Origin: Prevotellaceae bacterium
Lineage (GTDB): Bacteria > Bacteroidota > Bacteroidia > Bacteroidales > UBA932
Assembly: GCA_031258755.1 (NCBI GenBank)
Contig: JAIRMK010000207.1
Location: 1 to 59,500, forward strand
Length of the DNA: 59,500 nucleotides
Direction of reading: 5' to 3'
Part shown: positions 1-59,500 of the stretch, piece after piece
Numbering within the stretch: the stretch's first letter is position 1
Layout of the letters: every line of letters begins with the position of its first letter
Notes under the pieces: generated by a model
Seen by the model: the letters and a program-made list of their open reading frames with translations, nothing else
Told to the model about the DNA's origin: nothing
Database searches by the model: none
Program-made: the position numbers and the translations under genes

Positions 1-24
1 TTAGTTCTTAACTCTTAACTAATT
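1..24. repeat. stop-codon-rich stutter spacer directly upstream of the FISUMP gene
   Basis: ttagttcttaactcttaactaatt. The 16-mer TAGTTCTTAACTCTTA (2-17) recurs exactly at 58333-58348 on the same strand. TAG/TAA stops occur in several frames on both strands. Confidence 0.6.
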
Positions 25-1002
25 ATGTGGAAATGTAAAGGGATTTTGTTTGTTGTCCTGAGCGGTTTTGGCGCCGCGTCCTTTGCACAAACTGTGGAAG
101 TGCGTGCCGGCATTGCGACAGCCGGTACGCCGACAGTTTCAGCTGCCACAGCCACCTTCACCGACCCGCGCGACAGCAAGACGTATAAGACGGTGGTGAT
201 GCCCGACGGCCGGACATGGTTTGCACAAAGCCTGAATTACACCAAAGGGTTGGTGTTTAATCCCTATTCGTATGAGGCCAACGGCAAGCAATTCACTTCG
301 ACCGTGAACGGCGCCCCGGCGATTGGCTCCTACTGGTGTCCGTTAGTGTACGTGGGCGGCGGTAAAGACCGGACGGCCTGTAACACGTATGGGGCGTTAT
401 ACACCTGGGAGACGGCGATGATGGTGGATGGGCAGTATGCGGATGAAGAAAGGAGCGCTACGGCATGGGATGAGTCGTGGGTGTCGAACAGCTATTTTAC
501 TTCGGGCGCGCCCGGTGCGACGGCGAACGCCGACCGGAACAATGCGCGTGGCGGCGTGGATATAAAAGGTGGCGGCCGTGGGATTTGTCCTGCGGGCTGG
601 CATGTGCCCACCGACCGGGAATGGGCGCAGTTGTTGGATGCGGTGGATGGTGATACGACCTTTACGGTTAATCAGAAAGGCATTGGTTGGTGGGGCGTAG
701 CTGCCGGGCGGAAGTTAAAGTCGGCCGGCACGTATGTTGGCGGCGAGCGCGGCGACGGCCGGTGGTCGGATCACGCCACTCGCGGGACGGACGACTATGG
801 TTTTTGTGCCTTGCCGGCGGGTTACCGGCGCAGTAACGGGTCGATGTTTGTTACGCGTGGCTTGGCGGTGGCGTATTGGAGTTCGTCGGTGAGCCGTCGA
901 GGCGACGCCTGGTGCCGGAATTTGAACAGCAGTTCGGCGCAGGTTTACCGGATGAACAACACCCGCTCCTACGGCTTGTCGGTGCGCTGCGTAAAGGATT
1001 AA
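25..1002 (+). CDS. secreted FISUMP-domain protein (Fibrobacter succinogenes major paralogous domain, TIGR02145-like)
   Basis: N-terminal signal peptide MWKCKGILFVVLSGFGAASFAQ. Family-typical strings: FTDPRDSKTYKTVVMPDGRTWFAQSLNY, CPAGWHVPTDREW, LPAGYRRSNG, YWSSS, GLSVRCVKD. Confidence 0.7.
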   Translation: MWKCKGILFVVLSGFGAASFAQTVEVRAGIATAGTPTVSAATATFTDPRDSKTYKTVVMPDGRTWFAQSLNYTKGLVFNPYSYEANGKQFTSTVNGAPAIGSYWCPLVYVGGGKDRTACNTYGALYTWETAMMVDGQYADEERSATAWDESWVSNSYFTSGAPGATANADRNNARGGVDIKGGGRGICPAGWHVPTDREWAQLLDAVDGDTTFTVNQKGIGWWGVAAGRKLKSAGTYVGGERGDGRWSDHATRGTDDYGFCALPAGYRRSNGSMFVTRGLAVAYWSSSVSRRGDAWCRNLNSSSAQVYRMNNTRSYGLSVRCVKD

Positions 1003-1154
1003 TGGTTAATGGTTAGTGATTCGTGGTTAATAGAAAGACAAATGTGCTAATGTGACTAATTCTTTAATGTGCTAATTAGTCGTCAATCGTCAATCGCATA
1101 TCGAACATCCCGGTTTTTGTCTAATATCTAACGTCTAATTGTCTATAGTCTGTG
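1003..1154. repeat. degenerate 7-9-bp stutter repeats filling the convergent spacer and running into the 3' end of the XRE gene
   Basis: TGGTTAA/TGGTTAG/TGATTCG/TGGTTAA (1003-1030). AATGTGCTAAT occurs twice (1041-1051, 1066-1076). TCGTCAA/TCGTCAA/TCGCATA/TCGAACA (1080-1107). TCTAATA/TCTAACG/TCTAATT/GTCTATA/GTCTGTG (1120-1154). Confidence 0.8.
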
Positions 1155-1524
1155 GACGCTTTTTCCCCAACATGCCCTGCAGCAAAGCTATTTGTTCATC
1201 CTTGCTTCGGAGCAGTTTTTCGTAAACTTCCTTGTTTTCCTGATAGAAATTTTCGATTTTTTGCTGATAGCCGGTTGCGCTTTCCTTGTTGGTTTGTTGA
1301 AAAACGTCATTACCGATTTCTAATAAGTCGGCCAAAGAAACGCCCAGTATTTCCGCGATGCGGAACAGTCTTTCAAGCGTCAGCTTTGTCTCGCCGGTTT
1401 CTATTTTCCGGTATGCCGCCGGGGTTATAGACAATTCATAGGCCATATTGTCGAAGGTATAGCCCTTTTTCATACGTTCTGCCGTAATCTTTTTGATTAC
1501 CTGTGCTATTTTTTCAGGTTCCAT
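1135..1524 (-). CDS. XRE-family helix-turn-helix transcriptional regulator with a coiled-coil-like C-terminal tail
   Basis: TFDNMAYELSITPAAYRKIETGETKLTLERLFRIAEILGVSLADLL matches the HTH_3/XRE pattern. The ORF-track start at 1542 is TTG; the first ATG gives 1524. The gene is divergent from SusC. Confidence 0.7.
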   Translation of the reverse strand: MEPEKIAQVIKKITAERMKKGYTFDNMAYELSITPAAYRKIETGETKLTLERLFRIAEILGVSLADLLEIGNDVFQQTNKESATGYQQKIENFYQENKEVYEKLLRSKDEQIALLQGMLGKKRPQTIDN

Positions 1525-1693
1525 AGGTGTTATTTTCCCCAAAAGTAATTATTTTTTCATTAATAATAAAAAAATTCTATTAAAAGTAATTTTTTGGGAA
1601 AAAACTCACACGTACCTTTACCTCGTCTTTGCGAAATTATATTAATAAAGGTAGTTAAAGGCTATAATTAAAAATTAACCAATAAATAACCAG

Positions 1694-4600
1694 ATGAAAA
1701 GAAACATGTATGTATTTTTTTTGAAAAAGACCGGAAACTGTATGTTGCGAAGTCTTTTTTTTATGTTGTTTGGTATTGCATCGGCGTATGCCGCTGTAGC
1801 GGATGACAAACATCGTGTAACAGGATTTGTAAAAACCGATGCGGAGGAGACGCTTATCGGTGTGAGCGTGGCAGAGAAAGGCGCTGCAAACGGAACTGTT
1901 ACCCAGTATGACGGGAGTTTTTCGATTGAGGTATCAAGTCCCGCGGCCGTACTGGTATTCTCGTATGTGGGATTTGCCACTCAGGAAGTGCCGCTGAACG
2001 GTCGAACGGCATTGACCGTTATCATGGAAGAAAGCACGACCGGCCTGGACGAGGTGATTGTGGTGGCTTACGGCACACAGAAAAGGAGTTCGGTAACCGG
2101 CTCCATTGCCGTGGTCAAGGCGGAGGAGCTGAAAACGGTTACGTCGCCCAGTGTGAATACGATGTTGCAGGGAAAAGTGGCGGGCGTGCAAGTCGTAAAC
2201 ACGTCGGGGCGCCCCGGCGAGGCGGCCACTATCCGTATTCGCGGCAAAAGTTCGCTGGGCAGCGATGCTTCCATCGACCCCCTGTGGGTAATTGACGGCG
2301 TGATTTCGGGCACGGGCGCACAATTAAACCCTAATGAAATAGAAACTATCAGTATTCTGAAAGACGCTACGGCTACGGCGCTGTACGGCTCGAGAGCCAC
2401 CAACGGCGTAATTCTTGTCACCACAAAACGCGGGCAGGTGGGGGAAAACGTCTTCAATGCAAGTGTTAAATTCGGCGCAGCCACGCAGCATCTCGGCCGT
2501 TTCAAACTGATGGACGGCCCCGGTTTGTATGATTATACGGTCGGCATGCCGGGCGCTTTGACGCAATACGCATGGCTGGCCGATAAAGACCAGCTGCTGG
2601 CGCACAATACCGACTGGTTTGATTTCGCCACACAAACGGGCATCTCGCAAAATTACACGTTGTCGCACACATTCGGCGTCGAAAAGATACGCAACTTCTT
2701 CTCGCTCGATTATTATCAGGAGGAGGGGACGGTGAAGGGGTATGAATACGAAAGATTCAGCTTCAGGAACAACCTCGACTATACGCCCAACAGCAGGTTG
2801 ACGGTACATGTCAAAGTGGCGGGCAGCTACCGCGACACCGACGACCGGCAGCATTCCCTTTACAGCGCCATGAATTATTTGCCGTGGGACTATCCGTACA
2901 ATACCGATGGCACGGTGAGAACCGGGAAAGAAAACGGCATCAGCACCCTTGAGGACTGGCATGGCAGGGACATGAGCAACTACCTTTACAATAACCAGTA
3001 TGATTGGACTAAGGGCAAACAGATTGGCGTCAATGGCAACATCGGTGTTGACTTTAGAATTACCGACTGGCTGGTGTTTGAATCGAACAACAATATCGGC
3101 TTCCGCTTTTTCCGTGAAACAGTGTATTCCGACCCCCGTTCCATCGGCTCGGAGAGCACGGGCGGGCAGATTGATAACAATACCGACCTGGCCACCACCA
3201 AATACACCAATCAACTGTTGCGGCTGTATAAACTTTTTGCAGACAGGCACGCCGTCAGCGCTTTTCTCGGGTATGAATACAGCGACTATTTGTTTGAAAG
3301 CACCATCGCCAAGGGGCAATCCATACCTATTGACGGGGAAGTGCTGCGGGTGGCGGCAAAACCCTATGCGGTAGATGGGCTGAAATACGGGAATGCCACG
3401 CAATCGGTCTATTTCAACACCAATTATACCTACGACGACAGGTATAATTTCCAATTCTCCTACCGTTACGACGGTTCGTCGAAATTCGGCGCCAACAACC
3501 GCTACGGGAGCTTTTGGACGCTTGGCGCTGCCTGGTCGATTAACCGGGAGCAGTTTATGGAAGACATAAAATGGGTTGACCTGCTTAAACTCAGGGTTAG
3601 CTATGGGTCGATAGGCAACTCGTCGAGTTTGGGCAACTATTCCTACTTAAGCGTCTATAGCCTGAGCACCAATTATGCGGGCACGCCCGCTTCGTTCCCC
3701 AACGTGCTCGGCAACCCTGATTTGACATGGGAAAAATGTTACGAAACCAACTTTGCCGTCGATGCCCGTTTGCTGAACAGGCTGGACTTTACGATTGAAT
3801 ATTATATCAAAAACACCTCCGACCTGCTTTATTCGAGAAAACTCAGTTCGCTGACGGGCTACAACAGCCGGTACGAGAACGTGGGGGCCGTGCGGAACAA
3901 TGGCGTTGAACTTTCGCTTTCGGCCGACATTATTGCGCGCAGCGATGTGGTGTGGTCGGCTGGCCTCAACTTTGGATACAATACGAATAAAATTACCGAA
4001 CTGGCCAACGAAAATGCAGACCAGTTCCCGAATGACTACGGTCACCGTATTTTCCGCGTAGGAGAAGACCGCGACGTGTTCTATTTGCCCGAATGGGCGG
4101 GCGTGGATGTATATACGGGCGCCCCGCTGTGGTATGCGTATGATTCGACCACCGGCGAGCGCAAGGTGGTGACCGACCGTGCAAACGCTTCTTATGTGCT
4201 TACCGGTTCATCCACGCCGAAATTTTTCGGTGGCGTGAATACGTCCGTAAGCTATAAGGGAATTACCCTTTCGGCAATGGGGTCGTTTGTCGGCGGCAAC
4301 AAAATTTATCATTCCGCCCGGCAGTTCTATGACAACGACGGCGCGTACCCAACGTATAATACCCTGGATCTTTCATCGGGGCCTAACGGAAGTTGGGTGC
4401 GGTGGCAAAACCCGGGCGACATCGCCACGCACCCGCAAGCCATTTCCGGCGGCAACCATAATTCCAATGAAGCCTCCACGCGCTTTGTGGAAGATGGCAG
4501 TTACTTCCGGCTCAACAACGTAACCCTGTCGTATGACCTGCCCGAGAAATGGCTGAAAAAAGTAAAGCTCGGCCATGCGCAGATATACCTGACCGGCGAA

Positions 4601-4732
4601 AACCTGTTCACCATCACTAAATTTTCGGGCGCCGACGTCGAAATAGGTATTGGAAACGACAATGGGAACTACAGTGTCGATATCTACCCGTCGGTCCGCC
4701 GTTTTTCTGTCGGAATTAACTTTAGTTTTTAA
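1694..4732 (+). CDS. SusC/RagA-family TonB-dependent outer-membrane transporter (PUL 1)
   Basis: Carboxypeptidase-regulatory-like N-terminal domain (VTGFVKTDAEETLIGVSVAEKGAANGTVTQYDGSFSIEV). Plug/TonB-box region DEVIVVAYGTQKRSSVTGS. 1012 aa, ending in an aromatic residue (INFSF). Followed by SusD. An alternative start is the ATG at 1742 (MLRSLFFMLFGIASAYA). Confidence 0.9.
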   Translation: MKRNMYVFFLKKTGNCMLRSLFFMLFGIASAYAAVADDKHRVTGFVKTDAEETLIGVSVAEKGAANGTVTQYDGSFSIEVSSPAAVLVFSYVGFATQEVPLNGRTALTVIMEESTTGLDEVIVVAYGTQKRSSVTGSIAVVKAEELKTVTSPSVNTMLQGKVAGVQVVNTSGRPGEAATIRIRGKSSLGSDASIDPLWVIDGVISGTGAQLNPNEIETISILKDATATALYGSRATNGVILVTTKRGQVGENVFNASVKFGAATQHLGRFKLMDGPGLYDYTVGMPGALTQYAWLADKDQLLAHNTDWFDFATQTGISQNYTLSHTFGVEKIRNFFSLDYYQEEGTVKGYEYERFSFRNNLDYTPNSRLTVHVKVAGSYRDTDDRQHSLYSAMNYLPWDYPYNTDGTVRTGKENGISTLEDWHGRDMSNYLYNNQYDWTKGKQIGVNGNIGVDFRITDWLVFESNNNIGFRFFRETVYSDPRSIGSESTGGQIDNNTDLATTKYTNQLLRLYKLFADRHAVSAFLGYEYSDYLFESTIAKGQSIPIDGEVLRVAAKPYAVDGLKYGNATQSVYFNTNYTYDDRYNFQFSYRYDGSSKFGANNRYGSFWTLGAAWSINREQFMEDIKWVDLLKLRVSYGSIGNSSSLGNYSYLSVYSLSTNYAGTPASFPNVLGNPDLTWEKCYETNFAVDARLLNRLDFTIEYYIKNTSDLLYSRKLSSLTGYNSRYENVGAVRNNGVELSLSADIIARSDVVWSAGLNFGYNTNKITELANENADQFPNDYGHRIFRVGEDRDVFYLPEWAGVDVYTGAPLWYAYDSTTGERKVVTDRANASYVLTGSSTPKFFGGVNTSVSYKGITLSAMGSFVGGNKIYHSARQFYDNDGAYPTYNTLDLSSGPNGSWVRWQNPGDIATHPQAISGGNHNSNEASTRFVEDGSYFRLNNVTLSYDLPEKWLKKVKLGHAQIYLTGENLFTITKFSGADVEIGIGNDNGNYSVDIYPSVRRFSVGINFSF

Positions 4733-4751
4733 CCCATAAAAAATAATCACA

Positions 4752-6461
4752 ATGAAATTAACGATAATACCTTTAATAAAAATGCTGTGCTGCTTTTCGG
4801 TAGTGGCGCTGTTATTTGGCGGCTGCGATCTTGAACGGTTACCCTACGACGCTGTGGTGAATGAAGGAATGAGTATCGGGGAAGCCGAATCCGTTACACG
4901 GGGCACGTATGCCAAGATGAAAGAAGAATATTACTACAAAACCATTCACCAGGTCGGCGAATACGGCGGCGACAATATTTTACTCAGCGGAACAACGTCC
5001 GACCTGCTGTTCAATTTCTACCGTTATACACGTTCCACCGACAGTTATTACACCGCGCGCGTGTGGCTTTTCACCTACCAAATGATAGGGAACATCAACT
5101 CCGTGCTGTCCATACTCGAATCTTACGAAATGTCTGAAAGCGAGAAAGAATTTGTTGACCACCTCATTGGCGAGAACTTGCTGCTCCGGGCGTTTGCCTA
5201 CTTCAATTGCTGTAATATCTTCGGCCGTCCGTATAGAGACGCCAACGGCGCGGCCAATAATCCGGGCATTCCGATAAAAACGGTGACCGATATTGATTAT
5301 TTCCCGCCGCGCGCCAGCGTTGCCGAAGTATATGAGCAAATGATAAAAGACGCAACCCGCGCTGCACAAAAAATGAAAAGAAGTACTTCTACGCCGAAAA
5401 ACAACAACTACGTGACACAGGAAGTCGCCTGGGCGTTTCTCTCCCGTGTATATCTCTACATGGGACGGTGGGAAGAAGCCGAAGCCTACGCCGATTCGGT
5501 GATTAACTCGGGGCGTTATGCGCTGTTGCAGGGCGACCAGTATGCCAAATATCCGCAACACGTGCCGGAATCAAATTCCGAAACAATTTGGTGTATCCGC
5601 ATGGTGAAAGATGCCGACTTCGCCGATTATTACATGGATTGGTATTCCGTAGGCAGCTTATATTGCACTATCGATGAAATAGGCTGGGGCGAAATGTATC
5701 CTTCCGAATCTTACCTTACCCTGCTGCGGGAAAATCCTTCCGACCTGCGTTTCGCATTTATCGAAAACCAGCCGCACCCCGGTGGGGGACTGTGGATGGT
5801 TTATGTCAATGAGGCGAATAATCAGTGGACTTACGTGACAAAAGAGGTGGTGCAGGAAGGAAATGATTACCGTATTACAGAGTCAGCCAGTTCTTACACC
5901 AACCCCATTGTGCAGAAAGAAACAACCCCCGACGGAAAGATACAGTATTACGTAAATAGCGCGACTGGCGGCGGTACCCGTTACAATGTATGGATCGAAC
6001 CGAAATTGGAAGACAGAAACGGCTATCCCAAACGTTATATTCTCAAAACTTCGTATCAGGAACAACAATCGCAATTGTATTCGCCGGTGCTGTTCCGTTT
6101 GGCGGAAATGTACCTGACCCGTGCCGAAAGCCGGTGTCAACAGGGAGAATTACCGGAGGCCATTGAGGACTTGAATGTGATACGCAACCGTGCACAAATC
6201 CCCGAACGGCCACAATCTAATTCCGACGAAACCGTTCTAAAATGGATTCTCGACGAACGCCGGCTGGAATTGGCATGGGAAGCGCAACGCAAGTACGATA
6301 TTTTCCGTAATCAGGAAATATTGGACAGAAAATACCCCGGCACCCATTTGAGCGGTTCGCCGGTGTTGACAGAGCTTGCCCCCTCCGACCCGCGGGTTGT
6401 GGAATTTATTCCCAAGAGCGAAATCGACGCTTATCCGATAGAACTGCAACAAAACCCTTAA
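4752..6461 (+). CDS. SusD/RagB-family nutrient-binding outer-membrane lipoprotein (PUL 1)
   Basis: Lipoprotein signal (LLFGGCDLE). SusD-like strings LLRAFAYFNCCNIFGRPY, RLAEMYLTRAE, ERRLELAWE. Lies immediately downstream of SusC. Confidence 0.85.
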   Translation: MKLTIIPLIKMLCCFSVVALLFGGCDLERLPYDAVVNEGMSIGEAESVTRGTYAKMKEEYYYKTIHQVGEYGGDNILLSGTTSDLLFNFYRYTRSTDSYYTARVWLFTYQMIGNINSVLSILESYEMSESEKEFVDHLIGENLLLRAFAYFNCCNIFGRPYRDANGAANNPGIPIKTVTDIDYFPPRASVAEVYEQMIKDATRAAQKMKRSTSTPKNNNYVTQEVAWAFLSRVYLYMGRWEEAEAYADSVINSGRYALLQGDQYAKYPQHVPESNSETIWCIRMVKDADFADYYMDWYSVGSLYCTIDEIGWGEMYPSESYLTLLRENPSDLRFAFIENQPHPGGGLWMVYVNEANNQWTYVTKEVVQEGNDYRITESASSYTNPIVQKETTPDGKIQYYVNSATGGGTRYNVWIEPKLEDRNGYPKRYILKTSYQEQQSQLYSPVLFRLAEMYLTRAESRCQQGELPEAIEDLNVIRNRAQIPERPQSNSDETVLKWILDERRLELAWEAQRKYDIFRNQEILDRKYPGTHLSGSPVLTELAPSDPRVVEFIPKSEIDAYPIELQQNP

Positions 6462-6491
6462 TTTAAATCATCAAACTAAAAATAAAAACGT

Positions 6492-7376
6492 ATGAAAAAA
6501 ATATTGTTATCATGCATTATTGCCACAGTCGCGTTCTCGTGCGCCAAAGACGAAATCCCTGTTCCAACGGCGCTGATGATCGAAGAACTCGACCTTACCC
6601 TCGTGGCAGAAGGGGAAACCTATCGTAACCGTTTCTATACGACTGCTGCAACCGTCAATGTAGTTATTCCCGAAAGCGCTGCGGAATGGCTTCATGCCGT
6701 TATTGACAACGGTTATCTTGTCATTACCGCCGACCGGAACGCTTCCATCGGGATTCGCACTTCGTCCATGAAAATAGTGACGCCCGAACGGGAAGCTACC
6801 GTGAACATTACACAACAGGGACTGCCTACCAAGCTCATCAAGATTACCGGAGGCGTGCCCTCTTCTTCGCAAAGCAGCGAAGGAATGTGGGAATACACCT
6901 GGGACGGCGACCATGCTACCTATTGGCATTCGCAGTATAGCGCTCCGTCGGCACAATACAACGACCATTTGTTGCAATGGGATTTGGAAAATGACGCGGG
7001 CAGCCTTGACCTCATTATTACCTATCCGCGTAACAATCCAGGCGGAGCTAACGGCAGAACAGGCTATTTCTGTATCTATGTAAAAGGCGACGGCACAGAT
7101 GTGCCGGGCGGCATTGAGGGCGAAGAGCCCGACTGGGATTGGGGCGACCCGCTCGGCTCGGTGGATGCCGATGGGTACAAACTGGTGTATAAAGGCGACG
7201 ATACCTTTAAACAAAATGCATACGGCGGCCCTACCATCATGGTGCTGCCTACACCCATCAACCACCCCACAGGCGTAAAAATGCTGTTTAGAGGAGGCCC
7301 TCAAGGCGCTACGGGCATTTCACGTGGCGGTCACGGCAGCCTGGCCGAGATGGAGCTATATGGTAAAGTTGGTTAA
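6492..7376 (+). CDS. surface lipoprotein: BACON-like N-terminal domain plus F5/8 type C (discoidin)-like domain
   Basis: Lipobox VAFSCAKD. BACON-like AEWLHAVIDNGYLVITADRNASIGIRTSSMKIVTPEREATVNITQQG. Discoidin-like WEYTWDGDHATYWHSQYS. Confidence 0.5.
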   Translation: MKKILLSCIIATVAFSCAKDEIPVPTALMIEELDLTLVAEGETYRNRFYTTAATVNVVIPESAAEWLHAVIDNGYLVITADRNASIGIRTSSMKIVTPEREATVNITQQGLPTKLIKITGGVPSSSQSSEGMWEYTWDGDHATYWHSQYSAPSAQYNDHLLQWDLENDAGSLDLIITYPRNNPGGANGRTGYFCIYVKGDGTDVPGGIEGEEPDWDWGDPLGSVDADGYKLVYKGDDTFKQNAYGGPTIMVLPTPINHPTGVKMLFRGGPQGATGISRGGHGSLAEMELYGKVG

Positions 7377-7423
7377 TAGCACAGTTAAAAAATTATTTAA
7401 AATAACTTAGAATATATCCGATT

Positions 7424-9322
7424 ATGAAAAGTAAACATATTTTTTCTGACCTGTTGCTGTACGTATGTATAGCCGCAATATTCGGTATGGGTAGCTGTAA
7501 AGACCCCATTTATCCGGAAATCGACAAACCCGACCCCACCCGTTCGGGTATTAATGATATTGTATCATTCCATCTGGACCTCTCTCAATTTCCTGAATAT
7601 ACGGAAGGCGATGCGGCGAATGTGGTTATTGTTCCCGAAGCGGATTCTATCTATATTGAAGTGCCGTGGTATGCCGGCATCATTATGGCGCCGGAAATTA
7701 CGGTTTCGTCCAATGCCACCATCGCCCCCATATCGGGCAGCGTGCGTGACTTTTCGCAGGGAACGGTGATTTACACCGTCAGGGCCAATAACGGCGATAA
7801 AAAGGAATGGAAGGTCTATGTGAAATGGTTAGACGAGCCCGAGCCGCCGCTTAGCGATGACCCCCGCCGCCCACTCGAAGAAAACGACAAATATAAAATT
7901 CATAAGATACCGATTTATTCCAATGCCTATACTATTAGCGGAACAGGTATGTCCCTGTCTTCAACCAATGGTATAACATGGACAACGTCGGGCGCAACGG
8001 GTCTGGGGAGCATCTACTTCAATGTGCGGTATCATGGCGAACTGCAACTGGCCCTGCGCGGACGCGCCGGTAATGCCACCGGTGGCACTTTAAGAGTGAG
8101 GATATACGTCAATGAAGAACAATATGTGGAAAACGGCGAGCCTTACGACCATGCTTATCTTTATAAAAAGACCAATCAAACTACAGATACCCTCACCATT
8201 CACCGTATTCATTTGCCCGAAGTGCCGCAAGGCCATGCCGGCCATACGGTACGTATTGACCTCAGCGTAGAAGGCGCCCGCAACGGTAGTTACTACTTCC
8301 GGTTCCCCGAACTTTGGGTGTCGGGATGGGCCACGCGTGGAACAGGCGGTAAGGACCTTACAGGCCTTAACTGGGTTCCTTTAACCAATGAACATTTCGG
8401 ACGTCGCGGCCCGTCGGTACACATCAATATTGAAAAGCCCGCCGGCAACATGGAATATTTTTACAGCGAAGTGTTTATTCCGGAAGGGCAGGATAAGTTA
8501 GGCTCTTATTTCATGTGTAACGGTTTCGGACAGGGCTATGCCGGCATACAGGTGAACTCTGCTACGCAGCGCAGGGTGCTCTTCTCGGTGTGGTCGGCCT
8601 ATACGACCGATAATCCCGCACAAATGGGCAAATATGCGCCCCGCTTAGTCAGGGTGAACAATGATGCGGCATTCAGGAATACGATAACATATACGAAGTT
8701 CGGTGGCGAAGGTTCAGGTGGACAAAGTTATATGGTATATCCGTGGGTGGCTGGCCAAACCTATAAAATGCTTACCCGTGTGCGGCCTCACCCGCAACCC
8801 GAAAAATTCCCCAATTCTTCGCTTTACAAAACATGGTTCCACGATGGCGAAAAATGGATATTTATTGCAGAGTGGCGGCGTATAGAGCTGGATGCAGCCG
8901 ACAACAATGGCGTGGCGCCCACCACCAACTGGTACACCGGCGCCCATCACTTCCTCGAAAATTTCACTCCGAATGAAGGCAATAAAACCCGCTACGGCAC
9001 ATGGAACAACGATTGGTATATCAGCGCTGACGGTGAATGGTACGAAAGCGCTAATTACACCTTTACCAATGACGCCACCGCATCGGCCGGCGACCGGGTA
9101 GATTATGCCGGAGGCATATTGCCGCCCGGCGACCCGCAGGCAGGCGCCGTTTTTCTTAAAATGGGAGGCTATTTCACAGATAATGTGCCGGCGCAAACAC
9201 GATTCGTTAAATCGTTGCGAAACGATCGTCCGGCTATTGATTTTGCAGCGCTTAATGCGATGGGCACCGATGATCCGGCAGCAGATACAATGGTTGACGT
9301 CGGCGAACAATACGAAGAATAG
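7424..9322 (+). CDS. surface lipoprotein, DUF5077/DUF3472-like (function unknown; candidate PUL 1 enzyme)
   Basis: Lipobox IFGMGSCKD. N-terminal Ig-like segment. Central and C-terminal strings (RRVLFSVWSAYTTDN, GGEGSGGQSY, WYTGAHHFLENF) recalled as DUF3472-like. Assigned from memory only. Confidence 0.4.
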   Translation: MKSKHIFSDLLLYVCIAAIFGMGSCKDPIYPEIDKPDPTRSGINDIVSFHLDLSQFPEYTEGDAANVVIVPEADSIYIEVPWYAGIIMAPEITVSSNATIAPISGSVRDFSQGTVIYTVRANNGDKKEWKVYVKWLDEPEPPLSDDPRRPLEENDKYKIHKIPIYSNAYTISGTGMSLSSTNGITWTTSGATGLGSIYFNVRYHGELQLALRGRAGNATGGTLRVRIYVNEEQYVENGEPYDHAYLYKKTNQTTDTLTIHRIHLPEVPQGHAGHTVRIDLSVEGARNGSYYFRFPELWVSGWATRGTGGKDLTGLNWVPLTNEHFGRRGPSVHINIEKPAGNMEYFYSEVFIPEGQDKLGSYFMCNGFGQGYAGIQVNSATQRRVLFSVWSAYTTDNPAQMGKYAPRLVRVNNDAAFRNTITYTKFGGEGSGGQSYMVYPWVAGQTYKMLTRVRPHPQPEKFPNSSLYKTWFHDGEKWIFIAEWRRIELDAADNNGVAPTTNWYTGAHHFLENFTPNEGNKTRYGTWNNDWYISADGEWYESANYTFTNDATASAGDRVDYAGGILPPGDPQAGAVFLKMGGYFTDNVPAQTRFVKSLRNDRPAIDFAALNAMGTDDPAADTMVDVGEQYEE

Positions 9323-9332
9323 ACGTTGCCGT

Positions 9333-10526
9333 TTAATATAAAAAGCCAAACAGCCACAACGGAATTTTGTTGGAAAAGCCTATTTCGATGTCATCGGTGG
9401 CGATGAAAGCATTTTCAACAGTTGCAATTTGCCGGTTTGTTTTACTTTTTCCGCCTACTTCAAATACAAACGCATTGTCGATGGTAAAATCTCCTTTTTC
9501 TGCCGTGTTTACCTTGTGTTTTGTCCGCAACTGATTGGCAAAAAATGTTTCACGAATGTTACCGACATTTTCATTCCGCAAAGCAAGCGAGTGAATGATA
9601 TTTGTATTTTCGAGGTATATTTTTTGTGGCTTCGAGAGCGCTTGAAGCGTTGTTTTTGGTTCCGTAATACAATTGATTATGCCTGCTTTATCTAACAGAT
9701 ACAAATATTTCACCAAAGCATTTCGGTTAACTTCCACGATAGCGCTCAAATTAGCAATGTTTGGTGTGAACGGTACCATTTCAGCAATCGTAGCCAAAAG
9801 TTTTTTAAGCCTCAAAATTGTAGCATATTCAATTTTTTCTATGGCAGGCAAATCCTCGTCAAATGTTTTGTTTACGGATTTTTCTACACGTATTGGATAA
9901 GTTGTCTTATCTTCCTTGTAGTAAGGATAATATCCATATTCCAAATAATTTTTAAATTCGGGCAGTATTTTGATCTTTAGAACAATGTCCGCGGCGATTT
10001 TTCGGTGGTTTTTCACAATATCATCCAACGTAAGCACAGGCCATTCCATTTGTTTTTCATATTTTAAAAACTCCCTAAACGACAGGCCTTTAAGCTCATA
10101 AACAATGGCCCTGCGCGAAAAATCGACACTTGTATTGTAGATTTCGAGCATTGACGAACCGGTAAAGACAATGTGCATATCGGGATAACTGTCGTAAATA
10201 TTTTTGACTTCTATGGCCCAAGTCGGATAACGGTGAACCTCGTCTAAAAACAGGTGGGTACCGCCATACGAATAAAAATAATCTGCCAAGTCGAGCAACG
10301 AATGTTGTGTAAACCAGATATTGTCCAAACTCACATAAAGCGCCTTTTCTCGGTCAAAGAAGTTCTGTTTGATATACTGTAACATGAGTGTTGTCTTTCC
10401 TGTTCCTTTTGCACCGATAATGCCTATTAGCCGGTTGTTCCATGCAATATGGTCATATAAATATCGGGTAAAATTGATATTTGTAAATTGCATTAATCTG
10501 TCAAAAGTGATAATTATAGATTGCAT
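9333..10526 (-). CDS. orphan AAA+ ATPase (COG1373 / AAA_14 + DUF4143-like)
   Basis: Walker A GIIGAKGTGKTTLM and Walker B LFLDEVH. C-terminal GDFTIDNAFVFEVGGK resembles a D...ExK nuclease-fold motif. Confidence 0.75.
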   Translation of the reverse strand: MQSIIITFDRLMQFTNINFTRYLYDHIAWNNRLIGIIGAKGTGKTTLMLQYIKQNFFDREKALYVSLDNIWFTQHSLLDLADYFYSYGGTHLFLDEVHRYPTWAIEVKNIYDSYPDMHIVFTGSSMLEIYNTSVDFSRRAIVYELKGLSFREFLKYEKQMEWPVLTLDDIVKNHRKIAADIVLKIKILPEFKNYLEYGYYPYYKEDKTTYPIRVEKSVNKTFDEDLPAIEKIEYATILRLKKLLATIAEMVPFTPNIANLSAIVEVNRNALVKYLYLLDKAGIINCITEPKTTLQALSKPQKIYLENTNIIHSLALRNENVGNIRETFFANQLRTKHKVNTAEKGDFTIDNAFVFEVGGKSKTNRQIATVENAFIATDDIEIGFSNKIPLWLFGFLY

Positions 10527-10558
10527 TTTTTAAGTTATTTTGATAGTTATAAGATGCA

Positions 10559-10589
10559 CAAAAGTAGTATTTTTTTATAAACTTGCAAA
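10559..10589 (-). promoter_or_regulatory. Bacteroidota sigma-A type promoter for the 9333-10526 ATPase
   Basis: Minus-strand TTTG (plus-strand caaa 10586-10589), a 19-nt spacer, then TACTTTTG (plus-strand caaaagta 10559-10566). This fits the TTTG / TAnnTTTG consensus. Confidence 0.45.
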
Positions 10590-10703
10590 ATCTATGTGGA
10601 ATAAAATTTATAAACTATCTTTGACACAATAATATTATTGACCGTTCAGACCGTATTATCCGTCTTTAATTTCGCCATAAAATAAAAAAATGTTCAAATC
10701 TTG

Positions 10704-10734
10704 TTTGTAAGTTCCGAAAATATAGCTATCTTTG
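10704..10734 (+). promoter_or_regulatory. Bacteroidota sigma-A type promoter for rplC
   Basis: TTTG (10704-10707), a 19-nt spacer, then TATCTTTG (10727-10734), about 62 nt upstream of the rplC ATG. Confidence 0.5.
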
Positions 10735-10796
10735 CAACCCGCTTTTTGTGCGGATATGTTTATATTTTTGAGTGATAAGTTATTAATTACAAACAA

Positions 10797-11420
10797 ATGC
10801 CTGGACTAATTGGAAAAAAAATTGGAATGACATCCATTTTCGGTGCCGACGGTAAGAACATACCGTGCACCGTTATCGAAGCTGGTCCGTGTGTAGTTAC
10901 GCAGGTGCTTACGGAAGAGAAGAATGGTTATGCCGCCGTGCAGCTTGCCTATGACGACAAAAAAGAAAAACACACCAGCGCGGGCTTAATAGGCCATTTT
11001 AAAAAGGCAAATACCACCCCAAAGGGCAAGGTGGCGGAGTTTAAAAACGACTTCGAGGAACCGGTGCAATTGGGCGACGTGATTACCGTAAGCGACGTGC
11101 TTCAAGAAGAAGACTGGGTCGATGTTACGGGTACTTCTAAAGGCAAGGGATTTCAAGGCGTGGTGCGCCGTCATGGATTTGGCGGTGTGGGCGGCCAGAC
11201 CCACGGCCAGCACAACCGTCTGCGCGCCCCGGGCTCCATGGGCGCCTCGTCGTGGCCTTCGCGCGTATTCCCCGGAAAACGCCTGGCCGGACGCATGGGC
11301 GGCGATCGAGTGAAAATATTAAACCTGAAAGTATTGAAGGTGATCCCCGAAAACAACCTGCTGTTGGTGAAAGGATCCATCCCCGGTGCAAAAGGGTCAT
11401 ACCTATTAATAGAGGAGTAA
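10797..11420 (+). CDS. rplC: 50S ribosomal protein L3
   Basis: [15 protein letters not shown]...[53 protein letters not shown] is classic uL3. Confidence 0.95.
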
Positions 11421-11426
11421 CGGACG

Positions 11427-12062
11427 ATGGAACTATCAGTATATAAAATCGACGGACAAGAGTCAGGGAAGAAGATTATCCTCGACGATACGGTATTCGG
11501 CATAGCGCCGAACGACCATGCCATTTATTTGGATGTGAAGCAGTACCTGGCCAATCAACGGCAGGGTACGGCGAAGACGAAAGAACGCAACGAAGTGGCT
11601 TATAGCACCAAGAAAATTGTCCGCCAGAAAGGCTCCGGCGGCGCACGCCACGGTAGCATCAAATCGGGTATTTACGTGGGCGGCGGTACGATTTTCGGCC
11701 CCAAGCCGCGTGACTACAGTTTTAAATTGAACAAAAAGCTCAAACAATTGGCACGTAAGAGCGCGCTCTCGATCAAAGCAAAAGACAACGCCATTATCGT
11801 GTTGGAGCAATTTACCCTGGAAGCCCCGAAAACATCGGCCTTTTTGGCGATTTGCAAAAATCTGAAATTTGAAGATCGCACGAAAGTGCTGTTGGTGCTT
11901 CCCGAAAATAACAATAACATCTATTTGTCGTCCCGCAACCTGCCGCGTGTAAAGGTAATCACATCTTCGGAATTGACTACCTACGACATTATGAATGCCA
12001 CCAACCTCGTGCTGGTGGATGCTACGGTGGAGGTATTGAATAAACAGTTGGGACACGCTTAA
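11427..12062 (+). CDS. rplD: 50S ribosomal protein L4
   Basis: [53 protein letters not shown] is the uL4 signature. Position after rplC. Confidence 0.95.
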
Positions 12063-12074
12063 AAAGATAGTCAC

Positions 12075-12365
12075 ATGGAAATATTAATAAGGCCATTAAT
12101 AACCGAAAAAATGACGATTCAGGGCGAAAAGTTGAATCGTTACGGTTTTGTAGTTGACCGCGCAGCCAATAAGCTGGAAATAAAAAAAGCGGTTGAGGAT
12201 ATGTACGGGGTTACGGTGAAAAATGTGAACACCGCCAACTACCATGGGAAACGTAAAAGCCGCTTTACCAAGGCGGGATTATTGACAGGCCGCGCCAATC
12301 ACTATAAGAAAGCGATTGTAACGCTGGCCGGAGAAGACAAAATTGATTTTTACAGCAACATTTAA
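12075..12365 (+). CDS. rplW: 50S ribosomal protein L23
   Basis: 96 aa. LIRPLITEKMT...KLEIKKAVEDMYGVTVKNVNT is uL23-like. Position between rplD and rplB. Confidence 0.93.
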   Translation: MEILIRPLITEKMTIQGEKLNRYGFVVDRAANKLEIKKAVEDMYGVTVKNVNTANYHGKRKSRFTKAGLLTGRANHYKKAIVTLAGEDKIDFYSNI

Positions 12366-12368
12366 GCC

Positions 12369-13193
12369 ATGGCAGTACGTAAATTTAAACCGATAACACC
12401 GGGACAAAGACATAAAATCATCAGTGCGTTTGATGATATTACCACCGGCACCCCTGAAAAGTCATTGCTGGCGCCGTTGCGCAAGTCGGGTGGCCGCAAC
12501 AATCAGGGTAAAATGACCATGCGCTACATCGGCGGTGGCCACAAGCGCATGTACCGCATCATCGACTTTTTGCGGAATAAAGACGGTGTGAAAGCCACCG
12601 TAAAAACAATTGAGTATGACCCGAACCGTAGCGCCCGCATCGCGCTGGTGCAATATGCCGATGGGGAAAAACGCTACATTATAGCGCCTAACGGCTTGAA
12701 GGTGGGACAAGACATTGTATCGGGTGCAGGCGTTGCGCCTGAAATAGGAAATACGTTGCCGTTGAATGAAATTCCGTTGGGTACGGTTGTGCACAATATT
12801 GAATTGCATCCCGGACAGGGCGCGGCTATGGCGCGTAGCGCCGGCACGTATGCCCAGCTTACGGCGCGTGAGGGCAAACATGCGGTATTGAAATTGCCTT
12901 CGGGCGAAACCCGCATGGTGCTTGTTACCTGTCGTGCCACGGTGGGCAGTGTATCCAACCCCGACCACAACCTCGAATCGCACGGTAAAGCCGGCCGGAA
13001 ACGCTGGCTCGGCCGCCGGCCGCGGGTGCGTGGTGTGGTGATGAACCCCGTAGATCACCCGATGGGTGGTGGTGAAGGACGCGCCTCAGGCGGACACCCA
13101 CGTTCGCGGAAAGGCATACCCGCTAAGGGCTACAAGACGCGTAACCCGAAGAAAACTTCAAAGAAGTTTATCATTGAAAAACGTAAAAAATAA
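12369..13193 (+). CDS. rplB: 50S ribosomal protein L2
   Basis: [40 protein letters not shown] and GHPRSRKG are uL2 signatures. Confidence 0.97.
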
Positions 13194-13215
13194 CCGGATA
13201 AACGAGAAATAAAAT

Positions 13216-13482
13216 ATGAGTCGTTCACTAAAAAAAGGCCCTTACATTCATCCCAGCTTGGAGAAAAAAGTGCTGGAAATGGCAGAAGGCAAGAAGAAAA
13301 AAGAAGTGATAAAAACCTGGTCGCGCGCCAGTATGATTTCCCCCGACTTTGTAGGACAAACCATCGCTGTGCATAACGGCAACAAGTTTATTCCGGTGTA
13401 TATTACCGAAAACATGGTAGGCCACAAATTAGGAGAATTTGCACCAACCCGTACGTTCAGAGGACACTCGGGCAATCGTTAA
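13216..13482 (+). CDS. rpsS: 30S ribosomal protein S19
   Basis: [11 protein letters not shown]...[51 protein letters not shown]. Confidence 0.97.
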
Positions 13483-13511
13483 TCATTCATCGTAAAAAAA
13501 GAAATCTCAAT

Positions 13512-13955
13512 ATGGGAGCTCGGAAAAGAGAAATGGCCGAAAGGCTAAAAGAAGCAAGGAAACAGACAGCCATCGCAAAGCTGAATAATGTTCCTACCTC
13601 ACCTCGCAAGATGCGCTTAGTCGCCGATTTGGTAAGGGGTGTTGAAGTAAACCGCGCCTTGGATATTTTAAGATATACCAAGAAAGAGGCTTCGGTTCGT
13701 TTGGAAAAGCTGCTCAAGTCGGCTATTGCCAACTGGGAAAGCAAAAACGAAAACGAGAAAAAAGAACTTGAGAACGGGAATATTTGCGTCACGCATATTT
13801 CTGTGGGTCAAGGCCGCACCCTGAAGCGTATCCGCACGGCGCCGCAAGGCCGCGCTGCACGTATTCGTAAACGTTCGAACCACGTTACGATTATTGTAGG
13901 GAAAAAAAGTGAGCCGGTAAAGTCAGAAACAGTAACAGAAACAGAGGAGCAATAA
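13512..13955 (+). CDS. rplV: 50S ribosomal protein L22
   Basis: [27 protein letters not shown]...[31 protein letters not shown] is uL22, with short N- and C-terminal extensions. Confidence 0.93.
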
Positions 13956-13956
13956 C

Positions 13957-14727
13957 ATGGGACAAAAAACAAACCCAATCAGTAACCGTTTAGGAATTAT
14001 TCGCGGCTGGGAGTCCAACTGGTACGGCGGCACGAAATATGCCGGCAAGATTTTGGAAGACGCCAAAATCCGTCAGTACCTTCTCGCCCGCTTGGCCAAG
14101 GCCAGCCTCTCAAAGATTGTTATTGAGCGTACGCTGAAGCTCATTACTGTGACCATTCACACGGCGCGCCCGGGAATTATTATCGGGAAAGGCGGCCAGG
14201 AAGTGGATAAACTCAAGGAAGAATTGAAGAAAATCACCAGCAAGGAAGTTCAGATTAATATTTACGAAGTGAAGCGTCCCGAGCTGGATGCCGTGATTGT
14301 GGCCAACAACATTGCCCGTCAGGTGGAAGGGCGCGTGTCGTACCGCCGTGCCATAAAAATGGCGATAGCCTCTACGATACGCATGGGCGCCGAAGGCATC
14401 AAAGTGCTGATTAGCGGCCGGCTGGGCGGCGCCGAAATGGCCCGCCGTGAGATGTTGAAAGAAGGCCGTACCCCGCTGCACACTTTCCGTGCCGATATCG
14501 ACTACGCGTTGGCCGAAGCGCATACCAAAGTGGGTGTGCTGGGTATCAAAGTGTGGATTTGCAATGGTGAAGTGTATGGCCGGCGCGACTTATCACCGAA
14601 CTTCGGTTCGTCGGCAATCAATGCCAATGTGAGTGGCGGACCGCAAGGCGGAGAACGTCGTCCGCGTGGCGGCCAGCGTGGTGGAGACCGCGACCGTCGC
14701 CGCTCGCGTGAACGAAAAGGAGAATAA
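13957..14727 (+). CDS. rpsC: 30S ribosomal protein S3 with an Arg/Gly-rich C-terminal tail
   Basis: [23 protein letters not shown], a KH domain ([17 protein letters not shown]) and [12 protein letters not shown]. Tail [30 protein letters not shown]. Confidence 0.95.
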
Positions 14728-14757
14728 CTTCCGGTTGGCTGGAAGACGAAATAATGG

Positions 14758-14806
14758 AAGAGGTGGCAATCTTAAGTGGTGTTTTTGCTGCCTCTTTTCT
14801 TTTTTA
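14758..14806 (+). terminator. putative intrinsic terminator after rpsC
   Basis: Stem aagaggtggca (14758-14768) pairs with tgctgcctctt (14786-14796): 11 bp including two G-U pairs, with a 17-nt loop. It is followed by ttcttttttt. Confidence 0.5.
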
Positions 14807-14956
14807 GTAGAATATTCAGTAAATTAAAAAGAGTTACAATTGATTTATTTTAAATTGGTTGTTTTTTTATATCTTGTATATTGTTTTGAAAATAAAGATT
14901 TTCAACCAATTAACGCAAAAACACACATAAGACACAAGAATTTTGTTGATAATTTA

Positions 14957-14988
14957 TTTGCAAATATCATTTTTTGTTAATATGTTTG
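14957..14988 (+). promoter_or_regulatory. Bacteroidota-type promoter for the AT-rich two-gene cassette
   Basis: TTTG (14957-14960), a 20-nt spacer, then TATGTTTG (14981-14988), about 58 nt upstream of the ATG at 15047. Confidence 0.45.
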
Positions 14989-15046
14989 CACTTCGCCCTG
15001 AGAAGACAAGAGATAAAAATCACATAATTTGAATATTAAATCGCTT

Positions 15047-15499
15047 ATGCTACTATATAGAATACTCTGTGCCGCATTATGGACAATTGCACTTTTGTTA
15101 TTTACTTATAGTGGATTAGTATTGGATGTTATATTTACAAAAGAAAATATTAACTTTGATGTAAAAATTGCCGATATTAATAATAATTTGTTTATGATCG
15201 CATCTAATTCAAGTATTGTAGTAATGCTTATAATTGATTTTTTCACCACGCAGTTTTTGTTTAAAAAGAATAGTAATTATAAATTAAAGGGTTTTATTAT
15301 TGGGGGATGGAATTTAACATGGATTATTTTAGGTTTTGTTTTAGCATTTATTTTAGCAGCTATTCCCCATATAAAAGGAGCCGAAAATGGAGTAATTGGG
15401 CACATTCATATTTCTTATGTGTTTGCTGTCTATGTTGTCATTTTATTTTGTCATAAGACACATTTATTACAAGTTAATCATATTAATAAACTAAATTAA
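15047..15499 (+). CDS. small integral membrane protein, about 4 TM helices, no recognised family
   Basis: The ORF-track start 15029 is TTG; the first ATG is at 15047. Hydrophobic spans: ILCAALWTIALLLFTYSGLVL, SSIVVMLIIDFFTTQFLF, FIIGGWNLTWIILGFVLAFILAAI, ISYVFAVYVVILF. Very low GC. Tightly coupled to the next ORF. Confidence 0.5.
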   Translation: MLLYRILCAALWTIALLLFTYSGLVLDVIFTKENINFDVKIADINNNLFMIASNSSIVVMLIIDFFTTQFLFKKNSNYKLKGFIIGGWNLTWIILGFVLAFILAAIPHIKGAENGVIGHIHISYVFAVYVVILFCHKTHLLQVNHINKLN

Positions 15500-15505
15500 A
15501 AAACA

Positions 15506-16024
15506 ATGTCACTATTAGTACTGTTGATATTTGGCATAATTGGCATAAGTTTCGCTTTGATGCTATTATTAGTGTGGATTTATAAAAAAAACATTATACA
15601 CGTTGACCGTGTGATTGCAGGAAGCACTTCTATAAATCACTCCGGTGCCGATGTTATTATTACGCCATTTGAGAATTTTTATAATGATAATAAGAAAGTT
15701 AAGTTGAAAGATTATACTATCAAGTGGGTAGATGGTATTTGTATGACGCCAAAAAACATTAACGACAAAGATATTGTATTTATCCGAGCATTTAAGAATA
15801 ATGAACAAAAAGTGGAAACAATAAAAAAAGGTGATGTTCTTTATATCGAGTATAAGAAAGATAATAAAATAATTCCTAAAATTAGAGAATTTTTGGAATT
15901 TGATGAACTTGGAAAATCTGCAAAAACATTTTATTATCTAAACGATGGATGTATACAAGAATCTAAATTTCCGCATAAAATAGATGATATAAAAGGTGTT
16001 GTCAAAATGGTATTTTCAAGATAG
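15506..16024 (+). CDS. N-terminally membrane-anchored protein with a putative S24/S26 (LexA / signal peptidase / TraF)-like domain; Cys at the nucleophile position
   Basis: TM helix LLVLLIFGIIGISFALMLLLVWIY. Then VDGICMTPKNINDKDIVFI, KKGDVLYIEY, IPKIREF and DDIKGVVKMVF, in the order expected for the S24/S26 fold. The fold assignment is by eye only. Confidence 0.45.
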   Translation: MSLLVLLIFGIIGISFALMLLLVWIYKKNIIHVDRVIAGSTSINHSGADVIITPFENFYNDNKKVKLKDYTIKWVDGICMTPKNINDKDIVFIRAFKNNEQKVETIKKGDVLYIEYKKDNKIIPKIREFLEFDELGKSAKTFYYLNDGCIQESKFPHKIDDIKGVVKMVFSR

Positions 16025-16071
16025 GGATTGGGGTACGCCTGTAAAAGCCTGTGTTTAGGTGTATAGTAAGG

Positions 16072-17205
16072 TTATATCCTTCTTTTTATATTGGCTTTAA
16101 ACCAAAGCCGGAAAACAGGGTCATTGAACGTAACATTTTTATCATTGATGTCAATGAGTTCTTTATTTTCCAAGGCTTCTTTCAACCGTTTCACATTCGC
16201 GGCAGTTCCCAATTGATATTGTTGTAAAATAGCAGTTTTCGTAAATTCGGAATGGACGCCATCGGCAATGGCTTGCAAAAAATTAAGCTGGTAAGCCGAC
16301 AACTCTTCCACATAGCGAAGATAAAGCATAGCATTTTGGTTCAACAACTCCACTACCGCCGATTCAAAAATATCAGGCGTCACGGTTTTAGCGGTTTTAC
16401 TCCAGATAATCCACGCCAATTGCTGCACATACGAAGAATGGTTTTCTACGGTATTGCAAATTTTTTCGGCGATTTGTGTGGAAATTTTTTTCCGGGTTAC
16501 CTGAAAACGTTCACAAATAAACGGTATCCAGTTAGAAGCAGGTATTTTCTGCAAGAAAAACACATCGCCGAATTTATAGAATGGCATACTTTGTCTCGAA
16601 AAAAGATTGGCCAATATATGTTTTTTGCTACCATAAAGACAATAAGAAACGTCGGGTTGTAATTGCCACACCGAACGTAATTTTTTTTGGAAAGACAGAT
16701 GCTCATCAAATTCCGCGACCTGCTGAAATTCGTCAATGCAAATAACGAGCTTAAATCCTTTTTCTGTGGCTATCCGTTGCGGTAAAGTCAATACCTCATC
16801 CGCCGATAGTTTTTTATCGGAAAAGTCAAACGTAATGGAAAAATCTCTTACCGGATCGGCGCCGATAGAGATTTTAAGCACTAAGGATGCCAGGAATTTT
16901 TTTGCATTTTCCACCCATTCCTGCCATTTTCCGGCAGTTTGTTTGACTACTTCCGTGGCGAAAAGGGTGTAAAATTCGTGGGCTGTCCGGCATGAAAAAA
17001 CATCAAGCGTTATGATTTTTAGTCGCCTGCCCTTGCCTGACAGCGCCGTTTTTTGTACCAATGAGGTCTTGCCCCACCGGCGTGGAGAAATGAGTATCGT
17101 ATTAATTCCATGTTTGAAATTAGCCAATAGACGCTTGGTGTCTTGTTCCCGGTCGGTAAATTGTTCACCGAAGGCTGTTTTACCGAAAGTAAACGGATTT
17201 TCCAT
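16072..17205 (-). CDS. orphan ATP-binding protein (archaeal-type ATPase, PF01637/COG1672-like) with a winged-helix-like C-terminus
   Basis: FTDREQDTKRL...ILISPRRWGKTSLV (Walker A) and LVICIDEFQQV (Walker B). C-terminal YQLNFLQAIADG...LKEALENKELID. Confidence 0.75.
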   Translation of the reverse strand: MENPFTFGKTAFGEQFTDREQDTKRLLANFKHGINTILISPRRWGKTSLVQKTALSGKGRRLKIITLDVFSCRTAHEFYTLFATEVVKQTAGKWQEWVENAKKFLASLVLKISIGADPVRDFSITFDFSDKKLSADEVLTLPQRIATEKGFKLVICIDEFQQVAEFDEHLSFQKKLRSVWQLQPDVSYCLYGSKKHILANLFSRQSMPFYKFGDVFFLQKIPASNWIPFICERFQVTRKKISTQIAEKICNTVENHSSYVQQLAWIIWSKTAKTVTPDIFESAVVELLNQNAMLYLRYVEELSAYQLNFLQAIADGVHSEFTKTAILQQYQLGTAANVKRLKEALENKELIDINDKNVTFNDPVFRLWFKANIKRRI

Positions 17206-17212
17206 AATGCAC

Positions 17213-17294
17213 TTGTTTTGGAAAACAAAGGTAATGACTATTTTTCAATTAAACAACTTTGTTTTAAACAAACTTGTTTTAAACAAAGTTGTTT
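17213..17294. repeat. array of four TTGTTT/AAACAA palindromes in the leader/upstream region of the 16072-17205 ATPase
   Basis: TTGTTTTGGAAAACAA (17213-17228). AAACAACTTTGTTT (17251-17264), AAACAAACTTGTTT (17266-17279) and AAACAAAGTTGTTT (17281-17294) sit at a 15-bp period. Units 1 and 3 are exact reverse complements. Confidence 0.7.
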
Positions 17295-17319
17295 AAAGTG
17301 CAAATTGCTGTAATTCAAT

Positions 17320-18372
17320 TTATAATACAGGAATTTCTTTCTTCTTTCCGGCGAGCAGGAAGGAGGACAAAGAGATAAAGCCAAATATAATCATCATCAC
17401 GGCTTGTGTTTCATGCGAGATGGTGGCAAACACCACCCCAAGTTCCCACGAAACGGCATACATGGTTGACAGCGCCAGCGCCAGCAGGAAGTGGTAGGCG
17501 CCCAGTCCGCCCGGCACGGGAGCGACCCATCCTAATGCACCCACAACCATAAGGAAAAGGGCATCGGCAAAACCGAGGGACGCTGTTTCAGACATGGCGT
17601 GCATAATGGTGTAGGATTGTAAGAAATAGAAGAGCCATATTATCAAGGTGCCGGCAAGGAATTGGTTTTTCCTTTTCAGACGAAAGCCCGCCTTCAGTCC
17701 GTCGATTAAACCTTTGAAGAGTAGAGACGCGGCATGCCACGTCTTTACAACCACGCGAAATTGTAACAGTTTCTTTCGGAAAAGAAACAGCAGGATGATT
17801 GTTATGACGAATACGCCGGATAGAATGGCAAGCCACGACAGCCCGGTAGTTTCGGCATTATGTTCCGTTAAGGGTTGCCATATTTTATCGTGCAGGAATG
17901 TGCCGAAAGTGTCCATGCGCAAGCCCACCACAAAAATGGTAACAATGAGCAGGCAGAGTACATCAAATACCCGTTCGAGCACTACTGTGCCAAGCAGCGA
18001 TTCAAAAGGGACTTTTTCGGTTTTACGCAGTGCGCCGCAACGCACCACTTCGCCCAGACGCGGCACGGCAAAATTGGCAAGGTAAGTGAGCATCACCGCA
18101 TCATACGTGTTTTTGACGGAAGGGCGGTAACCCAAGGGTTCGATAATGATGCGCCAACGCAACGCGCGTACCACAATGGCCAGCCAGCCGCTTAGCATAG
18201 AGGCGCCGACCCACCAGTAGTTGGCATTACGCAACCCTTCCACGAGTTCACTCCATTTCACTTCTTTGAAAGAAATATAGAGTAACCAAGCGGAAAGCGC
18301 CAGGAATATCACATATTTTAGTGAACCTGTAATTATTTTATTCCACTTTTTTTTTGGAACGGTTGTTCCCAT
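17320..18372 (-). CDS. UPF0104 / lysylphosphatidylglycerol-synthase-TM-region-like (flippase-like) membrane protein
   Basis: 350 aa and polytopic. Family-like strings: WRALRWRIIIEPLGY, LTYLANFAVPRLGEVVRCG, PGGLGAYHF. Confidence 0.65.
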   Translation of the reverse strand: MGTTVPKKKWNKIITGSLKYVIFLALSAWLLYISFKEVKWSELVEGLRNANYWWVGASMLSGWLAIVVRALRWRIIIEPLGYRPSVKNTYDAVMLTYLANFAVPRLGEVVRCGALRKTEKVPFESLLGTVVLERVFDVLCLLIVTIFVVGLRMDTFGTFLHDKIWQPLTEHNAETTGLSWLAILSGVFVITIILLFLFRKKLLQFRVVVKTWHAASLLFKGLIDGLKAGFRLKRKNQFLAGTLIIWLFYFLQSYTIMHAMSETASLGFADALFLMVVGALGWVAPVPGGLGAYHFLLALALSTMYAVSWELGVVFATISHETQAVMMIIFGFISLSSFLLAGKKKEIPVL

Positions 18373-18376
18373 ATTT

Positions 18377-18730
18377 TTAGCCTATCAATTTATTGGTCTT
18401 GCTATCGGGAAATATGATGGCGGGTTTAAAAGATCCGACTTCTTCGGGGGTCATGGCGGCATAGGCCATGATAATAATCAAATGTCCTACTTTTACTTTA
18501 TGCGCAGCCGCGCCGTTAACAGCTATTTTCCCACTCCCGCGCTCGCCTTTTATTACGTATGTGTCGAACCGTTCCCCGTTGTCGATATTGGCCACGGTCA
18601 CTTTTTCATACGTTGTAAGATTGGCTGCATCCATGAGGTCTTCATCAATGGTAATGCTGCCCATATAATGGAGATTTGCCTCCGTGATGGTTACGCGGTG
18701 AATTTTTGATTTTAGTATTTCAATTTGCAT
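18377..18730 (-). CDS. panD: aspartate 1-decarboxylase
   Basis: [38 protein letters not shown], with the self-processing Gly-Ser site; 117 aa. Confidence 0.92.
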
Positions 18731-18733
18731 AAG

Positions 18734-19573
18734 TTATTTCAATCTTATATTGTCAATTAAGCGTATGGTATTGGCATGTACCGCCACACACAGTTGTATG
18801 TTGCCGGCTTCATCCCACGTTTTGATGGGTTGTAATGTTTTTGCGTTTACAATTTCGGCGTATTCCGTTTTCAGTTCAGGATCGGCGTCAAGGGTCTCTT
18901 TCACCCATTTGCTGAGGTCGCTCACTCCCACATATTCCATTTTTTCTTTGGCTTCAAAAAGGGTGCGGGCAATGAGGGGTACGTGCATTCGCTGGTTGTT
19001 GTTCAGCAAGCGGTTGCGCGAACTCATGGCCAATCCGTCGTATTCACGCACGATAGGACAGGAAACAATTTGTATGGGCAGGTCTATTTGCTCTACCAGT
19101 AACTTGATGAGGGCAAGCTGTTGGAAATCTTTTTCTCCGAAAAAGGCCATAGTGGGGTTGACGATATTGAACAAGCGGGTGATCACCTGCGCCACGCCAT
19201 TGAAGTGCCCCGGGCGGTATACGCCTTCCATTACTTTGTCCATTTCGCCGAAATCGAACACGCGGGTATCGGGTATCGGGTAAATTTCTTTTTCGGAAGG
19301 AATAAAAACAAGGTTTACGCCAGATTCCGACAAGAGATTGGTGTCAACCTCCTGGGTGCGCGGATAGGTTTTGAAATCATCAGGATTATTAAATTGGGTA
19401 GGATTTACAAAAATACTCACTACCGTAAAATCGCATCTCTCCATAGCTGTTTTAACTAACGACAAATGTCCCTGATGCAATGCCCCCATGGTGGGCACAA
19501 ATCCTATCGTTTTATTTTTCCCGACAATAGACGTCAGCTCTTGCATGTGTTCAGCCGAATTGGTTATAATCAT
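18734..19573 (-). CDS. panC: pantoate--beta-alanine ligase
   Basis: GFVPTMGALHQGHLSLV (HxGH), VSIFVNPTQFN and GEKDFQQL. Confidence 0.92.
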   Translation of the reverse strand: MIITNSAEHMQELTSIVGKNKTIGFVPTMGALHQGHLSLVKTAMERCDFTVVSIFVNPTQFNNPDDFKTYPRTQEVDTNLLSESGVNLVFIPSEKEIYPIPDTRVFDFGEMDKVMEGVYRPGHFNGVAQVITRLFNIVNPTMAFFGEKDFQQLALIKLLVEQIDLPIQIVSCPIVREYDGLAMSSRNRLLNNNQRMHVPLIARTLFEAKEKMEYVGVSDLSKWVKETLDADPELKTEYAEIVNAKTLQPIKTWDEAGNIQLCVAVHANTIRLIDNIRLK

Positions 19574-19624
19574 CAGAACGGTTACTTCTTTTTAATTTTA
19601 ATTATACAAAGTTAATACTTTTTT

Positions 19625-20062
19625 CTATTTCATGCCCGTTGATCCGAATCCGCCGGCTCCACGTTCGCTGTCCGCGAGGGTTTCCACAGGCAACCATTCA
19701 ACTTTTTCATATTGACTGACAATCATTTGTGCAATACGTTCGCCGGGGTTCAATAAAAAATCCTGCGCGGAAAGATTTACGACGATTATTTTAATTTCCC
19801 CGCGGTAATCGGCATCGATGGTGCCGGGCGTGTTGAGCAGGGAAATGCCGTGTTTTGCAGCAAGTCCGCTGCGCGGGCGAATTTGCGCCTCATAACCTTG
19901 CGGCAGTTCGATGAACAAGCCGGTAGGTATCATGGCGCGTTGCAAGGACTTTAGGGTTAAAGGCTCGCTAAGATTAGCCCGCAAATCCATGCCGGCTGAG
20001 GAAAGGGTGGCATAAGCCGGGAGTTCGAAGGGTGATTGGTTAACAATTTTTACTTGTGTCAT
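19625..20062 (-). CDS. dut: dUTP diphosphatase
   Basis: [31 protein letters not shown] and a C-terminal [10 protein letters not shown]. Confidence 0.92.
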
Positions 20063-21554
20063 GATGTGCGTTCGTATTATTTTTTGTTATTATGTTCATC
20101 GGATTTATTTTTTCACACCGAAACCAGAAAGCGACATAAGCCGCCAACAGGAGCGTGTTGATGAGCCATTTGGCCCATAGCAGTTGCACGTCGAGCCATG
20201 TACTGAAGAAAAACAGCGCCAGCGCCACCGAAATATAAGCCCAAAGTTTTAGCCAGTTGTAAGGAACAGGATAATATTTTGCGCCCAGCCATGCACTCAG
20301 TATAACCATGACAAGGTAGCTGAAGAAGTGCCCCCAGGCCGCGGCATGATAGCCGTAAACCGGCATGAACACAACATTAATAATCAACGTGACCAGCAGT
20401 CCGGCGGTGGTAATATACACGGCATAGTGTGTTTTGCCCGACAGTTTATACCACATGGAAAGGTTGAACGACATGCCCAGCAGCACATACGCGCCCAGCA
20501 TGATGGGCACGATGTCAAGTCCCGTCCTGAAATTTTTCCCCAGCAAAAGGCCGATGGCGTCTATGTAAAACATGACAAACAGAAAGATGACCATGCAAAA
20601 AGCCGTGAAATGATTCATGACAATGGCGAGGTGCATGGGCGCCTGTTTGTTTTTTTCGCCGGCAAAAAAATGCGGCTCGGCGGCATAACGAAACATTTGT
20701 ATGAAGAGCGACATGAGCACGGCAATTTTTACACCGGCCTGAAAAATACCAAGCTGCTCTTGCCATACCACATTTTCAGGCAAGAAATAACGGAATAATA
20801 TACGGTCAATAAATTCGTTGGCCACCCCCGGCAATCCTGCAATCATAAGCGGGATGGAATAAATCATCATCTGGCGCCACAGCGTTTTGTCGAACTTGAT
20901 TTTGATTTTCCACAAGTCGGGAATAAAGAGGATAAGGGCTATCAGGCAACTGAGGAAAATAGAGAACAGGATGTAACTGAAATCGGGGGTTGCCGACACA
21001 AAATGTAACAGCCACGAGTGGGGATGTGCGGCGAAATAAGCGGGCGCCGCGAAAAAAAGCAGAAAGTTAAAACCTAATTCGGCGCCAATTTTCACCGATT
21101 TAAAAACGGTAAACTTCGCCGCACGGTATTCAAAGCGCAGGCGGGCGAACAGGATGGCGGTAAAACTGTCGATGGCAAGAATGCCGCCGACATAAATAAT
21201 GCACATTTGGTATCCGTCGTAATGCAGCCACCGGGCAATGTCGTTCGACCAAAAGGCAGACAGGGCAAAGAACAGGGCGGCCACCACACCAATGAACACC
21301 AGCACGGTGGAAAACACTTCACGGGGCTTGTCGCTCCTGTTGGCATAGCGCAGGCTTCCGGTTTCCATCCCCATGGTGAGCAGCACCTGTAAAATGGCGA
21401 TATAGGCCAGAAAGTCGGTGGCAATACCATAATCGCCCGGCGTGAGCATGCGGGTGTAGATGGGAACAAAAAGAAAATTCAATACACGGGCAAGGATAGT
21501 ACTTACCCCATAAGTGGCGGTTTCACCCGCTAATCGTTTCAACGGATTTGCCAT
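20040..21554 (-). CDS. polysaccharide biosynthesis / oligosaccharide flippase family protein (MOP superfamily)
   Basis: 504 aa, about 12-14 TM helices, N-terminal [31 protein letters not shown] typical of Wzx-like flippases. The 3' end overlaps the dut start by 23 nt. Confidence 0.7.
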
Positions 21555-23864
21555 CTAATAATCAAGTCCTTTTTTGTTAAACAATAAATAGCCTAAATTT
21601 AACTGGAAGTACCAATTGGTTTCGGCCTGGCTGTAATAGTTAGCCGAAAAACTCAGCGGCCCGATAGCCGTGTGCCACACCAGTGCGCCCAAGGCCATAT
21701 AGGCGCGGCTTGATAAGGGTTTGGAGTAAGACACTTCGTTGCCCACAGATAGAATCTGTCGGTAAGGTTGAAACACATAACCGCCTGTCTGCAATATTAT
21801 TTTATTGGTAAAACAAATTGTAGGTGTCAGGCCAAAGCCCACAAAAACGTCGGCGCGATAGTGGGGTAAAAAAATCGAACTGCTGTGCGGTGTAGGCGTA
21901 AAGGCAGGCAGCGACAGCATGGTGGAAAAATAATCGCCGAATGTCGATTTATTAGAAAATACCGCATCGATGTAGGTGCCTAATGAGAAATGATTACCCA
22001 TTGAAAAATACAATTCACTCAGAAATCGCACCGTAACCCACTGGTGGTAATCATGAATTTCGTTTTCTATGTTCGTGTTATTTCTTTTTGACAGGTTGCC
22101 GGAAATGTGCTTTTCTTTGCCTGTAACATATCGTACACTCACATGCTGTTTTTTGCCGAGGGTGGCATACTGGCGATAATTGAGCGTATTCCGTTCAATA
22201 ATAAACCGCGGGGAATAATAGTTAAAGCGTGTTTGGTCGGTCGTATCGGATGACATGAAATCCTGCACTTCAAAATAATCATCGCGAAGTCCGCCGACAG
22301 AAAAGCCCAGCTTAACATTTATATTTTGCCGGTCGGATAGCGGCACGCCGAAAGACAAACTGCCATACCGGTCTGTTTCCTGCAAGTAGCTCGGCCTTTT
22401 GTCGAAAAACACGAGATCCTGCGCTCCGGTGTAGTAATCATACTGCAAGATATTCCCTTCCACTTCATAAAAAAACAGCGGATACACGTCGAAATAACCT
22501 CTCCAGCCTATGCGGCCGCCCATAAAAAAACGCCCGATGTTCATATTGGCATAAGCAAACCCCATGTTGTTGGCAAAATGGTGCCATTCCAAACCCAGAT
22601 ACAGCTGATTGAGGGAAGAGGATGACAAATTGCCCCCAATGGCCACCCTGAACTGGGCGGCACGGGTTACCCGCACGTTAAGGTCGAAAAGGCCGGTAGA
22701 ATCTATGAAGGTAGCCCAGGGAAAGAACACGTTCACATTGTCCGAAGCAATAGCCCTGAAATAATGTCGCTTGACTTGCTGGAAGTTCATTACTTCATGT
22801 TTGTCCCCCCGCACCATACGGCCAAGGAAAGAATTTTGCAAACGAGAAACATTCCCCATTATATTTACGTTCTTAAACTTCAATTCCGGCATTCTTTTGC
22901 GAAAAGCATTCCTCTTTTCGGTTATTTCTTCCTGCGACACACGACGATTGCCTGCACGTGTTTTTATAGCATCCATTTTTTGCCACGTACTTTGATAGCC
23001 CTTGCCGGCAAGTTGAAGCACCTTGCCGAAATCGAGCAACGACACATTATCCAGCTTTACGTCAATCATAATCCCCCTGTCTTCGGGAAGATCATAATTG
23101 GTTGAGAACATAAGCATGTTTTCGATTTGCGTAAAAATATTATCTTCATCGGGATTTTTCGGATTGTTGCTCACTTTTACACCGATAATAAAGTCGGGGT
23201 TGAAGTCCTGCGCCATCACGTCCCACGGAAAGTTGTTGTAAAACCCGCCGTCGAACAATATCGTAGAATCCCTTTTGATTCCTTTGAAGTAAAACGGGTA
23301 AGACATCGAAGCCCGCACAGCCACGCCGAGATTTCCATCCCGCGCCACCACAGGTTTTTTCTTCACAATGTCGGAAGCCACGCAGCGAAAGGGTATCATC
23401 AAGCTGTCGAAATTATTTTTGGCAACCGCATCGGCGGCCGAGTACAGTTCCAGCACGGCGAGATCCATTTGGTATGACGGGATGAAGCTTGTAGGCACGT
23501 TCGGCTTAAGCCCTTTGGAATGCAGCCACAGCGAAAACATTTCGGGCGAGGGCTCGCGGCGGAACAGGTAGGTCTGGTCTTTCTCGAGCACTTGCCCTTT
23601 GTACCACGACGTAAAGTCTTCCGACTGCATCAGCGTTATCATTTCTTCGGGCGAATATCCAATGGCGTAAAGCGACGCCACAATAGCGCCCATAGACGTG
23701 CCGGCCACGTAATCAATAGGAATACCGTTTTCTTCGAGGGCTTTAATCACGCCGATATGCGCCATGCCTTTAGCCCCGCCGCCGCTCAGCACCAATCCCA
23801 CCCGCTGCGGAAAACCCTGGACGCCTAAACAAACACACAGCACGAATATCGCAAACCGTTTCAT
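21555..23864 (-). CDS. patatin-like phospholipase with a C-terminal beta-barrel-like region
   Basis: GLVLSGGGAKGMAHIGVIKALEENGIPIDYVAGTSMGAIV carries the oxyanion GGGxK/R and GxSxG motifs. Signal peptide present. 769 aa. Confidence 0.85.
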   Translation of the reverse strand: MKRFAIFVLCVCLGVQGFPQRVGLVLSGGGAKGMAHIGVIKALEENGIPIDYVAGTSMGAIVASLYAIGYSPEEMITLMQSEDFTSWYKGQVLEKDQTYLFRREPSPEMFSLWLHSKGLKPNVPTSFIPSYQMDLAVLELYSAADAVAKNNFDSLMIPFRCVASDIVKKKPVVARDGNLGVAVRASMSYPFYFKGIKRDSTILFDGGFYNNFPWDVMAQDFNPDFIIGVKVSNNPKNPDEDNIFTQIENMLMFSTNYDLPEDRGIMIDVKLDNVSLLDFGKVLQLAGKGYQSTWQKMDAIKTRAGNRRVSQEEITEKRNAFRKRMPELKFKNVNIMGNVSRLQNSFLGRMVRGDKHEVMNFQQVKRHYFRAIASDNVNVFFPWATFIDSTGLFDLNVRVTRAAQFRVAIGGNLSSSSLNQLYLGLEWHHFANNMGFAYANMNIGRFFMGGRIGWRGYFDVYPLFFYEVEGNILQYDYYTGAQDLVFFDKRPSYLQETDRYGSLSFGVPLSDRQNINVKLGFSVGGLRDDYFEVQDFMSSDTTDQTRFNYYSPRFIIERNTLNYRQYATLGKKQHVSVRYVTGKEKHISGNLSKRNNTNIENEIHDYHQWVTVRFLSELYFSMGNHFSLGTYIDAVFSNKSTFGDYFSTMLSLPAFTPTPHSSSIFLPHYRADVFVGFGLTPTICFTNKIILQTGGYVFQPYRQILSVGNEVSYSKPLSSRAYMALGALVWHTAIGPLSFSANYYSQAETNWYFQLNLGYLLFNKKGLDY

Positions 23865-23886
23865 TGTAACTCGAAAATATTTTTGT

Positions 23887-23917
23887 TTTGTTTATTCGCA
23901 GAAATACCCTACCTTTG
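23887..23917 (+). promoter_or_regulatory. Bacteroidota-type promoter for the cyclophilin gene
   Basis: TTTG (23887-23890), a 19-nt spacer, then TACCTTTG (23910-23917), about 40 nt upstream of the ATG at 23958. Confidence 0.5.
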
Positions 23918-23957
23918 CAAGTAAATAAACTTCAAAAATATATAAAATTATCGAGAT

Positions 23958-24647
23958 ATGAAAACAAATGGTATATTTCTTTCCGCGCTAATTTTAGTAT
24001 TAGTGTCTTGCGGAAACAACCCTAAAAACACAAACAAAAAAGTTGAAACGAAAACACAAACAGCCACAGTTACAGAAGAAACACAAACAACAACCATGGA
24101 GGAAAAACAATTAGCTTTTGACCCGGCCACACTTGGCGAAGAACCGGTATTGGATATACAAACGAATGAGGGCATCATCACCATTAAACTGTACAAAGAA
24201 ACGCCGCTGCACCGTGATAATTTCCTGAAATTAGCGGCCGGGAATTTTTATAACGGTATTATTTTTCACCGGGTCATCAAAGGCTTTATGATACAGGCCG
24301 GCGACCCTGCGTCGAAAAACCCGAAACCCGGCGCCCGTTATGGCGCAGGCGGTCCGGGTTATACGGTGGACGCGGAATTCCGTCCGCAGTATAAACACAA
24401 GAAAGGCGCACTGGCGGCAGCCCGGCAAGGCGATCAGGTAAATCCGGAAAAGGCCTCTTCGGGCTCGCAATTTTACATTGTTGAAAACGCGGCTACATGC
24501 GCACAATTGGATGGCGCTTACACCGTGTTCGGCGAAACAATCAACGGGTTTGACGTGATTGACAAAATCGCCGCTACCGCTACCGACTCTGCCGACCGTC
24601 CCACAAAAGACGTCGTTATCATAGACATTAAACCGGCCAAAAAATAG
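23958..24647 (+). CDS. cyclophilin-type peptidyl-prolyl cis-trans isomerase, lipoprotein with a Thr/Glu-rich linker
   Basis: Lipobox LVLVSCGNN. FHRVIKGFMIQAGDP, GSQFYIV and VFGETINGFDVIDKI. Confidence 0.9.
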   Translation: MKTNGIFLSALILVLVSCGNNPKNTNKKVETKTQTATVTEETQTTTMEEKQLAFDPATLGEEPVLDIQTNEGIITIKLYKETPLHRDNFLKLAAGNFYNGIIFHRVIKGFMIQAGDPASKNPKPGARYGAGGPGYTVDAEFRPQYKHKKGALAAARQGDQVNPEKASSGSQFYIVENAATCAQLDGAYTVFGETINGFDVIDKIAATATDSADRPTKDVVIIDIKPAKK

Positions 24648-24655
24648 CGCTCCAC

Positions 24656-25675
24656 ATGCACGAGAAAATAAACCGACTGCTGGCGGAAATTGAAGGCTGC
24701 ACGGCCAAGAGCAACGACGAGGTAGAAGCGCTCCGCGTGGGCTGGCTGGGGAAAAAGGGCAGCATCACTTCGCTATTTGAAGAATTCCGGCAAGTGGGCG
24801 CAGAAGAAAAACGGCAATTCGGGCAACAGATAAACCGCCTGAAGCAGGCCGCCCTCGAAAAAATTAATGCGTTGCGGGAAGGACTGGAACATCACAATGA
24901 CAGCAAGCAAACCTTCGACGCCACCATGCCGGGCGAGCCCGCCCCACTGGGTGCGCGGCATCCGCTTTCCATCGTGCGGGGCGAAATTATCGATATTTTC
25001 AAAACGCTGGGCTACACGGTAGCCGAAGGCCCCGAAATAGAAGACGACTACCACGTATTCGGTGCGTTGAACTTCCCGCCCGAACATCCGGCACGCGACA
25101 TGCAGGATACGTTCTTTATAACCACAGGCGACAACCCTGTGCTGCTGCGCACCCACACCAGCTCGGTGCAAGTGCGTGTCATGGAGTGCCAAAAGCCGCC
25201 CATCCGCATTATTTGCCCCGGCCGCGTGTTTCGCAATGAGGCCATTTCGGCGCGTGCCCACTGCATTTTTCATCAGGTAGAAGGATTGTATATTGACGAA
25301 AACGTGTCGTTCGCCGACATGAAGCACTCCATTTTGTATTTCGCCCGCGAGTTCTTCGGCGAGAAGGTGCAAATCAGGTTGCGTCCGTCGTATTTCCCTT
25401 TCACGGAGCCCAGCGCCGAAGTAGATGTGAGTTGTAACATCTGCAACGGCAAGGGATGCAACGTGTGCAAGCACACCGGCTGGCTCGAAATTATGGGGTG
25501 CGGCATGGTAGATCCTAACGTGCTGGAAGCTTCGAACATCGACCCGCAAAAATACACCGGCTTTGCTTTCGGCATGGGCATTGAACGCATCGCCATGCTG
25601 AAATGGCACGTCCGCGACCTGCGCCACTATTTCGAAAATGACGTCCGGTTTCTTCGCCAGTTCGCCGCCACATAA
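24656..25675 (+). CDS. pheS: phenylalanine--tRNA ligase alpha subunit
   Basis: Class II aaRS motifs: [65 protein letters not shown]. Confidence 0.95.
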
Positions 25676-25718
25676 TAGTAAGTCCTCGTTTTTCGCAAAT
25701 CCAGTCAAACCAAGGAGT

Positions 25719-26594
25719 ATGAATAAAATATCAATCCGCTTTTTCAATGATAAGGAAGTCCGTGCAGTATGGGACGACGAAAACAACAAATGGTGGTTTT
25801 CGGTACTTGATATTATCGGCATTTTGCACGATGAAGATGATTACAATAAAAACCGTAATTATTGGAAGTATTTAAAGGCCAAGCTAAAGAAAGAAAACAA
25901 TGAAGTGGTTAGTGTCACTACCCAGTTGAAATTAACAGCGCCCGATGGCAAGAAACGTTTAAGCGACGCCCTTGACAGCGACGGCGTTATTCAACTTGCC
26001 AAGCAGTTTCCAGGCAACAAGGCAATGAAATTTTTAGACTGGTTTACCTACAGCGACAATACCATCGACGGACAAAGCAAAAAGAAGGCATACACGCTGT
26101 TTGAAAGCAACCTGATAAATGACATTTCGGTGGGCACGGCTAAAGGGTTGCAACAAATTCACGCTTATCTGTTTGGCGGGCTGTATGATTTTGCCGGGCA
26201 AATACGACAAAAGAATATAAGCAAGGGCGGTTTTCAGTTTGCCGTGGCGCATTTTTTAGGAAACACCTTACGGATTATTGAAAATATGCCCGAAACGACA
26301 TTTGACGAAATTGCGGATAAATATGTGGAGATGAATATAGCGCATCCGTTTATGGAAGGCAACGGCCGGTCAACCCGCATTTGGCTCGATTTAATGCTGA
26401 AAAAGAACTTGAAGCGGTGCGTGGATTGGAGCAAAATTAACAAAAAGGACTACTTGTCGGCCATGCAAAAAAGTGGTTCAAACGCTGCCAAAATAAAGGA
26501 GCTGTTGCGAAACGCGTTAACCGACAAAATCGCCGACCGCGAAATGTTTATGAAAGGTATCGACTATTCTTACTATTACGAGGAGGAGGAATAA
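25719..26594 (+). CDS. Fic-family protein with an N-terminal BRO-N-like DNA-binding domain
   Basis: Fic active-site motif [15 protein letters not shown]-terminus [33 protein letters not shown]...AMKFLDWF resembles BRO-N. Start chosen at the ATG at 25719; the 25638 extension overlaps pheS. Confidence 0.8.
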
Positions 26595-26620
26595 TAGTAA
26601 AATAACTAATAATTAAAAAT

Positions 26621-29600
26621 ATGAGGTTTTTATTTGCGGGATTATTTTTCATTTTATGTTCCACGCCCAATCTTGCCTTAAATATTTCAGATTATAGGTT
26701 CCATACCATGCCGGAAACCTCCTACTATGGAGGTATACACAGCATCACAAAAGACAGTATCGGACGTATTTGGTTTAGTGGATACGACGCGTTGTTTATA
26801 TATAACGGTAATTCATTTGTCCAGATGAATGATTTTGTGACGAAGCTTTTACCAAGCTCGTACTGGTTATACGGACAGGTTGTTACCGACACTTCGAAGC
26901 GATTATATGTGGGCACTAATCAGGGATTATTACGTTTCAATTACCAGACAAAGGACTTTGAATTAATTTTAACCGGAAATATAGCTTCGGTTACATCGAA
27001 TGAGGATGGAACCATGTGGTTAGTCAGAGATGGCAAGATTGAAACATTCTATCCCGGCCGGTTGCCTGATATAACTTCCTATCCATTGCCTCCGGATGTG
27101 CCTATAACGGCATTAATATGCACCAAAGAACATATCTATATCGGGTCGAACGGAAAAGTGTACAGGTTGGATAAGAAAACCGGGCAGCACAGTTTATTTT
27201 CTTCCCTGGGCGACGATCGTTACGTGGTAAGGGATGTGATAGAATATAAGGAGTCGGTTTATATTCTCACGCACATGGATGGTTTGTATGAATGTGACAA
27301 TAAAGGTAACGTAGTAAAACATTACAACCTCTCGCGCGAATATGGAAAATCTGCGAGTACAAAAAAACTGTATCTTGACGCTTCAAATATCATTTGGATA
27401 GCCACGCAATCGGGGCTTTTTCTTTTGGACCCGCATACAGGAGAAATGCACTGCCTTCGCTCCAATTTTCATTATACATACTCGCTGCCTAATAATTCGG
27501 TGTGGTCTATTTATCCCGATCCTGACGGAGGCACATGGATAGGCACATACGGCGGCAAACTGGCCTATATGACCTTTTTTGATAATGACGTCAACTACTT
27601 CAAAGCTACGCCGGGCGGGTTGAGCCATCCAATAGTCAGCTGCTTTGAAGAGGACAGGGATGGAAATCTGTGGATAGGCACGGAAGGTGGCGGGCTGAAT
27701 TATTGGGATAGAAAGACCGACAGGTTTTCCTATTACACCCGGCAAAATCAAACAGGCGTAACGTCGAATATGATAAAAAAGTTGTGGTATGATGAAAAAG
27801 GCGCCCTGCTGATCTCTGCATTTAATGGAGGCATGGAGCGGTTTGACGACAGGCAACAGCGTTTCGTCGACCTGCGGATGCTTCATCCTGCCACCTCACA
27901 GCAACTGAGCGTCTACGATTTTGTGATGGAAGACAGTTCGGGTATTTGGATGACGGATCCCGACGCCAGATTAATGTATAAGGATAAGAAAAAAGGCGCT
28001 GTCGAAATTGTTTCTTTATTTGATTCGACAGGGAATGCGATTAGAATGCAAATTGAAACGCTGTTTCGCGATAAAAATAATAATCTGTGGCTGGTCACGC
28101 ACAGGGGCGCGTATGTGGTGGATGTTAGCACAAGGCGTATCATCAAACATTACTATATCGAGAACGCACCCTATTCCGTAAACATTCTTTGCTCATTTTG
28201 TATTACCTCAGACGCCGATATTTGGTTTGGAACGCGTGGCGGGGGTGCAAACCGGTTAGGAGCGGATGGCAGTTACGTGAATTTTGAAGAGCAGGAAGGT
28301 TTGTTTGGAAAAACTGTTTTCGGCATTTTGGAAGATACCGCCTCAAAGGATATATGGTTCAGCACCAACGATGGTCTGTATTATTATGACTATAAAAACA
28401 GGAAGATAAATAAATCCCGGATTGACAACCTGAGCCTTTGCGGCGCATTTTACGTGCGTGCCTGTTACAAAACCTCAAAAGGCGAAATGCTGTTTGGGGG
28501 AACAGACGGCTTCATTATGTTCACGCCCGGTAAAATAAAATACAATAATCAAAAAATCAAAGTCTTCTTTACGGATTTATTAATCAATAATAAAAAAATT
28601 GTACCGGAAGCCAAAGGCTCTCCGTTAAAAAAAGACATATCCACACTGTCCTGCTCCGGGGACAGCGACAATAAAATAATATTATCGCACAAGCAGTCCA
28701 ATATCGAAGTACGTGTTTCGGCAAACAGCTATTTGCATGCCGAAAAAAATCAATATGCATACCGGATGATTGGACTTTCGGACGCGTGGAACTTTTTGCC
28801 CCGGGGACAGAAAACGATACAATTCTTTAATTTACCTGCCGGAAATTACATTTTTGAAGTTAAGGCTGCAAATAATGACGGTTTGTGGGGCGACGAGGTC
28901 TCCGCACTGCATTTCGAGGTGAAACCATCGCCTTTCTTTTCTGTCTGGGCCTATATTGTCTATACTATATTATTATTGTGCATAGTGTATTTTATCTGGA
29001 GATATTTTACCAATAAGAAAATATTCAAGAACCGTTTGGAGATGGAGCAGATCAAGGAGCAAAACATGAAAAAGCTTACTCAGGCGCGAATTAACTTCTT
29101 CACCAACATCTCGCACGACCTTAAAACGCCGCTCACCTTAGTTGTTAATCCGTTGAAACAACTCAAAGAATGTTTGCCCGAAGATAAAACGCCGAACACC
29201 TATGTGCGCCTTATTGAGAAGAATGTAAACCGTATCCAGCGCATGATTAGCCAACTTCTTCAATTCAGAGAGATAGAAAGTCAGAAAATCACTTTTAACC
29301 ACCAACCCGGAGATCTGATACAATACATTAAGGACATTTTTTCTTTATTCGAACTGTATGCCAACAAAAAAGGGATTGAAACAGACGTAAATTCCGACAT
29401 TGAGCGTTTTTACACCAAGTTCGACCATGACGTAATAGAAAAAATATTCACCAATTTATTTTCCAATGCCATAAAATATACTACGGAAAATGGGTTTGTG
29501 GGTATAAAAATTAACAAAACCACGCAGGAAGAACTAACCTCTTTGGGCCTGCCCGAAAAGCTTCACACAGCATACATATCTGTTGGCATAACCAATACCG

Positions 29601-30670
29601 GCGCGGAAATTCCGGACGACAAAAAAGAGGAGATTTTCGATTCTTTCAACCGTTTGGCTTCCGGCAGACCTGCATTTGAAGAGGGCACAGGACTGGGATT
29701 GGCTATTGTCAAAGAGCTGGTTAATAGCTTGGAAGGAAAAGTCTCTTTACATTCAGGCGAGTCGAAAGTCACTTTTACCGTAGTCCTGCCCTTCACGTTG
29801 AACGTAGAGAGAACAGACAGCAAGGTCGTGTCATACGAATATACCATTTCAGAGATAGACAATATGCTGGCAGAGTCGGAAGAAATGAATGTACACGACA
29901 AGCGAAGTCGTAAAATGTATAGCATTGTCGTTATTGAAGACGATTTGGACTTGCGAACCTATATGGAACAACGGCTGTCGGAATATTATAACGTATACAC
30001 CGCGACTAATGGCAACGAGGGTATAGCCAAAACGGAGAAAATATATCCGCAAATCGTAATTACCGATTTATTGATGCCTGAGGCTGACGGATTTGACGTT
30101 TGCCGCAACCTGCGTTCGAATATTAAAACCAGCCACATCCCCATTATCGTACTGTCGGCATTGGGAGAGAATACAGAGAACAAGATTAAAGCGCTGGAAA
30201 GTGGCGCCAATGTCTTTATTGACAAACCGTTCGACATGGATTTTCTGCTCAAACAGGTAGATAATCTGATAAAAAACCAGAATGAATTAAAGGCATTATA
30301 CAGCAAAAAATACATCGCCGAGCCATCGGAAATCACCATTTCATCCATGGACGAAAAGCTGTTAAAAAGAGCCATGGCGCAGATTGAACAAAATATCAGC
30401 AACTTTGACTATAATGTCGAAACCTTTGTGTCCGACATGGGAATAGGACGTACACTTTTATATCAGAAAATAAATGACATAGTAGGAATGTCGATTAAAG
30501 AATTTATAATGGACGTCCGGCTCAAACGCAGTGCGCAACTGTTAAAAGCATCGGACTTGACCATATCCGAAATTGCAGATCAAACCGGGTTTGTGAACCC
30601 CAAATACTTCAGTATCTGCTTTAAAAAACACTTCGAATTAACACCCTCCGAATTTAAAAAGAAGGTATAA
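26621..30670 (+). CDS. hybrid two-component system sensor (HTCS): periplasmic beta-propeller/Y_Y_Y domain, histidine kinase, receiver and AraC-type HTH
   Basis: H-box FTNISHDLKTPLT, G2 box GTGLGLAIVKELV, receiver VVIEDDLDLR...ITDLLMPEADGF, AraC HTH ISEIADQTGFVNPKYFSICFKKHFELTPSEF. 1349 aa. Confidence 0.9.
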   Translation: MRFLFAGLFFILCSTPNLALNISDYRFHTMPETSYYGGIHSITKDSIGRIWFSGYDALFIYNGNSFVQMNDFVTKLLPSSYWLYGQVVTDTSKRLYVGTNQGLLRFNYQTKDFELILTGNIASVTSNEDGTMWLVRDGKIETFYPGRLPDITSYPLPPDVPITALICTKEHIYIGSNGKVYRLDKKTGQHSLFSSLGDDRYVVRDVIEYKESVYILTHMDGLYECDNKGNVVKHYNLSREYGKSASTKKLYLDASNIIWIATQSGLFLLDPHTGEMHCLRSNFHYTYSLPNNSVWSIYPDPDGGTWIGTYGGKLAYMTFFDNDVNYFKATPGGLSHPIVSCFEEDRDGNLWIGTEGGGLNYWDRKTDRFSYYTRQNQTGVTSNMIKKLWYDEKGALLISAFNGGMERFDDRQQRFVDLRMLHPATSQQLSVYDFVMEDSSGIWMTDPDARLMYKDKKKGAVEIVSLFDSTGNAIRMQIETLFRDKNNNLWLVTHRGAYVVDVSTRRIIKHYYIENAPYSVNILCSFCITSDADIWFGTRGGGANRLGADGSYVNFEEQEGLFGKTVFGILEDTASKDIWFSTNDGLYYYDYKNRKINKSRIDNLSLCGAFYVRACYKTSKGEMLFGGTDGFIMFTPGKIKYNNQKIKVFFTDLLINNKKIVPEAKGSPLKKDISTLSCSGDSDNKIILSHKQSNIEVRVSANSYLHAEKNQYAYRMIGLSDAWNFLPRGQKTIQFFNLPAGNYIFEVKAANNDGLWGDEVSALHFEVKPSPFFSVWAYIVYTILLLCIVYFIWRYFTNKKIFKNRLEMEQIKEQNMKKLTQARINFFTNISHDLKTPLTLVVNPLKQLKECLPEDKTPNTYVRLIEKNVNRIQRMISQLLQFREIESQKITFNHQPGDLIQYIKDIFSLFELYANKKGIETDVNSDIERFYTKFDHDVIEKIFTNLFSNAIKYTTENGFVGIKINKTTQEELTSLGLPEKLHTAYISVGITNTGAEIPDDKKEEIFDSFNRLASGRPAFEEGTGLGLAIVKELVNSLEGKVSLHSGESKVTFTVVLPFTLNVERTDSKVVSYEYTISEIDNMLAESEEMNVHDKRSRKMYSIVVIEDDLDLRTYMEQRLSEYYNVYTATNGNEGIAKTEKIYPQIVITDLLMPEADGFDVCRNLRSNIKTSHIPIIVLSALGENTENKIKALESGANVFIDKPFDMDFLLKQVDNLIKNQNELKALYSKKYIAEPSEITISSMDEKLLKRAMAQIEQNISNFDYNVETFVSDMGIGRTLLYQKINDIVGMSIKEFIMDVRLKRSAQLLKASDLTISEIADQTGFVNPKYFSICFKKHFELTPSEFKKKV

Positions 30671-30686
30671 AGCCTTCTTTTTTTTT
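30657..30686 (+). terminator. putative intrinsic terminator overlapping the HTCS stop codon
   Basis: aagaagg (30659-30665) pairs with ccttctt (30673-30679), with a 7-nt loop containing the TAA. Followed by a T-run to 30686. Confidence 0.45.
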
Positions 30687-30865
30687 GACAAATACAAATT
30701 TTCTCAGGTTCTGTACAAAATAGAACCATTTCCGGACAAACGGATACCAAAGTATATACGAATTTTGTTCATCTTTGCTTAACAAAAAAGGAATATTTTA
30801 TTAACAAACCTTTAAAAAGTATATGGAAAATAAAAAACCAAATATTGTCATCCGGGAGCAGGAAG

Positions 30866-30993
30866 CGGCGCAAAGATGCCCCGTTTTGATGCGACAATGC
30901 ACCGTTTCGGCGCGACAATGCACCGTTTCAGCGCGACAATGCACCGTTTCGGCGCGACAATGCACCGTTTCGGCGCGACAATGCACCGTTTTC
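30866..30993. repeat. 21-bp tandem direct repeat, four full copies plus degenerate flanking copies
   Basis: Unit GCGACAATGCACCGTTTCGGC at 30891-30911, 30912-30932 (one G->A), 30933-30953 and 30954-30974. A truncated copy follows from 30975 and a degenerate copy sits at 30866-30890. Confidence 0.9.
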
Positions 30994-31044
30994 CACAGTT
31001 TTTCATAAAATATCAATAATAACTAATAAAAAAATTAAGAAACT

Positions 31045-31701
31045 ATGACGCATGCTTACAGTGTACAACAAAAGCCGGACGCACAATTCCTGGCACAGGC
31101 AAACAGTATTAACAGTCAATGCCATCAGCACCAAACCGACTGGGGTATTGACGGCAACCGGCTTGCAGACTATGACCACTGGCTGGACAATGCCAACAGC
31201 GCATACGCGCTCAACAACGACAAGGTCACGAAAACCGCCATTACCTCCGCCAACAAGAAAGCGGCGTTTGGCGAGTTGAAACACTTTCAGGGACCTTTTA
31301 TCGATTACCTCGAAGTGAACACTAAAGTGCCCGATGCGGCGCTTGAAGCTATGGGCCTGCGATCGCGCGAACATCATGCGCACCAGCCGCTGCCGAGGCC
31401 CGACAAGCCGCCGGTGATTTCGGTGGTGAAACTGCACGATGAACTCACCGTGTATGCCGCACAGCCGGAGCATGACCAGCCCACCGCAGGTGTAGCGCCG
31501 ACACGCTACCATGCATTTATGATACGTATCAGGATGGAAGGCGAAGACAAATACCAAACCGTGGTATCAACCCGCCTGCACCACACCCTCTTTTTTGAAC
31601 GCACCGATGAGGGCAAGCGCCTCTACCTCTCGGCCGCATGGGTGAACCCCCGTCTCGAAGCCGGCCCCTGGTGCGAAGAAATTTCGGAAATCATCGGATA
31701 A
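31045..31701 (+). CDS. hypothetical protein, GC-rich, no signal peptide; C-terminal half possibly FN3-like
   Basis: 218-aa intact ORF ending 26 nt before SusC. No family recognised. The ending ...YLSAAWVNPRLEAGPWCEEI resembles the end of an FN3/Ig-like domain. Composition is much more GC-rich than the neighbours. Confidence 0.45.
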   Translation: MTHAYSVQQKPDAQFLAQANSINSQCHQHQTDWGIDGNRLADYDHWLDNANSAYALNNDKVTKTAITSANKKAAFGELKHFQGPFIDYLEVNTKVPDAALEAMGLRSREHHAHQPLPRPDKPPVISVVKLHDELTVYAAQPEHDQPTAGVAPTRYHAFMIRIRMEGEDKYQTVVSTRLHHTLFFERTDEGKRLYLSAAWVNPRLEAGPWCEEISEIIG

Positions 31702-31727
31702 TTAAACATATCTTAAATCTAAAAAAA

Positions 31728-34700
31728 ATGAGAACACAAAAAAAGATTAAACATTGCTTGATGCTTGTTGCTTTATTCCTGCTACCGATCATACAGATGC
31801 ATGCAGATGTGCAACAAGAGCTTGTTAACATTACCGGGAAAGTTATTGATGAAAATGGTGATGCCCTGGTTGGGGTCACAGTTCGTGTGAAAGACGGGAA
31901 AGCAGTAACGACTACAGATGGAGAGGGAGATTTCGTCTTACAGGCAACTGCTGCTTCAACCCTGATCTTCTCGTATGTGGGCTATGTGGACCAGGAAGTT
32001 AAAGTAACTTCTTCCGGAGTGATGAATATCACAATGACTGGGGGTGATGTGATACTCGACGAAGTAATCATTGTGGGATATGGTACACAGCGAAAAAAGG
32101 ATTTGACCGGAGGTCTTACGGTTGTTGGTAAAGAGAAATTGAATATGGTTTCTACTTCTAACTTAATGGATCGTTTGACAGGGCAAGTGGCAGGGCTCAA
32201 TATTACTGCCTCCAGTGCTGCTCCGGGGAGTGACCAAACCCTTCGTATTCGCGGGGAAAACTCCCTGTCTGCCAACAATTCTCCTTTAATTATTTTGGAC
32301 GGCATCCCCTATAGTGGCTCGTTGGTCGATCTCGACCCGAATATTATCGAAAATCTTTCTATTTTGAAAGATGCTTCGGCTGTAGCGATTTACGGATCGC
32401 GCGGATCTAACGGTGTAATACTCATTCAAACAAAAAGAGGCGCTATCGGGAAACCTCAGGTGACTTATAAAGGCCAGTTCGGATTTGCCGAACCGATGCA
32501 ATGGATAGAAGTGATGGGGCCTAATGAATATATACGTTTCAAACAAGACATAGGCCGCTTGAAAAACAATTATAAGGGTGACCAACTCGATCCTGTCGCA
32601 GGGGCAATTATCAGTGTCAGCGAAAAAGAAAATTATATTAACGGAGTCACGCATAACTGGCAGGATTACATTTTCCAAATAGGTGCTGTAATGGATCACC
32701 AGGTAGCTATATCGGGAGGCACGGAGAATACCAAATATATGGCTGCTGTTTCCTATCTGGACCAGGAAGGGGTAGTCTATAATTCGAAACTTACCCGTGC
32801 CAATATCTCTGCAAATATTGACCAGACGTTCAATAAATGGTTGACCATCGGTGTGGGAACCCAATTCGTACAAAAAGAAAACGGTGGCATAACCCCTAAT
32901 ATTGAACATGCCATAAAGCAGAGTCCGTATGGAAAATACAAAGATGAATACGGCTATTATGTTACTGAGCCTATGGAGTATTCTCTTATAACCAACCCGA
33001 TGATCAACGTAAATGCCGACCAGGATGTAACCAATCGGAACTTTTTCCTCAATACCTATGCCAATATCCTGTTACCGGTAAAAGGATTATCATTCAGGCT
33101 CAATTATGGTTACAACTATCGAAGTTCATTTACCGGAACATATTACGGACGCGACACCTATGCAGGTAGAGAACAGGGAGGACAAGTAGGCGGACAAGCC
33201 AGCATCAGCAATGGACACTATACGAGTTATACGTGGGAAAATATACTCCGGTATGAACGTGAAATAGGCAGTCATCGCTTCGATGCGACCGGCCTGTTCA
33301 GTATGCAGGAGACTAAAAATGTCTCGTCTTCCCAAAGCGGAGAGGGTTTCGTGACTGACGACACAAGCTATTTTATGATGGGTACGGCGGAACGTAACCA
33401 GAAAATATCTTCAGGGTTATCCGAATCGGCTATGCTTTCTTATATGCTTCGTTTGAATTATGGATACAAGGGCCGGTATATGCTTACACTGACCGGACGT
33501 TCCGATGGCTGTTCATTCTTTGGCGAGAACAATAAATATGCATTTTTCCCTTCTGCAGCCCTTGCCTGGCACATAGGAGAAGAGAATTTTGTAAAAGACA
33601 ATGTCAGTTGGATAGATATGCTTAAACTGAGGGTTTCCTACGGAGCTAATGGTAATCAGGCTATCGCTGCCTACAGGACATTAGACCGCCTCTATTCAAA
33701 AGTCAAATATATATGGGGCGATGGCGGTACAGCTGTCAATACTGCCTATTTGGCCAATGACGGCATCGGTAACCCGAACCTGAAATGGGAAACCACATAT
33801 ACCGCGAATATCGGTTTGGATTTCCAAATATTAAAAGGCCGGTTGAGCGGAACTGTCGATTTGTATCTCTCCAACACATACGACCTGCTTATGACCCGCA
33901 CGGTTCCTATCATGAACGGCTACAGCACGATTTATGACAATATAGGCCAAACCCGGAACAGGGGGATTGAAATAGCTTTGAATTCACAGAATATCCGAAA
34001 AAAAGATTTCACATGGAGTACCGATCTGGTCTTCACATTGAACCGCGATGAAATTGTAGAATTACGGGGAGACGGGAAAGACGATATTGCCAACAATTGG
34101 TACATAGGTGAGCCGTTGAGGATTTATTATGACTACAATATGGTAGGTATCTGGCAACAGGGGGATGAATTTTTCTTTACCGATGAAAATGGCAATACGA
34201 AGGAAATTCAAACCGGCGCCGCTCCCGGATCTGCTAAAATAGAGGATGTGGACGGAAATGGATACATCGATGCAAATGACAAGAAAATTATCGGCTCCAA
34301 AATGCCGAGTTTCACCGCGTCCATGAGCAACAGGGTGTCATATAAAGATTTCTATTTTTCATTCTTGCTGAATGGTGTATTCGGCGTTTGGCAGGAAGAC
34401 CATTTGGCTAACATGGGGGCTTGGACATTTGGGCTAACGAATTATGTACATGGCGCAAACTATTGGACGCCTGAAAATCCAGGTGCAGACATCGTTTCTC
34501 CGGGCTATACCAATACCCTCGGGCATGGTTATTACCATAGAACTTCGTATGTACAGATTAAGAATATAACCTTTGGTTACAGCATGGGAAAAAAGATCGC
34601 CGGCAAAATAGGTTTAAGTGCAATCAATGTGAGTTTGAGCGTCAACAATGCGCATACATTCTCTAATGTACGACAGGTTCTCAACTACGACAATAGCTGG

Positions 34701-34757
34701 ATGGCCTCTTACCCGACGGCTCGTTCTTATATGTTAGGATTAAATTTAACTTTCTAA
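31728..34757 (+). CDS. SusC/RagA-family TonB-dependent transporter (PUL 2)
   Basis: Start at the ATG at 31728 (MRTQKKIKHCLMLVALFLLPIIQMHA). ITGKVIDENGDALVGVTVRVKDG, DEVIIVGYGTQRKKDLTG. Ends LNLTF. Confidence 0.9.
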   Translation: MRTQKKIKHCLMLVALFLLPIIQMHADVQQELVNITGKVIDENGDALVGVTVRVKDGKAVTTTDGEGDFVLQATAASTLIFSYVGYVDQEVKVTSSGVMNITMTGGDVILDEVIIVGYGTQRKKDLTGGLTVVGKEKLNMVSTSNLMDRLTGQVAGLNITASSAAPGSDQTLRIRGENSLSANNSPLIILDGIPYSGSLVDLDPNIIENLSILKDASAVAIYGSRGSNGVILIQTKRGAIGKPQVTYKGQFGFAEPMQWIEVMGPNEYIRFKQDIGRLKNNYKGDQLDPVAGAIISVSEKENYINGVTHNWQDYIFQIGAVMDHQVAISGGTENTKYMAAVSYLDQEGVVYNSKLTRANISANIDQTFNKWLTIGVGTQFVQKENGGITPNIEHAIKQSPYGKYKDEYGYYVTEPMEYSLITNPMINVNADQDVTNRNFFLNTYANILLPVKGLSFRLNYGYNYRSSFTGTYYGRDTYAGREQGGQVGGQASISNGHYTSYTWENILRYEREIGSHRFDATGLFSMQETKNVSSSQSGEGFVTDDTSYFMMGTAERNQKISSGLSESAMLSYMLRLNYGYKGRYMLTLTGRSDGCSFFGENNKYAFFPSAALAWHIGEENFVKDNVSWIDMLKLRVSYGANGNQAIAAYRTLDRLYSKVKYIWGDGGTAVNTAYLANDGIGNPNLKWETTYTANIGLDFQILKGRLSGTVDLYLSNTYDLLMTRTVPIMNGYSTIYDNIGQTRNRGIEIALNSQNIRKKDFTWSTDLVFTLNRDEIVELRGDGKDDIANNWYIGEPLRIYYDYNMVGIWQQGDEFFFTDENGNTKEIQTGAAPGSAKIEDVDGNGYIDANDKKIIGSKMPSFTASMSNRVSYKDFYFSFLLNGVFGVWQEDHLANMGAWTFGLTNYVHGANYWTPENPGADIVSPGYTNTLGHGYYHRTSYVQIKNITFGYSMGKKIAGKIGLSAINVSLSVNNAHTFSNVRQVLNYDNSWMASYPTARSYMLGLNLTF

Positions 34758-34770
34758 ATCAAAATACGAT

Positions 34771-36423
34771 ATGAAAATGAAAAATTTCATAAAAAAAGGG
34801 CTGGTGAGCATGTTAATAATCGCCGCCACCGGATGTGAGAAATTTCTCGAAGAAGACTTAAAATCAGAATTGTCGCCTACCAATACCTTTACCAGCACCT
34901 ATGGATTTGAGGTAGGCTCTGCCGGACTTTATGCGCTTACGCGCGCCGAGTATAATACATGGGGCGAAGAAGATGCGTTTATGCACGGTGCTGCTTGTGT
35001 TTACGAAACATTGCATATTGCTACGGATATTGTGGAAGCAATAAACAGTGACGCCTCCCTGACGGCATTTGCCAATTTGACCCTGACGCCTGAAGAAAGG
35101 TTTGTGGCCTCATATTGGAGGTGGGCATATAGCGTGATCGCTTCAGCCAACGAAATATTGCTCTTTTCAGAAAAAAACAACAACTGGGATTTACCAACAG
35201 ATAAGATACGTTTTCAGGCCGAAGCCCGTTTTTTCCGCGCTTACGCTTACCGTACGTTGGTCTATCTCTATGGCGATGTACCCTATGTGGAAACAATATT
35301 ATATGATTTCCAACTCAATTTCACCCGTACGCCCAAAGCAGAAGTATTGGGATATATAATAGAGGATCTAAAATTTGCAACCGAATATTTGCCGGATAAT
35401 CCGGATAACGTGAAAGAAGGAAAACTCACCAAATGGGCTGCGTATCATTTATTAAGCGAAATGTATCTGTTACAGGAAGAATACACGCTGGCAGAGGAAG
35501 CCGCATTAGCTGTGATTAATAGCAAATATTTCGAGTTGATGAAGACCCGTTATGGCGTGAATGAAAAACTGCCCGGTGACGTATTCTGTGACTTGTTTAT
35601 TGAAAACAACCAAAACAGAAAAAGTGGCAACAAAGAGAGTATTTGGGTGCTGCAACTTGAATTTAATACAATCGGAGGAGGATCCAATTCTACCGATTGG
35701 ACACGCAGGGCGTGGATCCCTAATTATTCCAGTATAACAGGTTTTGTTTTAGCCGACTCACTGGGTGGTCGTGGTTTGGGACAGATCGTTCCCATGAAAT
35801 GGTGGATCGGCACCGGAGGCACCAACCTCACCGACAATATTACCGGCATTTTCGAGGCAACAGATATCCGTAACTCAAACTACAATATCAAACGCAACTG
35901 GTATTACAACAACCCGGCAGAAACGTCATTATATGGTAAAAAATGTAATATCACAGAATCAACCTGGTTCTCCGTTAAACATTTATTCCCGGCGCTAACC
36001 AAATTCTTCTATGGACGTGCAGAGAACTTAACCCTTACCGGTAGCTATAAAGACCGTATGAAATTCCGTTTGGCTGAAACCTATCTATTACTTGCCGAAG
36101 CTTACCTGGGACAGCAGAACCCTAATAAAGCTGCCGATGCGGTAAACGAAGTACGCAGGCGGGCTGGAGCAACACCAGTAAGCGCTATAGATATGACCAT
36201 GGATTATTTGCTTGATGAACGTATCCGTGAATTGGTGGGAGAAGAAAGCCGTCGTTTTACATTGGTGCGCACCAATAAACTGATAGACCGGGTAAGGACT
36301 TACAATACGACCCTTAGCGCTAAAATCACAGAAAGAGATTTATTGTGGCCTATTCCACAATCTATAATTGACGCTAACCGTGATATCGAATTTCCTCAAA
36401 ATCCGGGATACGGCGAAAATTGA
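34771..36423 (+). CDS. SusD/RagB-family lipoprotein (PUL 2)
   Basis: Lipobox IIAATGCEKF. FFRAYAYRTLVYLYGDVPYV, RLAETYLLLAEAYL and ERIRELVGEESRRF. Confidence 0.85.
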   Translation: MKMKNFIKKGLVSMLIIAATGCEKFLEEDLKSELSPTNTFTSTYGFEVGSAGLYALTRAEYNTWGEEDAFMHGAACVYETLHIATDIVEAINSDASLTAFANLTLTPEERFVASYWRWAYSVIASANEILLFSEKNNNWDLPTDKIRFQAEARFFRAYAYRTLVYLYGDVPYVETILYDFQLNFTRTPKAEVLGYIIEDLKFATEYLPDNPDNVKEGKLTKWAAYHLLSEMYLLQEEYTLAEEAALAVINSKYFELMKTRYGVNEKLPGDVFCDLFIENNQNRKSGNKESIWVLQLEFNTIGGGSNSTDWTRRAWIPNYSSITGFVLADSLGGRGLGQIVPMKWWIGTGGTNLTDNITGIFEATDIRNSNYNIKRNWYYNNPAETSLYGKKCNITESTWFSVKHLFPALTKFFYGRAENLTLTGSYKDRMKFRLAETYLLLAEAYLGQQNPNKAADAVNEVRRRAGATPVSAIDMTMDYLLDERIRELVGEESRRFTLVRTNKLIDRVRTYNTTLSAKITERDLLWPIPQSIIDANRDIEFPQNPGYGEN

Positions 36424-36463
36424 GAATAATGATTTTTTATTTTAAATTATAAAAACAACATTT

Positions 36464-37675
36464 ATGAAAAAGGTAAAATATTTATATAAAACATTGCCGT
36501 TATTGTTTGCCATACTTTGTTTGAATGCCTGTATCTATGAAATTCAAGACATTGATAAGGTTAAAGAACATATAGAACTAACGGCTTCAGCTACCGACAT
36601 CGCGCTGGATGAAAACAATCTTACAACCGGTATGTTGACTTTCACATGGACTGAAGCGAGACAAATGTCCAGTGAGTACATTGTCTCTTATACCACAAAA
36701 CTGGATATTGTAGGCAACAACTTTGGTACGTCCACAGTGATCCTTAACTACGAGGACGAAGGGGTATTCAGTAGAAGCTTCACTTTCGAGCAATTGCACA
36801 ATTGGGCAAACGACAAATGGAAACTACCTATAAACAGGGTTTTTACACTCGAATTCCGGGTTACTGCCGAATGGGAAGGCGGGCCTACATTTGAAACACC
36901 TGAGGTCCGTACGGTTACTGTTGACGTACAACCTATTAAAGTTGTGGTTTTTGATGCCGACAAGATGTTCATTGCAGGTAATGCAGTGCCGGGATCTAAA
37001 ATAGAGATAAATAAAACTTTAGAGAATGCAAGTCAATATGCATGGTTTGGCAATCTAAATCCCGGAGAATTACAAATCCCTGTGGAATTAGAAGGAATGA
37101 CTTATTACATCATTCCGGAAGATGAAGATGGCAGTACGTTACAAGACGGTATCGCAGAAAATGTGAAAATGGAGGAAAATCCTGTTTCCTGGAACATAGC
37201 AACTGCGGGAGAATACCGTATTGTTATAAATATGGAAGCTAAAGTAGTTACCATTTACTCTTCTGCCACAGCGCTTCAACCTGCTGTTGTTAACTGGACA
37301 CATCCTATTAATGGAGCTCAACAAACTACTGTAACGCAACTATGGCGTTATAAAGCTTGGGAATGGGTTACTGACAGTAACCAATATTTTTCACAAAGCT
37401 TGGCTGACCCTCAGATATTTGTCTATTCCGGGCCTGCATTTAGCGGAACTACTAAATTTGGCGTCGCTGCACATAACAATAGTTATGTGTACACCAACGG
37501 TAATAACGGTGCAACTGTTGTGGCTGCTCTTAATACTGTTTACACCTTATATGGTGGCAATGGTGGTAGTGGTGCTGGAACGAATGAACGCAATTCGTAT
37601 ATAAATTTTACTCCGGCAACGAACTTTATTGTTATTAATATAAGAAATATGACGTTTTCTGCTGAAAGTCATTAA
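36464..37675 (+). CDS. SusE/SusF-like surface glycan-binding lipoprotein
   Basis: Lipobox ILCLNACIYE. SusE-like N-terminus LTASATDIALDENNLTTGMLTFTWTEARQMSSEYIVSYTTKLDIVGNNFG. Occupies the third position of the PUL. Confidence 0.55.
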   Translation: MKKVKYLYKTLPLLFAILCLNACIYEIQDIDKVKEHIELTASATDIALDENNLTTGMLTFTWTEARQMSSEYIVSYTTKLDIVGNNFGTSTVILNYEDEGVFSRSFTFEQLHNWANDKWKLPINRVFTLEFRVTAEWEGGPTFETPEVRTVTVDVQPIKVVVFDADKMFIAGNAVPGSKIEINKTLENASQYAWFGNLNPGELQIPVELEGMTYYIIPEDEDGSTLQDGIAENVKMEENPVSWNIATAGEYRIVINMEAKVVTIYSSATALQPAVVNWTHPINGAQQTTVTQLWRYKAWEWVTDSNQYFSQSLADPQIFVYSGPAFSGTTKFGVAAHNNSYVYTNGNNGATVVAALNTVYTLYGGNGGSGAGTNERNSYINFTPATNFIVINIRNMTFSAESH

Positions 37676-37688
37676 AATACTGTAAGAT

Positions 37689-39257
37689 ATGAAAATTATA
37701 AACAACAAAACAATGATCTCTTGTGTATTGGCCGTATTCTTATGCTTCTCACTCTATACTTGTAAAGAGAGCAATGAAAATGAAAACGAAAATTATCCGG
37801 AAGCCACTTTAGTTAAACCTAAATACAATAGGATATCGACATTACATAATCCACTGAATGGTTGGGTTATGTACGCTTCAGCTTCAGCGGAAGACACCTA
37901 TTGGGATACGGAGTTCTATGTAGCAGACCTTGGGAAAAAGGTAAAAGCTATAGACTATGCTTCTGCTTGTTATATCCGCACCAGTTGGGCTACAATGAAC
38001 CCCGGTGATGGGGTTTATGCGTGGAGAGATCCTAATACTAAGGTTGGAAAAATGATTGAGGGCGCAAGACAAAGGGGGAAACCCATAGCCTTCCGCTTTG
38101 TGGTTGACGGACGCGATCAAGGTTTAAATACGCCGCAGTTTGTATTCGATAACGGCGCCGAATATTATCTTGAAAATGCCAGTTACCCGACCCGAAAAAC
38201 ACCGTATCCCCAAAATCCGGTGTTCCAACAATACTATACCAAATTTATTGAAGCATTGGCCGAAGATTTCAATGATCCCGACCGGACTGCTTTCATTGAT
38301 GCTTACGGTTTGGGTAAATGGGGTGAAGCGCACAATGTAGTTTATGAAGATCCTAACACTTCTACCGGCGCAAATACCGAAAGACTCAAAAGAGAGGTTT
38401 TCGAATGGATTACAAATTTATATACGCGGACCTTTACGGAGGTGCCGCTGGTTATCAATTATCACCGTGTAGTCGGGCATCCTGCAAGTGATGGAGCGCT
38501 TAACGAAAATACCGAAGAACTTTTGACCATGGCTATCAACAAAGGATATGGCCTTAGACAGGATGCTTTCGGCATGACTGATTATTATAAAAGTTGGGAA
38601 AAAAGCTTCGCTAAAACATGGAACTATAAACGCCCGATCATCATGGAAGGAGGCTGGATTACAGGCGGAACACATCGTTACTGGATTGATCCGAGCGGTA
38701 AATACCGCGAAGGCCACCCCGAAGATGTGCGGCAAGGAGAGTTCGATGCATCGATGGATGCGCATGTAAATATGATGGACTTCAGGGTGGGCAACGAAAC
38801 AGAAACCTGGTTTACATTATGTTTTGGGCTTGTACAACGCTTCATTTCCGAAGGCGGATACCGCCTCTATCCGGATCAGATATATTTACCTGAAAACATC
38901 AGTAAAGGAGCAGAAGTAACCATTTCCCATCGCTGGAGAAATATGGGCTGGGGATATTTCCCTAATAATATCCCGCAATGGAATTATAAATATAAAGTTG
39001 CTTTTGCCCTTTTGGATGCTGACGATAATGTGAAAAAGATATTGGTTGATACAGACAGTGAGCCGTCAAATTGGTTAAAGGACACCCCTGTCTCATATGA
39101 TTTCAAAATAACTGTAGATTTACCTGCAGGAGACTATAAGTGGGCTGTGGCCATTGTAGACACAAAAAAAGATAATCAACCCGCGATACAACTTGCCGTA
39201 AGTGATGATATTACTGCCGAAGGATGGGTTAAACTCCTGGATGTGCAGGTGAAATAG
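37689..39257 (+). CDS. putative glycoside-hydrolase-like TIM-barrel protein (DUF4874/DUF4832-like)
   Basis: Signal/lipobox FSLYTCKES. SWATMNPGDGVYAW and FIDAYGLGKWGEAH resemble GH42-like / DUF4874 motifs. The C-terminal beta-rich region is DUF4832-like. Assigned from memory only. Confidence 0.4.
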   Translation: MKIINNKTMISCVLAVFLCFSLYTCKESNENENENYPEATLVKPKYNRISTLHNPLNGWVMYASASAEDTYWDTEFYVADLGKKVKAIDYASACYIRTSWATMNPGDGVYAWRDPNTKVGKMIEGARQRGKPIAFRFVVDGRDQGLNTPQFVFDNGAEYYLENASYPTRKTPYPQNPVFQQYYTKFIEALAEDFNDPDRTAFIDAYGLGKWGEAHNVVYEDPNTSTGANTERLKREVFEWITNLYTRTFTEVPLVINYHRVVGHPASDGALNENTEELLTMAINKGYGLRQDAFGMTDYYKSWEKSFAKTWNYKRPIIMEGGWITGGTHRYWIDPSGKYREGHPEDVRQGEFDASMDAHVNMMDFRVGNETETWFTLCFGLVQRFISEGGYRLYPDQIYLPENISKGAEVTISHRWRNMGWGYFPNNIPQWNYKYKVAFALLDADDNVKKILVDTDSEPSNWLKDTPVSYDFKITVDLPAGDYKWAVAIVDTKKDNQPAIQLAVSDDITAEGWVKLLDVQVK

Positions 39258-39293
39258 CATATCGTTTTTAAATCTTAAAAGACCGGATTTGCG

Positions 39294-40499
39294 ATGATTA
39301 GAAAAGTCTTGATAACGTGTACGGTTTTGACCGGATTAGTATCCTGTAGCCAAACGAAAAACAGGCCGGATGAGCCGTCTCTCCTGTCAGTGGTGGACAG
39401 TGCTTTGGCCTTTTCCGAAAAGCAATCTTTATTGATGGCTCAAAAGTACGATACTTTAGAAGATCGATTACCCCGTACCTGTGAAAACGGGAAAGATATA
39501 TCTTCTAATTCGCGATGGTGGTGCAGCGGATTTTTTCCCGGTGTATTGTGGTATCTGTATGAGCATAACAAGAACCCCGAAATATTGAAATATGCCCGGC
39601 TTTATACCGACAGGGTAGAAAAGGAAAAATACACGACAGACAACCATGATGTGGGGTTTATGTTATATTGCAGCTTCGGCAACGGATTACGGTTGACAGG
39701 AGACAAACGTTATGAAGAAGTGTTGCTAACGGGAGCAAAATCGTTGGCTACGCGTTACAATCCGGATGTAGGGTTAATCCGCTCGTGGGATCATAATAAA
39801 GAGAAGTGGCAATATCCGGTTATTATAGATAATCTGATGAACCTTGAATTGTTGCTGTGGGCAGCTAACGCATCGGGCGATCCTACATTTAAAACAATAG
39901 TTATTTCTCATGCTGATAAGACAATCAAAAATCATTTCCGTCCCGATTATAGTTCATTCCATGTCGTATCCTATGATACTGCCATAGGAAAGCCTCACCT
40001 GAAGCAAACCCATCAGGGTTATTCCGATGAGTCGGCATGGAGTCGTGGACAAGCTTGGGGGCTTTATGGCTATGCTTATTTGTACAGGGAAACAAAAGAT
40101 GCGCGGTATCTGGAACAAGCCAAGAATATTGCCAACTTCCTGATTTATCACCCAAATATGCCGGAGGATTATATTCCTTATTGGGATTTTAACACGCCGG
40201 AAATACCGAATACTCCTCGTGATGCATCTGCCGCCTGCATTATAGCTTCGGCGCTCATAACACTGAGCGACTATGTGGATAAAGAACTTTCAGCGGAATA
40301 CATGAAAGTAGTAGAAAAACAGATACGTACCCTGTCGTCACCGGAATATACGGCAAAACCGGGAGAGAACGGATGTTTTATCTTAAAACACAGCACCGGC
40401 GCTTATCCGCTTAAATCAGAAATAGATGTACCTCTTACCTATGCCGATTATTATTATATGGAAACTTTAACCCGGCTTCGTAAAAAACTAACAAAGTAA
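39294..40499 (+). CDS. glycoside hydrolase family 88 (unsaturated glucuronyl hydrolase)
   Basis: RWWCSGFFPGVLWYLYE, TTDNHDVGFMLY, IRSWDHN, IIDNLMNLELLLWA and SRGQAWGLYGYAYLY match GH88 motifs. Confidence 0.8.
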   Translation: MIRKVLITCTVLTGLVSCSQTKNRPDEPSLLSVVDSALAFSEKQSLLMAQKYDTLEDRLPRTCENGKDISSNSRWWCSGFFPGVLWYLYEHNKNPEILKYARLYTDRVEKEKYTTDNHDVGFMLYCSFGNGLRLTGDKRYEEVLLTGAKSLATRYNPDVGLIRSWDHNKEKWQYPVIIDNLMNLELLLWAANASGDPTFKTIVISHADKTIKNHFRPDYSSFHVVSYDTAIGKPHLKQTHQGYSDESAWSRGQAWGLYGYAYLYRETKDARYLEQAKNIANFLIYHPNMPEDYIPYWDFNTPEIPNTPRDASAACIIASALITLSDYVDKELSAEYMKVVEKQIRTLSSPEYTAKPGENGCFILKHSTGAYPLKSEIDVPLTYADYYYMETLTRLRKKLTK

Positions 40500-40525
40500 T
40501 TATCTTTGCTAAAAATTCGGAACTT

Positions 40526-42385
40526 ATGAAAAAATTATGCGAGGTTATTGCACTGTTATTTATCAGTTCTTTTGGATATTCTGCAAATATATTGGTTGAG
40601 GCCGAGAGCTTTAAAAACAAGGGCGGCTGGGTTTTAGATCAGCAATTTATGGATCAAATGGGCTCTCCCTACCTTATGGCACACGGCATGGGGAAATCGG
40701 TTGCAGAGGCGAAGACAACAGTAACCTTTCCCGAAACAGGCGCCTATTATGTGTATGTCCGGACTTTTAATTGGACGTCTCCCTGGAATACCGCAGAAGG
40801 CCCCGGTCGGTTTATGCTAAAAATAAACAATAAAAAGCTGCCGGCGGTATTAGGCTCAAAAGGCTCCCAATGGCTGTGGCAATATGCAGGAAAAGTCGCC
40901 ATTAATAATCCTGATGCCACGGTTTCTCTTATCGATCTCACCGGATTTAACGGTCGCTGTGATGCTGTTTATTTTACAACCGAGTACGGTAATATACCGC
41001 CATCGGATGTAAAAGAATTGGCCAAATTCAGAAAAGAAAAACTAAATATACCGGATACGCCGGCGCAAACAGTGTCCTGTGATTTCGTGGTCGTAGGTGG
41101 AGGTATTGCCGGGATGTGTGCTGCTGCGGCGGCGTCACGTCTGGGCTGTACAGTAGCATTAATAAACGACCGTCCGGTATTGGGCGGGAACAACAGCGCT
41201 GAAGTCAGGGTACATCTTGGGGGATCTATAGAACTTGAACCTAATAAAGGATTAGGCCGTATGATCCGCGAGTTCGGACACGCCCGCGAAGGTAATGCCA
41301 AACCGGGCGATTATTACGAAGACGAAAAGAAAAGCGAGTTTATAGCCAATGAGAAAAATATAACCTTGTTCTCCAATTACCGTGCTGTTTCCGTGAAAAA
41401 AACAGGAGATAAAATAGCATCAATCATAATTAAAAATATAGAAACCGGCAAAGAAATTTGTTTAACAGCGCCTCTTTTTTCCGATTGTACAGGCGATGGC
41501 ACAATTGGCTATTTAGCCGGAGCCGACTATACAAGCGGACGCGAAAGCCGTGTCGAATTTGGCGAAGAGCTGGCTCCTGAAACAGCCGATAATATGACGA
41601 TGGGCGCCTCTGTACAGTGGTATGCGGTGGATACCGGCAAAAAAGCAAATTTTCCGCTGTTCAAATATGGCGTCGAGTTCAATGACGCAAACAGTGAAAA
41701 AGTGACGATGGGCGAATGGAAATGGGAAACAGGGATGAACCGTGATCAGATAAACGAGTTTGAACGCATACGCGACTACGGTTTGCTCGTAGTATATTCC
41801 AACTGGAGTTTTCTTAAAAATGAACTGAAAGCGAATGTAAAATATCGCACTTATGAACTTGGTTGGGTGGCTTATATTGCCGGTAAGCGCGAAACTCGCC
41901 GGCTGCTGGGCGATTATATCCTGAAACAGGACGATATTGACAAGAACGTATTCCATGAAGACGCATCATTCACCACTACTTGGAGTATCGATTTGCATTT
42001 TCCTGATCCTGAAAATTCCAAAAAATTTCCGGAACAGGAGTTTAAAGCGGCTACGAAACATATTCATATATACCCTTATGCCGTGCCTTACCGTTGTTTG
42101 TATTCCCGGAATGTAGACAACCTGTTTATGGCCGGGCGCGACATCAGTGTTACACATGTGGCGTTAGGCACTGTAAGGGTAATGCGTACTACCGGTATGA
42201 TGGGAGAGGTGGTCGGCATGGCGTCGTCATTATGCAAAAAATATAATGCTTCCCCACGCAAAATATACCAGTCGCATTTGGCCGAGCTAAAAGAGTTGAT
42301 GAAAGAAGGCGTGGGCAAGAAAGATGTTCCCGACAACCAAAAATTCAATGAGCAAAAATCACTGGAAGCGCCTCGTAGAAAATAA
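40526..42385 (+). CDS. FAD-dependent oxidoreductase (PF12831-like) with an N-terminal CBM-like beta-sandwich
   Basis: Rossmann motif DFVVVGGGIAGMCAAAAASRLGCTVALINDRPVLGGNNSAEV. An N-terminal segment of about 170 aa (ILVEAESFKNKGGWVLDQQF...GRCDAVYFT). Signal peptide present. Confidence 0.75.
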   Translation: MKKLCEVIALLFISSFGYSANILVEAESFKNKGGWVLDQQFMDQMGSPYLMAHGMGKSVAEAKTTVTFPETGAYYVYVRTFNWTSPWNTAEGPGRFMLKINNKKLPAVLGSKGSQWLWQYAGKVAINNPDATVSLIDLTGFNGRCDAVYFTTEYGNIPPSDVKELAKFRKEKLNIPDTPAQTVSCDFVVVGGGIAGMCAAAAASRLGCTVALINDRPVLGGNNSAEVRVHLGGSIELEPNKGLGRMIREFGHAREGNAKPGDYYEDEKKSEFIANEKNITLFSNYRAVSVKKTGDKIASIIIKNIETGKEICLTAPLFSDCTGDGTIGYLAGADYTSGRESRVEFGEELAPETADNMTMGASVQWYAVDTGKKANFPLFKYGVEFNDANSEKVTMGEWKWETGMNRDQINEFERIRDYGLLVVYSNWSFLKNELKANVKYRTYELGWVAYIAGKRETRRLLGDYILKQDDIDKNVFHEDASFTTTWSIDLHFPDPENSKKFPEQEFKAATKHIHIYPYAVPYRCLYSRNVDNLFMAGRDISVTHVALGTVRVMRTTGMMGEVVGMASSLCKKYNASPRKIYQSHLAELKELMKEGVGKKDVPDNQKFNEQKSLEAPRRK

Positions 42386-42394
42386 ATTTTAGAT

Positions 42395-44455
42395 ATGCGA
42401 CATCTATTCCTATTCTTAGTAGCGTTCATCGGCCTGTCGGCTGTTCATGCCCAAAATGGCTATTACAGCCGGCTGGAAAATGATACCTTGACAATAGGAA
42501 ACAGTTTGATAGAAAGAAAATTCGTTTGGAACAAAGGAAACCTGATCACATATAGCCTGACAAACAAGGCTTCGGGACATTGTTGGTTGAATAAAACAAA
42601 ATCACCGGATTTTCAGGTGTCAAAAAATATAACGAATATATCCAACCCTTCTTATACCGCGAAGGAAATAGATGAAACCGCTATACATCCGGCCTGTTTG
42701 GAAACCGTAGTGTCTTTCTCTTTAGGCGCCTTGGATATAAAAAGAGTATTTCGTATATACAAGGATAGCCCTGCCATAGCCTGCGATACGTATCTCAAAG
42801 GAAAGGCCGGCGCCATGCCGGATGACAAATCGGTTGATCCGGCAGACAGGAAAAACATTGAATTTACAGAAGACATGAACGCTATGCAAGTGACCACTGT
42901 GTTAGACCAACTAAAACCGGAGGGATTTCACTGGCAGACAAAAACAGTAGCGTTTTATGATGTAAGCGACTGGAACAATAATCTTGTCTTCGAGCGCAAA
43001 TTCATCCCTTATCGCAAAAACGCACATAAAGGTAATCTGCTATTTGCTTATAATATGGAAAATGACAATGGCTTCTTTTTCTTGAAAGAAGCGCCATGCT
43101 TAAATGCGCAGTTGGCATACAACGGGTATGACTTTATCACGGAGTTTGGCCATTTTGTCGTAACAGGTCTGGGCATGAGCGAAAAGGATATAAAGGAAGA
43201 CGAGTGGCGCAAGGCTTATGGGTGCGTGACAGGTGTTTATAGTGGTCCCGAGTTAAATCAGCTGGTAGCTTTACGCCGCTATCAGAAAAATATTCGCAAA
43301 CTCTTGCCCGGCAGGGATGAGATGGTGATGATGAATACATGGGGCGACCGCAGTCAGGATACGAAAGTGAATGAGAAATTCTGCTTATTGGAGGTGGAGC
43401 GGGCTGCACAGCTTGGTATTACACATTTCCAGATAGATGATGGCTGGCAAGTGGGAAAGAGCCCTAATTCGGCTATAACGAAAGGTTCTTTCCAAAACAT
43501 CTGGAACGATACGGATTACTGGAAACCTGACCCGCAGAAATATCCGAATGGACTGCATCCCATTGTAAAAAGGGGAAAAGAACTCGGTGTTGAAATATGC
43601 CTTTGGTTTAATCCCAGTGTGCAGCACGATTATGCCGATTGGGAGAAAGATGCACAAGCCATGATTAGCTTGTATAATGAATATGGGATCCGCACATTCA
43701 AAATAGATGGATTGGCCATTCCTGCCAAAAAATCGGAAATCAACCTGAGAAAACTGTTTGATAAAGTATTGGAGAAAACAAACAATGAGGTTATTTTCAA
43801 TCTTGACGCCACAGCCGGCCGCCGGGGAGGATACCATCTGTTAAATGAATACGGTAATATCTTTTTAGAAAACCGTTATACCGACTGGCAGAACTATTAT
43901 CCGTATTGGACATTGCGCAATCTGTGGCAATTGTCTAAATACGTCCCGGCAGAAAAATTACAGATTGAATTTTTGAATAAATGGCGGAATACAAACAAAT
44001 ACGGAAATGATATATTTGCTCCGGCAAATTATTCCTTCGAATACTTGTTTGCCACTACAATGGCCGGACAGCCATTGGCATGGTTCGAAGGAACCGGATT
44101 GCCGGAAGAAGCTTTAACTATAAATAAGTTGATAAAATCTTATAAAAAAATACAGCACGATTTCCATACCGGAACCATATTGCCGGTGGGCGACGAGCCC
44201 TCGGGCAGATCATGGACAGGTTTTCAGTCCGTAAAAGACAACCATAAAGGCTACTTTATTTTTTATAGAGAGAATACGCCTGACAAGAGTGGTGCAATTA
44301 AAACCTGGTTACCCGCCAATGTAAAAGTAAAGTGCACCCCTGTACTTGGTAATGGTAAAGCGATCACGAAAATCACAGGTCACAATGGGGCCTTAGAGGT
44401 AGAACTGGCAAATGTGAATGATTTCGTGCTGTATAAATATGAAGTAATAAAATAA
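42395..44455 (+). CDS. clan GH-D (GH36/alpha-galactosidase-like) glycoside hydrolase
   Basis: MNTWGDRSQDTKVNEKFCLLEVERAAQLGITHFQIDDGWQ parallels the GH36 NSWEA...LDDGWF region. IRTFKIDG sits at the nucleophile-motif position. Signal peptide present. Confidence 0.5.
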   Translation: MRHLFLFLVAFIGLSAVHAQNGYYSRLENDTLTIGNSLIERKFVWNKGNLITYSLTNKASGHCWLNKTKSPDFQVSKNITNISNPSYTAKEIDETAIHPACLETVVSFSLGALDIKRVFRIYKDSPAIACDTYLKGKAGAMPDDKSVDPADRKNIEFTEDMNAMQVTTVLDQLKPEGFHWQTKTVAFYDVSDWNNNLVFERKFIPYRKNAHKGNLLFAYNMENDNGFFFLKEAPCLNAQLAYNGYDFITEFGHFVVTGLGMSEKDIKEDEWRKAYGCVTGVYSGPELNQLVALRRYQKNIRKLLPGRDEMVMMNTWGDRSQDTKVNEKFCLLEVERAAQLGITHFQIDDGWQVGKSPNSAITKGSFQNIWNDTDYWKPDPQKYPNGLHPIVKRGKELGVEICLWFNPSVQHDYADWEKDAQAMISLYNEYGIRTFKIDGLAIPAKKSEINLRKLFDKVLEKTNNEVIFNLDATAGRRGGYHLLNEYGNIFLENRYTDWQNYYPYWTLRNLWQLSKYVPAEKLQIEFLNKWRNTNKYGNDIFAPANYSFEYLFATTMAGQPLAWFEGTGLPEEALTINKLIKSYKKIQHDFHTGTILPVGDEPSGRSWTGFQSVKDNHKGYFIFYRENTPDKSGAIKTWLPANVKVKCTPVLGNGKAITKITGHNGALEVELANVNDFVLYKYEVIK

Positions 44456-44463
44456 ATATTATT

Positions 44464-46251
44464 ATGAAACTAAAAACGACAACCATCATATCATTTATAC
44501 TCTCATGCCTGTTTTTCTCAAATATTGGAGCGCAGGAATTAATGACCAATATTTATGGGCGCGACGTTCAGTCGTTGAACGGTAAATGGGACGCTATTAT
44601 TGACCTGTACGACCAGGGGCGTAAGAACAACATCTTCCTGAATAAAAAGCCCGAAGGCAAGACTGATTTTTATGAATATTCTTTCGATCACGGTTTGCGC
44701 CTGAACGTTCCATCTGATTGGAATAGCCAGTTGCCGGAGTTAAAATATTATGAAGGAACCGTATGGTATGCACGCAAGTTCGATGTGCAGAAAGAAGCCG
44801 ATGAGCGTTTGTTCCTCTACTTCGGGGCAGTTAGTTACCGTTGCCGTGTTTACCTGAACGGTAAAGAAACAGGCAGACACGAAGGCGGCTTCACCCCTTT
44901 CCTTATAGAGGTTACAGCGCTGGTAAAAGATACCGGCAACTTCCTTGCCCTGGAAGTGAATAATACAAGAACAGCAGATGCTATCCCGGCGATGGCTTTC
45001 GACTGGTGGAACTATGGCGGTATCACCCGCGACGTGTTTCTTGTGAAAACGCCAAAAACATTTATACAGGACTATTTTATCCGGCTGGATAAATACAAAG
45101 CAGATAAAATAGACGTACATGTTACATTATCGGAAAAGACCGCTAATACTTCCGTTGAAATAGAAATACCGGAACTGAAAATCAAACAAACCCTGGTCAC
45201 AAATAATGAAGGGGTTGCAGCTACTTCATTCCATGTGAAGAAGCTGGAACGCTGGTCTCCGGAATTGCCGAAACGATATAAAGTCATTGTCTCTTCCAAT
45301 AATGACAAGGTAGAAGAAATGATCGGTTTCCGCAATATCCGGGTAAAAGGAGAAGACATTTATCTGAATGATAAACCTGTATTTTTGAAGTCAATCAATT
45401 TCCACGAAGAGATACCGCAACGCAAGGGACGCGCTTTTTCAGAAGCCGATGCGGTGATGCTCCTTTCCGAAGCAAAGGCACTGGGATGTAATATGATCCG
45501 ACTTGCTCATTATCCGCAGAATGAATATACCATTCGCATAGCGGAAAAAATGGGCTTCCTGCTATGGGAAGAAATCCCTGTCTGGCAAGGTATAGACTTC
45601 AAGAATGAAGAAACTAAACTTAAAGCCGGTAATATGATAAAAGAGATGGTGATGCGTGATAAGAACCGCTGTGCGCTCACATTTTGGGGAGTAGCCAATG
45701 AAACGCAACCATCCGAACTGAGGAATGATTTCCTGAAATATCTTATCCGATGCTGCAAGGACATAGATACTACCCGCCTGATTACGGCTGCTTTCGATTT
45801 AGTACGGTTCAACAGGGATCGACAGGTATTTATCATGGATGACCTTTTTATAAAAGAACTCGATGTCGTGGCTGTAAATAAGTACATGGGCTGGTATCAT
45901 CAATGGCCTGTAATACCGGACAAAGCCATTTGGGATGTAGCCAAAGGCCAGCCGCTTATTGTCTCCGAATTCGGAGGGGAAGCCTTATACGGAAAAACAG
46001 GTGATGCCGACGTGGTAAGTTCTTGGAGTGAAGATTACCAGGCGACGCTTTACAGGGATAATTTAGAGATGTTCAAGCATATTCCTAATCTTAGGGGAAC
46101 CAGTCCGTGGGTACTGTTCGATTTCCGTTCGCCGTTTCGTTTCCACCCTGTCAATCAGGAAGGATGGAACAGGAAAGGTCTTGTATCCGATCAGGGGTAC
46201 AGAAAAAAAGCATGGTATATCATGAAAGAATATTATGACAATATAAAATAA
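44464..46251 (+). CDS. glycoside hydrolase family 2 (beta-glucuronidase/beta-galactosidase-like)
   Basis: NGKWDAIIDLYD, GGFTPFLIEVT, IRLAHYPQNEY, WGVANE (acid/base) and VSEFGGEA (nucleophile). Confidence 0.8.
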   Translation: MKLKTTTIISFILSCLFFSNIGAQELMTNIYGRDVQSLNGKWDAIIDLYDQGRKNNIFLNKKPEGKTDFYEYSFDHGLRLNVPSDWNSQLPELKYYEGTVWYARKFDVQKEADERLFLYFGAVSYRCRVYLNGKETGRHEGGFTPFLIEVTALVKDTGNFLALEVNNTRTADAIPAMAFDWWNYGGITRDVFLVKTPKTFIQDYFIRLDKYKADKIDVHVTLSEKTANTSVEIEIPELKIKQTLVTNNEGVAATSFHVKKLERWSPELPKRYKVIVSSNNDKVEEMIGFRNIRVKGEDIYLNDKPVFLKSINFHEEIPQRKGRAFSEADAVMLLSEAKALGCNMIRLAHYPQNEYTIRIAEKMGFLLWEEIPVWQGIDFKNEETKLKAGNMIKEMVMRDKNRCALTFWGVANETQPSELRNDFLKYLIRCCKDIDTTRLITAAFDLVRFNRDRQVFIMDDLFIKELDVVAVNKYMGWYHQWPVIPDKAIWDVAKGQPLIVSEFGGEALYGKTGDADVVSSWSEDYQATLYRDNLEMFKHIPNLRGTSPWVLFDFRSPFRFHPVNQEGWNRKGLVSDQGYRKKAWYIMKEYYDNIK

Positions 46252-46281
46252 ACAATATAAATCCTGTTAAAATTGAAGCGT

Positions 46282-47319
46282 ATGAAAAATGTATTTTTGA
46301 GAGAAAGCATGATTTGGAAATTTTTCCTGTTGCTTATATTCCTTTTATCGGGAACCGTATCTTTATCCTGTTCGGGTGATGAAAAGAACAATCCCGACCC
46401 CGTCAATAACGAGACGCCTCTTGATAAAGGGCCGGTACGTATATTGGCTATAGGGAACAGCTTCTCTCAGGATGCGGTTGAGCAATACTTATACGAGCTG
46501 GCCGAAGCCGAAGGAATTGAAATCATTGTCGCCAATCTATACATTGGAGGCTGTTCCTTGGAACGGCATGTGTCGAACGCAAGGAATAACAGCGCGGCTT
46601 ATGAATATCGTAAAATAACAGGAGGAGTCAAAACAAACAAGTCGAACGTGACGCTGGCGGCCGGATTAACGGATGAAAGCTGGGACTATATAAGCTTGCA
46701 ACAGGTTAGCGGAAATTCAGGTCAATATGAAACCTTTGCCGCCTCTTTACCCGAACTCGTGCAATATGTAAAAACGCATACATCAAATAAAAACATGCAG
46801 CTAATGCTGCACCAGACATGGGCTTATGCGGCAAATTCCAACCATGCCGATTTTCCTAAATATGACAAGAATCAAACAAAAATGTATGAAGCAATTGTAG
46901 ACGCCGTAAACAGGGCATCTCAACTTGTCGATATAGATATAATTATACCGTCGGGAACGGCGATACAGAATGGACGCACCTCCTATATTGGAGATAATTT
47001 TACACGCGACGGATATCATCTGGAGGTAACCTATGGCAGATACACAGCTGCGTGTACGTGGTTTGAAAAAATATTTGGAAAAAATGTGGTTGGTAATACG
47101 TATGCACCGGATGGGGTACACGCTTCAAAGATTGCTGTTGCGCAACATGCGGCGCATACTGCCGTTCGGAGCCCTGATGCAGTAACTGTTTTGGAAGAAT
47201 ACAAAAATCACCCGGTAGATACGGATGCTGTAGGAAATATAACGATTGAGGTATTGAGAAATTCGGGAAATACGTATCAGGCTGTAATAAGTGGTGTCAT
47301 TATCGCTGCGGCTGAATAA
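46282..47319 (+). CDS. DUF4886 / SGNH-hydrolase-like lipoprotein (possible carbohydrate esterase)
   Basis: The ORF-track start 46273 is TTG; the ATG is at 46282. Lipobox VSLSCSG. VRILAIGNSFSQDAVEQYLYELAEAEGIEIIVANLYIGGCSLERH is DUF4886-like. Confidence 0.6.
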   Translation: MKNVFLRESMIWKFFLLLIFLLSGTVSLSCSGDEKNNPDPVNNETPLDKGPVRILAIGNSFSQDAVEQYLYELAEAEGIEIIVANLYIGGCSLERHVSNARNNSAAYEYRKITGGVKTNKSNVTLAAGLTDESWDYISLQQVSGNSGQYETFAASLPELVQYVKTHTSNKNMQLMLHQTWAYAANSNHADFPKYDKNQTKMYEAIVDAVNRASQLVDIDIIIPSGTAIQNGRTSYIGDNFTRDGYHLEVTYGRYTAACTWFEKIFGKNVVGNTYAPDGVHASKIAVAQHAAHTAVRSPDAVTVLEEYKNHPVDTDAVGNITIEVLRNSGNTYQAVISGVIIAAAE

Positions 47320-47331
47320 CAGGAATGGCAA

Positions 47332-50043
47332 ATGCATAAGATTATATTTACTTTATTATTCATTTTTCAGTTTGCTGCAACTAAAGGGCAGACACAGTCG
47401 ATCGACTTATCAGGCCAATGGGGCTTTCAGACGGATGTGATGGATTTCCGCAGGGGGTCGTTATCCCCTCGTTATAACCATAAATTGCAAGACACCATTA
47501 CCCTGCCGGGAATTACCGACGATTACAAAATCGGTTATAAAGTGCCCTATAAATATATTGACCGCCTGACCCGTAAATACGAGTATATGGGGCCGGCATG
47601 GTATCAGCGCGATATAGAGATACCCAAAGAGTGGGGAGGCAAACGTATATTTATGTACTTCGAACGCACCCATTGGTTAAGCTCCATCTATGTAGACACC
47701 AAAGAAGTAAGCAAAATAGATTATATCAGTGTGCCTCATAACCACGACTTGACCGGCTTTGTGACTCCGGGAAAAACACACCGTTTTACAGTCTGTATAG
47801 ACAACCGCTTCCAATATAATACCCATAAATGGAACCATGCCCATACGGAGTTTACCCAGATCAACTGGAACGGTATTTTGGGGGAGATCAGGCTGGCAGC
47901 TGTTGATCCGGTTTATATAGATGATATGCAAGTATACCCAAATATTGCAGACAACAGCATAAAAGTAAAAATACAGATTAATAACTATACCGGGAAAGAT
48001 GTAACAGGAACTGCAACTTTTACTATAAAAGGAGAAAACTACACTACAAAAAAAGAAGTGACCGTAAACGGAAAGAGTTCTGTTTTTTCTTTCGAAGAGG
48101 CGATCTTGTTAGGGAAGAATATCAAACTATGGGACGAATTCAACCCGAATGTATACAGCATTACTTGTCAATTAAACACAGATGCCGGTAAAACAAAATA
48201 CCGGCATGAAAAATCGGTAGATTTCGGTATGCGCGAAGTTAAGCAAGGCAAAAACCACCTGTTGCTTAACAACCGTCCTATTCATCTGCGAGGAACCGTA
48301 GAGAATGCCGTATTCCCTAAAACAGGCTATGCCCCTGTAGACGATGTGGAATGGGAAAGAATATTGCTCATCATAAAAGATTACGGGATGAACCATGTAC
48401 GCTTCCACTCCTGGTGTCCTCCAAAAGCAGCTTTCCGTATGGCCGATAAACTTGGTATCTATTTTGAAATAGAAATGCCGATGTGGGGCAGGGATGCAGA
48501 GGTAGACGAGGCTCGTTATAATTTCTTCCGTCTCGAGATGCGTGCCATCCTCAAAGAATATGGTAACCACCCTTCATTTGTATTGTATTGCAACGGAAAC
48601 GAGATAACCGGCAACTTCGATTTTATAGAAGAACTGACCGCGACAGGCCGCGAGTTGGATAACCGCCATTTGTTTAGCGGGTCGACAGCCCGTACAAGAG
48701 TAAAATCAGATCAATATTACGTTTCGCAACAAACAAATAAAGGGTCTGTGAAAGTATATGAAGGGTTGCCGTATACCGATTGGGACAGGAATAAGGAATC
48801 AGATGTAGATGTGCCTGTTATTTCCCACGAAGCGGGACAACGTTGTGTATATCCTGATTTCCACGAAATAAGTAAATATGCAGATAGCCCTGTCGAAGCC
48901 CGCAACTTCGAGGTTTTCCGCGATATGCTGGAAGAGAATGGTATGCTCGATCAGGCGCACGACTTTTTCAAAGCATCGGGTGCACTGACTGTTGTAGAGT
49001 ATAAAGCCGTCATAGAAGCTTTGCTTCGCTCATCCAAATCGGCAGGTTTTCAGCTGTTGTCTATCAATGACTTCCCGGGACAGGGTTATGCTCCGGTAGG
49101 CATCCTTGACCCGTTCTGGGATTCAAAAGGATTAGTTACTGCCGAAAAATTCCGGGAATCATGTGCTCCCACAGTGGCGCTGCTGCGTTATCAGAAGAGT
49201 TCATTTTTCAATGACGAAATATTTACAGGCAAAGCCGAAGTATATAATTTTAGCAAGGCGGGAATTAAAAATGCAAAAATCAAATGGGCATTAACAGATC
49301 AATCGGGCATGACATTAAAAAAAGGCGACCTGAAAACCCAAAATATAGGCAATAACGGTGTATTCCCTGTAGGTGCGTTTTCATTCGATTTCAAAGGAAT
49401 AACTTCCCCTCAAAAACTGACCGTTCAACTGTCGGTTAACGACAATATCAGGAATAGTTGGAATATATGGGTATATCCGAAGAATGAAAAACTGATGACA
49501 TCGACAGATGATGTACTTTACACAACCGTATATGATGATAAAGCCAAACAACAGCTTGCACAGGGCAGGAAAGTTGTATTGCTCCCATTACCGAATAAAG
49601 TCAAAGGGCGTAAATCTACTTTCCACAACCATTTCTGGAACCCTATAATGTTCGCCTGGCCGCCAATGACTATCGGTTGTCTAATACACGACAAAGAACC
49701 TGTGTTCGACGATTTCGTTACTTCCTATCATACCGACTGGCAATGGTGGGATATACTGGAAAATGCCAGGGTGATAGAAATGCACGATACGCCAAAAGAA
49801 CTCAGGCCGTTTTTACAAGTAATAGATGCCTTTGATAATAACAAAAAATTAGGCATTGGATTTGAAGCTAATGTAAACGGCGGAAAACTTCTGGTATTGG
49901 CCGTGGACACACAAAAGAAAATGGAACAACGTCCGGCCACAAGACAACTGCTGGAAAGCGTAGATAAGTACGTAAAGAGTGATAAATTTAATCCGCAGGT
50001 AAAAGTGGAAGAATTGTTTATCCAGTCATTCTTGATGAAGTAA
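47332..50043 (+). CDS. GH2-like clan GH-A glycoside hydrolase (sugar-binding domain plus TIM barrel), 903 aa
   Basis: Signal peptide. LSGQWGF, MNHVRFHSWCPPKAAFRMADKLGIYFEIEMPMWG, VLYCNGNE and VISHEAGQ. Confidence 0.65.
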   Translation: MHKIIFTLLFIFQFAATKGQTQSIDLSGQWGFQTDVMDFRRGSLSPRYNHKLQDTITLPGITDDYKIGYKVPYKYIDRLTRKYEYMGPAWYQRDIEIPKEWGGKRIFMYFERTHWLSSIYVDTKEVSKIDYISVPHNHDLTGFVTPGKTHRFTVCIDNRFQYNTHKWNHAHTEFTQINWNGILGEIRLAAVDPVYIDDMQVYPNIADNSIKVKIQINNYTGKDVTGTATFTIKGENYTTKKEVTVNGKSSVFSFEEAILLGKNIKLWDEFNPNVYSITCQLNTDAGKTKYRHEKSVDFGMREVKQGKNHLLLNNRPIHLRGTVENAVFPKTGYAPVDDVEWERILLIIKDYGMNHVRFHSWCPPKAAFRMADKLGIYFEIEMPMWGRDAEVDEARYNFFRLEMRAILKEYGNHPSFVLYCNGNEITGNFDFIEELTATGRELDNRHLFSGSTARTRVKSDQYYVSQQTNKGSVKVYEGLPYTDWDRNKESDVDVPVISHEAGQRCVYPDFHEISKYADSPVEARNFEVFRDMLEENGMLDQAHDFFKASGALTVVEYKAVIEALLRSSKSAGFQLLSINDFPGQGYAPVGILDPFWDSKGLVTAEKFRESCAPTVALLRYQKSSFFNDEIFTGKAEVYNFSKAGIKNAKIKWALTDQSGMTLKKGDLKTQNIGNNGVFPVGAFSFDFKGITSPQKLTVQLSVNDNIRNSWNIWVYPKNEKLMTSTDDVLYTTVYDDKAKQQLAQGRKVVLLPLPNKVKGRKSTFHNHFWNPIMFAWPPMTIGCLIHDKEPVFDDFVTSYHTDWQWWDILENARVIEMHDTPKELRPFLQVIDAFDNNKKLGIGFEANVNGGKLLVLAVDTQKKMEQRPATRQLLESVDKYVKSDKFNPQVKVEELFIQSFLMK

Positions 50044-50069
50044 TCGCGTATCGTTTATTTTAAAAAGTT

Positions 50070-50840
50070 ATGAGAAAAACATATTTGTTCGTTATTCCAC
50101 TTTTTTTTCTAACAGGTGTCTTGCATAGTCAGGAGATACAAATGAGCCGGAGCGCTTCTTTGGAACAAGTTTATGGGGATGTCACAGAATCGGAAAATTT
50201 ATTGCCGTTTAATGATCTGAACATGGAATTCGGCTATGTTCTTTATCAGGCGGAAATAAAAGTGAAGCCGGAAGAAACTCTACTGGAGCTGGAGAATGTA
50301 CGCGACTATGCCGTTGTATATCTTAATGACAAACTTCAAGGCACTGTTACGGATGATCATAAAAAGTTAACGTTAAACATATCTCCCGGAACATATACCT
50401 TGAAACTATATGCCGAAAATATTGGTCGTATTACTTACGGCCCGGAGATACTGGATAATTCCAGGGGACTGTTCGGAAGCATTAACATTAATGGAGCGGA
50501 AATTGAAAATTGGACGATAATACCTCTTGGCATTAAATCCTGTGATGTAAACAGCTTGCAATTTTCGTCGCAAAATACAAATGGTGCGCCTTCTTTCCAT
50601 AAAGGATATTTTGATATAACCGAACCGGAAGAAACCTACCTGAATATTTCAGGATGGGGGATGGGCGAAGTATGGATCAACGGAGCCTATCTGGGTTCGT
50701 ATTGGGAAGAAGAAAAACAACAATCAATTCAAATTCCGGCTAATATTTTAGTCAAAGGAAAGAATGAAGTTGTGATATTTGATCTGAAAAATAATAAACA
50801 GGAATTATTACGATTGTCCGGTAAACCCTTGTTTAAATAA
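50070..50840 (+). CDS. stand-alone secreted protein equivalent to the C-terminal jelly-roll domains of a GH35 beta-galactosidase (no catalytic barrel)
   Basis: Signal peptide MRKTYLFVIPLFFLTGVLHSQ. FGYVLYQAEI, VRDYAVVYLNDKLQG, LYAENIGRITYGP, PSFHKGYFDI, GWGMGEVWINGAYLGSYW and NEVVIFD parallel the GH35 C-terminal domains. Confidence 0.6.
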   Translation: MRKTYLFVIPLFFLTGVLHSQEIQMSRSASLEQVYGDVTESENLLPFNDLNMEFGYVLYQAEIKVKPEETLLELENVRDYAVVYLNDKLQGTVTDDHKKLTLNISPGTYTLKLYAENIGRITYGPEILDNSRGLFGSININGAEIENWTIIPLGIKSCDVNSLQFSSQNTNGAPSFHKGYFDITEPEETYLNISGWGMGEVWINGAYLGSYWEEEKQQSIQIPANILVKGKNEVVIFDLKNNKQELLRLSGKPLFK

Positions 50841-50882
50841 TAAAAAGGGGTAACTTTGAACGAAAATAAATGGGAATATATC

Positions 50883-53096
50883 ATGAAAAATAGAAAAATT
50901 GCTTTTTTATTGCTGTTGGCAGCCTCATGTAATCTGACAACTCAGAGTAAAAAGGATCAACCTGTATACAAAGACGCAGGTCGATCCGTAGAAGAAAGGG
51001 TCAATGATCTGGTGTCAAGAATGACATTGGATGAAAAGGTGATGCAACTCAACCAATATACATTGGGCAGAAGTGACAATGCCAATAACATGGCCGATCC
51101 GGTAAATGATATTCCTGCAGAAATCGGTTCTCTTATATATTTCAGCAGCAATCCAGACTTACGCAACCGGTTACAGAAAAGGGCGATGGAAGAAACCCGC
51201 TTAGGTATACCTGTCATATTTGGCTATGACGTAATTCATGGTTATAGAACTGTTTATCCCATATCCTTGGCTCAAGCATGTTCGTGGAATCCCGAATTAG
51301 TAAAACAGGCTTGTGCTGTAGCAGCGCAGGAAGCAAGAATGTCGGGTGTCGACTGGACTTTTTCACCAATGATAGATGTAGCCCGCGACGGACGGTGGGG
51401 CAGGGTATCGGAAGGATATGGCGAAGACCCGTATACAAATGCTGTATTTGGTGTGGCCTCAGTGAAAGGTTATCAGGGTAATGATCTTTCAAATGGTAAA
51501 AATATAGCTGCCTGTCTGAAACACTATATCGGATATGGAGCATCGGAAGCAGGACGCGATTATGTTTACACTGAAATCTCGCGACAAACATTGTGGGACA
51601 CCTATATGTTACCTTACGAAGAAAGCGTAAAAGCCGGAGTGGCTACTTTGATGAGCTCATTCAACGATATAAGCGGTACGCCAAGTACAGCCAATCATTA
51701 TATACTGACCGGGATACTTAAACAACGCTGGGGACATGATGGATTTGTGGTTTCAGACTGGGGTGCTATAGCGCAACTTTGTCCGCAAGGCGTTGCGAAA
51801 GACAACAAGGAGGCGGCACAAAAAGCATTCAATGCCGGAGTGGACATGGATATGATGAATCGAGCTTATGACAACCATTTAGGTGATTTGGTGAAAGAGG
51901 GCAAAGTATCCGAAGAATTGCTTAACGATGCCGTAAGACGCGTGCTAAGGGTTAAATTTAGACTGGGGCTTTTCGAAAATCCTTATACACCTCAATCCAC
52001 AGAGAAAGAAAGATTTCTTCTACCCCAAAGCTTAAAAATAGCAGAACAACTATCCGAAGAATCTATTGTGTTATTAAAAAATGAGAATAATACATTACCC
52101 TTAAAAAATGCTTCGAAAATAGCAGTAATAGGACCTATGGCCAAAAGCCAATGGCACTTGCTCGGTTCATGGAGGGCTCAGGGGAAAGCCGAAGATGCAA
52201 TCACTGTCTATGATGGCCTGGAAAGAGAATTTAAGGATAAAGCGAAATTGTTTTATGCTGCCGGTTGTGATTTCGACGGAGAAGACAAATCAGGATTTAA
52301 AAAAGCCGTAACCATAGCAAAAGAGGCTGATGCGGTAGTCGTATGTTTAGGAGAAAAAGCCCAATGGAGCGGAGAGAATGCGTCCAGATCTACAATTGCA
52401 TTGCCCCAGATACAGGAAGAATTAGTGATCGAACTTAAAAAACTGGGCAAGCCTGTTATATTATTACTTTCAAGCGGACGTCCGTTGGAATTAAACCGCT
52501 TGGAGAAACTTAGTAATGCCATATTACAAATCTGGCAGCCTGGTATAGCCGGAGGAAATCCGGTTGCCGGTATCGTTGCCGGACGCATAAACCCCTCGGG
52601 AAAGTTGTCTATTACGTTCCCTTATTCAACAGGACAAATCCCTGTCTATTACAATCACCGCCAGAGTGCTCGTCCTCACCAGGGGAAATACCAGGATATA
52701 CCGAGTGCACCTCTTTATGAATTTGCACATGGTCTTAGTTATACAACCTTTGAATATGGAGATTTAAAGCAGTCTGCACTAAAAGTAGGAAAAGGGGATA
52801 AGTTGTCAATAGAAGTACCTGTAACAAATACAGGAAATATAGATGGAATGGAAACAGTCCATTGGTTCATCTGTGATCCGGTGTCCTCTATTTCACGTCC
52901 GGTTAAGGAGCTTAAACATTTTGAAAAACAAATGATAAAAGTAGGTGAAACAAAAATCTTCCGTTTTGAGATTGACCTTGAAAAGGTCTTTGGTTTTGTA
53001 GATGGCGAAGGAAACCGTTTTCTGGAATTGGGGGACTATTACATTATTGTAAAAGACAAGAAAGTGAAAGTGGAAGTCTTGACGGAGACATTTTAA
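50883..53096 (+). CDS. bglX: glycoside hydrolase family 3 beta-glucosidase
   Basis: The ORF-track start 50856 is TTG; the ATG is at 50883. RLGIPVIFGYDVIHGYRTVYPISLAQACSWNPEL, KHYIGYG and GFVVSDWGAI (nucleophile Asp). Confidence 0.9.
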   Translation: MKNRKIAFLLLLAASCNLTTQSKKDQPVYKDAGRSVEERVNDLVSRMTLDEKVMQLNQYTLGRSDNANNMADPVNDIPAEIGSLIYFSSNPDLRNRLQKRAMEETRLGIPVIFGYDVIHGYRTVYPISLAQACSWNPELVKQACAVAAQEARMSGVDWTFSPMIDVARDGRWGRVSEGYGEDPYTNAVFGVASVKGYQGNDLSNGKNIAACLKHYIGYGASEAGRDYVYTEISRQTLWDTYMLPYEESVKAGVATLMSSFNDISGTPSTANHYILTGILKQRWGHDGFVVSDWGAIAQLCPQGVAKDNKEAAQKAFNAGVDMDMMNRAYDNHLGDLVKEGKVSEELLNDAVRRVLRVKFRLGLFENPYTPQSTEKERFLLPQSLKIAEQLSEESIVLLKNENNTLPLKNASKIAVIGPMAKSQWHLLGSWRAQGKAEDAITVYDGLEREFKDKAKLFYAAGCDFDGEDKSGFKKAVTIAKEADAVVVCLGEKAQWSGENASRSTIALPQIQEELVIELKKLGKPVILLLSSGRPLELNRLEKLSNAILQIWQPGIAGGNPVAGIVAGRINPSGKLSITFPYSTGQIPVYYNHRQSARPHQGKYQDIPSAPLYEFAHGLSYTTFEYGDLKQSALKVGKGDKLSIEVPVTNTGNIDGMETVHWFICDPVSSISRPVKELKHFEKQMIKVGETKIFRFEIDLEKVFGFVDGEGNRFLELGDYYIIVKDKKVKVEVLTETF

Positions 53097-53123
53097 AATT
53101 CGTTGTATAGCCAATACATCAGT

Positions 53124-53309
53124 TCAAAATTTTTCCTCATCTTTTTGCTGTTGTTTGACAAGCTTTTTTGAAACGTAAGCAAATGGCAACAATACAACAA
53201 GCATAACGAGCACACCCCAACATTCCCACGCTTCACCTTTAATAAATATCAAAGTGAGATTTATTCCAGCTAAAACGCCTATGCAAATTCGGAATTTTTT
53301 TGACGACAT
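53124..53309 (-). CDS. possible small membrane protein (2 TM), hypothetical
   Basis: 61-aa ORF with two hydrophobic spans (ICIGVLAGINLTLIFI, WGVLVMLVVLLPFAYV) and a charged tail. No family recognised. Confidence 0.3.
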   Translation of the reverse strand: MSSKKFRICIGVLAGINLTLIFIKGEAWECWGVLVMLVVLLPFAYVSKKLVKQQQKDEEKF

Positions 53310-53451
53310 TATAATTCATAATTTAAAAATTTAAAGTTAAACATAAAAATTTCAAGTGCAAATTTTTTCGGGCAAGTTTACAGAAAAAATTGGATTTACT
53401 CATTATCGGATGAAAAAATAACCATTATTCATCATCTTATAACAAAACAAA

Positions 53452-53483
53452 TTTGCAGAATAAAATAAGATGTTGTACCTTTG
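53452..53483 (+). promoter_or_regulatory. Bacteroidota-type promoter for the 53542 ATPase
   Basis: TTTG (53452-53455), a 20-nt spacer, then TACCTTTG (53476-53483). Confidence 0.5.
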
Positions 53484-53516
53484 CGACTAATCCGCGATCC
53501 AACTGCGGATTAGTCG
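53484..53516. promoter_or_regulatory. perfect 12-bp inverted repeat abutting the -7 element (operator or 5' leader hairpin)
   Basis: CGACTAATCCGC (53484-53495), a 9-nt loop, then GCGGATTAGTCG (53505-53516). Confidence 0.6.
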
Positions 53517-53541
53517 AATATTTATGTAAGTTGTTTATAAA

Positions 53542-54750
53542 ATGTATTTTACAAGGACTATTTCTCCTAAAATTGAGCAAATAAATGCTACTTTCCCGGT
53601 TATTTTGATTACAGGACCGCGACAAGTAGGGAAAACAACTGTTTTTGAAAAACTGGCTGATCCTAATCGAAAATTTGTTACGCTTGACGATCCTAACGCA
53701 CGAATGTTGGCGCAAACCGATCCTGCTCTTTTTCTGCAAACTTATGAGCCGCCCGTATTTATAGATGAAGTACAATATGCGCCACAACTTTTTCCGTATA
53801 TCAAAATGGCGGTTGATAAACAGAAGAAGAAAGGAATGTTTTGGTTGACGGGGTCACAACAGTTTGTATTGATAAAAAATATATCGGAATCGTTGGCCGG
53901 ACGTGTGGCAATCGTTGAATTACAGGGATTTTCGCAAGCCGAAAAAAACTCTCGGAAAGGCGATATTTTTCTGCCTTCACTGCTTACGCCGGATAAAAGA
54001 GAGCCACACACTGTTACAACCACTTATCAAACAATATTAAACGGCTCGTTTCCAGAGCTTCACGCTACAAAAAATATGGACAGAACGCTTTTTTATGCGT
54101 CTTATCTGAAAACGTATCTCGAACGCGATGTACGTGCACTAACGCAGGTGGGCAATGAGCATGCATTTCTGACTTTTTTGAAAGTTGCAGCGGCTCGAAC
54201 AGGGCAGTTGCTCAACTATGCAGATATGGCTAAAAATGTCGGAATATCTGAGAGTACCGTAAAATCATGGATTTCGATTCTTTTGACTTCAGGTTTGATT
54301 TTCCTGTTGCAGCCCTACTACAACAATCTTACCAACCGCGCAGTGAAAACGCCAAAACTTCATTTTTTCGACACAGGACTTTGTGCTTATCTTTGTGGTT
54401 GGAACACGGTGGAAACATTGTCGTTGGGCGCGATGAACGGCGCATTTCTCGAAACATACGTGGTGTCGGAAATTCTTAAATCGTACATGCACAATTGCCA
54501 AAATGCAAATTTTTATTTCTACAGAGATAAAGAAAAACACGAAATTGATTTACTTATTGAATATGATGGCTTATTCTATCCCATTGAAATAAAACGAACA
54601 GCCTCGCCGAAAGAAGAAGATCTACGGCACTTTAAGCTATTGGAAAAATTAGGATTGAAAACGGGAAAAGGTGCAATAATTTGTTTATATGAAAATCTCT
54701 TACCTCTCAATCGCGAAGTCATAATAGCGCCAATAGGATACATCGGATAG
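53542..54750 (+). CDS. AAA+ ATPase (AAA_14 + DUF4143-like) with a C-terminal D...ExK motif
   Basis: Walker A ILITGPRQVGKTT and Walker B VFIDEVQ. C-terminal HEIDLLIEYDGLFYPIEIKRT. Confidence 0.8.
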   Translation: MYFTRTISPKIEQINATFPVILITGPRQVGKTTVFEKLADPNRKFVTLDDPNARMLAQTDPALFLQTYEPPVFIDEVQYAPQLFPYIKMAVDKQKKKGMFWLTGSQQFVLIKNISESLAGRVAIVELQGFSQAEKNSRKGDIFLPSLLTPDKREPHTVTTTYQTILNGSFPELHATKNMDRTLFYASYLKTYLERDVRALTQVGNEHAFLTFLKVAAARTGQLLNYADMAKNVGISESTVKSWISILLTSGLIFLLQPYYNNLTNRAVKTPKLHFFDTGLCAYLCGWNTVETLSLGAMNGAFLETYVVSEILKSYMHNCQNANFYFYRDKEKHEIDLLIEYDGLFYPIEIKRTASPKEEDLRHFKLLEKLGLKTGKGAIICLYENLLPLNREVIIAPIGYIG

Positions 54751-54790
54751 CCTGATAACTACCTGTAGCGATTGCCGAAACATATAATGT

Positions 54791-55930
54791 CTATACGATT
54801 TTTCCCGCCCAAAGTTGCTGTAGAAAATAGCCAACCGGCATCACTTCCACCCCATCGGTCAAACGAGGGGCTGAGTCTAACGACACGATGAGCAAACGGG
54901 CTTGCGGATATTCTTCCGCAAAGATCTTTAATCCTTTCAAATGACGGACTTGTACTTCCGGCGTTGATTTTATTTCGATGGCCACACGGGCGTCTCCTAA
55001 AACCGCATCGACTTCCACGCCGCCGCTTGTTCGCCAATAGGAAAGGGTATTTTCATTATCCGAATACCCAAGGCAGGCAATTATTTCCTGTATGACAAAG
55101 TGCTCAAAAGCGTGCCCGAAATCGGTAGTTCCCGGCAACAGGTTTTTCCGGTTTAGCAAATAGTTTGCAATGCCTACGTCAAAATAATAAAACCGGGGCG
55201 CTTGCACCAGCCTGCGTTTCACTGTTCTCCGGAAAGCCGGTATCATGTAGCCAAGCATCGTGTCGGAGAGTATGGAAAAATATTCCCGAACCGTATTTGC
55301 ACTCACGCCACAATCTGTGGCAATGTTTTGATAATTAACTATTTCTCCATTCGTCAAAGCGGCTGCTTCCAAAAAACGATTAAACGAATTTAAACTGCGA
55401 ACCAGCGCTTCTGCTTTTATTTCCTCCTGCAAATACGTCCCAACGTAAGCCTGTAGTCTTTTCCTTGCATTCTCAATGAGGTAATGACGGGGTAACATCC
55501 CATTATTTACCGCCCGAATCAGATTGAAATCGGAAATCTCTGCACTGACTAACGGATAAAGCACATTCCGTAATGCGCGGCCTCCAAGTGTATTAGCGCC
55601 GGTACGCCTCAATTTTCGGGCACTTGACCCGCTCAGTATAAATCGCAGGTTTTTATTCACTATCAGCCAATGCACTTCATCTAACAGTTGCGGTATTTTT
55701 TGAATTTCATCAATAATAATCAATTCATTTTCCTTACAACTTAACAACTCTTCGCGCAAAAGTTCCGGCCGGCGATTTAACTGTTCAAATTTATCGGCTT
55801 TTAGCAAATCGTAATAACGGACACCGGGAAAAAGTTGATTTAAAAGTGTTGTTTTCCCGGTTTGTCTTGCTCCAAAAAGAAAAACACTTTCATTTTCAAC
55901 ATCCTGTAATTTAAAAAATCGTGCAATCAT
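54791..55930 (-). CDS. AAA+ ATPase (AAA_14 + DUF4143-like) with a C-terminal D...ExK motif
   Basis: Walker A FLFGARQTGKTTLL and Walker B IIIDEIQ. C-terminal GGVEVDAVLGDARVAIEIKST. Convergent with the preceding paralogue, with a 40-nt gap. Confidence 0.8.
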   Translation of the reverse strand: MIARFFKLQDVENESVFLFGARQTGKTTLLNQLFPGVRYYDLLKADKFEQLNRRPELLREELLSCKENELIIIDEIQKIPQLLDEVHWLIVNKNLRFILSGSSARKLRRTGANTLGGRALRNVLYPLVSAEISDFNLIRAVNNGMLPRHYLIENARKRLQAYVGTYLQEEIKAEALVRSLNSFNRFLEAAALTNGEIVNYQNIATDCGVSANTVREYFSILSDTMLGYMIPAFRRTVKRRLVQAPRFYYFDVGIANYLLNRKNLLPGTTDFGHAFEHFVIQEIIACLGYSDNENTLSYWRTSGGVEVDAVLGDARVAIEIKSTPEVQVRHLKGLKIFAEEYPQARLLIVSLDSAPRLTDGVEVMPVGYFLQQLWAGKIV

Positions 55931-56021
55931 GAAGTTCTACTGCGGATTATCTTGCAATTCCTCATTTCAACTGCACAAATGTAGATAAAAAAAATGAATC
56001 TGCAAGCTTTTACCTGAAGTT

Positions 56022-57323
56022 TTATTTGTTAGCCGAAGTTATAAACGCCCTGAAGTCCTCATACCGGTTGCTCATGGCGATGGTCTGCTTCCGGCCGCGC
56101 ATAAAGGCTTGCAGCTTGCCGGGAATGGGAATGTCGGCGCCCAAAATGTCATCTACCGTCTCCTTGAACTTGGCAGGATGCGCCGTTTCCAGGAAAAACC
56201 CTGTCGCCTTCTTATCGCCTTGCAGGCGCTCGCGCAGGGCCTCGCAGGCGCAGGCGCCGTGCGGGTCGAGAAGGTATTTTGCCTCATCAAACACACGCTT
56301 CACCACCTCGCGAATTTGCGCGTCGCTGTAACGATAGCCCGAAATAGCGGCGGTGATTTTGGCGTAGTCGTTGCCGTATAAATCCAGAATGCGGACAAAG
56401 TTGCTGGGGTTGCCCACGTCCATGGCATTGGCAATGGTGGCTATGCTCGGACGCGGCGAAAATGTACCTGTTTGCAGGTATTCCAGAAAAACGTCGTTGG
56501 CGTTGTTGGCCGCAATAAAATGCTTAACAGGAAGACCCATACGCTGCGCCAGTATGCCTGCCGTCAAGTTACCGAAGTTGCCGCTGGGCACGCAAACGGT
56601 CACTTCGCCGCCCTGCGGCATCTGCGCCCAGCCCCAGAAGTAGTAGAACGCCTGCGGGATAAAACGTGCCAGATTGATAGAATTGGCAGAGGTGAGCCTG
56701 CGCCGTGCATTGAGTTCCTTATCCAGAAAAGCCTGCTTCACCAAGCGCTGGCAGTCGTCAAATGTGCCTTCCACTTCCAGCGCACGCACGTTTTGCCCCA
56801 ACGTGGTGAACTGCGCTTCCTGAATGTTGCTCACCAGTCCTTTGGGATACAACACCGTTACAGTAATCCCCTCCACCCCCAGGAAACCGTTGGCCACCGC
56901 GCTGCCCGTATCGCCGGAGGTGGCCACCAGCACATTCGTTTCGACCTTTTCATTCCGGGTAAAATGTTGCATCATGCGCGCCAAAAAGCGGGCGCCCACA
57001 TCCTTAAACGCCATAGTGGGACCATGAAACAATTCAAGGCTGTAACAACTGCCGGTCACTTTTACCAACGGAATTTCAAAAGACAGCGCATCATATACGA
57101 TGTCGTGCAACTGTGCCTCGGCAATGTCATCGCCGAAGAGCGCCACGGCCACCTCCAGCGCCATTTCCTGCAACGTTTTCCGGTGCAGCGCGGAAAAAAA
57201 ATCGTTGCCGAGCTGCGGAATACGCTCCGGCATATATAAACCGTTATCATCGGCTAACCCTTTAAGAACAGCGTCCCGCAATGTGGCCGGTGGAACTTGC
57301 CTGTTGGTGCTGTAGTAGTTCAT
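56022..57323 (-). CDS. thrC: threonine synthase
   Basis: PLP-lysine motif GPTMAFKDVGARF, ATSGDTGSA and overall ThrC-like length (433 aa). Operon context. Confidence 0.92.
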   Translation of the reverse strand: MNYYSTNRQVPPATLRDAVLKGLADDNGLYMPERIPQLGNDFFSALHRKTLQEMALEVAVALFGDDIAEAQLHDIVYDALSFEIPLVKVTGSCYSLELFHGPTMAFKDVGARFLARMMQHFTRNEKVETNVLVATSGDTGSAVANGFLGVEGITVTVLYPKGLVSNIQEAQFTTLGQNVRALEVEGTFDDCQRLVKQAFLDKELNARRRLTSANSINLARFIPQAFYYFWGWAQMPQGGEVTVCVPSGNFGNLTAGILAQRMGLPVKHFIAANNANDVFLEYLQTGTFSPRPSIATIANAMDVGNPSNFVRILDLYGNDYAKITAAISGYRYSDAQIREVVKRVFDEAKYLLDPHGACACEALRERLQGDKKATGFFLETAHPAKFKETVDDILGADIPIPGKLQAFMRGRKQTIAMSNRYEDFRAFITSANK

Positions 57324-57363
57324 TGTTGAATTGTTGAGTTGTTTAACTGTTTAATTGTTTTCT
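57324..57363. repeat. 8-bp stutter spacer between thrB and thrC
   Basis: TGTTGAAT/TGTTGAGT/TGTTTAAC/TGTTTAAT/TGTTTTCT, five consecutive 8-mers filling the whole intergenic gap. Confidence 0.8.
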
Positions 57364-58286
57364 TAACCCTTAATCCGTACGCCTTCCTTATTCACCGGCG
57401 AAACAAAAGTATGATTTTCGATACCCACGTGGTCAAATCCGCGCCGCATGGCCTGCGCCACCTTATGCGCGGTGGCTTCGTCGCTGCTCAGGGCAAATAT
57501 GGAAGGGCCGCTGCCCGATATGCTGCACCCCAATGCACCCGCGTCGATGGCGGCCTGCTTGATGACGTAAAATTCGGGGATGAGCAGCGCGCGCACCGGT
57601 TCTACAATCACGTCGTGCAGCGAGCGGCTGATAAGGTCGTAGTCGTTGGTAAAAAGCCCCGCCACTAATCCGGCAACGTTACCCCATTGCTCCACTGCCT
57701 TTTTTATAGGCACCTCCTGACGCAAAATCTTACGGCTGTCGCTGGTGCGAACCTCTATCTGCGGGTGTACCACAGTGGCAAACACCGGCGGGCTGGGAAT
57801 GGGAACGACGTCGAGCGGCGTGTAACTGCGTATGAGCGTGAAACCGCCCATGAGCGCCGGCGCCACATTGTCGGCGTGCGCCGAACCGCTTGCCGCCCGC
57901 TCGCCCTGCATGGCAAAAGCCACCAGCTGCCGGCGTGTAAACGGACGTCCAAGCAATTCATTGGCGCCGAATACGCCGGCAGCCGCGCTCGCTGCACTCG
58001 AACCGACGCCGCTGCCAGGCATGATTTTCGACAGGAACGTAACCGTGAAGCCCTGCCTGCTCTGCAACGCATCGAGCATGGCCTGCAACGCCACCGCCGT
58101 TACATTTTTTTCGGGCGACAACGGCAACTCATACGGCGTTTCGTTGTGTAATACCAGCGTGCCGCTGTCGTTGAATGTGATGTGCAATTCGTCGCCGGGG
58201 CTGTGCAACGCGAACCCCAACACGTCAAACCCGCAAGCCACATTAGCCACCGTAGCCGGCGCAAATACTTTTAGATTTTTAGACAT
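57363..58286 (-). CDS. thrB: homoserine kinase (GHMP family)
   Basis: VFAPATVANVACGFDVLGFAL and the GHMP motif PGSGVGSSAASAAAG. 307 aa. Lies between thrA and thrC. Confidence 0.9.
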   Translation of the reverse strand: MSKNLKVFAPATVANVACGFDVLGFALHSPGDELHITFNDSGTLVLHNETPYELPLSPEKNVTAVALQAMLDALQSRQGFTVTFLSKIMPGSGVGSSAASAAAGVFGANELLGRPFTRRQLVAFAMQGERAASGSAHADNVAPALMGGFTLIRSYTPLDVVPIPSPPVFATVVHPQIEVRTSDSRKILRQEVPIKKAVEQWGNVAGLVAGLFTNDYDLISRSLHDVIVEPVRALLIPEFYVIKQAAIDAGALGCSISGSGPSIFALSSDEATAHKVAQAMRRGFDHVGIENHTFVSPVNKEGVRIKG

Positions 58287-58360
58287 TAGACTTTCAGATG
58301 TTAGATATTAGACTTTCAGATATTAGATTTTAATAGTTCTTAACTCTTAGTTCTTAACTC
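58268..58360. repeat. TTAGA/TCTAA stutter plus a 14-bp direct repeat between thrA and thrB, extending into the first codons of thrB
   Basis: A 22-mer occurs twice: tagactttcagatgttagatat then tagactttcagatattagattt. tagttcttaactct then tagttcttaactcc (58333-58360). GTTAGATATTAGAC (58300-58313) is the reverse complement of 1119-1132. Confidence 0.8.
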
Positions 58361-59500
58361 CTAAATGTTGGCTATACGGATGATGTCGCCGAACACGCCG
58401 GCAGCGGTAACCGCCGCACCGGCGCCGGCGCCTTTGATAACCATGGGTTGCGCGCTATACCGTCCGGTGTGCAGCATGATGATGTTGTCGCTGCCTTGCA
58501 GGTTAAAAAACGGATGCGTGCTGTCCACTTCCTGCAGGCTGATGGTTGCTTTTCCGTTATCAAGCGACGCCACAAACCGCCAACGCTTACCCGCGGCATA
58601 CAAAGCCTTGCGACGCGCCTCAAAGCCGGCGTCTAACTTCCGCACCTCGTCAAAAAACAGGTCTATCGTGGGCGCATTAAAACAGTCGGCGGGCAGGAAT
58701 GTGTGTATTTCCACATCGGTTTTTTCCAACGGATAGCCGCACTCGCGGGACAAAATCAATATCTTGCGCAGCACGTCCGCGCCGCTTAAATCTATGCGCG
58801 GGTCGGGCTCCGAATAGCCCTTCTCCTTTGCCATTTTTATGGCTTGGCTCATCGGAATTTCGTCGCTGATGGTGTTGAAAATAAAGTTGAGCGTACCGGA
58901 AAGCACCGCTTCCAGCTTCGTTATTTTATCACCGCTCAACACCAGTTCGTTGATTGTTTTAATCACAGGCAACCCCGCGCACACGTTGGTTTCGTAGAGG
59001 AACTTCACCCCGCGCGTACGCGACAGGTCTTGCAGTTTCCGGTAGCCGGCATAACTGCCGGAGCAAGCCGTTTTGTTGGCCGCCACTACCGACACAAACG
59101 ACTGTAACACGCTCTCGTAAATGTCTGCGACCTCTGCACTGGCCGTGCAATCCACAAAAATGCTGTTGCGCAGGTTGAGCGACGCAAGATGTTGTAAAAA
59201 GTCGTTCAAGCTGAGCGGCACGCCTTTGTGTTCAAGCGCTCCCTTCACATCGTCGAGGTCGATACCCTGTTCGTCGAACAACATTTTTTTGGAATTCATC
59301 ACGCCCACCACGTTTATTTTGAGCCGGTGATGTCTTTTCAAATCGTCGCGCTGCTGCCGTATTTGCTGCATCAGGCTGCTGCCCACCGTCCCGATGCCGG
59401 CAATATACAGGAAAACCTCCTTGTAATCGACCAGAAAGAAGGCCTCATGAATTACGTTAAGCGCTTTGTGCAAATCCGGCTTGTGCACCACCGTAGAGAT
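58361..59500 (-). CDS. thrA: bifunctional aspartokinase / homoserine dehydrogenase, C-terminal part (5' end lies beyond the window)
   Basis: Homoserine dehydrogenase NAD-binding site LYIAGIGTVGSSL and C-terminal KGAGAGAAVTAAGVFGDIIRI. The reading frame stays open to the window edge; the track start at 59491 is an internal GTG. Confidence 0.9.
   Translation of the reverse strand: MSTVVHKPDLHKALNVIHEAFFLVDYKEVFLYIAGIGTVGSSLMQQIRQQRDDLKRHHRLKINVVGVMNSKKMLFDEQGIDLDDVKGALEHKGVPLSLNDFLQHLASLNLRNSIFVDCTASAEVADIYESVLQSFVSVVAANKTACSGSYAGYRKLQDLSRTRGVKFLYETNVCAGLPVIKTINELVLSGDKITKLEAVLSGTLNFIFNTISDEIPMSQAIKMAKEKGYSEPDPRIDLSGADVLRKILILSRECGYPLEKTDVEIHTFLPADCFNAPTIDLFFDEVRKLDAGFEARRKALYAAGKRWRFVASLDNGKATISLQEVDSTHPFFNLQGSDNIIMLHTGRYSAQPMVIKGAGAGAAVTAAGVFGDIIRIANI

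Follow-up and report, generated by a model that had tools for sequence, protein, structure and literature searches.

A mobile two-gene cassette of Bacteroidales encoding a predicted membrane-anchored, LexA-like protein with cysteine at the nucleophile position

Proteins of peptidase family S24 (MEROPS S24, PF00717), among them LexA, UmuD and lambda cI, are textbook examples of regulated self-cleavage in the SOS response, prophage induction and translesion synthesis. To our knowledge, all characterised members are soluble proteins that use serine; a targeted literature search found no exception, and no S24 protein that is anchored in the membrane or of the Cys type is described in what it returned. 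S24 proteins cut themselves at an internal Ala-Gly or Cys-Gly bond that precedes the nucleophile, a reaction promoted by the RecA filament or by high pH. Two-gene membrane exclusion is encoded by prophages, among them lambda, whose RexA/RexB system consists of a small four-TM protein and a cytoplasm-facing sensor.

Here we describe a two-gene cassette at 14807-16050 of the window (the whole 59,500-nt stretch of Prevotellaceae DNA analysed). The product of its second gene, ORF2, resembles LexA, UmuD and cI in fold, in the predicted cytoplasmic location of its domain, and in the motif order V-x-A-G, G-x-nucleophile-M-x-x-x-G-I-x-x-G-D, G-D/Q-hydrophobic strand, Lys and I-x-G-x-V. However, 93/99 members of the ORF2 family carry Cys for the catalytic Ser, a TM helix replaces the DNA-binding domain of LexA and cI or the free arm of UmuD, a multi-TM partner gene accompanies the family in all but one of about 17 loci, and His157, Arg127 and a longer site-to-nucleophile spacing are added. 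With the type I signal peptidases and TraF/TrbI-type enzymes (S26) the protein shares clan SF, the Ser/Lys-type dyad logic, an N-terminal anchor and its size, whereas its predicted topology is opposite, its sequence and fold matches to them are weaker than those to S24, and the family has a conserved internal Ala-Gly site and no secretion or pilus context. The likeness to RexA/RexB is one of analogy only: both are two-gene units borne by mobile elements, with a four-TM protein, a sensor and a moron-like promoter of their own, but there is no sequence or fold kinship, and the ORF2 sensor, judging from the genes, would be membrane-tethered and protease-like. Phage morons are matched by the copy in a Bacteroidales phage (L002), which has its own promoter, lies between structural genes and is lower in G+C than its flanks; in contrast to morons, the cassette also occurs outside phages, in Bacteroides on an element that bears RteC and at sites in chromosomes, as in the window.

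Composition, promoter and genes of the cassette

In 300-nt segments, the G+C fraction is 0.25-0.30 at about 14700-16050, against 0.49-0.61 in rpsC and 0.37-0.54 downstream. Over whole blocks it is 27.3% in the cassette, 50.2% in the left flank and 44.4% in the right flank, in agreement with an earlier note on this DNA, made from the letters alone, which had taken the block to be AT-rich and of foreign composition. Two genes lie in it on the forward strand. ORF1 (15047..15499) encodes 150 aa from an ATG, or 156 aa if a TTG at 15029 is used, and its ATG start is conserved in the phage copy. ORF2 (15506..16024) encodes a 172-aa protein predicted to be a single-pass membrane protein with a cytoplasmic LexA/UmuD-like (S24) domain. 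The two are separated by 6 nt, the gap that the earlier note had reported. No RNA gene was found in the block by Rfam and tRNA scans.

The genes are preceded by a Bacteroidetes-type promoter (14957..14988, forward strand) with a -33 TTTG, a 20-nt spacer and a -7 TATGTTTG. The pattern TTTG-N19-21-TAnnTTTG occurs five times in the window against 1.29 expected, each time just 5' of a gene start, and both elements are kept at the related locus L001 and in the phage copy; the promoter of its own, TTTG-N20-TATGTTTG, with which the block had been credited, is thus well founded. A sigma-70 promoter/terminator scan was uninformative in this Bacteroidetes genome.

Among three loci compared, dN/dS is 0.16-0.31 for ORF1 and 0.24-0.29 for ORF2, and both are real genes under purifying selection. 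That they might be chance open frames of AT-rich intergenic DNA, the outcome which the earlier note had named as fatal to its own reading, could be argued from the very low G+C, from databases that annotate nothing beyond 'hypothetical protein' and from the lack of a direct Pfam match to the window proteins. Against purifying selection, more than 100 relatives, a very confident ORF2 model, and a conserved promoter and start codons, this explanation has a negligible probability.

ORF1 shows four hydrophobic spans, as had been noticed before, with peaks at residues 1-19, 48-66, 91-109 and 116-134. In the homologue alignment F19, Y21, D64 (within TM2) and K137 (right after TM4) are invariant. ORF1 has no match in Pfam, NCBIfam, PADLOC, PHROG or PDB, and its homologue at locus L005 gives no match in PADLOC 2.0 at E<=0.001; a word-indexed protein search returned just two ORF1 relatives. 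As far as its sequence can tell, ORF1 is a four-TM inner-membrane protein outside any known family.

Of about 17 distinct loci, all but one have a gene for a small multi-TM protein immediately before the ORF2 homologue. In 14 of them a likeness of this gene to ORF1 can be detected, and in two more it encodes a different protein with 4-5 TM spans; at the exception, L015, ORF2 stands alone. Decayed copies also occur, with ORF1 frameshifted in L014 and ORF2 truncated in L011. The recurrence of the ORF1-like pair, which the earlier note had proposed to look for, and the layout in the window agree with its description of a tightly coupled two-gene membrane cassette. The adjacent NTPase (16072-17205, minus strand), beside which the earlier note had placed the pair, is not a conserved partner: L001 has a Por_Secre_tail gene in the same place. 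The NTPase as a third component was rejected, since it is not conserved beside the ORF1-ORF2 pair.

The ORF2 family and its S24-type domain

An exhaustive HMMER search of 1.84 billion representative proteins yielded 101 ORF2 relatives at E<=1e-3. The exhaustive search was needed to reveal the family, a word-indexed search having given just three relatives. The family counts, the alignment and the AlphaFold model rest on 99 relatives. Family members share just about 25-40% identity, have no Pfam model and are annotated solely as 'hypothetical protein'.

Direct scans of ORF1 and ORF2 against Pfam, NCBIfam, PADLOC and PHROGs gave nothing meaningful; neither protein has a match in PADLOC 2.0 at E<=10 or in PHROGs, and ORF2 of the window has no Pfam S24 match at E<=10 and no PF10502 match. 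Across the family, Peptidase_S24 (PF00717) is matched by 34/99 relatives at E<=1 (best 2.5e-6), and two relatives that carry Ser, P0065 (25.9 bits) and P0070 (26.2 bits), exceed the gathering cut-off of 23.3; the next best Pfam family, S26 (PF10502), is matched by 4/99 relatives, with a best E of 0.0017. In a profile search of the PDB the top 20 matches are all LexA or UmuD, with a best E of 0.0014 and individually marginal E-values, and hhalign against LexA, UmuD, cI and DinR gives probabilities of 84-90% at E 2e-6 to 7e-6. A profile built from three sequences gave only noise against the PDB.

The AlphaFold model of ORF2 built with the 99 relatives has a pLDDT of 95.8 and a pTM of 0.86; a model from three close sequences only (pLDDT 41) was not used. 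With the former, Foldseek places LexA, UmuD or lambda cI at ranks 1-19 of the PDB, with probabilities of 0.94-1.00 (nearly all 1.00) and a target-normalised TM-score of about 0.6 for isolated C-terminal-domain chains, and the top 50 contain no signal peptidase. S24 is superior to S26 in every search. By profile and by model, then, the C-terminal domain is of the LexA/UmuD/lambda cI (peptidase S24) fold. The earlier note had called it S24/S26-like and had asked for these very comparisons; the S24 half of this placement is upheld, while the likeness to TraF and signal peptidase is not, in view of the 34 versus 4 Pfam matches and the predicted cytoplasmic location described below.

The N-terminal TM helix predicted for ORF2 (residues 2-28; 15509..15589, forward strand) is modelled with pLDDT >94, in line with the single helix recognised earlier, and is present in full in 92/99 relatives. 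Gene callers start ORF2 at Met19, by which the helix is cut off. Family-wide, the mean number of Lys plus Arg rises from 0.07 ahead of the helix to 2.47 in the 12 residues that follow; the count is higher after than before in 86/92 relatives and the opposite holds in none. By the positive-inside rule, we infer an N-out, C-in orientation with the domain in the cytoplasm. ORF2 would therefore resemble LexA and UmuD rather than signal peptidase or TraF, and the TraF-type likeness in size and membrane anchoring drawn in the earlier note is not supported by this predicted topology.

The nucleophile motif, G77-I-C79-M80-T-P-K-N-I85-N-D-K-D89-I90, is encoded at 15734..15775 (forward strand), with Cys79 as a TGT codon at 15740-15742. 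HMMER and hhalign place it on G-M-S119-M-K-D-I-G-I-M-D-G-D of LexA, Cys79 aligning on Ser119, so the S24-type Ser of G-x-S-M is absent from the window protein. Position 79 is Cys in 93/99 relatives, Ser in five and Tyr in one, M80 is kept in 94/99 and G77 in 90/99; the Cys that had been read at the nucleophile position is thus a family trait. The predicted general base lies in Lys125-Ile-Arg127 (15878..15886, forward strand), with Lys in 96/99 relatives and an invariant Arg (99/99). Lys125 follows position 79 by 40-55 residues (mode 44), in agreement with the S24 layout of a general-base Lys about 37-43 residues past the nucleophile. From the Gly of G-D-[IV]-L to the Lys there are 14 residues in 40 relatives, as in LexA (G142-K156), and 16 in 41 including the window protein; the hhalign alignment of the Lys region with LexA is not confident. 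Three relatives without Lys125 still keep Cys and Ala-Gly. The motifs quoted in the earlier note do occur in the protein, and the family shows hardly any variation at Cys79, Lys125 and Gly164.

LexA is cleaved at Ala84-Gly85, and the roles of its residues have been described (PMC3834820). In ORF2, about ten residues after the membrane helix, hhalign places Val36-Ile37-Ala38-Gly39 (15611..15622, forward strand) on V82-A-A84-G85 of LexA, so that Ala38-Gly39 (codons 15617-15622) is the candidate scissile bond. The site is conserved (V36 in 68/99, A38 in 95/99 and G39 in 97/99). This nearly invariant V-x-Ala-Gly past the TM helix had not been remarked in the earlier note. The spacing from Ala to Cys is 37-49 residues (mode 45), longer than the 35-38 of LexA, UmuD and cI. 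In addition, His157 (15974..15976, forward strand), within S-S-x-P-H, is as conserved as Cys79 (95/99) and corresponds to no catalytic position in LexA. As the alignments stand, the putative self-cleavage elements V-x-Ala-Gly, G-x-Cys-Met and Lys are conserved in the right order and spacing, and cleavage of Ala38-Gly39 by ORF2 is what we infer from them.

Insertion and genomic contexts

On its left the cassette abuts the intrinsic terminator of rpsC (14759..14805, forward strand), which has a 10-bp stem (14759-14768/14786-14795), a 17-nt loop and a T-run to 14805. A near-identical terminator follows rpsC in the cassette-free relatives L024, L022 and L021, beyond which divergence is complete, and we take the terminator to be the left insertion boundary from these comparisons. 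The presence/absence polymorphism that the earlier note had wished to see checked does exist, the cassette being absent after the same terminator in these three close relatives and present in L001. In rplB-rpsC, the cassette-free L024 is more similar to the window (95.8%) than is the cassette-bearing L001 (94.5%).

The segment next to the boundary (14807..14866, forward strand) is homologous to a 59-nt direct repeat that lies on both sides of the cassette in L001, where its copies at 9256-9314 and 10472-10530 share 93% identity. The window segment aligns to the first of them with a score of 69 against a null of 27.5+-4.6; a right-hand copy is absent from the window, the downstream segment scoring at the null. 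An integron cassette/attC reading of the repeat was rejected, since RYYYAAC/GTTRRRY core sites and an integrase are lacking; the occurrence of the repeat on both sides of the cassette also contradicts it.

In the Bacteroidales phage, the cassette is located between the GpA terminase, the large subunit, and the Ad1 head-tail adaptor. The gap between these two genes is 1373 nt there; in 62 related phages it is -7 to 113 nt, save for one of them, in which it is 723 nt and holds a different insert. As a promoter-bearing insert absent from related phages, this copy is by sequence comparison a phage moron. The window copy is chromosomal. A Bacteroides copy (P0106) adjoins RteC and an IS256-type transposase and has three different right-hand neighbours, one of these neighbourhoods being a SIR2-pAgo, WYL and PDC-S68 cluster, and the copy at L018 adjoins two PDC-S01 ATPases. 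Many copies lie amid housekeeping genes, and conjugation or pilus genes do not stand beside most copies. The G+C content of the cassette is below that of its flanks in 11/12 loci compared, the flank of L012 being too short to judge. No family match was found by tblastn in cultured phages and plasmids (50,697 INPHARED and 72,556 PLSDB records), and no copy in IMG/VR with close or wider alignment. In metagenomes a first scan found no copy and a second scan seven short contigs. Overall, the comparisons indicate that the cassette is mobile and is inserted in differing genomic and mobile-element contexts.

Possible function and its alternatives

We lean slightly towards reading the cassette as a conflict or accessory module that contains a self-cleaving membrane switch. 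LexA, UmuD and cI respond to a RecA filament or DNA-damage signal, and the trigger might be of this kind or else some other cue from stress or infection; for ORF2 a link to RecA would be pure analogy. On triggering, the Cys79-Lys125 dyad would cut the Ala38-Gly39 bond and free a domain of about 15 kDa from a 38-residue membrane stub, and with this detachment the ORF1 membrane protein, or the helix set free, would be switched to another state. The outcome could be that the membrane is made permeable, as in Rex or abortive infection, or else that incoming elements are excluded. Taken with the insertion contexts, the proposed switch would make the cassette an accessory conflict module carried on phage (as a moron), by a conjugative element and in hot spots of chromosomes. 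A role in defence may be suggested by a handful of neighbourhoods, against which stand the many copies amid housekeeping genes. A narrower version is offered tentatively, as a possibility: a new class of sensor-effector conflict module of gut Bacteroidales, in which a tethered Cys-Lys LexA-like autoprotease, triggered by infection or DNA damage, would cut itself from its anchor and so arm the four-TM partner or the 38-residue helix for membrane collapse or for the exclusion of phages or conjugative elements.

Two other explanations concern the activity of ORF2. It is improbable that ORF2 is a periplasmic enzyme of the signal-peptidase/TraF type (S26) that cuts ORF1 or a secreted or pilin-like substrate in trans. 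An N-terminal anchor followed by a clan-SF domain of about 145 aa, the size class of TraF and SipS, would suit such an enzyme, as would the weak S26 matches of four relatives and BFVD matches that include a phage 'putative signal peptidase I' and 'SipA' (ranks 8 and 15); however, the helix-flanking charges predict the other orientation, the S24 matches outnumber those to S26, LexA, UmuD and cI occupy the first 19 fold ranks with no signal peptidase in the top 50, S26 enzymes have no use for the conserved V-x-A-G that falls on the scissile bond of LexA, and most copies lack flanking conjugation or pilus genes. We also think it unlikely that ORF2 is a catalytically dead S24-fold scaffold that binds or regulates the ORF1 protein, with Cys79 in a structural role, even though the canonical nucleophile of the clan is not Cys, Lys125 is missing from three relatives and position 79 is Tyr in one. 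Such a scaffold would have a precedent in the signal-peptidase-like SipA of Streptococcus pyogenes, a non-catalytic clan-SF homologue (PMC4049620). Position 79 is nevertheless occupied, with the single Tyr excepted, by Cys or Ser, both possible nucleophiles, and Lys125, Ala38 and Gly39 each occur in 95/99 relatives or more; such conservation at only about 25-40% identity is the pattern expected of a working dyad and its substrate bond. In E. coli leader peptidase, a thiol variant with Cys in place of Ser90 is active.

A further explanation concerns the purpose of the pair, which might consist of a membrane toxin and its labile antitoxin, or act as a holin-like timer of lysis, stabilising or serving its own mobile element and not defending against phages; here the toxic part would be played by ORF1 or by the helix of ORF2, with the self-degrading S24 domain as inhibitor. 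A tight two-gene operon with its own promoter, found on a phage, an ICE-like element and as orphan chromosomal copies, is consistent with this, and so are the decayed copies with a frameshifted ORF1 or a truncated ORF2 and the character of ORF1 as a small four-TM protein with an intramembrane Asp. Yet there is no endolysin or spanin nearby, the phage copy lies between terminase and adaptor, outside any lysis module, and the solitary ORF2 of L015 would be odd for an antitoxin, if only in the case that ORF1 is the toxin. We regard this explanation as doubtful; a lysis cassette in particular is unlikely, given the phage position and the missing endolysin.

Should the self-cleaving membrane switch be the correct reading, the LexA switch would be carried over from transcription to the membrane, and if the sensor-effector version is true, its autoprotease would be the first in the S24 clan to use a thiol. 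To S24 the ORF2 family adds a predicted membrane anchor where the DNA-binding domain would be, a conserved Cys and a membrane partner, and it is a testable case of nucleophile exchange within a Ser-Lys clan. Defining the family would in itself improve annotation. The cassette travels on phage and ICE-like elements of the Bacteroidales, in which systems of defence and exclusion are still poorly charted.

An AT-rich gene pair behind the rpsC terminator

The G+C content is 0.57-0.61 over the end of rpsC (13957-14727), 0.25-0.30 at about 14700-16050, and 0.37-0.54 beyond (300-nt windows). The AT-rich block that the earlier note had placed after the rpsC terminator (14759-14805; 10-bp stem, loop and T-run, read 3' of rpsC) is real, since its two ORFs together have 27.3% G+C against 50.2% in the left and 44.4% in the right flank. 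The block has its own promoter, as described before, and this is of the Bacteroidetes type (TTTG-N20-TATGTTTG, 14957-14988). The window contains five matches to TTTG-N19-21-TAnnTTTG versus 1.29 expected, each closely upstream of a gene start, and both promoter elements are conserved in the other two cassette copies. The tight coupling described before was likewise seen: ORF1 (15047-15499) encodes 150 aa from an ATG conserved in the phage copy, and ORF2 (15506-16024), 172 aa, follows after 6 nt. No RNA genes were found in the block by Rfam and tRNA scans.

Both ORFs are genes. In pairwise comparisons of the window, L001 (a copy from a Prevotellaceae MAG, as is L003) and L002 (the phage copy), dN/dS was 0.16-0.31 (ORF1) and 0.24-0.29 (ORF2), and dS reached about 1. 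Apart from the window protein itself, a word-indexed search with ORF2 yielded just two relatives, both from JGI (83% and 62% identity). HMMER, run exhaustively with a profile against 1.84 billion representatives, returned 101 proteins at E<=1e-3 and 27 at E<=1e-10, nearly all of 155-195 aa. Their public names are all 'hypothetical protein' (e.g. MBS4812940.1 from a Bacteroides MAG). The possibility of spurious ORFs, raised earlier, fails on the dN/dS values of 0.16-0.31 and the 101 ORF2 relatives. Gene callers begin ORF2 at Met19 (154 aa); however, 92 of 99 aligned relatives have the full N-terminal hydrophobic helix, so the 172-aa reading is correct.

ORF1 has four TM segments, as the earlier note had claimed, and no relatives in Pfam, PDB, PADLOC or PHROGs. 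Invariant in nine homologues are F19, Y21, D64 (within TM2) and K137 (directly after TM4). When co-occurrence of the pair was checked, an ORF1 homologue was found directly upstream of an ORF2 homologue in the window, L001/L003, L002, L004, L005-L008, L009-L014, L016/L017, L018 and L097; in L099/L100 and L098 a different 4- or 5-TM protein holds the ORF1 position. A multi-TM membrane partner thus accompanies ORF2 in all these loci, the exception being L015, where a solo ORF2 (582-1094) has its own promoter-like box. Decayed copies are seen in L014 (612-907, ORF1 split over two frames) and L011 (1574-1951, ORF2 truncated at 126 aa).

A distant, membrane-anchored branch of the S24 family

Direct scans of the window proteins against Pfam, NCBIfam, PADLOC and PHROGs gave nothing meaningful. 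Across the ORF2 family, Pfam Peptidase_S24 is matched by 34 of 99 members at E<=1 (best 2.5e-6), and the Ser-bearing P0065 and P0070 score 25.9 and 26.2 bits, above the S24 gathering score of 23.3. The best 20 matches of the 99-sequence profile among all PDB sequences are LexA or UmuD (best E 0.0014), and G-x-C-M falls exactly on G-M-S119-M of LexA. Using hhalign against a small LexA/UmuD/cI/DinR alignment of four sequences, the probability was 84-90% (E 2e-6 to 7e-6). AlphaFold modelled ORF2 with pLDDT 95.8 and pTM 0.86 on the 99-sequence alignment, versus pLDDT 41 on three sequences. LexA, UmuD and lambda cI occupy Foldseek ranks 1-19 against PDB, nearly all at probability 1.00, with target-normalised TM-scores of about 0.6 for isolated C-terminal-domain chains; among viral models, HTH-S24-type phage regulators match best. 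The S24/S26 fold suggested before is therefore borne out on the S24 side, with ORF2 as a distant branch of that family.

LexA is cut at Ala84-Gly85 and has Ser119/Lys156 as its catalytic dyad (PMC3834820). The extended hhalign alignment places the V-x-A-G of the ORF2 family (V36 in 68/99, A38 in 95/99, G39 in 97/99) on V82-A-A84-G85, and Cys79 on S119, the position for which Cys had been claimed; the Lys stretch was aligned without confidence. The invariant Lys follows the conserved Gly of G-D-[IV]-L at a spacing of 14 in 40 relatives, equal to that of LexA G142 to K156, and of 16 in 41 others, among them the window protein with its two additional hairpin residues. All three self-cleavage elements are thus present in order, and the family conserves site, nucleophile and base as in LexA/UmuD/cI, with Cys in place of Ser. 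Position 79 is Cys in 93 of the 99 relatives, Ser in five and Tyr in one, the pattern expected if this residue acts as a nucleophile and is not a structural one. The surrounding motif (G77 90/99, M80 94/99, I85 91/99), G-D at 88-89 and again at 109-110, and K125 (96/99) are conserved, and T141, S153 and G164 are further conserved columns. Arg127 (15884-15886; 99/99) and His157 (15974-15976; 95/99) are as conserved as the predicted dyad, yet no catalytic residue of LexA is known to correspond to them; ORF2 may have a Cys-His arrangement.

The earlier note had likened ORF2 to TraF-type peptidases. S26 is the next Pfam family, matched by four of the 99 members against 34 for S24, and no signal peptidase is among the top 50 PDB fold matches. 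In the 92 relatives with a clear helix, K+R averages 0.07 before the helix and 2.47 in the 12 residues after it, with more positive charge after the helix in 86 and fewer in none. The positive-inside rule predicts a cytoplasmic S24-like domain and a short N-terminus that points outward, whereas signal peptidases and TraF have the opposite orientation. Going by this predicted topology and by each of the searches, ORF2 is not of the S26 or TraF type. A cytoplasmic position suits a reduced cysteine and a domain that, like those of LexA and UmuD, senses the cytoplasm.

The S24 reading also has its differences: ORF2 lacks the defining Ser nucleophile, the window protein has no direct Pfam match, and the LexA-type DNA-binding part is replaced by a membrane helix. 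Literature searches turned up no S24 protein described as membrane-anchored or cysteine-type, and the ORF2 family itself is undescribed so far.

Mobility and neighbourhoods of the cassette

The cassette is mobile. Its G+C content is below that of the flanks in 11 of 12 loci compared (the flank of L012 is too short to judge), for one of them 43% in a 58-64% G+C genome. It lies 3' of the rpsC terminator in the window and L001/L003 alike, while in relatives whose S19 protein is identical the terminator is retained but followed by unrelated sequence: a convergent PFK gene in L022, and different sequences again in L024 and L021. Over rplB-rpsC, L024, the closest relative without the cassette, shares 95.8% identity with the window, more than the cassette-bearing L001 (94.5%), which demonstrates presence/absence among close relatives, a polymorphism that the earlier note had proposed to check. 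After the terminator, L024 has an AT-rich segment (3900-4309, 31% G+C) with no long ORF but many short repeats of the TTAAGAATTA / TTAACTCTTAAC type, oriented either way. Direct repeats flank the cassette in L001 (59 nt; 9256-9314 and 10472-10530), L013 (23 nt; 15-37 and 1170-1192) and L018 (36 nt; 6304-6339 and 8240-8275). They differ in sequence, and the window retains the left copy only; such repeats may be a clue to insertion. The L018 repeat includes a promoter-like TAnnTTTG box.

The rplC-rplD-rplW-rplB-rpsS-rplV-rpsC block (10704-14805) has a promoter (10704-10734) and a terminator of its own, with no rpsJ before and no rplP after. The same truncated block occurs in L001 and L021-L028, so this Prevotellaceae lineage has a split S10 operon, and the post-rpsC site is variable. 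Between a SusD-cluster gene and rplC lies an AAA_14 + DUF4143 ATPase (9333-10526, minus strand; PADLOC candidate PDC-S01, E 1e-26). L001 has only a 149-nt gap there, so accessory insertions lie on both sides of the ribosomal block. On the other side, the cassette does adjoin the orphan NTPase noted before, a convergent 377-aa ATPase (16072-17205, minus strand) whose matches to ATPase_2 and AAA_14 are weak and fall short of the Pfam cut-offs, as is weak its PADLOC match to mad8 (8e-4); it is not conserved with the pair in other loci and was rejected as a module member.

The L002 pair is flanked by two phage genes, one coding for the C-terminus of a GpA-type terminase large subunit (Pfam 1.7e-14, phrog_15 1e-23), the other for the head-tail adaptor Ad1 (phrog_2545 1e-19). 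Of 62 related IMG/VR phage contigs, 39 have a gap of -7 nt between these genes, 22 have one of 98-113 nt, and the remaining one has 723 nt with a different small gene; in L002 the gap is 1373 nt, and the cassette is a classical moron there. In a related phage, L030, this junction holds another insert (3271-3995, with a 99-aa Cys-rich ORF at 3424-3723), which makes it a moron hot spot.

The most widespread family member, P0106 (174 contigs; 331 index blocks), lies in a Bacteroides mobile element, within a block ordered RteC, HTH_17, a 147-aa ORF, ORF1-like, ORF2-like and an IS256-type transposase. To the right of this block are neighbours of three kinds, one consisting of SIR2-pAgo (PADLOC E=0) with a WYL regulator and a helicase of PDC-S68. 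In L008, a split SIR2-pAgo (PADLOC pAgo E=0), WYL regulator and PDC-S68-type helicase (2732-8277) lie about 1.5 kb from the Bacteroides cassette copy, past the IS256-type transposase; this region looks like a defence island. One cassette copy adjoins two PDC-S01 candidate-defence ATPases, and some lie among housekeeping genes.

A possible mechanism

With its shared fold and conserved three-element layout, ORF2 probably works like LexA/UmuD/cI; a RecA link is drawn by analogy only. About 10 residues separate the Ala-Gly site from the helix before it. A Cys79/Lys125-dependent cut at Ala38-Gly39 would free a domain of roughly 15 kDa from a 38-residue membrane stub, and this release would change ORF1 or the freed helix. 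The outcome might be a role in conflict between elements (exclusion or abortive infection) or, alternatively, the cassette might stabilise the element that carries it.

Follow-up and report, generated by a model that had tools for sequence, protein, structure and literature searches.

In polysaccharide utilisation loci (PULs) for glycosaminoglycan, xanthan and ulvan-type glycans, GH88 acts downstream of a PL-family lyase. A further point of comparison is provided by the arabinogalactan-protein/gum-arabic PULs of Bacteroides thetaiotaomicron, which reportedly (the work being that of Cartmell et al. 2018 and Munoz-Munoz et al. 2017) use a GH16 endo-galactanase, a Rha-GlcA lyase, GH105 and GH2/GH35 galactosidases. 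The locus that we compare with these systems lies in a stretch of 59,500 nucleotides (the window) and comprises twelve co-directional genes on the + strand, at 31728-53096. The gaps between the genes are only 8-40 bp, and the twelve genes therefore form one operon: this is a real glycan-harvesting operon of a Bacteroidales bacterium and a single-operon PUL. Each open reading frame was recovered at the coordinates given here, together with the regulatory gene that precedes the operon.

26621-30670, + strand: hybrid two-component sensor/regulator, HTCS (Pfam Reg_prop, Y_Y_Y, HisKA, HATPase_c, Response_reg, HTH_18)
31728-34757, + strand: SusC-like TonB-dependent transporter (CarbopepD_reg_2, Plug, TonB_dep_Rec_b-barrel)
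34771-36423, + strand: SusD-like surface glycan-binding lipoprotein (SusD_RagB, 111.7 bits)
36464-37675, + strand: SusE-like surface lipoprotein (SusE, 48.7 bits; lipoprotein signal)
37689-39257, + strand: DUF4832-like lipoprotein (DUF4832, PF16116, weak at 24.4 bits, below the Pfam cut-off of 29.2 bits)
39294-40499, + strand: GH88 unsaturated glucuronyl hydrolase, lipoprotein (PDB 3wiw, 9e-111)
40526-42385, + strand: Sec-exported flavoprotein with a CBM6/35-like N-terminal domain and an FAD-binding domain (PF12831, 226.5 bits)
42395-44455, + strand: divergent GH36-like (clan GH-D) alpha-glycosidase, periplasmic (Melibiase, 32.1 bits, just above the cut-off of 27 bits)
44464-46251, + strand: GH2 beta-hexuronidase, beta-glucuronidase type (PDB 6d8k, 970 bits)
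46273-47319, + strand: DUF4886 SGNH-type esterase, lipoprotein (DUF4886, 364.5 bits)
47332-50043, + strand: second GH2, related to BT4151-type exo-beta-1,4-galactosidase (NF049890, 807.8 bits, below the cut-off of 1500)
50070-50840, + strand: free-standing GH35 C-terminal beta-sandwich module, secreted (BetaGal_ABD_1, 82.8 bits; BetaGal_gal-bd, 72.7 bits)
50856-53096, + strand: GH3 BglX-type exo-glycosidase, lipoprotein (GH3 N, GH3 C and Fn3-like domains; 661.7 bits against the BglX model, cut-off 666)

The gene order and all the family calls of a preliminary description of the locus were reproduced by Pfam, NCBIfam or PDB searches. Its picture of a GH88-bearing PUL without a recognisable lyase also held, as none of the Pfam-modelled PL families was found among the twelve proteins, the three that it had left unassigned included. 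By Pfam, SusC (with its plug) and SusD are adjacent and co-directional with glycan-active enzymes, as in Sus-like PULs, and the SusD-like protein has a lipoprotein Cys within its signal peptide. The SusC gene starts with the Met at 31728, directly followed by the signal peptide; a longer reading frame from 31638 was rejected as the start, being an upstream extension of the gene. The HTCS (1349 aa) lies directly upstream of the operon, outside 31728-53096, and is presumed to be its regulator. It is kept upstream in type-1 loci, with orthologues 73-86% identical preceding SusC in Dysgonomonas, Paludibacter and Alistipes, whilst the Bacteroides versions of the operon have FecR-type anti-sigma factors as regulators. 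The preliminary description had missed this gene, which accompanies the operon in related loci too.

With the glycosaminoglycan, xanthan and ulvan-type PULs the locus shares its SusC/D base, intact GH88 catalytic residues and a KduI/UxaC pathway in the genome, where UxuA is also present. In contrast to them, the operon has no lyase, sulfatase, alpha-mannosidase or hexosaminidase, and GH88 is instead accompanied by a GH2 hexuronidase, the GH36-like protein, the GH2/GH35-module pair, GH3 and an SGNH esterase. The logic shared with the arabinogalactan-protein/gum-arabic PULs is that of a GlcA-capped galactan-type glycan: taken across genomes, the system has a beta-glucuronidase, an unsaturated uronyl hydrolase, GH2/GH35 parts of beta-galactosidase type and alpha-galactosidase-type enzymes, and a GH16-lyase-GH105 module is shared only by the window's relatives. 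However, neither a GH43 exo-galactanase nor an arabinofuranosidase is present in the window, the core genes of the operon family include GH3 and multiple esterases, and the lyase linked to the operon in its relatives is of PF05426 type, not PL27 or PL42.

GH88 is about 57% identical to 3wiw, the nearest relative with a solved structure, which is deposited only as ‘Glycosyl hydrolase family 88’. In an alignment with the Bacillus UGL 1vd5 it conserves the Asp of the HD and IID motifs as well as the R/H/Q/W set, these being the residues that we take, by presumed numbering, to be catalytic and substrate-binding. Its sequence and the catalytic Asp pair place the protein in GH88, with a predicted activity on 4,5-unsaturated uronides. 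Of the 80 related loci, 17 have GH88, in most cases immediately 3′ of the GH2 hexuronidase gene and often beside a CE15 glucuronoyl esterase. The GH2 at 44464-46251 matches over its full length a structure listed as the Bacteroides ovatus GUS 6D8K (PMC10535898). The three GH2 domains (N, middle and TIM) are present and the N-x-K motif for recognition of the carboxylate is retained as WNRKG; by sequence this is the architecture of a GUS. It scores 548 bits against the beta-galacturonidase AqGalA (7vqm) and 239 bits against the E. coli-type GUS equivalog, for which the cut-off is 544; we found no assignment of a natural glycan for 6D8K or its relatives 6d89, 6d1n and 7vqm in the searchable literature. 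The second GH2 matches PDB 8u01 at 573 bits and has orthologues 69-75% identical in B. acidifaciens and in Sphingobacteriaceae-type genomes. Directly 3′ of it, in Alistipes, Bacteroides and Sphingobacteriaceae-type loci as in the window, the GH35 module is a separate gene, with the C-terminal domains only and no catalytic barrel. The nearest structures to GH3 are JMB19063, 5tf0, 5xxl and Lin1840, and in three loci (L052, L069, L075) GH3 is fused to DUF4886.

The DUF4832-like protein defines the operon family. It gave no match to PDB sequences, profile search included, and its close orthologues carry a precomputed PF16116 match and are named as DUF4832 proteins. The AlphaFold model (pLDDT 90.8) has a (beta/alpha)8 barrel followed by a C-terminal beta-sandwich, and the best fold match was the GH14 beta-amylase (Z 21.4, rmsd 3.8, 294 residues aligned), with GH42, GH35 and GH5 folds at Z 16-18. 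As modelled, the barrel is a clan-GH-A-type TIM barrel of glycosidase type. Across the family alignment E213 and E320 are invariant and C25 is nearly so, and an acidic stretch directly follows the lipoprotein Cys. The protein is probably a surface endo- or exo-glycanase. Bacteroides systems have up to four such paralogues each.

The flavoprotein is assigned to PF12831 by its family score and an intact dinucleotide-binding motif (GGGxAG, invariant in 39 sequences), and is predicted to bind flavin. In its model (pLDDT 77.8) CBM35/CBM6 folds were matched at Z 13-14, whereas the flavoprotein matches were generic only (Z 15-16). It has the same signal peptide, CBM-like N-terminus and invariant motif as the uncharacterised ‘FAD dependent oxidoreductase’ proteins of PF12831 found in other PULs, and differs in that the window's clade is, in some MAGs, fused to a glycosidase, either GH3 (L040-L042) or the GH36-like protein (L069, L075). 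In 56 of 72 loci the GH36-like gene lies directly 3′ of that for the flavoprotein. The profile of its product matched GH36 alpha-galactosidases in the PDB, down to only 5e-7, and the DDGW motif (D348-D349-G350-W351) and the K-x-D nucleophile motif (K436-I437-D438) are invariant in 33 sequences; at the sequence level, membership of the clan GH-D superfamily is clear and the CAZy family GH36 a tentative assignment.

The operon family recurs in the 80 Bacteroidales loci compared, with a core of DUF4832-like protein, flavoprotein, GH36-like protein, GH2 hexuronidase, DUF4886 and GH3. It occurs in Dysgonomonas, Paludibacter, Alistipes, Bacteroides and Muribaculaceae, and a second order, of soil type (Sphingobacteriaceae-type genomes), has it at 66-76% identity; for SusC the identities are 62-79% in type-1 loci and 66-73% in the Sphingobacteriaceae-type genomes. 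In one of the latter, the 100%-complete G717, the operon is 69-76% identical and includes GH88, GH97 and CE15 but not the flavoprotein. The Bacteroides version is divided between two PULs in tandem, with GH105 in place of GH88; within it, B. acidifaciens and Bacteroides sp. f07 have GH2 hexuronidase orthologues 68-70% identical. The operons of relatives also add GH97 and esterases of CE15, AXE1-like and SASA-like types.

Where, then, does the GH88 substrate come from? Three answers had been put forward in the preliminary description, namely a lyase encoded elsewhere, one of the unassigned proteins, or a different specificity of GH88; the first is now the best supported and the second is disfavoured. 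The models of the DUF4832-like protein and the flavoprotein matched only glycosidase and flavoprotein folds, none of them lyase-like, and in the PDB the profile of the GH36-like protein matched glycosidases and no lyase. Among the few lyase families searched, PL8, Hepar_II_III and PF05426-type enzymes were absent from the whole MAG, which is 65.6% complete and contains a second GH105 cluster, also lyase-less. In the Sphingobacteriaceae-type genomes G188, G711, G644 and G461, a PF05426 protein (‘Alginate_lyase’, PL5-like; 128 bits) adjoins the system together with GH16 and GH105. A DUF4832-like orthologue is present in 21 of the 26 genomes with this lyase and in 14 of the 275 without it, and the two lie at most 40 kb apart in 15 genomes, although these are genomes of one family, not independent, and the figures overstate the support. 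The lyase is missing from 14 of the 35 Sphingobacteriaceae-type genomes with the operon, the GH88-bearing G717 included, so the link is frequent and not obligatory; no homologue was found in the window, the MAG or the 80 Bacteroidales loci. Because the PF05426-GH16-GH105 module adjoins orthologous operons in another order, a lyase encoded elsewhere in the genome, or supplied by neighbouring organisms, is the most likely source. Our reading, to which we give a probability of roughly 0.55, is that this is an uncharacterised PUL family for an acidic esterified heteroglycan, with the GH88 substrate coming from a conventional lyase outside the operon.

The operon would instead be self-sufficient if a core protein (the flavoprotein, the DUF4832-like or the GH36-like protein) made unsaturated uronate by new chemistry, such as oxidation-assisted elimination. 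GH88 or GH105 does recur with the system in several lineages, the Bacteroidales loci have no classical lyase, in L063, as in the window, GH88 directly precedes the flavoprotein gene, and the fusions to glycosidases suggest that the flavoprotein probably acts on the glycan. However, no flavoprotein gene was found in the eight Sphingobacteriaceae-type loci compared, and at least two of them (G717, G188) keep GH88; outside the Bacteroidales, the flavoprotein is dispensable for the operon family. Its orthologues (62-68% identity) also occur in PULs that carry GH20 or LacZ-type GH2 but lack uronate enzymes, as well as outside PULs. The other two candidates fare no better, as the barrel modelled for the DUF4832-like protein is of clan-GH-A type and has two invariant Glu, and the GH36-like protein retains the motifs of a retaining alpha-glycosidase; we know of no lyase family that uses a clan-GH-A barrel, GH36-like or flavoprotein fold. 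All three are disfavoured as the source of the GH88 substrate, and new chemistry seems to us very improbable.

Esterified, 4-O-substituted GlcA undergoes spontaneous beta-elimination, and GH88 might clear the unsaturated, blocking caps so formed, or have a shifted specificity, while CE15 and the GH2 hexuronidase handle the intact residues. This is unlikely, if less so than the other alternatives: the gene order GH2 hexuronidase-GH88-CE15 in L004, L018, L020, L022 and L038 fits it, as do complete genomes with a GH88 operon and no linked lyase, but CE15 is absent from the window operon and was not found in the MAG, and many genomes do have a genuine lyase module linked to the system. A different specificity is also made less likely by the intact catalytic residues of GH88, whose sequence gives no sign of an altered mechanism. 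The target might, finally, be small saponin-, flavonoid- or lipid-linked glycosides carrying GlcA, Gal, Glc and acyl groups, with the DUF4832-like protein splitting glycan from aglycone and the flavoprotein acting on the aglycone. Exo-enzymes and esterases dominate the enzyme set, the GH2 hexuronidase has as its nearest relative of solved structure a gut beta-glucuronidase that has been studied with small glucuronides, and a Foldseek search with the DUF4832-like model placed Endoglycoceramidase II among the top matches. Those fold matches are, however, generic across clan GH-A with beta-amylase on top, SusC/D/E with an HTCS typically marks loci for oligo- and polysaccharides, and related systems have a GH16 endo-glycanase and a polysaccharide-lyase-type protein, which leaves small glycosides an improbable target, only marginally ahead of new chemistry.

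With a conventional lyase outside the operon, we propose that the HTCS would sense an oligosaccharide and switch on the operon, and that the glycan would be bound and taken up by SusC, SusD and SusE. The DUF4832-like lipoprotein, which sits where PULs usually place a surface glycanase, may make the first cuts, and periplasmic exo-enzymes would then trim the fragments. DUF4886 (in relatives also CE15, AXE1-like and SASA-like enzymes) would take off esters, the GH2 hexuronidase saturated terminal beta-GlcA or beta-GalA, GH88 the 4,5-unsaturated GlcA caps, the GH36-like enzyme (in relatives also GH97) alpha-galactosyl-type residues, and the second GH2, the GH35 C-module and GH3 beta-Gal and beta-Glc. 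The caps would be generated by the lyase, which in the soil relatives may belong, with GH16 and GH105, to a neighbouring module of the same system, and in this bacterium may be encoded in the third of the genome that the MAG lacks or be provided by community members, the bacterium then scavenging their products. The flavoprotein would be a Bacteroidales add-on, acting on or beside the same glycan, and not the source of the GH88 substrate.

The operon family is widespread, conserved, horizontally spread and so far uncharacterised; no characterised equivalent was found in the searchable literature, which agrees with the earlier view, which could name no matching textbook PUL. That view had also pointed to an acidic, acetylated heteropolysaccharide, and the mix of enzymes likewise indicates an acidic, esterified heteroglycan. 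From the enzyme set we therefore infer that the target is a plant or microbial heteroglycan that contains Gal and Glc, is esterified and carries glucuronate decorations.

The preliminary description had placed twelve co-directional reading frames at 31728-53096, and these are present in the window; as the gaps between them are only 8-40 bp, the twelve genes form one operon. The families named in that description were all reproduced by Pfam, NCBIfam and PDB sequence searches, and the SusC start it had chosen, at 31728, is the one which is followed by a signal peptide. To these genes we add a hybrid two-component sensor (HTCS) gene, absent from the earlier account, which lies directly upstream and is conserved together with the operon in related loci. 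Activities and locations throughout are deduced from sequence, structural models and gene context.

Genes of the operon and the adjoining sensor, with the matches behind each assignment
26621-30670, directly upstream of the operon: HTCS
from 31728, + strand, 5' part of the operon: SusC, SusD and SusE, family matches (Pfam)
37689-39257, + strand: DUF4832-like protein, weak DUF4832 match, 24.4 bits against a cut-off of 29.2
next gene, + strand: GH88, match to PDB 3wiw, 9e-111
40526-42385, + strand: PF12831 FAD protein (the flavoprotein), 226 bits, ~185 additional residues N-terminal to the domain
42395-44455, + strand: GH36-like protein, weak Melibiase/GH36 match, 32 bits
from 44464, + strand: GH2, 970 bits to PDB 6d8k
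next gene, + strand: DUF4886 protein, 364 bits
next gene, + strand: second GH2, relative of the BT4151-type galactosidase, 808 bits against a cut-off of 1500
50070-50840, + strand: GH35 C-module, 256 aa, GH35 C-terminal domains only, no catalytic barrel
to 53096, + strand: GH3, BglX-type, 661.7 bits against a cut-off of 666

Between the HTCS and SusC genes lies a 218-aa ORF (31045-31701) which matched no Pfam or NCBIfam family. It has paralogues in the same metagenome-assembled genome (MAG), with 76% identity on contig C99, 54% on C182 and 39% on C130, and is a multi-copy gene, not a chance ORF. About 390 bp past the GH3 stop, a hairpin with a 13-bp stem followed by a T-rich tail (53484-53516) is the sole terminator-like site of the region, where 0.2 would be expected by chance.

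The reading that we favour, with a probability of roughly 0.55, is that the genes form an operon of the standard Sus type, directed at an esterified heteroglycan which is decorated with glucuronate and contains beta-Gal or beta-Glc together with alpha-Gal-type residues. The DUF4832-like lipoprotein would be the probable first-acting glycanase, with periplasmic exo-enzymes and esterases completing the breakdown. GH88 would take off unsaturated GlcA caps produced by a classical lyase that is absent from the operon, and which may be encoded in a portion of the genome that was not sampled, or be supplied by other members of the community; the flavoprotein would be an addition made in the Bacteroidales. 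As to the substrate, we infer that the best fit is with glycans of the arabinogalactan-protein or gum type, or with acidic exopolysaccharides of bacteria or fungi.

The DUF4832-like protein has no sequence relative in the PDB, including in a search with a 37-sequence profile. Its model (pLDDT 90.8) consists of a (beta/alpha)8 barrel and a C-terminal beta-sandwich, and the best fold match is beta-amylase of GH14 (Z 21.4, rmsd 3.8, 294 aligned), the next being GH42, GH35 and GH5 (Z 16-18). Two invariant residues, E213 and E320, are near the ends of the predicted strands 200-204 and 317-321, positions that would be those of the clan GH-A catalytic pair. The protein is a lipoprotein with an acidic stretch after its Cys, and its gene is directly 3' of that for SusE, which would be the usual slot of a surface glycanase in PULs. 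The modelled barrel is probably the specificity-defining glycanase of the operon family. In the GH36-like protein the DDGW and K-I-D motifs are invariant, and a PDB search with its profile recovers GH36 alpha-galactosidases.

The uronate enzymes have closer structural relatives. GH88 is ~57% identical to the solved 3wiw (labelled in the PDB only as 'Glycosyl hydrolase family 88'), which we take to be Phep_2830 of Pedobacter heparinus, and relative to the Bacillus UGL its catalytic Asp positions and binding residues are retained. The GH2 at 44464 is near the solved beta-glucuronidase 6D8K of Bacteroides ovatus and keeps the N-x-K motif, and it also scores 548 bits against the beta-galacturonidase 7vqm; together these indicate a beta-hexuronidase, acting on GlcA or GalA.

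Eighty loci were fetched around close relatives of the flavoprotein, including those of Dysgonomonas, Paludibacter, Alistipes, Bacteroides finegoldii, B. acidifaciens, Phocaeicola plebeius and Muribaculaceae. The GH36-like gene is directly 3' of the flavoprotein gene in 56 of 72 loci, the DUF4832-like gene directly 5' of it in 46 of 76, and the GH2 hexuronidase is found in 52 of the 80. Accessory genes comprise an AXE1-type esterase, DUF5040, a further GH2 and a GH97 which the NCBIfam model assigns as a retaining alpha-galactosidase. GH88 is present in 17 of the 80 loci, those with the window-type SusC/D and HTCS; its gene is usually directly 3' of the GH2 hexuronidase gene, and often a CE15 glucuronoyl esterase comes next. 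A reading of GH88 as only peripheral to a core that does not depend on uronate was given up when a search for the GH88 and GH105 families located a GH105 2-3 kb upstream of the flavoprotein PUL in B. finegoldii, B. acidifaciens and Bacteroides sp. f07, which makes an unsaturated-uronyl hydrolase a recurring component of the system. This GH105 belongs to a second PUL directly upstream, which also has SusC/D/E, two DUF4832-like paralogues and a GH3 (68%). To these B. acidifaciens adds a GH36-like paralogue (64% identical to that of the window), the second GH2 (70%) and the GH35 C-module (55%), and Bacteroides sp. f07 instead a second GH3 with a PA14 insert. An anti-sigma factor gene stands between the upstream PUL and the flavoprotein PUL. 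Judged against this tandem arrangement, the window operon merges the two PULs into one compact locus, in which GH88 stands where the other version has GH105.

The GH35 C-module is a separate gene directly 3' of the BT4151-like GH2 also in three of the fetched loci (L018:20926-21708, L084:6299-7060 and L108:3861-4652). The arrangement is kept in Alistipes, Bacteroides and the Sphingobacteriaceae-type genomes, and the two proteins probably work as a pair.

Outside the Bacteroidales, DUF4832-like orthologues with 63-74% identity are named from Pedobacter, Mucilaginibacter, Sphingobacterium and Echinicola. A close orthologue was present in only one genome among 400 sampled of the class, and in 35 of the 301 genomes of that one carrier's order. 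In G717, a genome that is 100% complete, the operon is nearly the same, its proteins being 69-76% identical (GH36-like, GH97, GH2 hexuronidase, GH88, second GH2, GH35 C-module, GH3, SusC, SusD, SusE, DUF4832-like, CE15 and HTCS); the flavoprotein gene is absent from it and from all eight loci fetched from that order. In four further genomes (G188, G711, G644 and G461) the system is adjoined by a module encoding a 370-aa PF05426 'Alginate_lyase' protein (128 bits), GH16, GH105, a DUF4886-like esterase, two SusC/D pairs, CE15 and a DUF4832-like paralogue. Of the 301 genomes, 26 carry an orthologue of this lyase. The DUF4832-like orthologue is present in 21 of these 26, compared with 14 of the 275 that lack the lyase; since members of one family do not count as independent observations, the association is to be taken as a strong hint, not as a statistic. 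The two genes are at most 40 kb apart on one contig in 15 genomes, whilst 14 of the 35 operon-bearing genomes of that order, including G717, are without this PF05426 lyase. In G555 and G706 a 409-430-aa protein encoded between the HTCS and SusC genes of the orthologous operon (L100:4352-5578 and L102:19671-20960) has a weak GH28-like beta-helix match (24.8 bits), a fold compatible with either a hydrolase or a lyase.

The genome from which the window comes is a MAG of 1.65 Mb, 65.6% complete, so that the absence of a gene from it proves little. No PL8, Hepar_II_III or PF05426 domain, from the few lyase families searched by Pfam model, was found in it, nor any homologue of the Sphingobacteriaceae-type lyase and GH16. 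The MAG carries UxaC, UxuA and KduI, and a second GH105 cluster, on contig C168 (L109:1709-11695), encodes UxuA, GH28, a 706-aa fusion of GH105 with pectinesterase (CE8), UxaC and an MFS transporter; this contig too is without a lyase. The G+C content of the operon is 38-44%, against 46-56% in the flanks with their housekeeping genes; its proteins share 66-76% identity with their counterparts in another order; and a flavoprotein orthologue was found in none of 18 same-family genomes and in one of 30 relatives of the MAG searched. Taken together, these features point to horizontal spread of the operon, which looks to have been acquired in that way here.

The earlier account had remarked that the operon is without a recognisable lyase, and this holds: no protein of the locus matches a lyase family in the Pfam, NCBIfam or PDB searches. 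Nor was a lyase found in any Bacteroidales version of the system examined. The favoured reading has three rivals. One, already proposed in the preliminary description, is that one of the three unassigned proteins (DUF4832-like, flavoprotein or GH36-like) makes the GH88 substrate by a new, lyase-free chemistry; all three are unlike the known lyase folds, and of the alternatives we hold this to be the least probable, and very improbable in itself. GH88 might otherwise act on unsaturated caps formed non-enzymatically from esterified GlcA, or have some other specificity; CE15 esterases do recur beside it, its UGL residues are retained, and we regard this as unlikely, if the likeliest of the alternatives. 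That the target is a glycoside and not a polysaccharide is more doubtful again.

The flavoprotein has an ordinary Sec signal peptide, and its model combines a CBM6/35-like N-terminal domain (fold matches with Z 13-14) with a generic two-domain FAD fold (Z 15-16) and an invariant GGGxAG motif. When the model was searched with Foldseek and VIA, nothing stood out among the hits, all of them general flavoprotein or CBM structures, and ESM Atlas look-ups returned only family names. The idea that PF12831 proteins are sometimes annotated as 'xanthan lyase' found no substantiation and was dropped. There are natural gene fusions, of the flavoprotein with the GH36-like protein in two MAGs (L069:9926-13810 and L075:9830-13837; 1295 and 1336 aa) and of GH3 with the flavoprotein in three (e.g. 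L040:7727-11833, 1369 aa), from which it very probably shares its glycan and compartment with the fused glycosidases. Locus L052 has fusions of DUF4886 with GH3 (15924-18908, ~1000 aa) and of GH3 with a SASA-type esterase (6782-9775, 998 aa). Flavoprotein orthologues at 62-68% identity adjoin GH20, LacZ-type GH2 or unrelated genes. On the favoured reading the protein is a Bacteroidales addition; it probably acts on the glycan, and with such neighbours it is not tied to uronates. We suggest, tentatively, that this CBM35-like/PF12831 protein may be a new periplasmic carbohydrate-active redox enzyme of anaerobic Bacteroidales, altering a sugar residue, for example by oxidation of a hydroxyl, such that a resistant linkage of this and other glycans becomes cleavable; if so, it would be an 'auxiliary activity' family missing from current PUL models. 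In a different, ECF-regulated PUL type, a ~825-aa protein with no Pfam or NCBIfam family is encoded directly 5' of flavoprotein orthologues (L064:7458-9929), with homologues in L048, L070, L073, L077, L080 and L033, and sometimes with tandem flavoprotein paralogues.

No characterised equivalent of the operon or of its unassigned families was found in the literature searched, and the operon adds to the known orphan PULs without representing a new type of system. Cultured members of gut and insect-gut communities carry its family (Alistipes, Bacteroides finegoldii, B. acidifaciens, Phocaeicola plebeius and Dysgonomonas), as do Sphingobacteriaceae-type soil genomes. Worth following are the family of DUF4832-type barrels and the exported flavoprotein with its glycosidase fusions, to both of which the inducing glycan, once found, would give functions. 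It would also explain the occurrence of GH88 or GH105 without a lyase, which is recurrent in small-genome Bacteroidales and probably reflects the scavenging of other organisms' lyase products.
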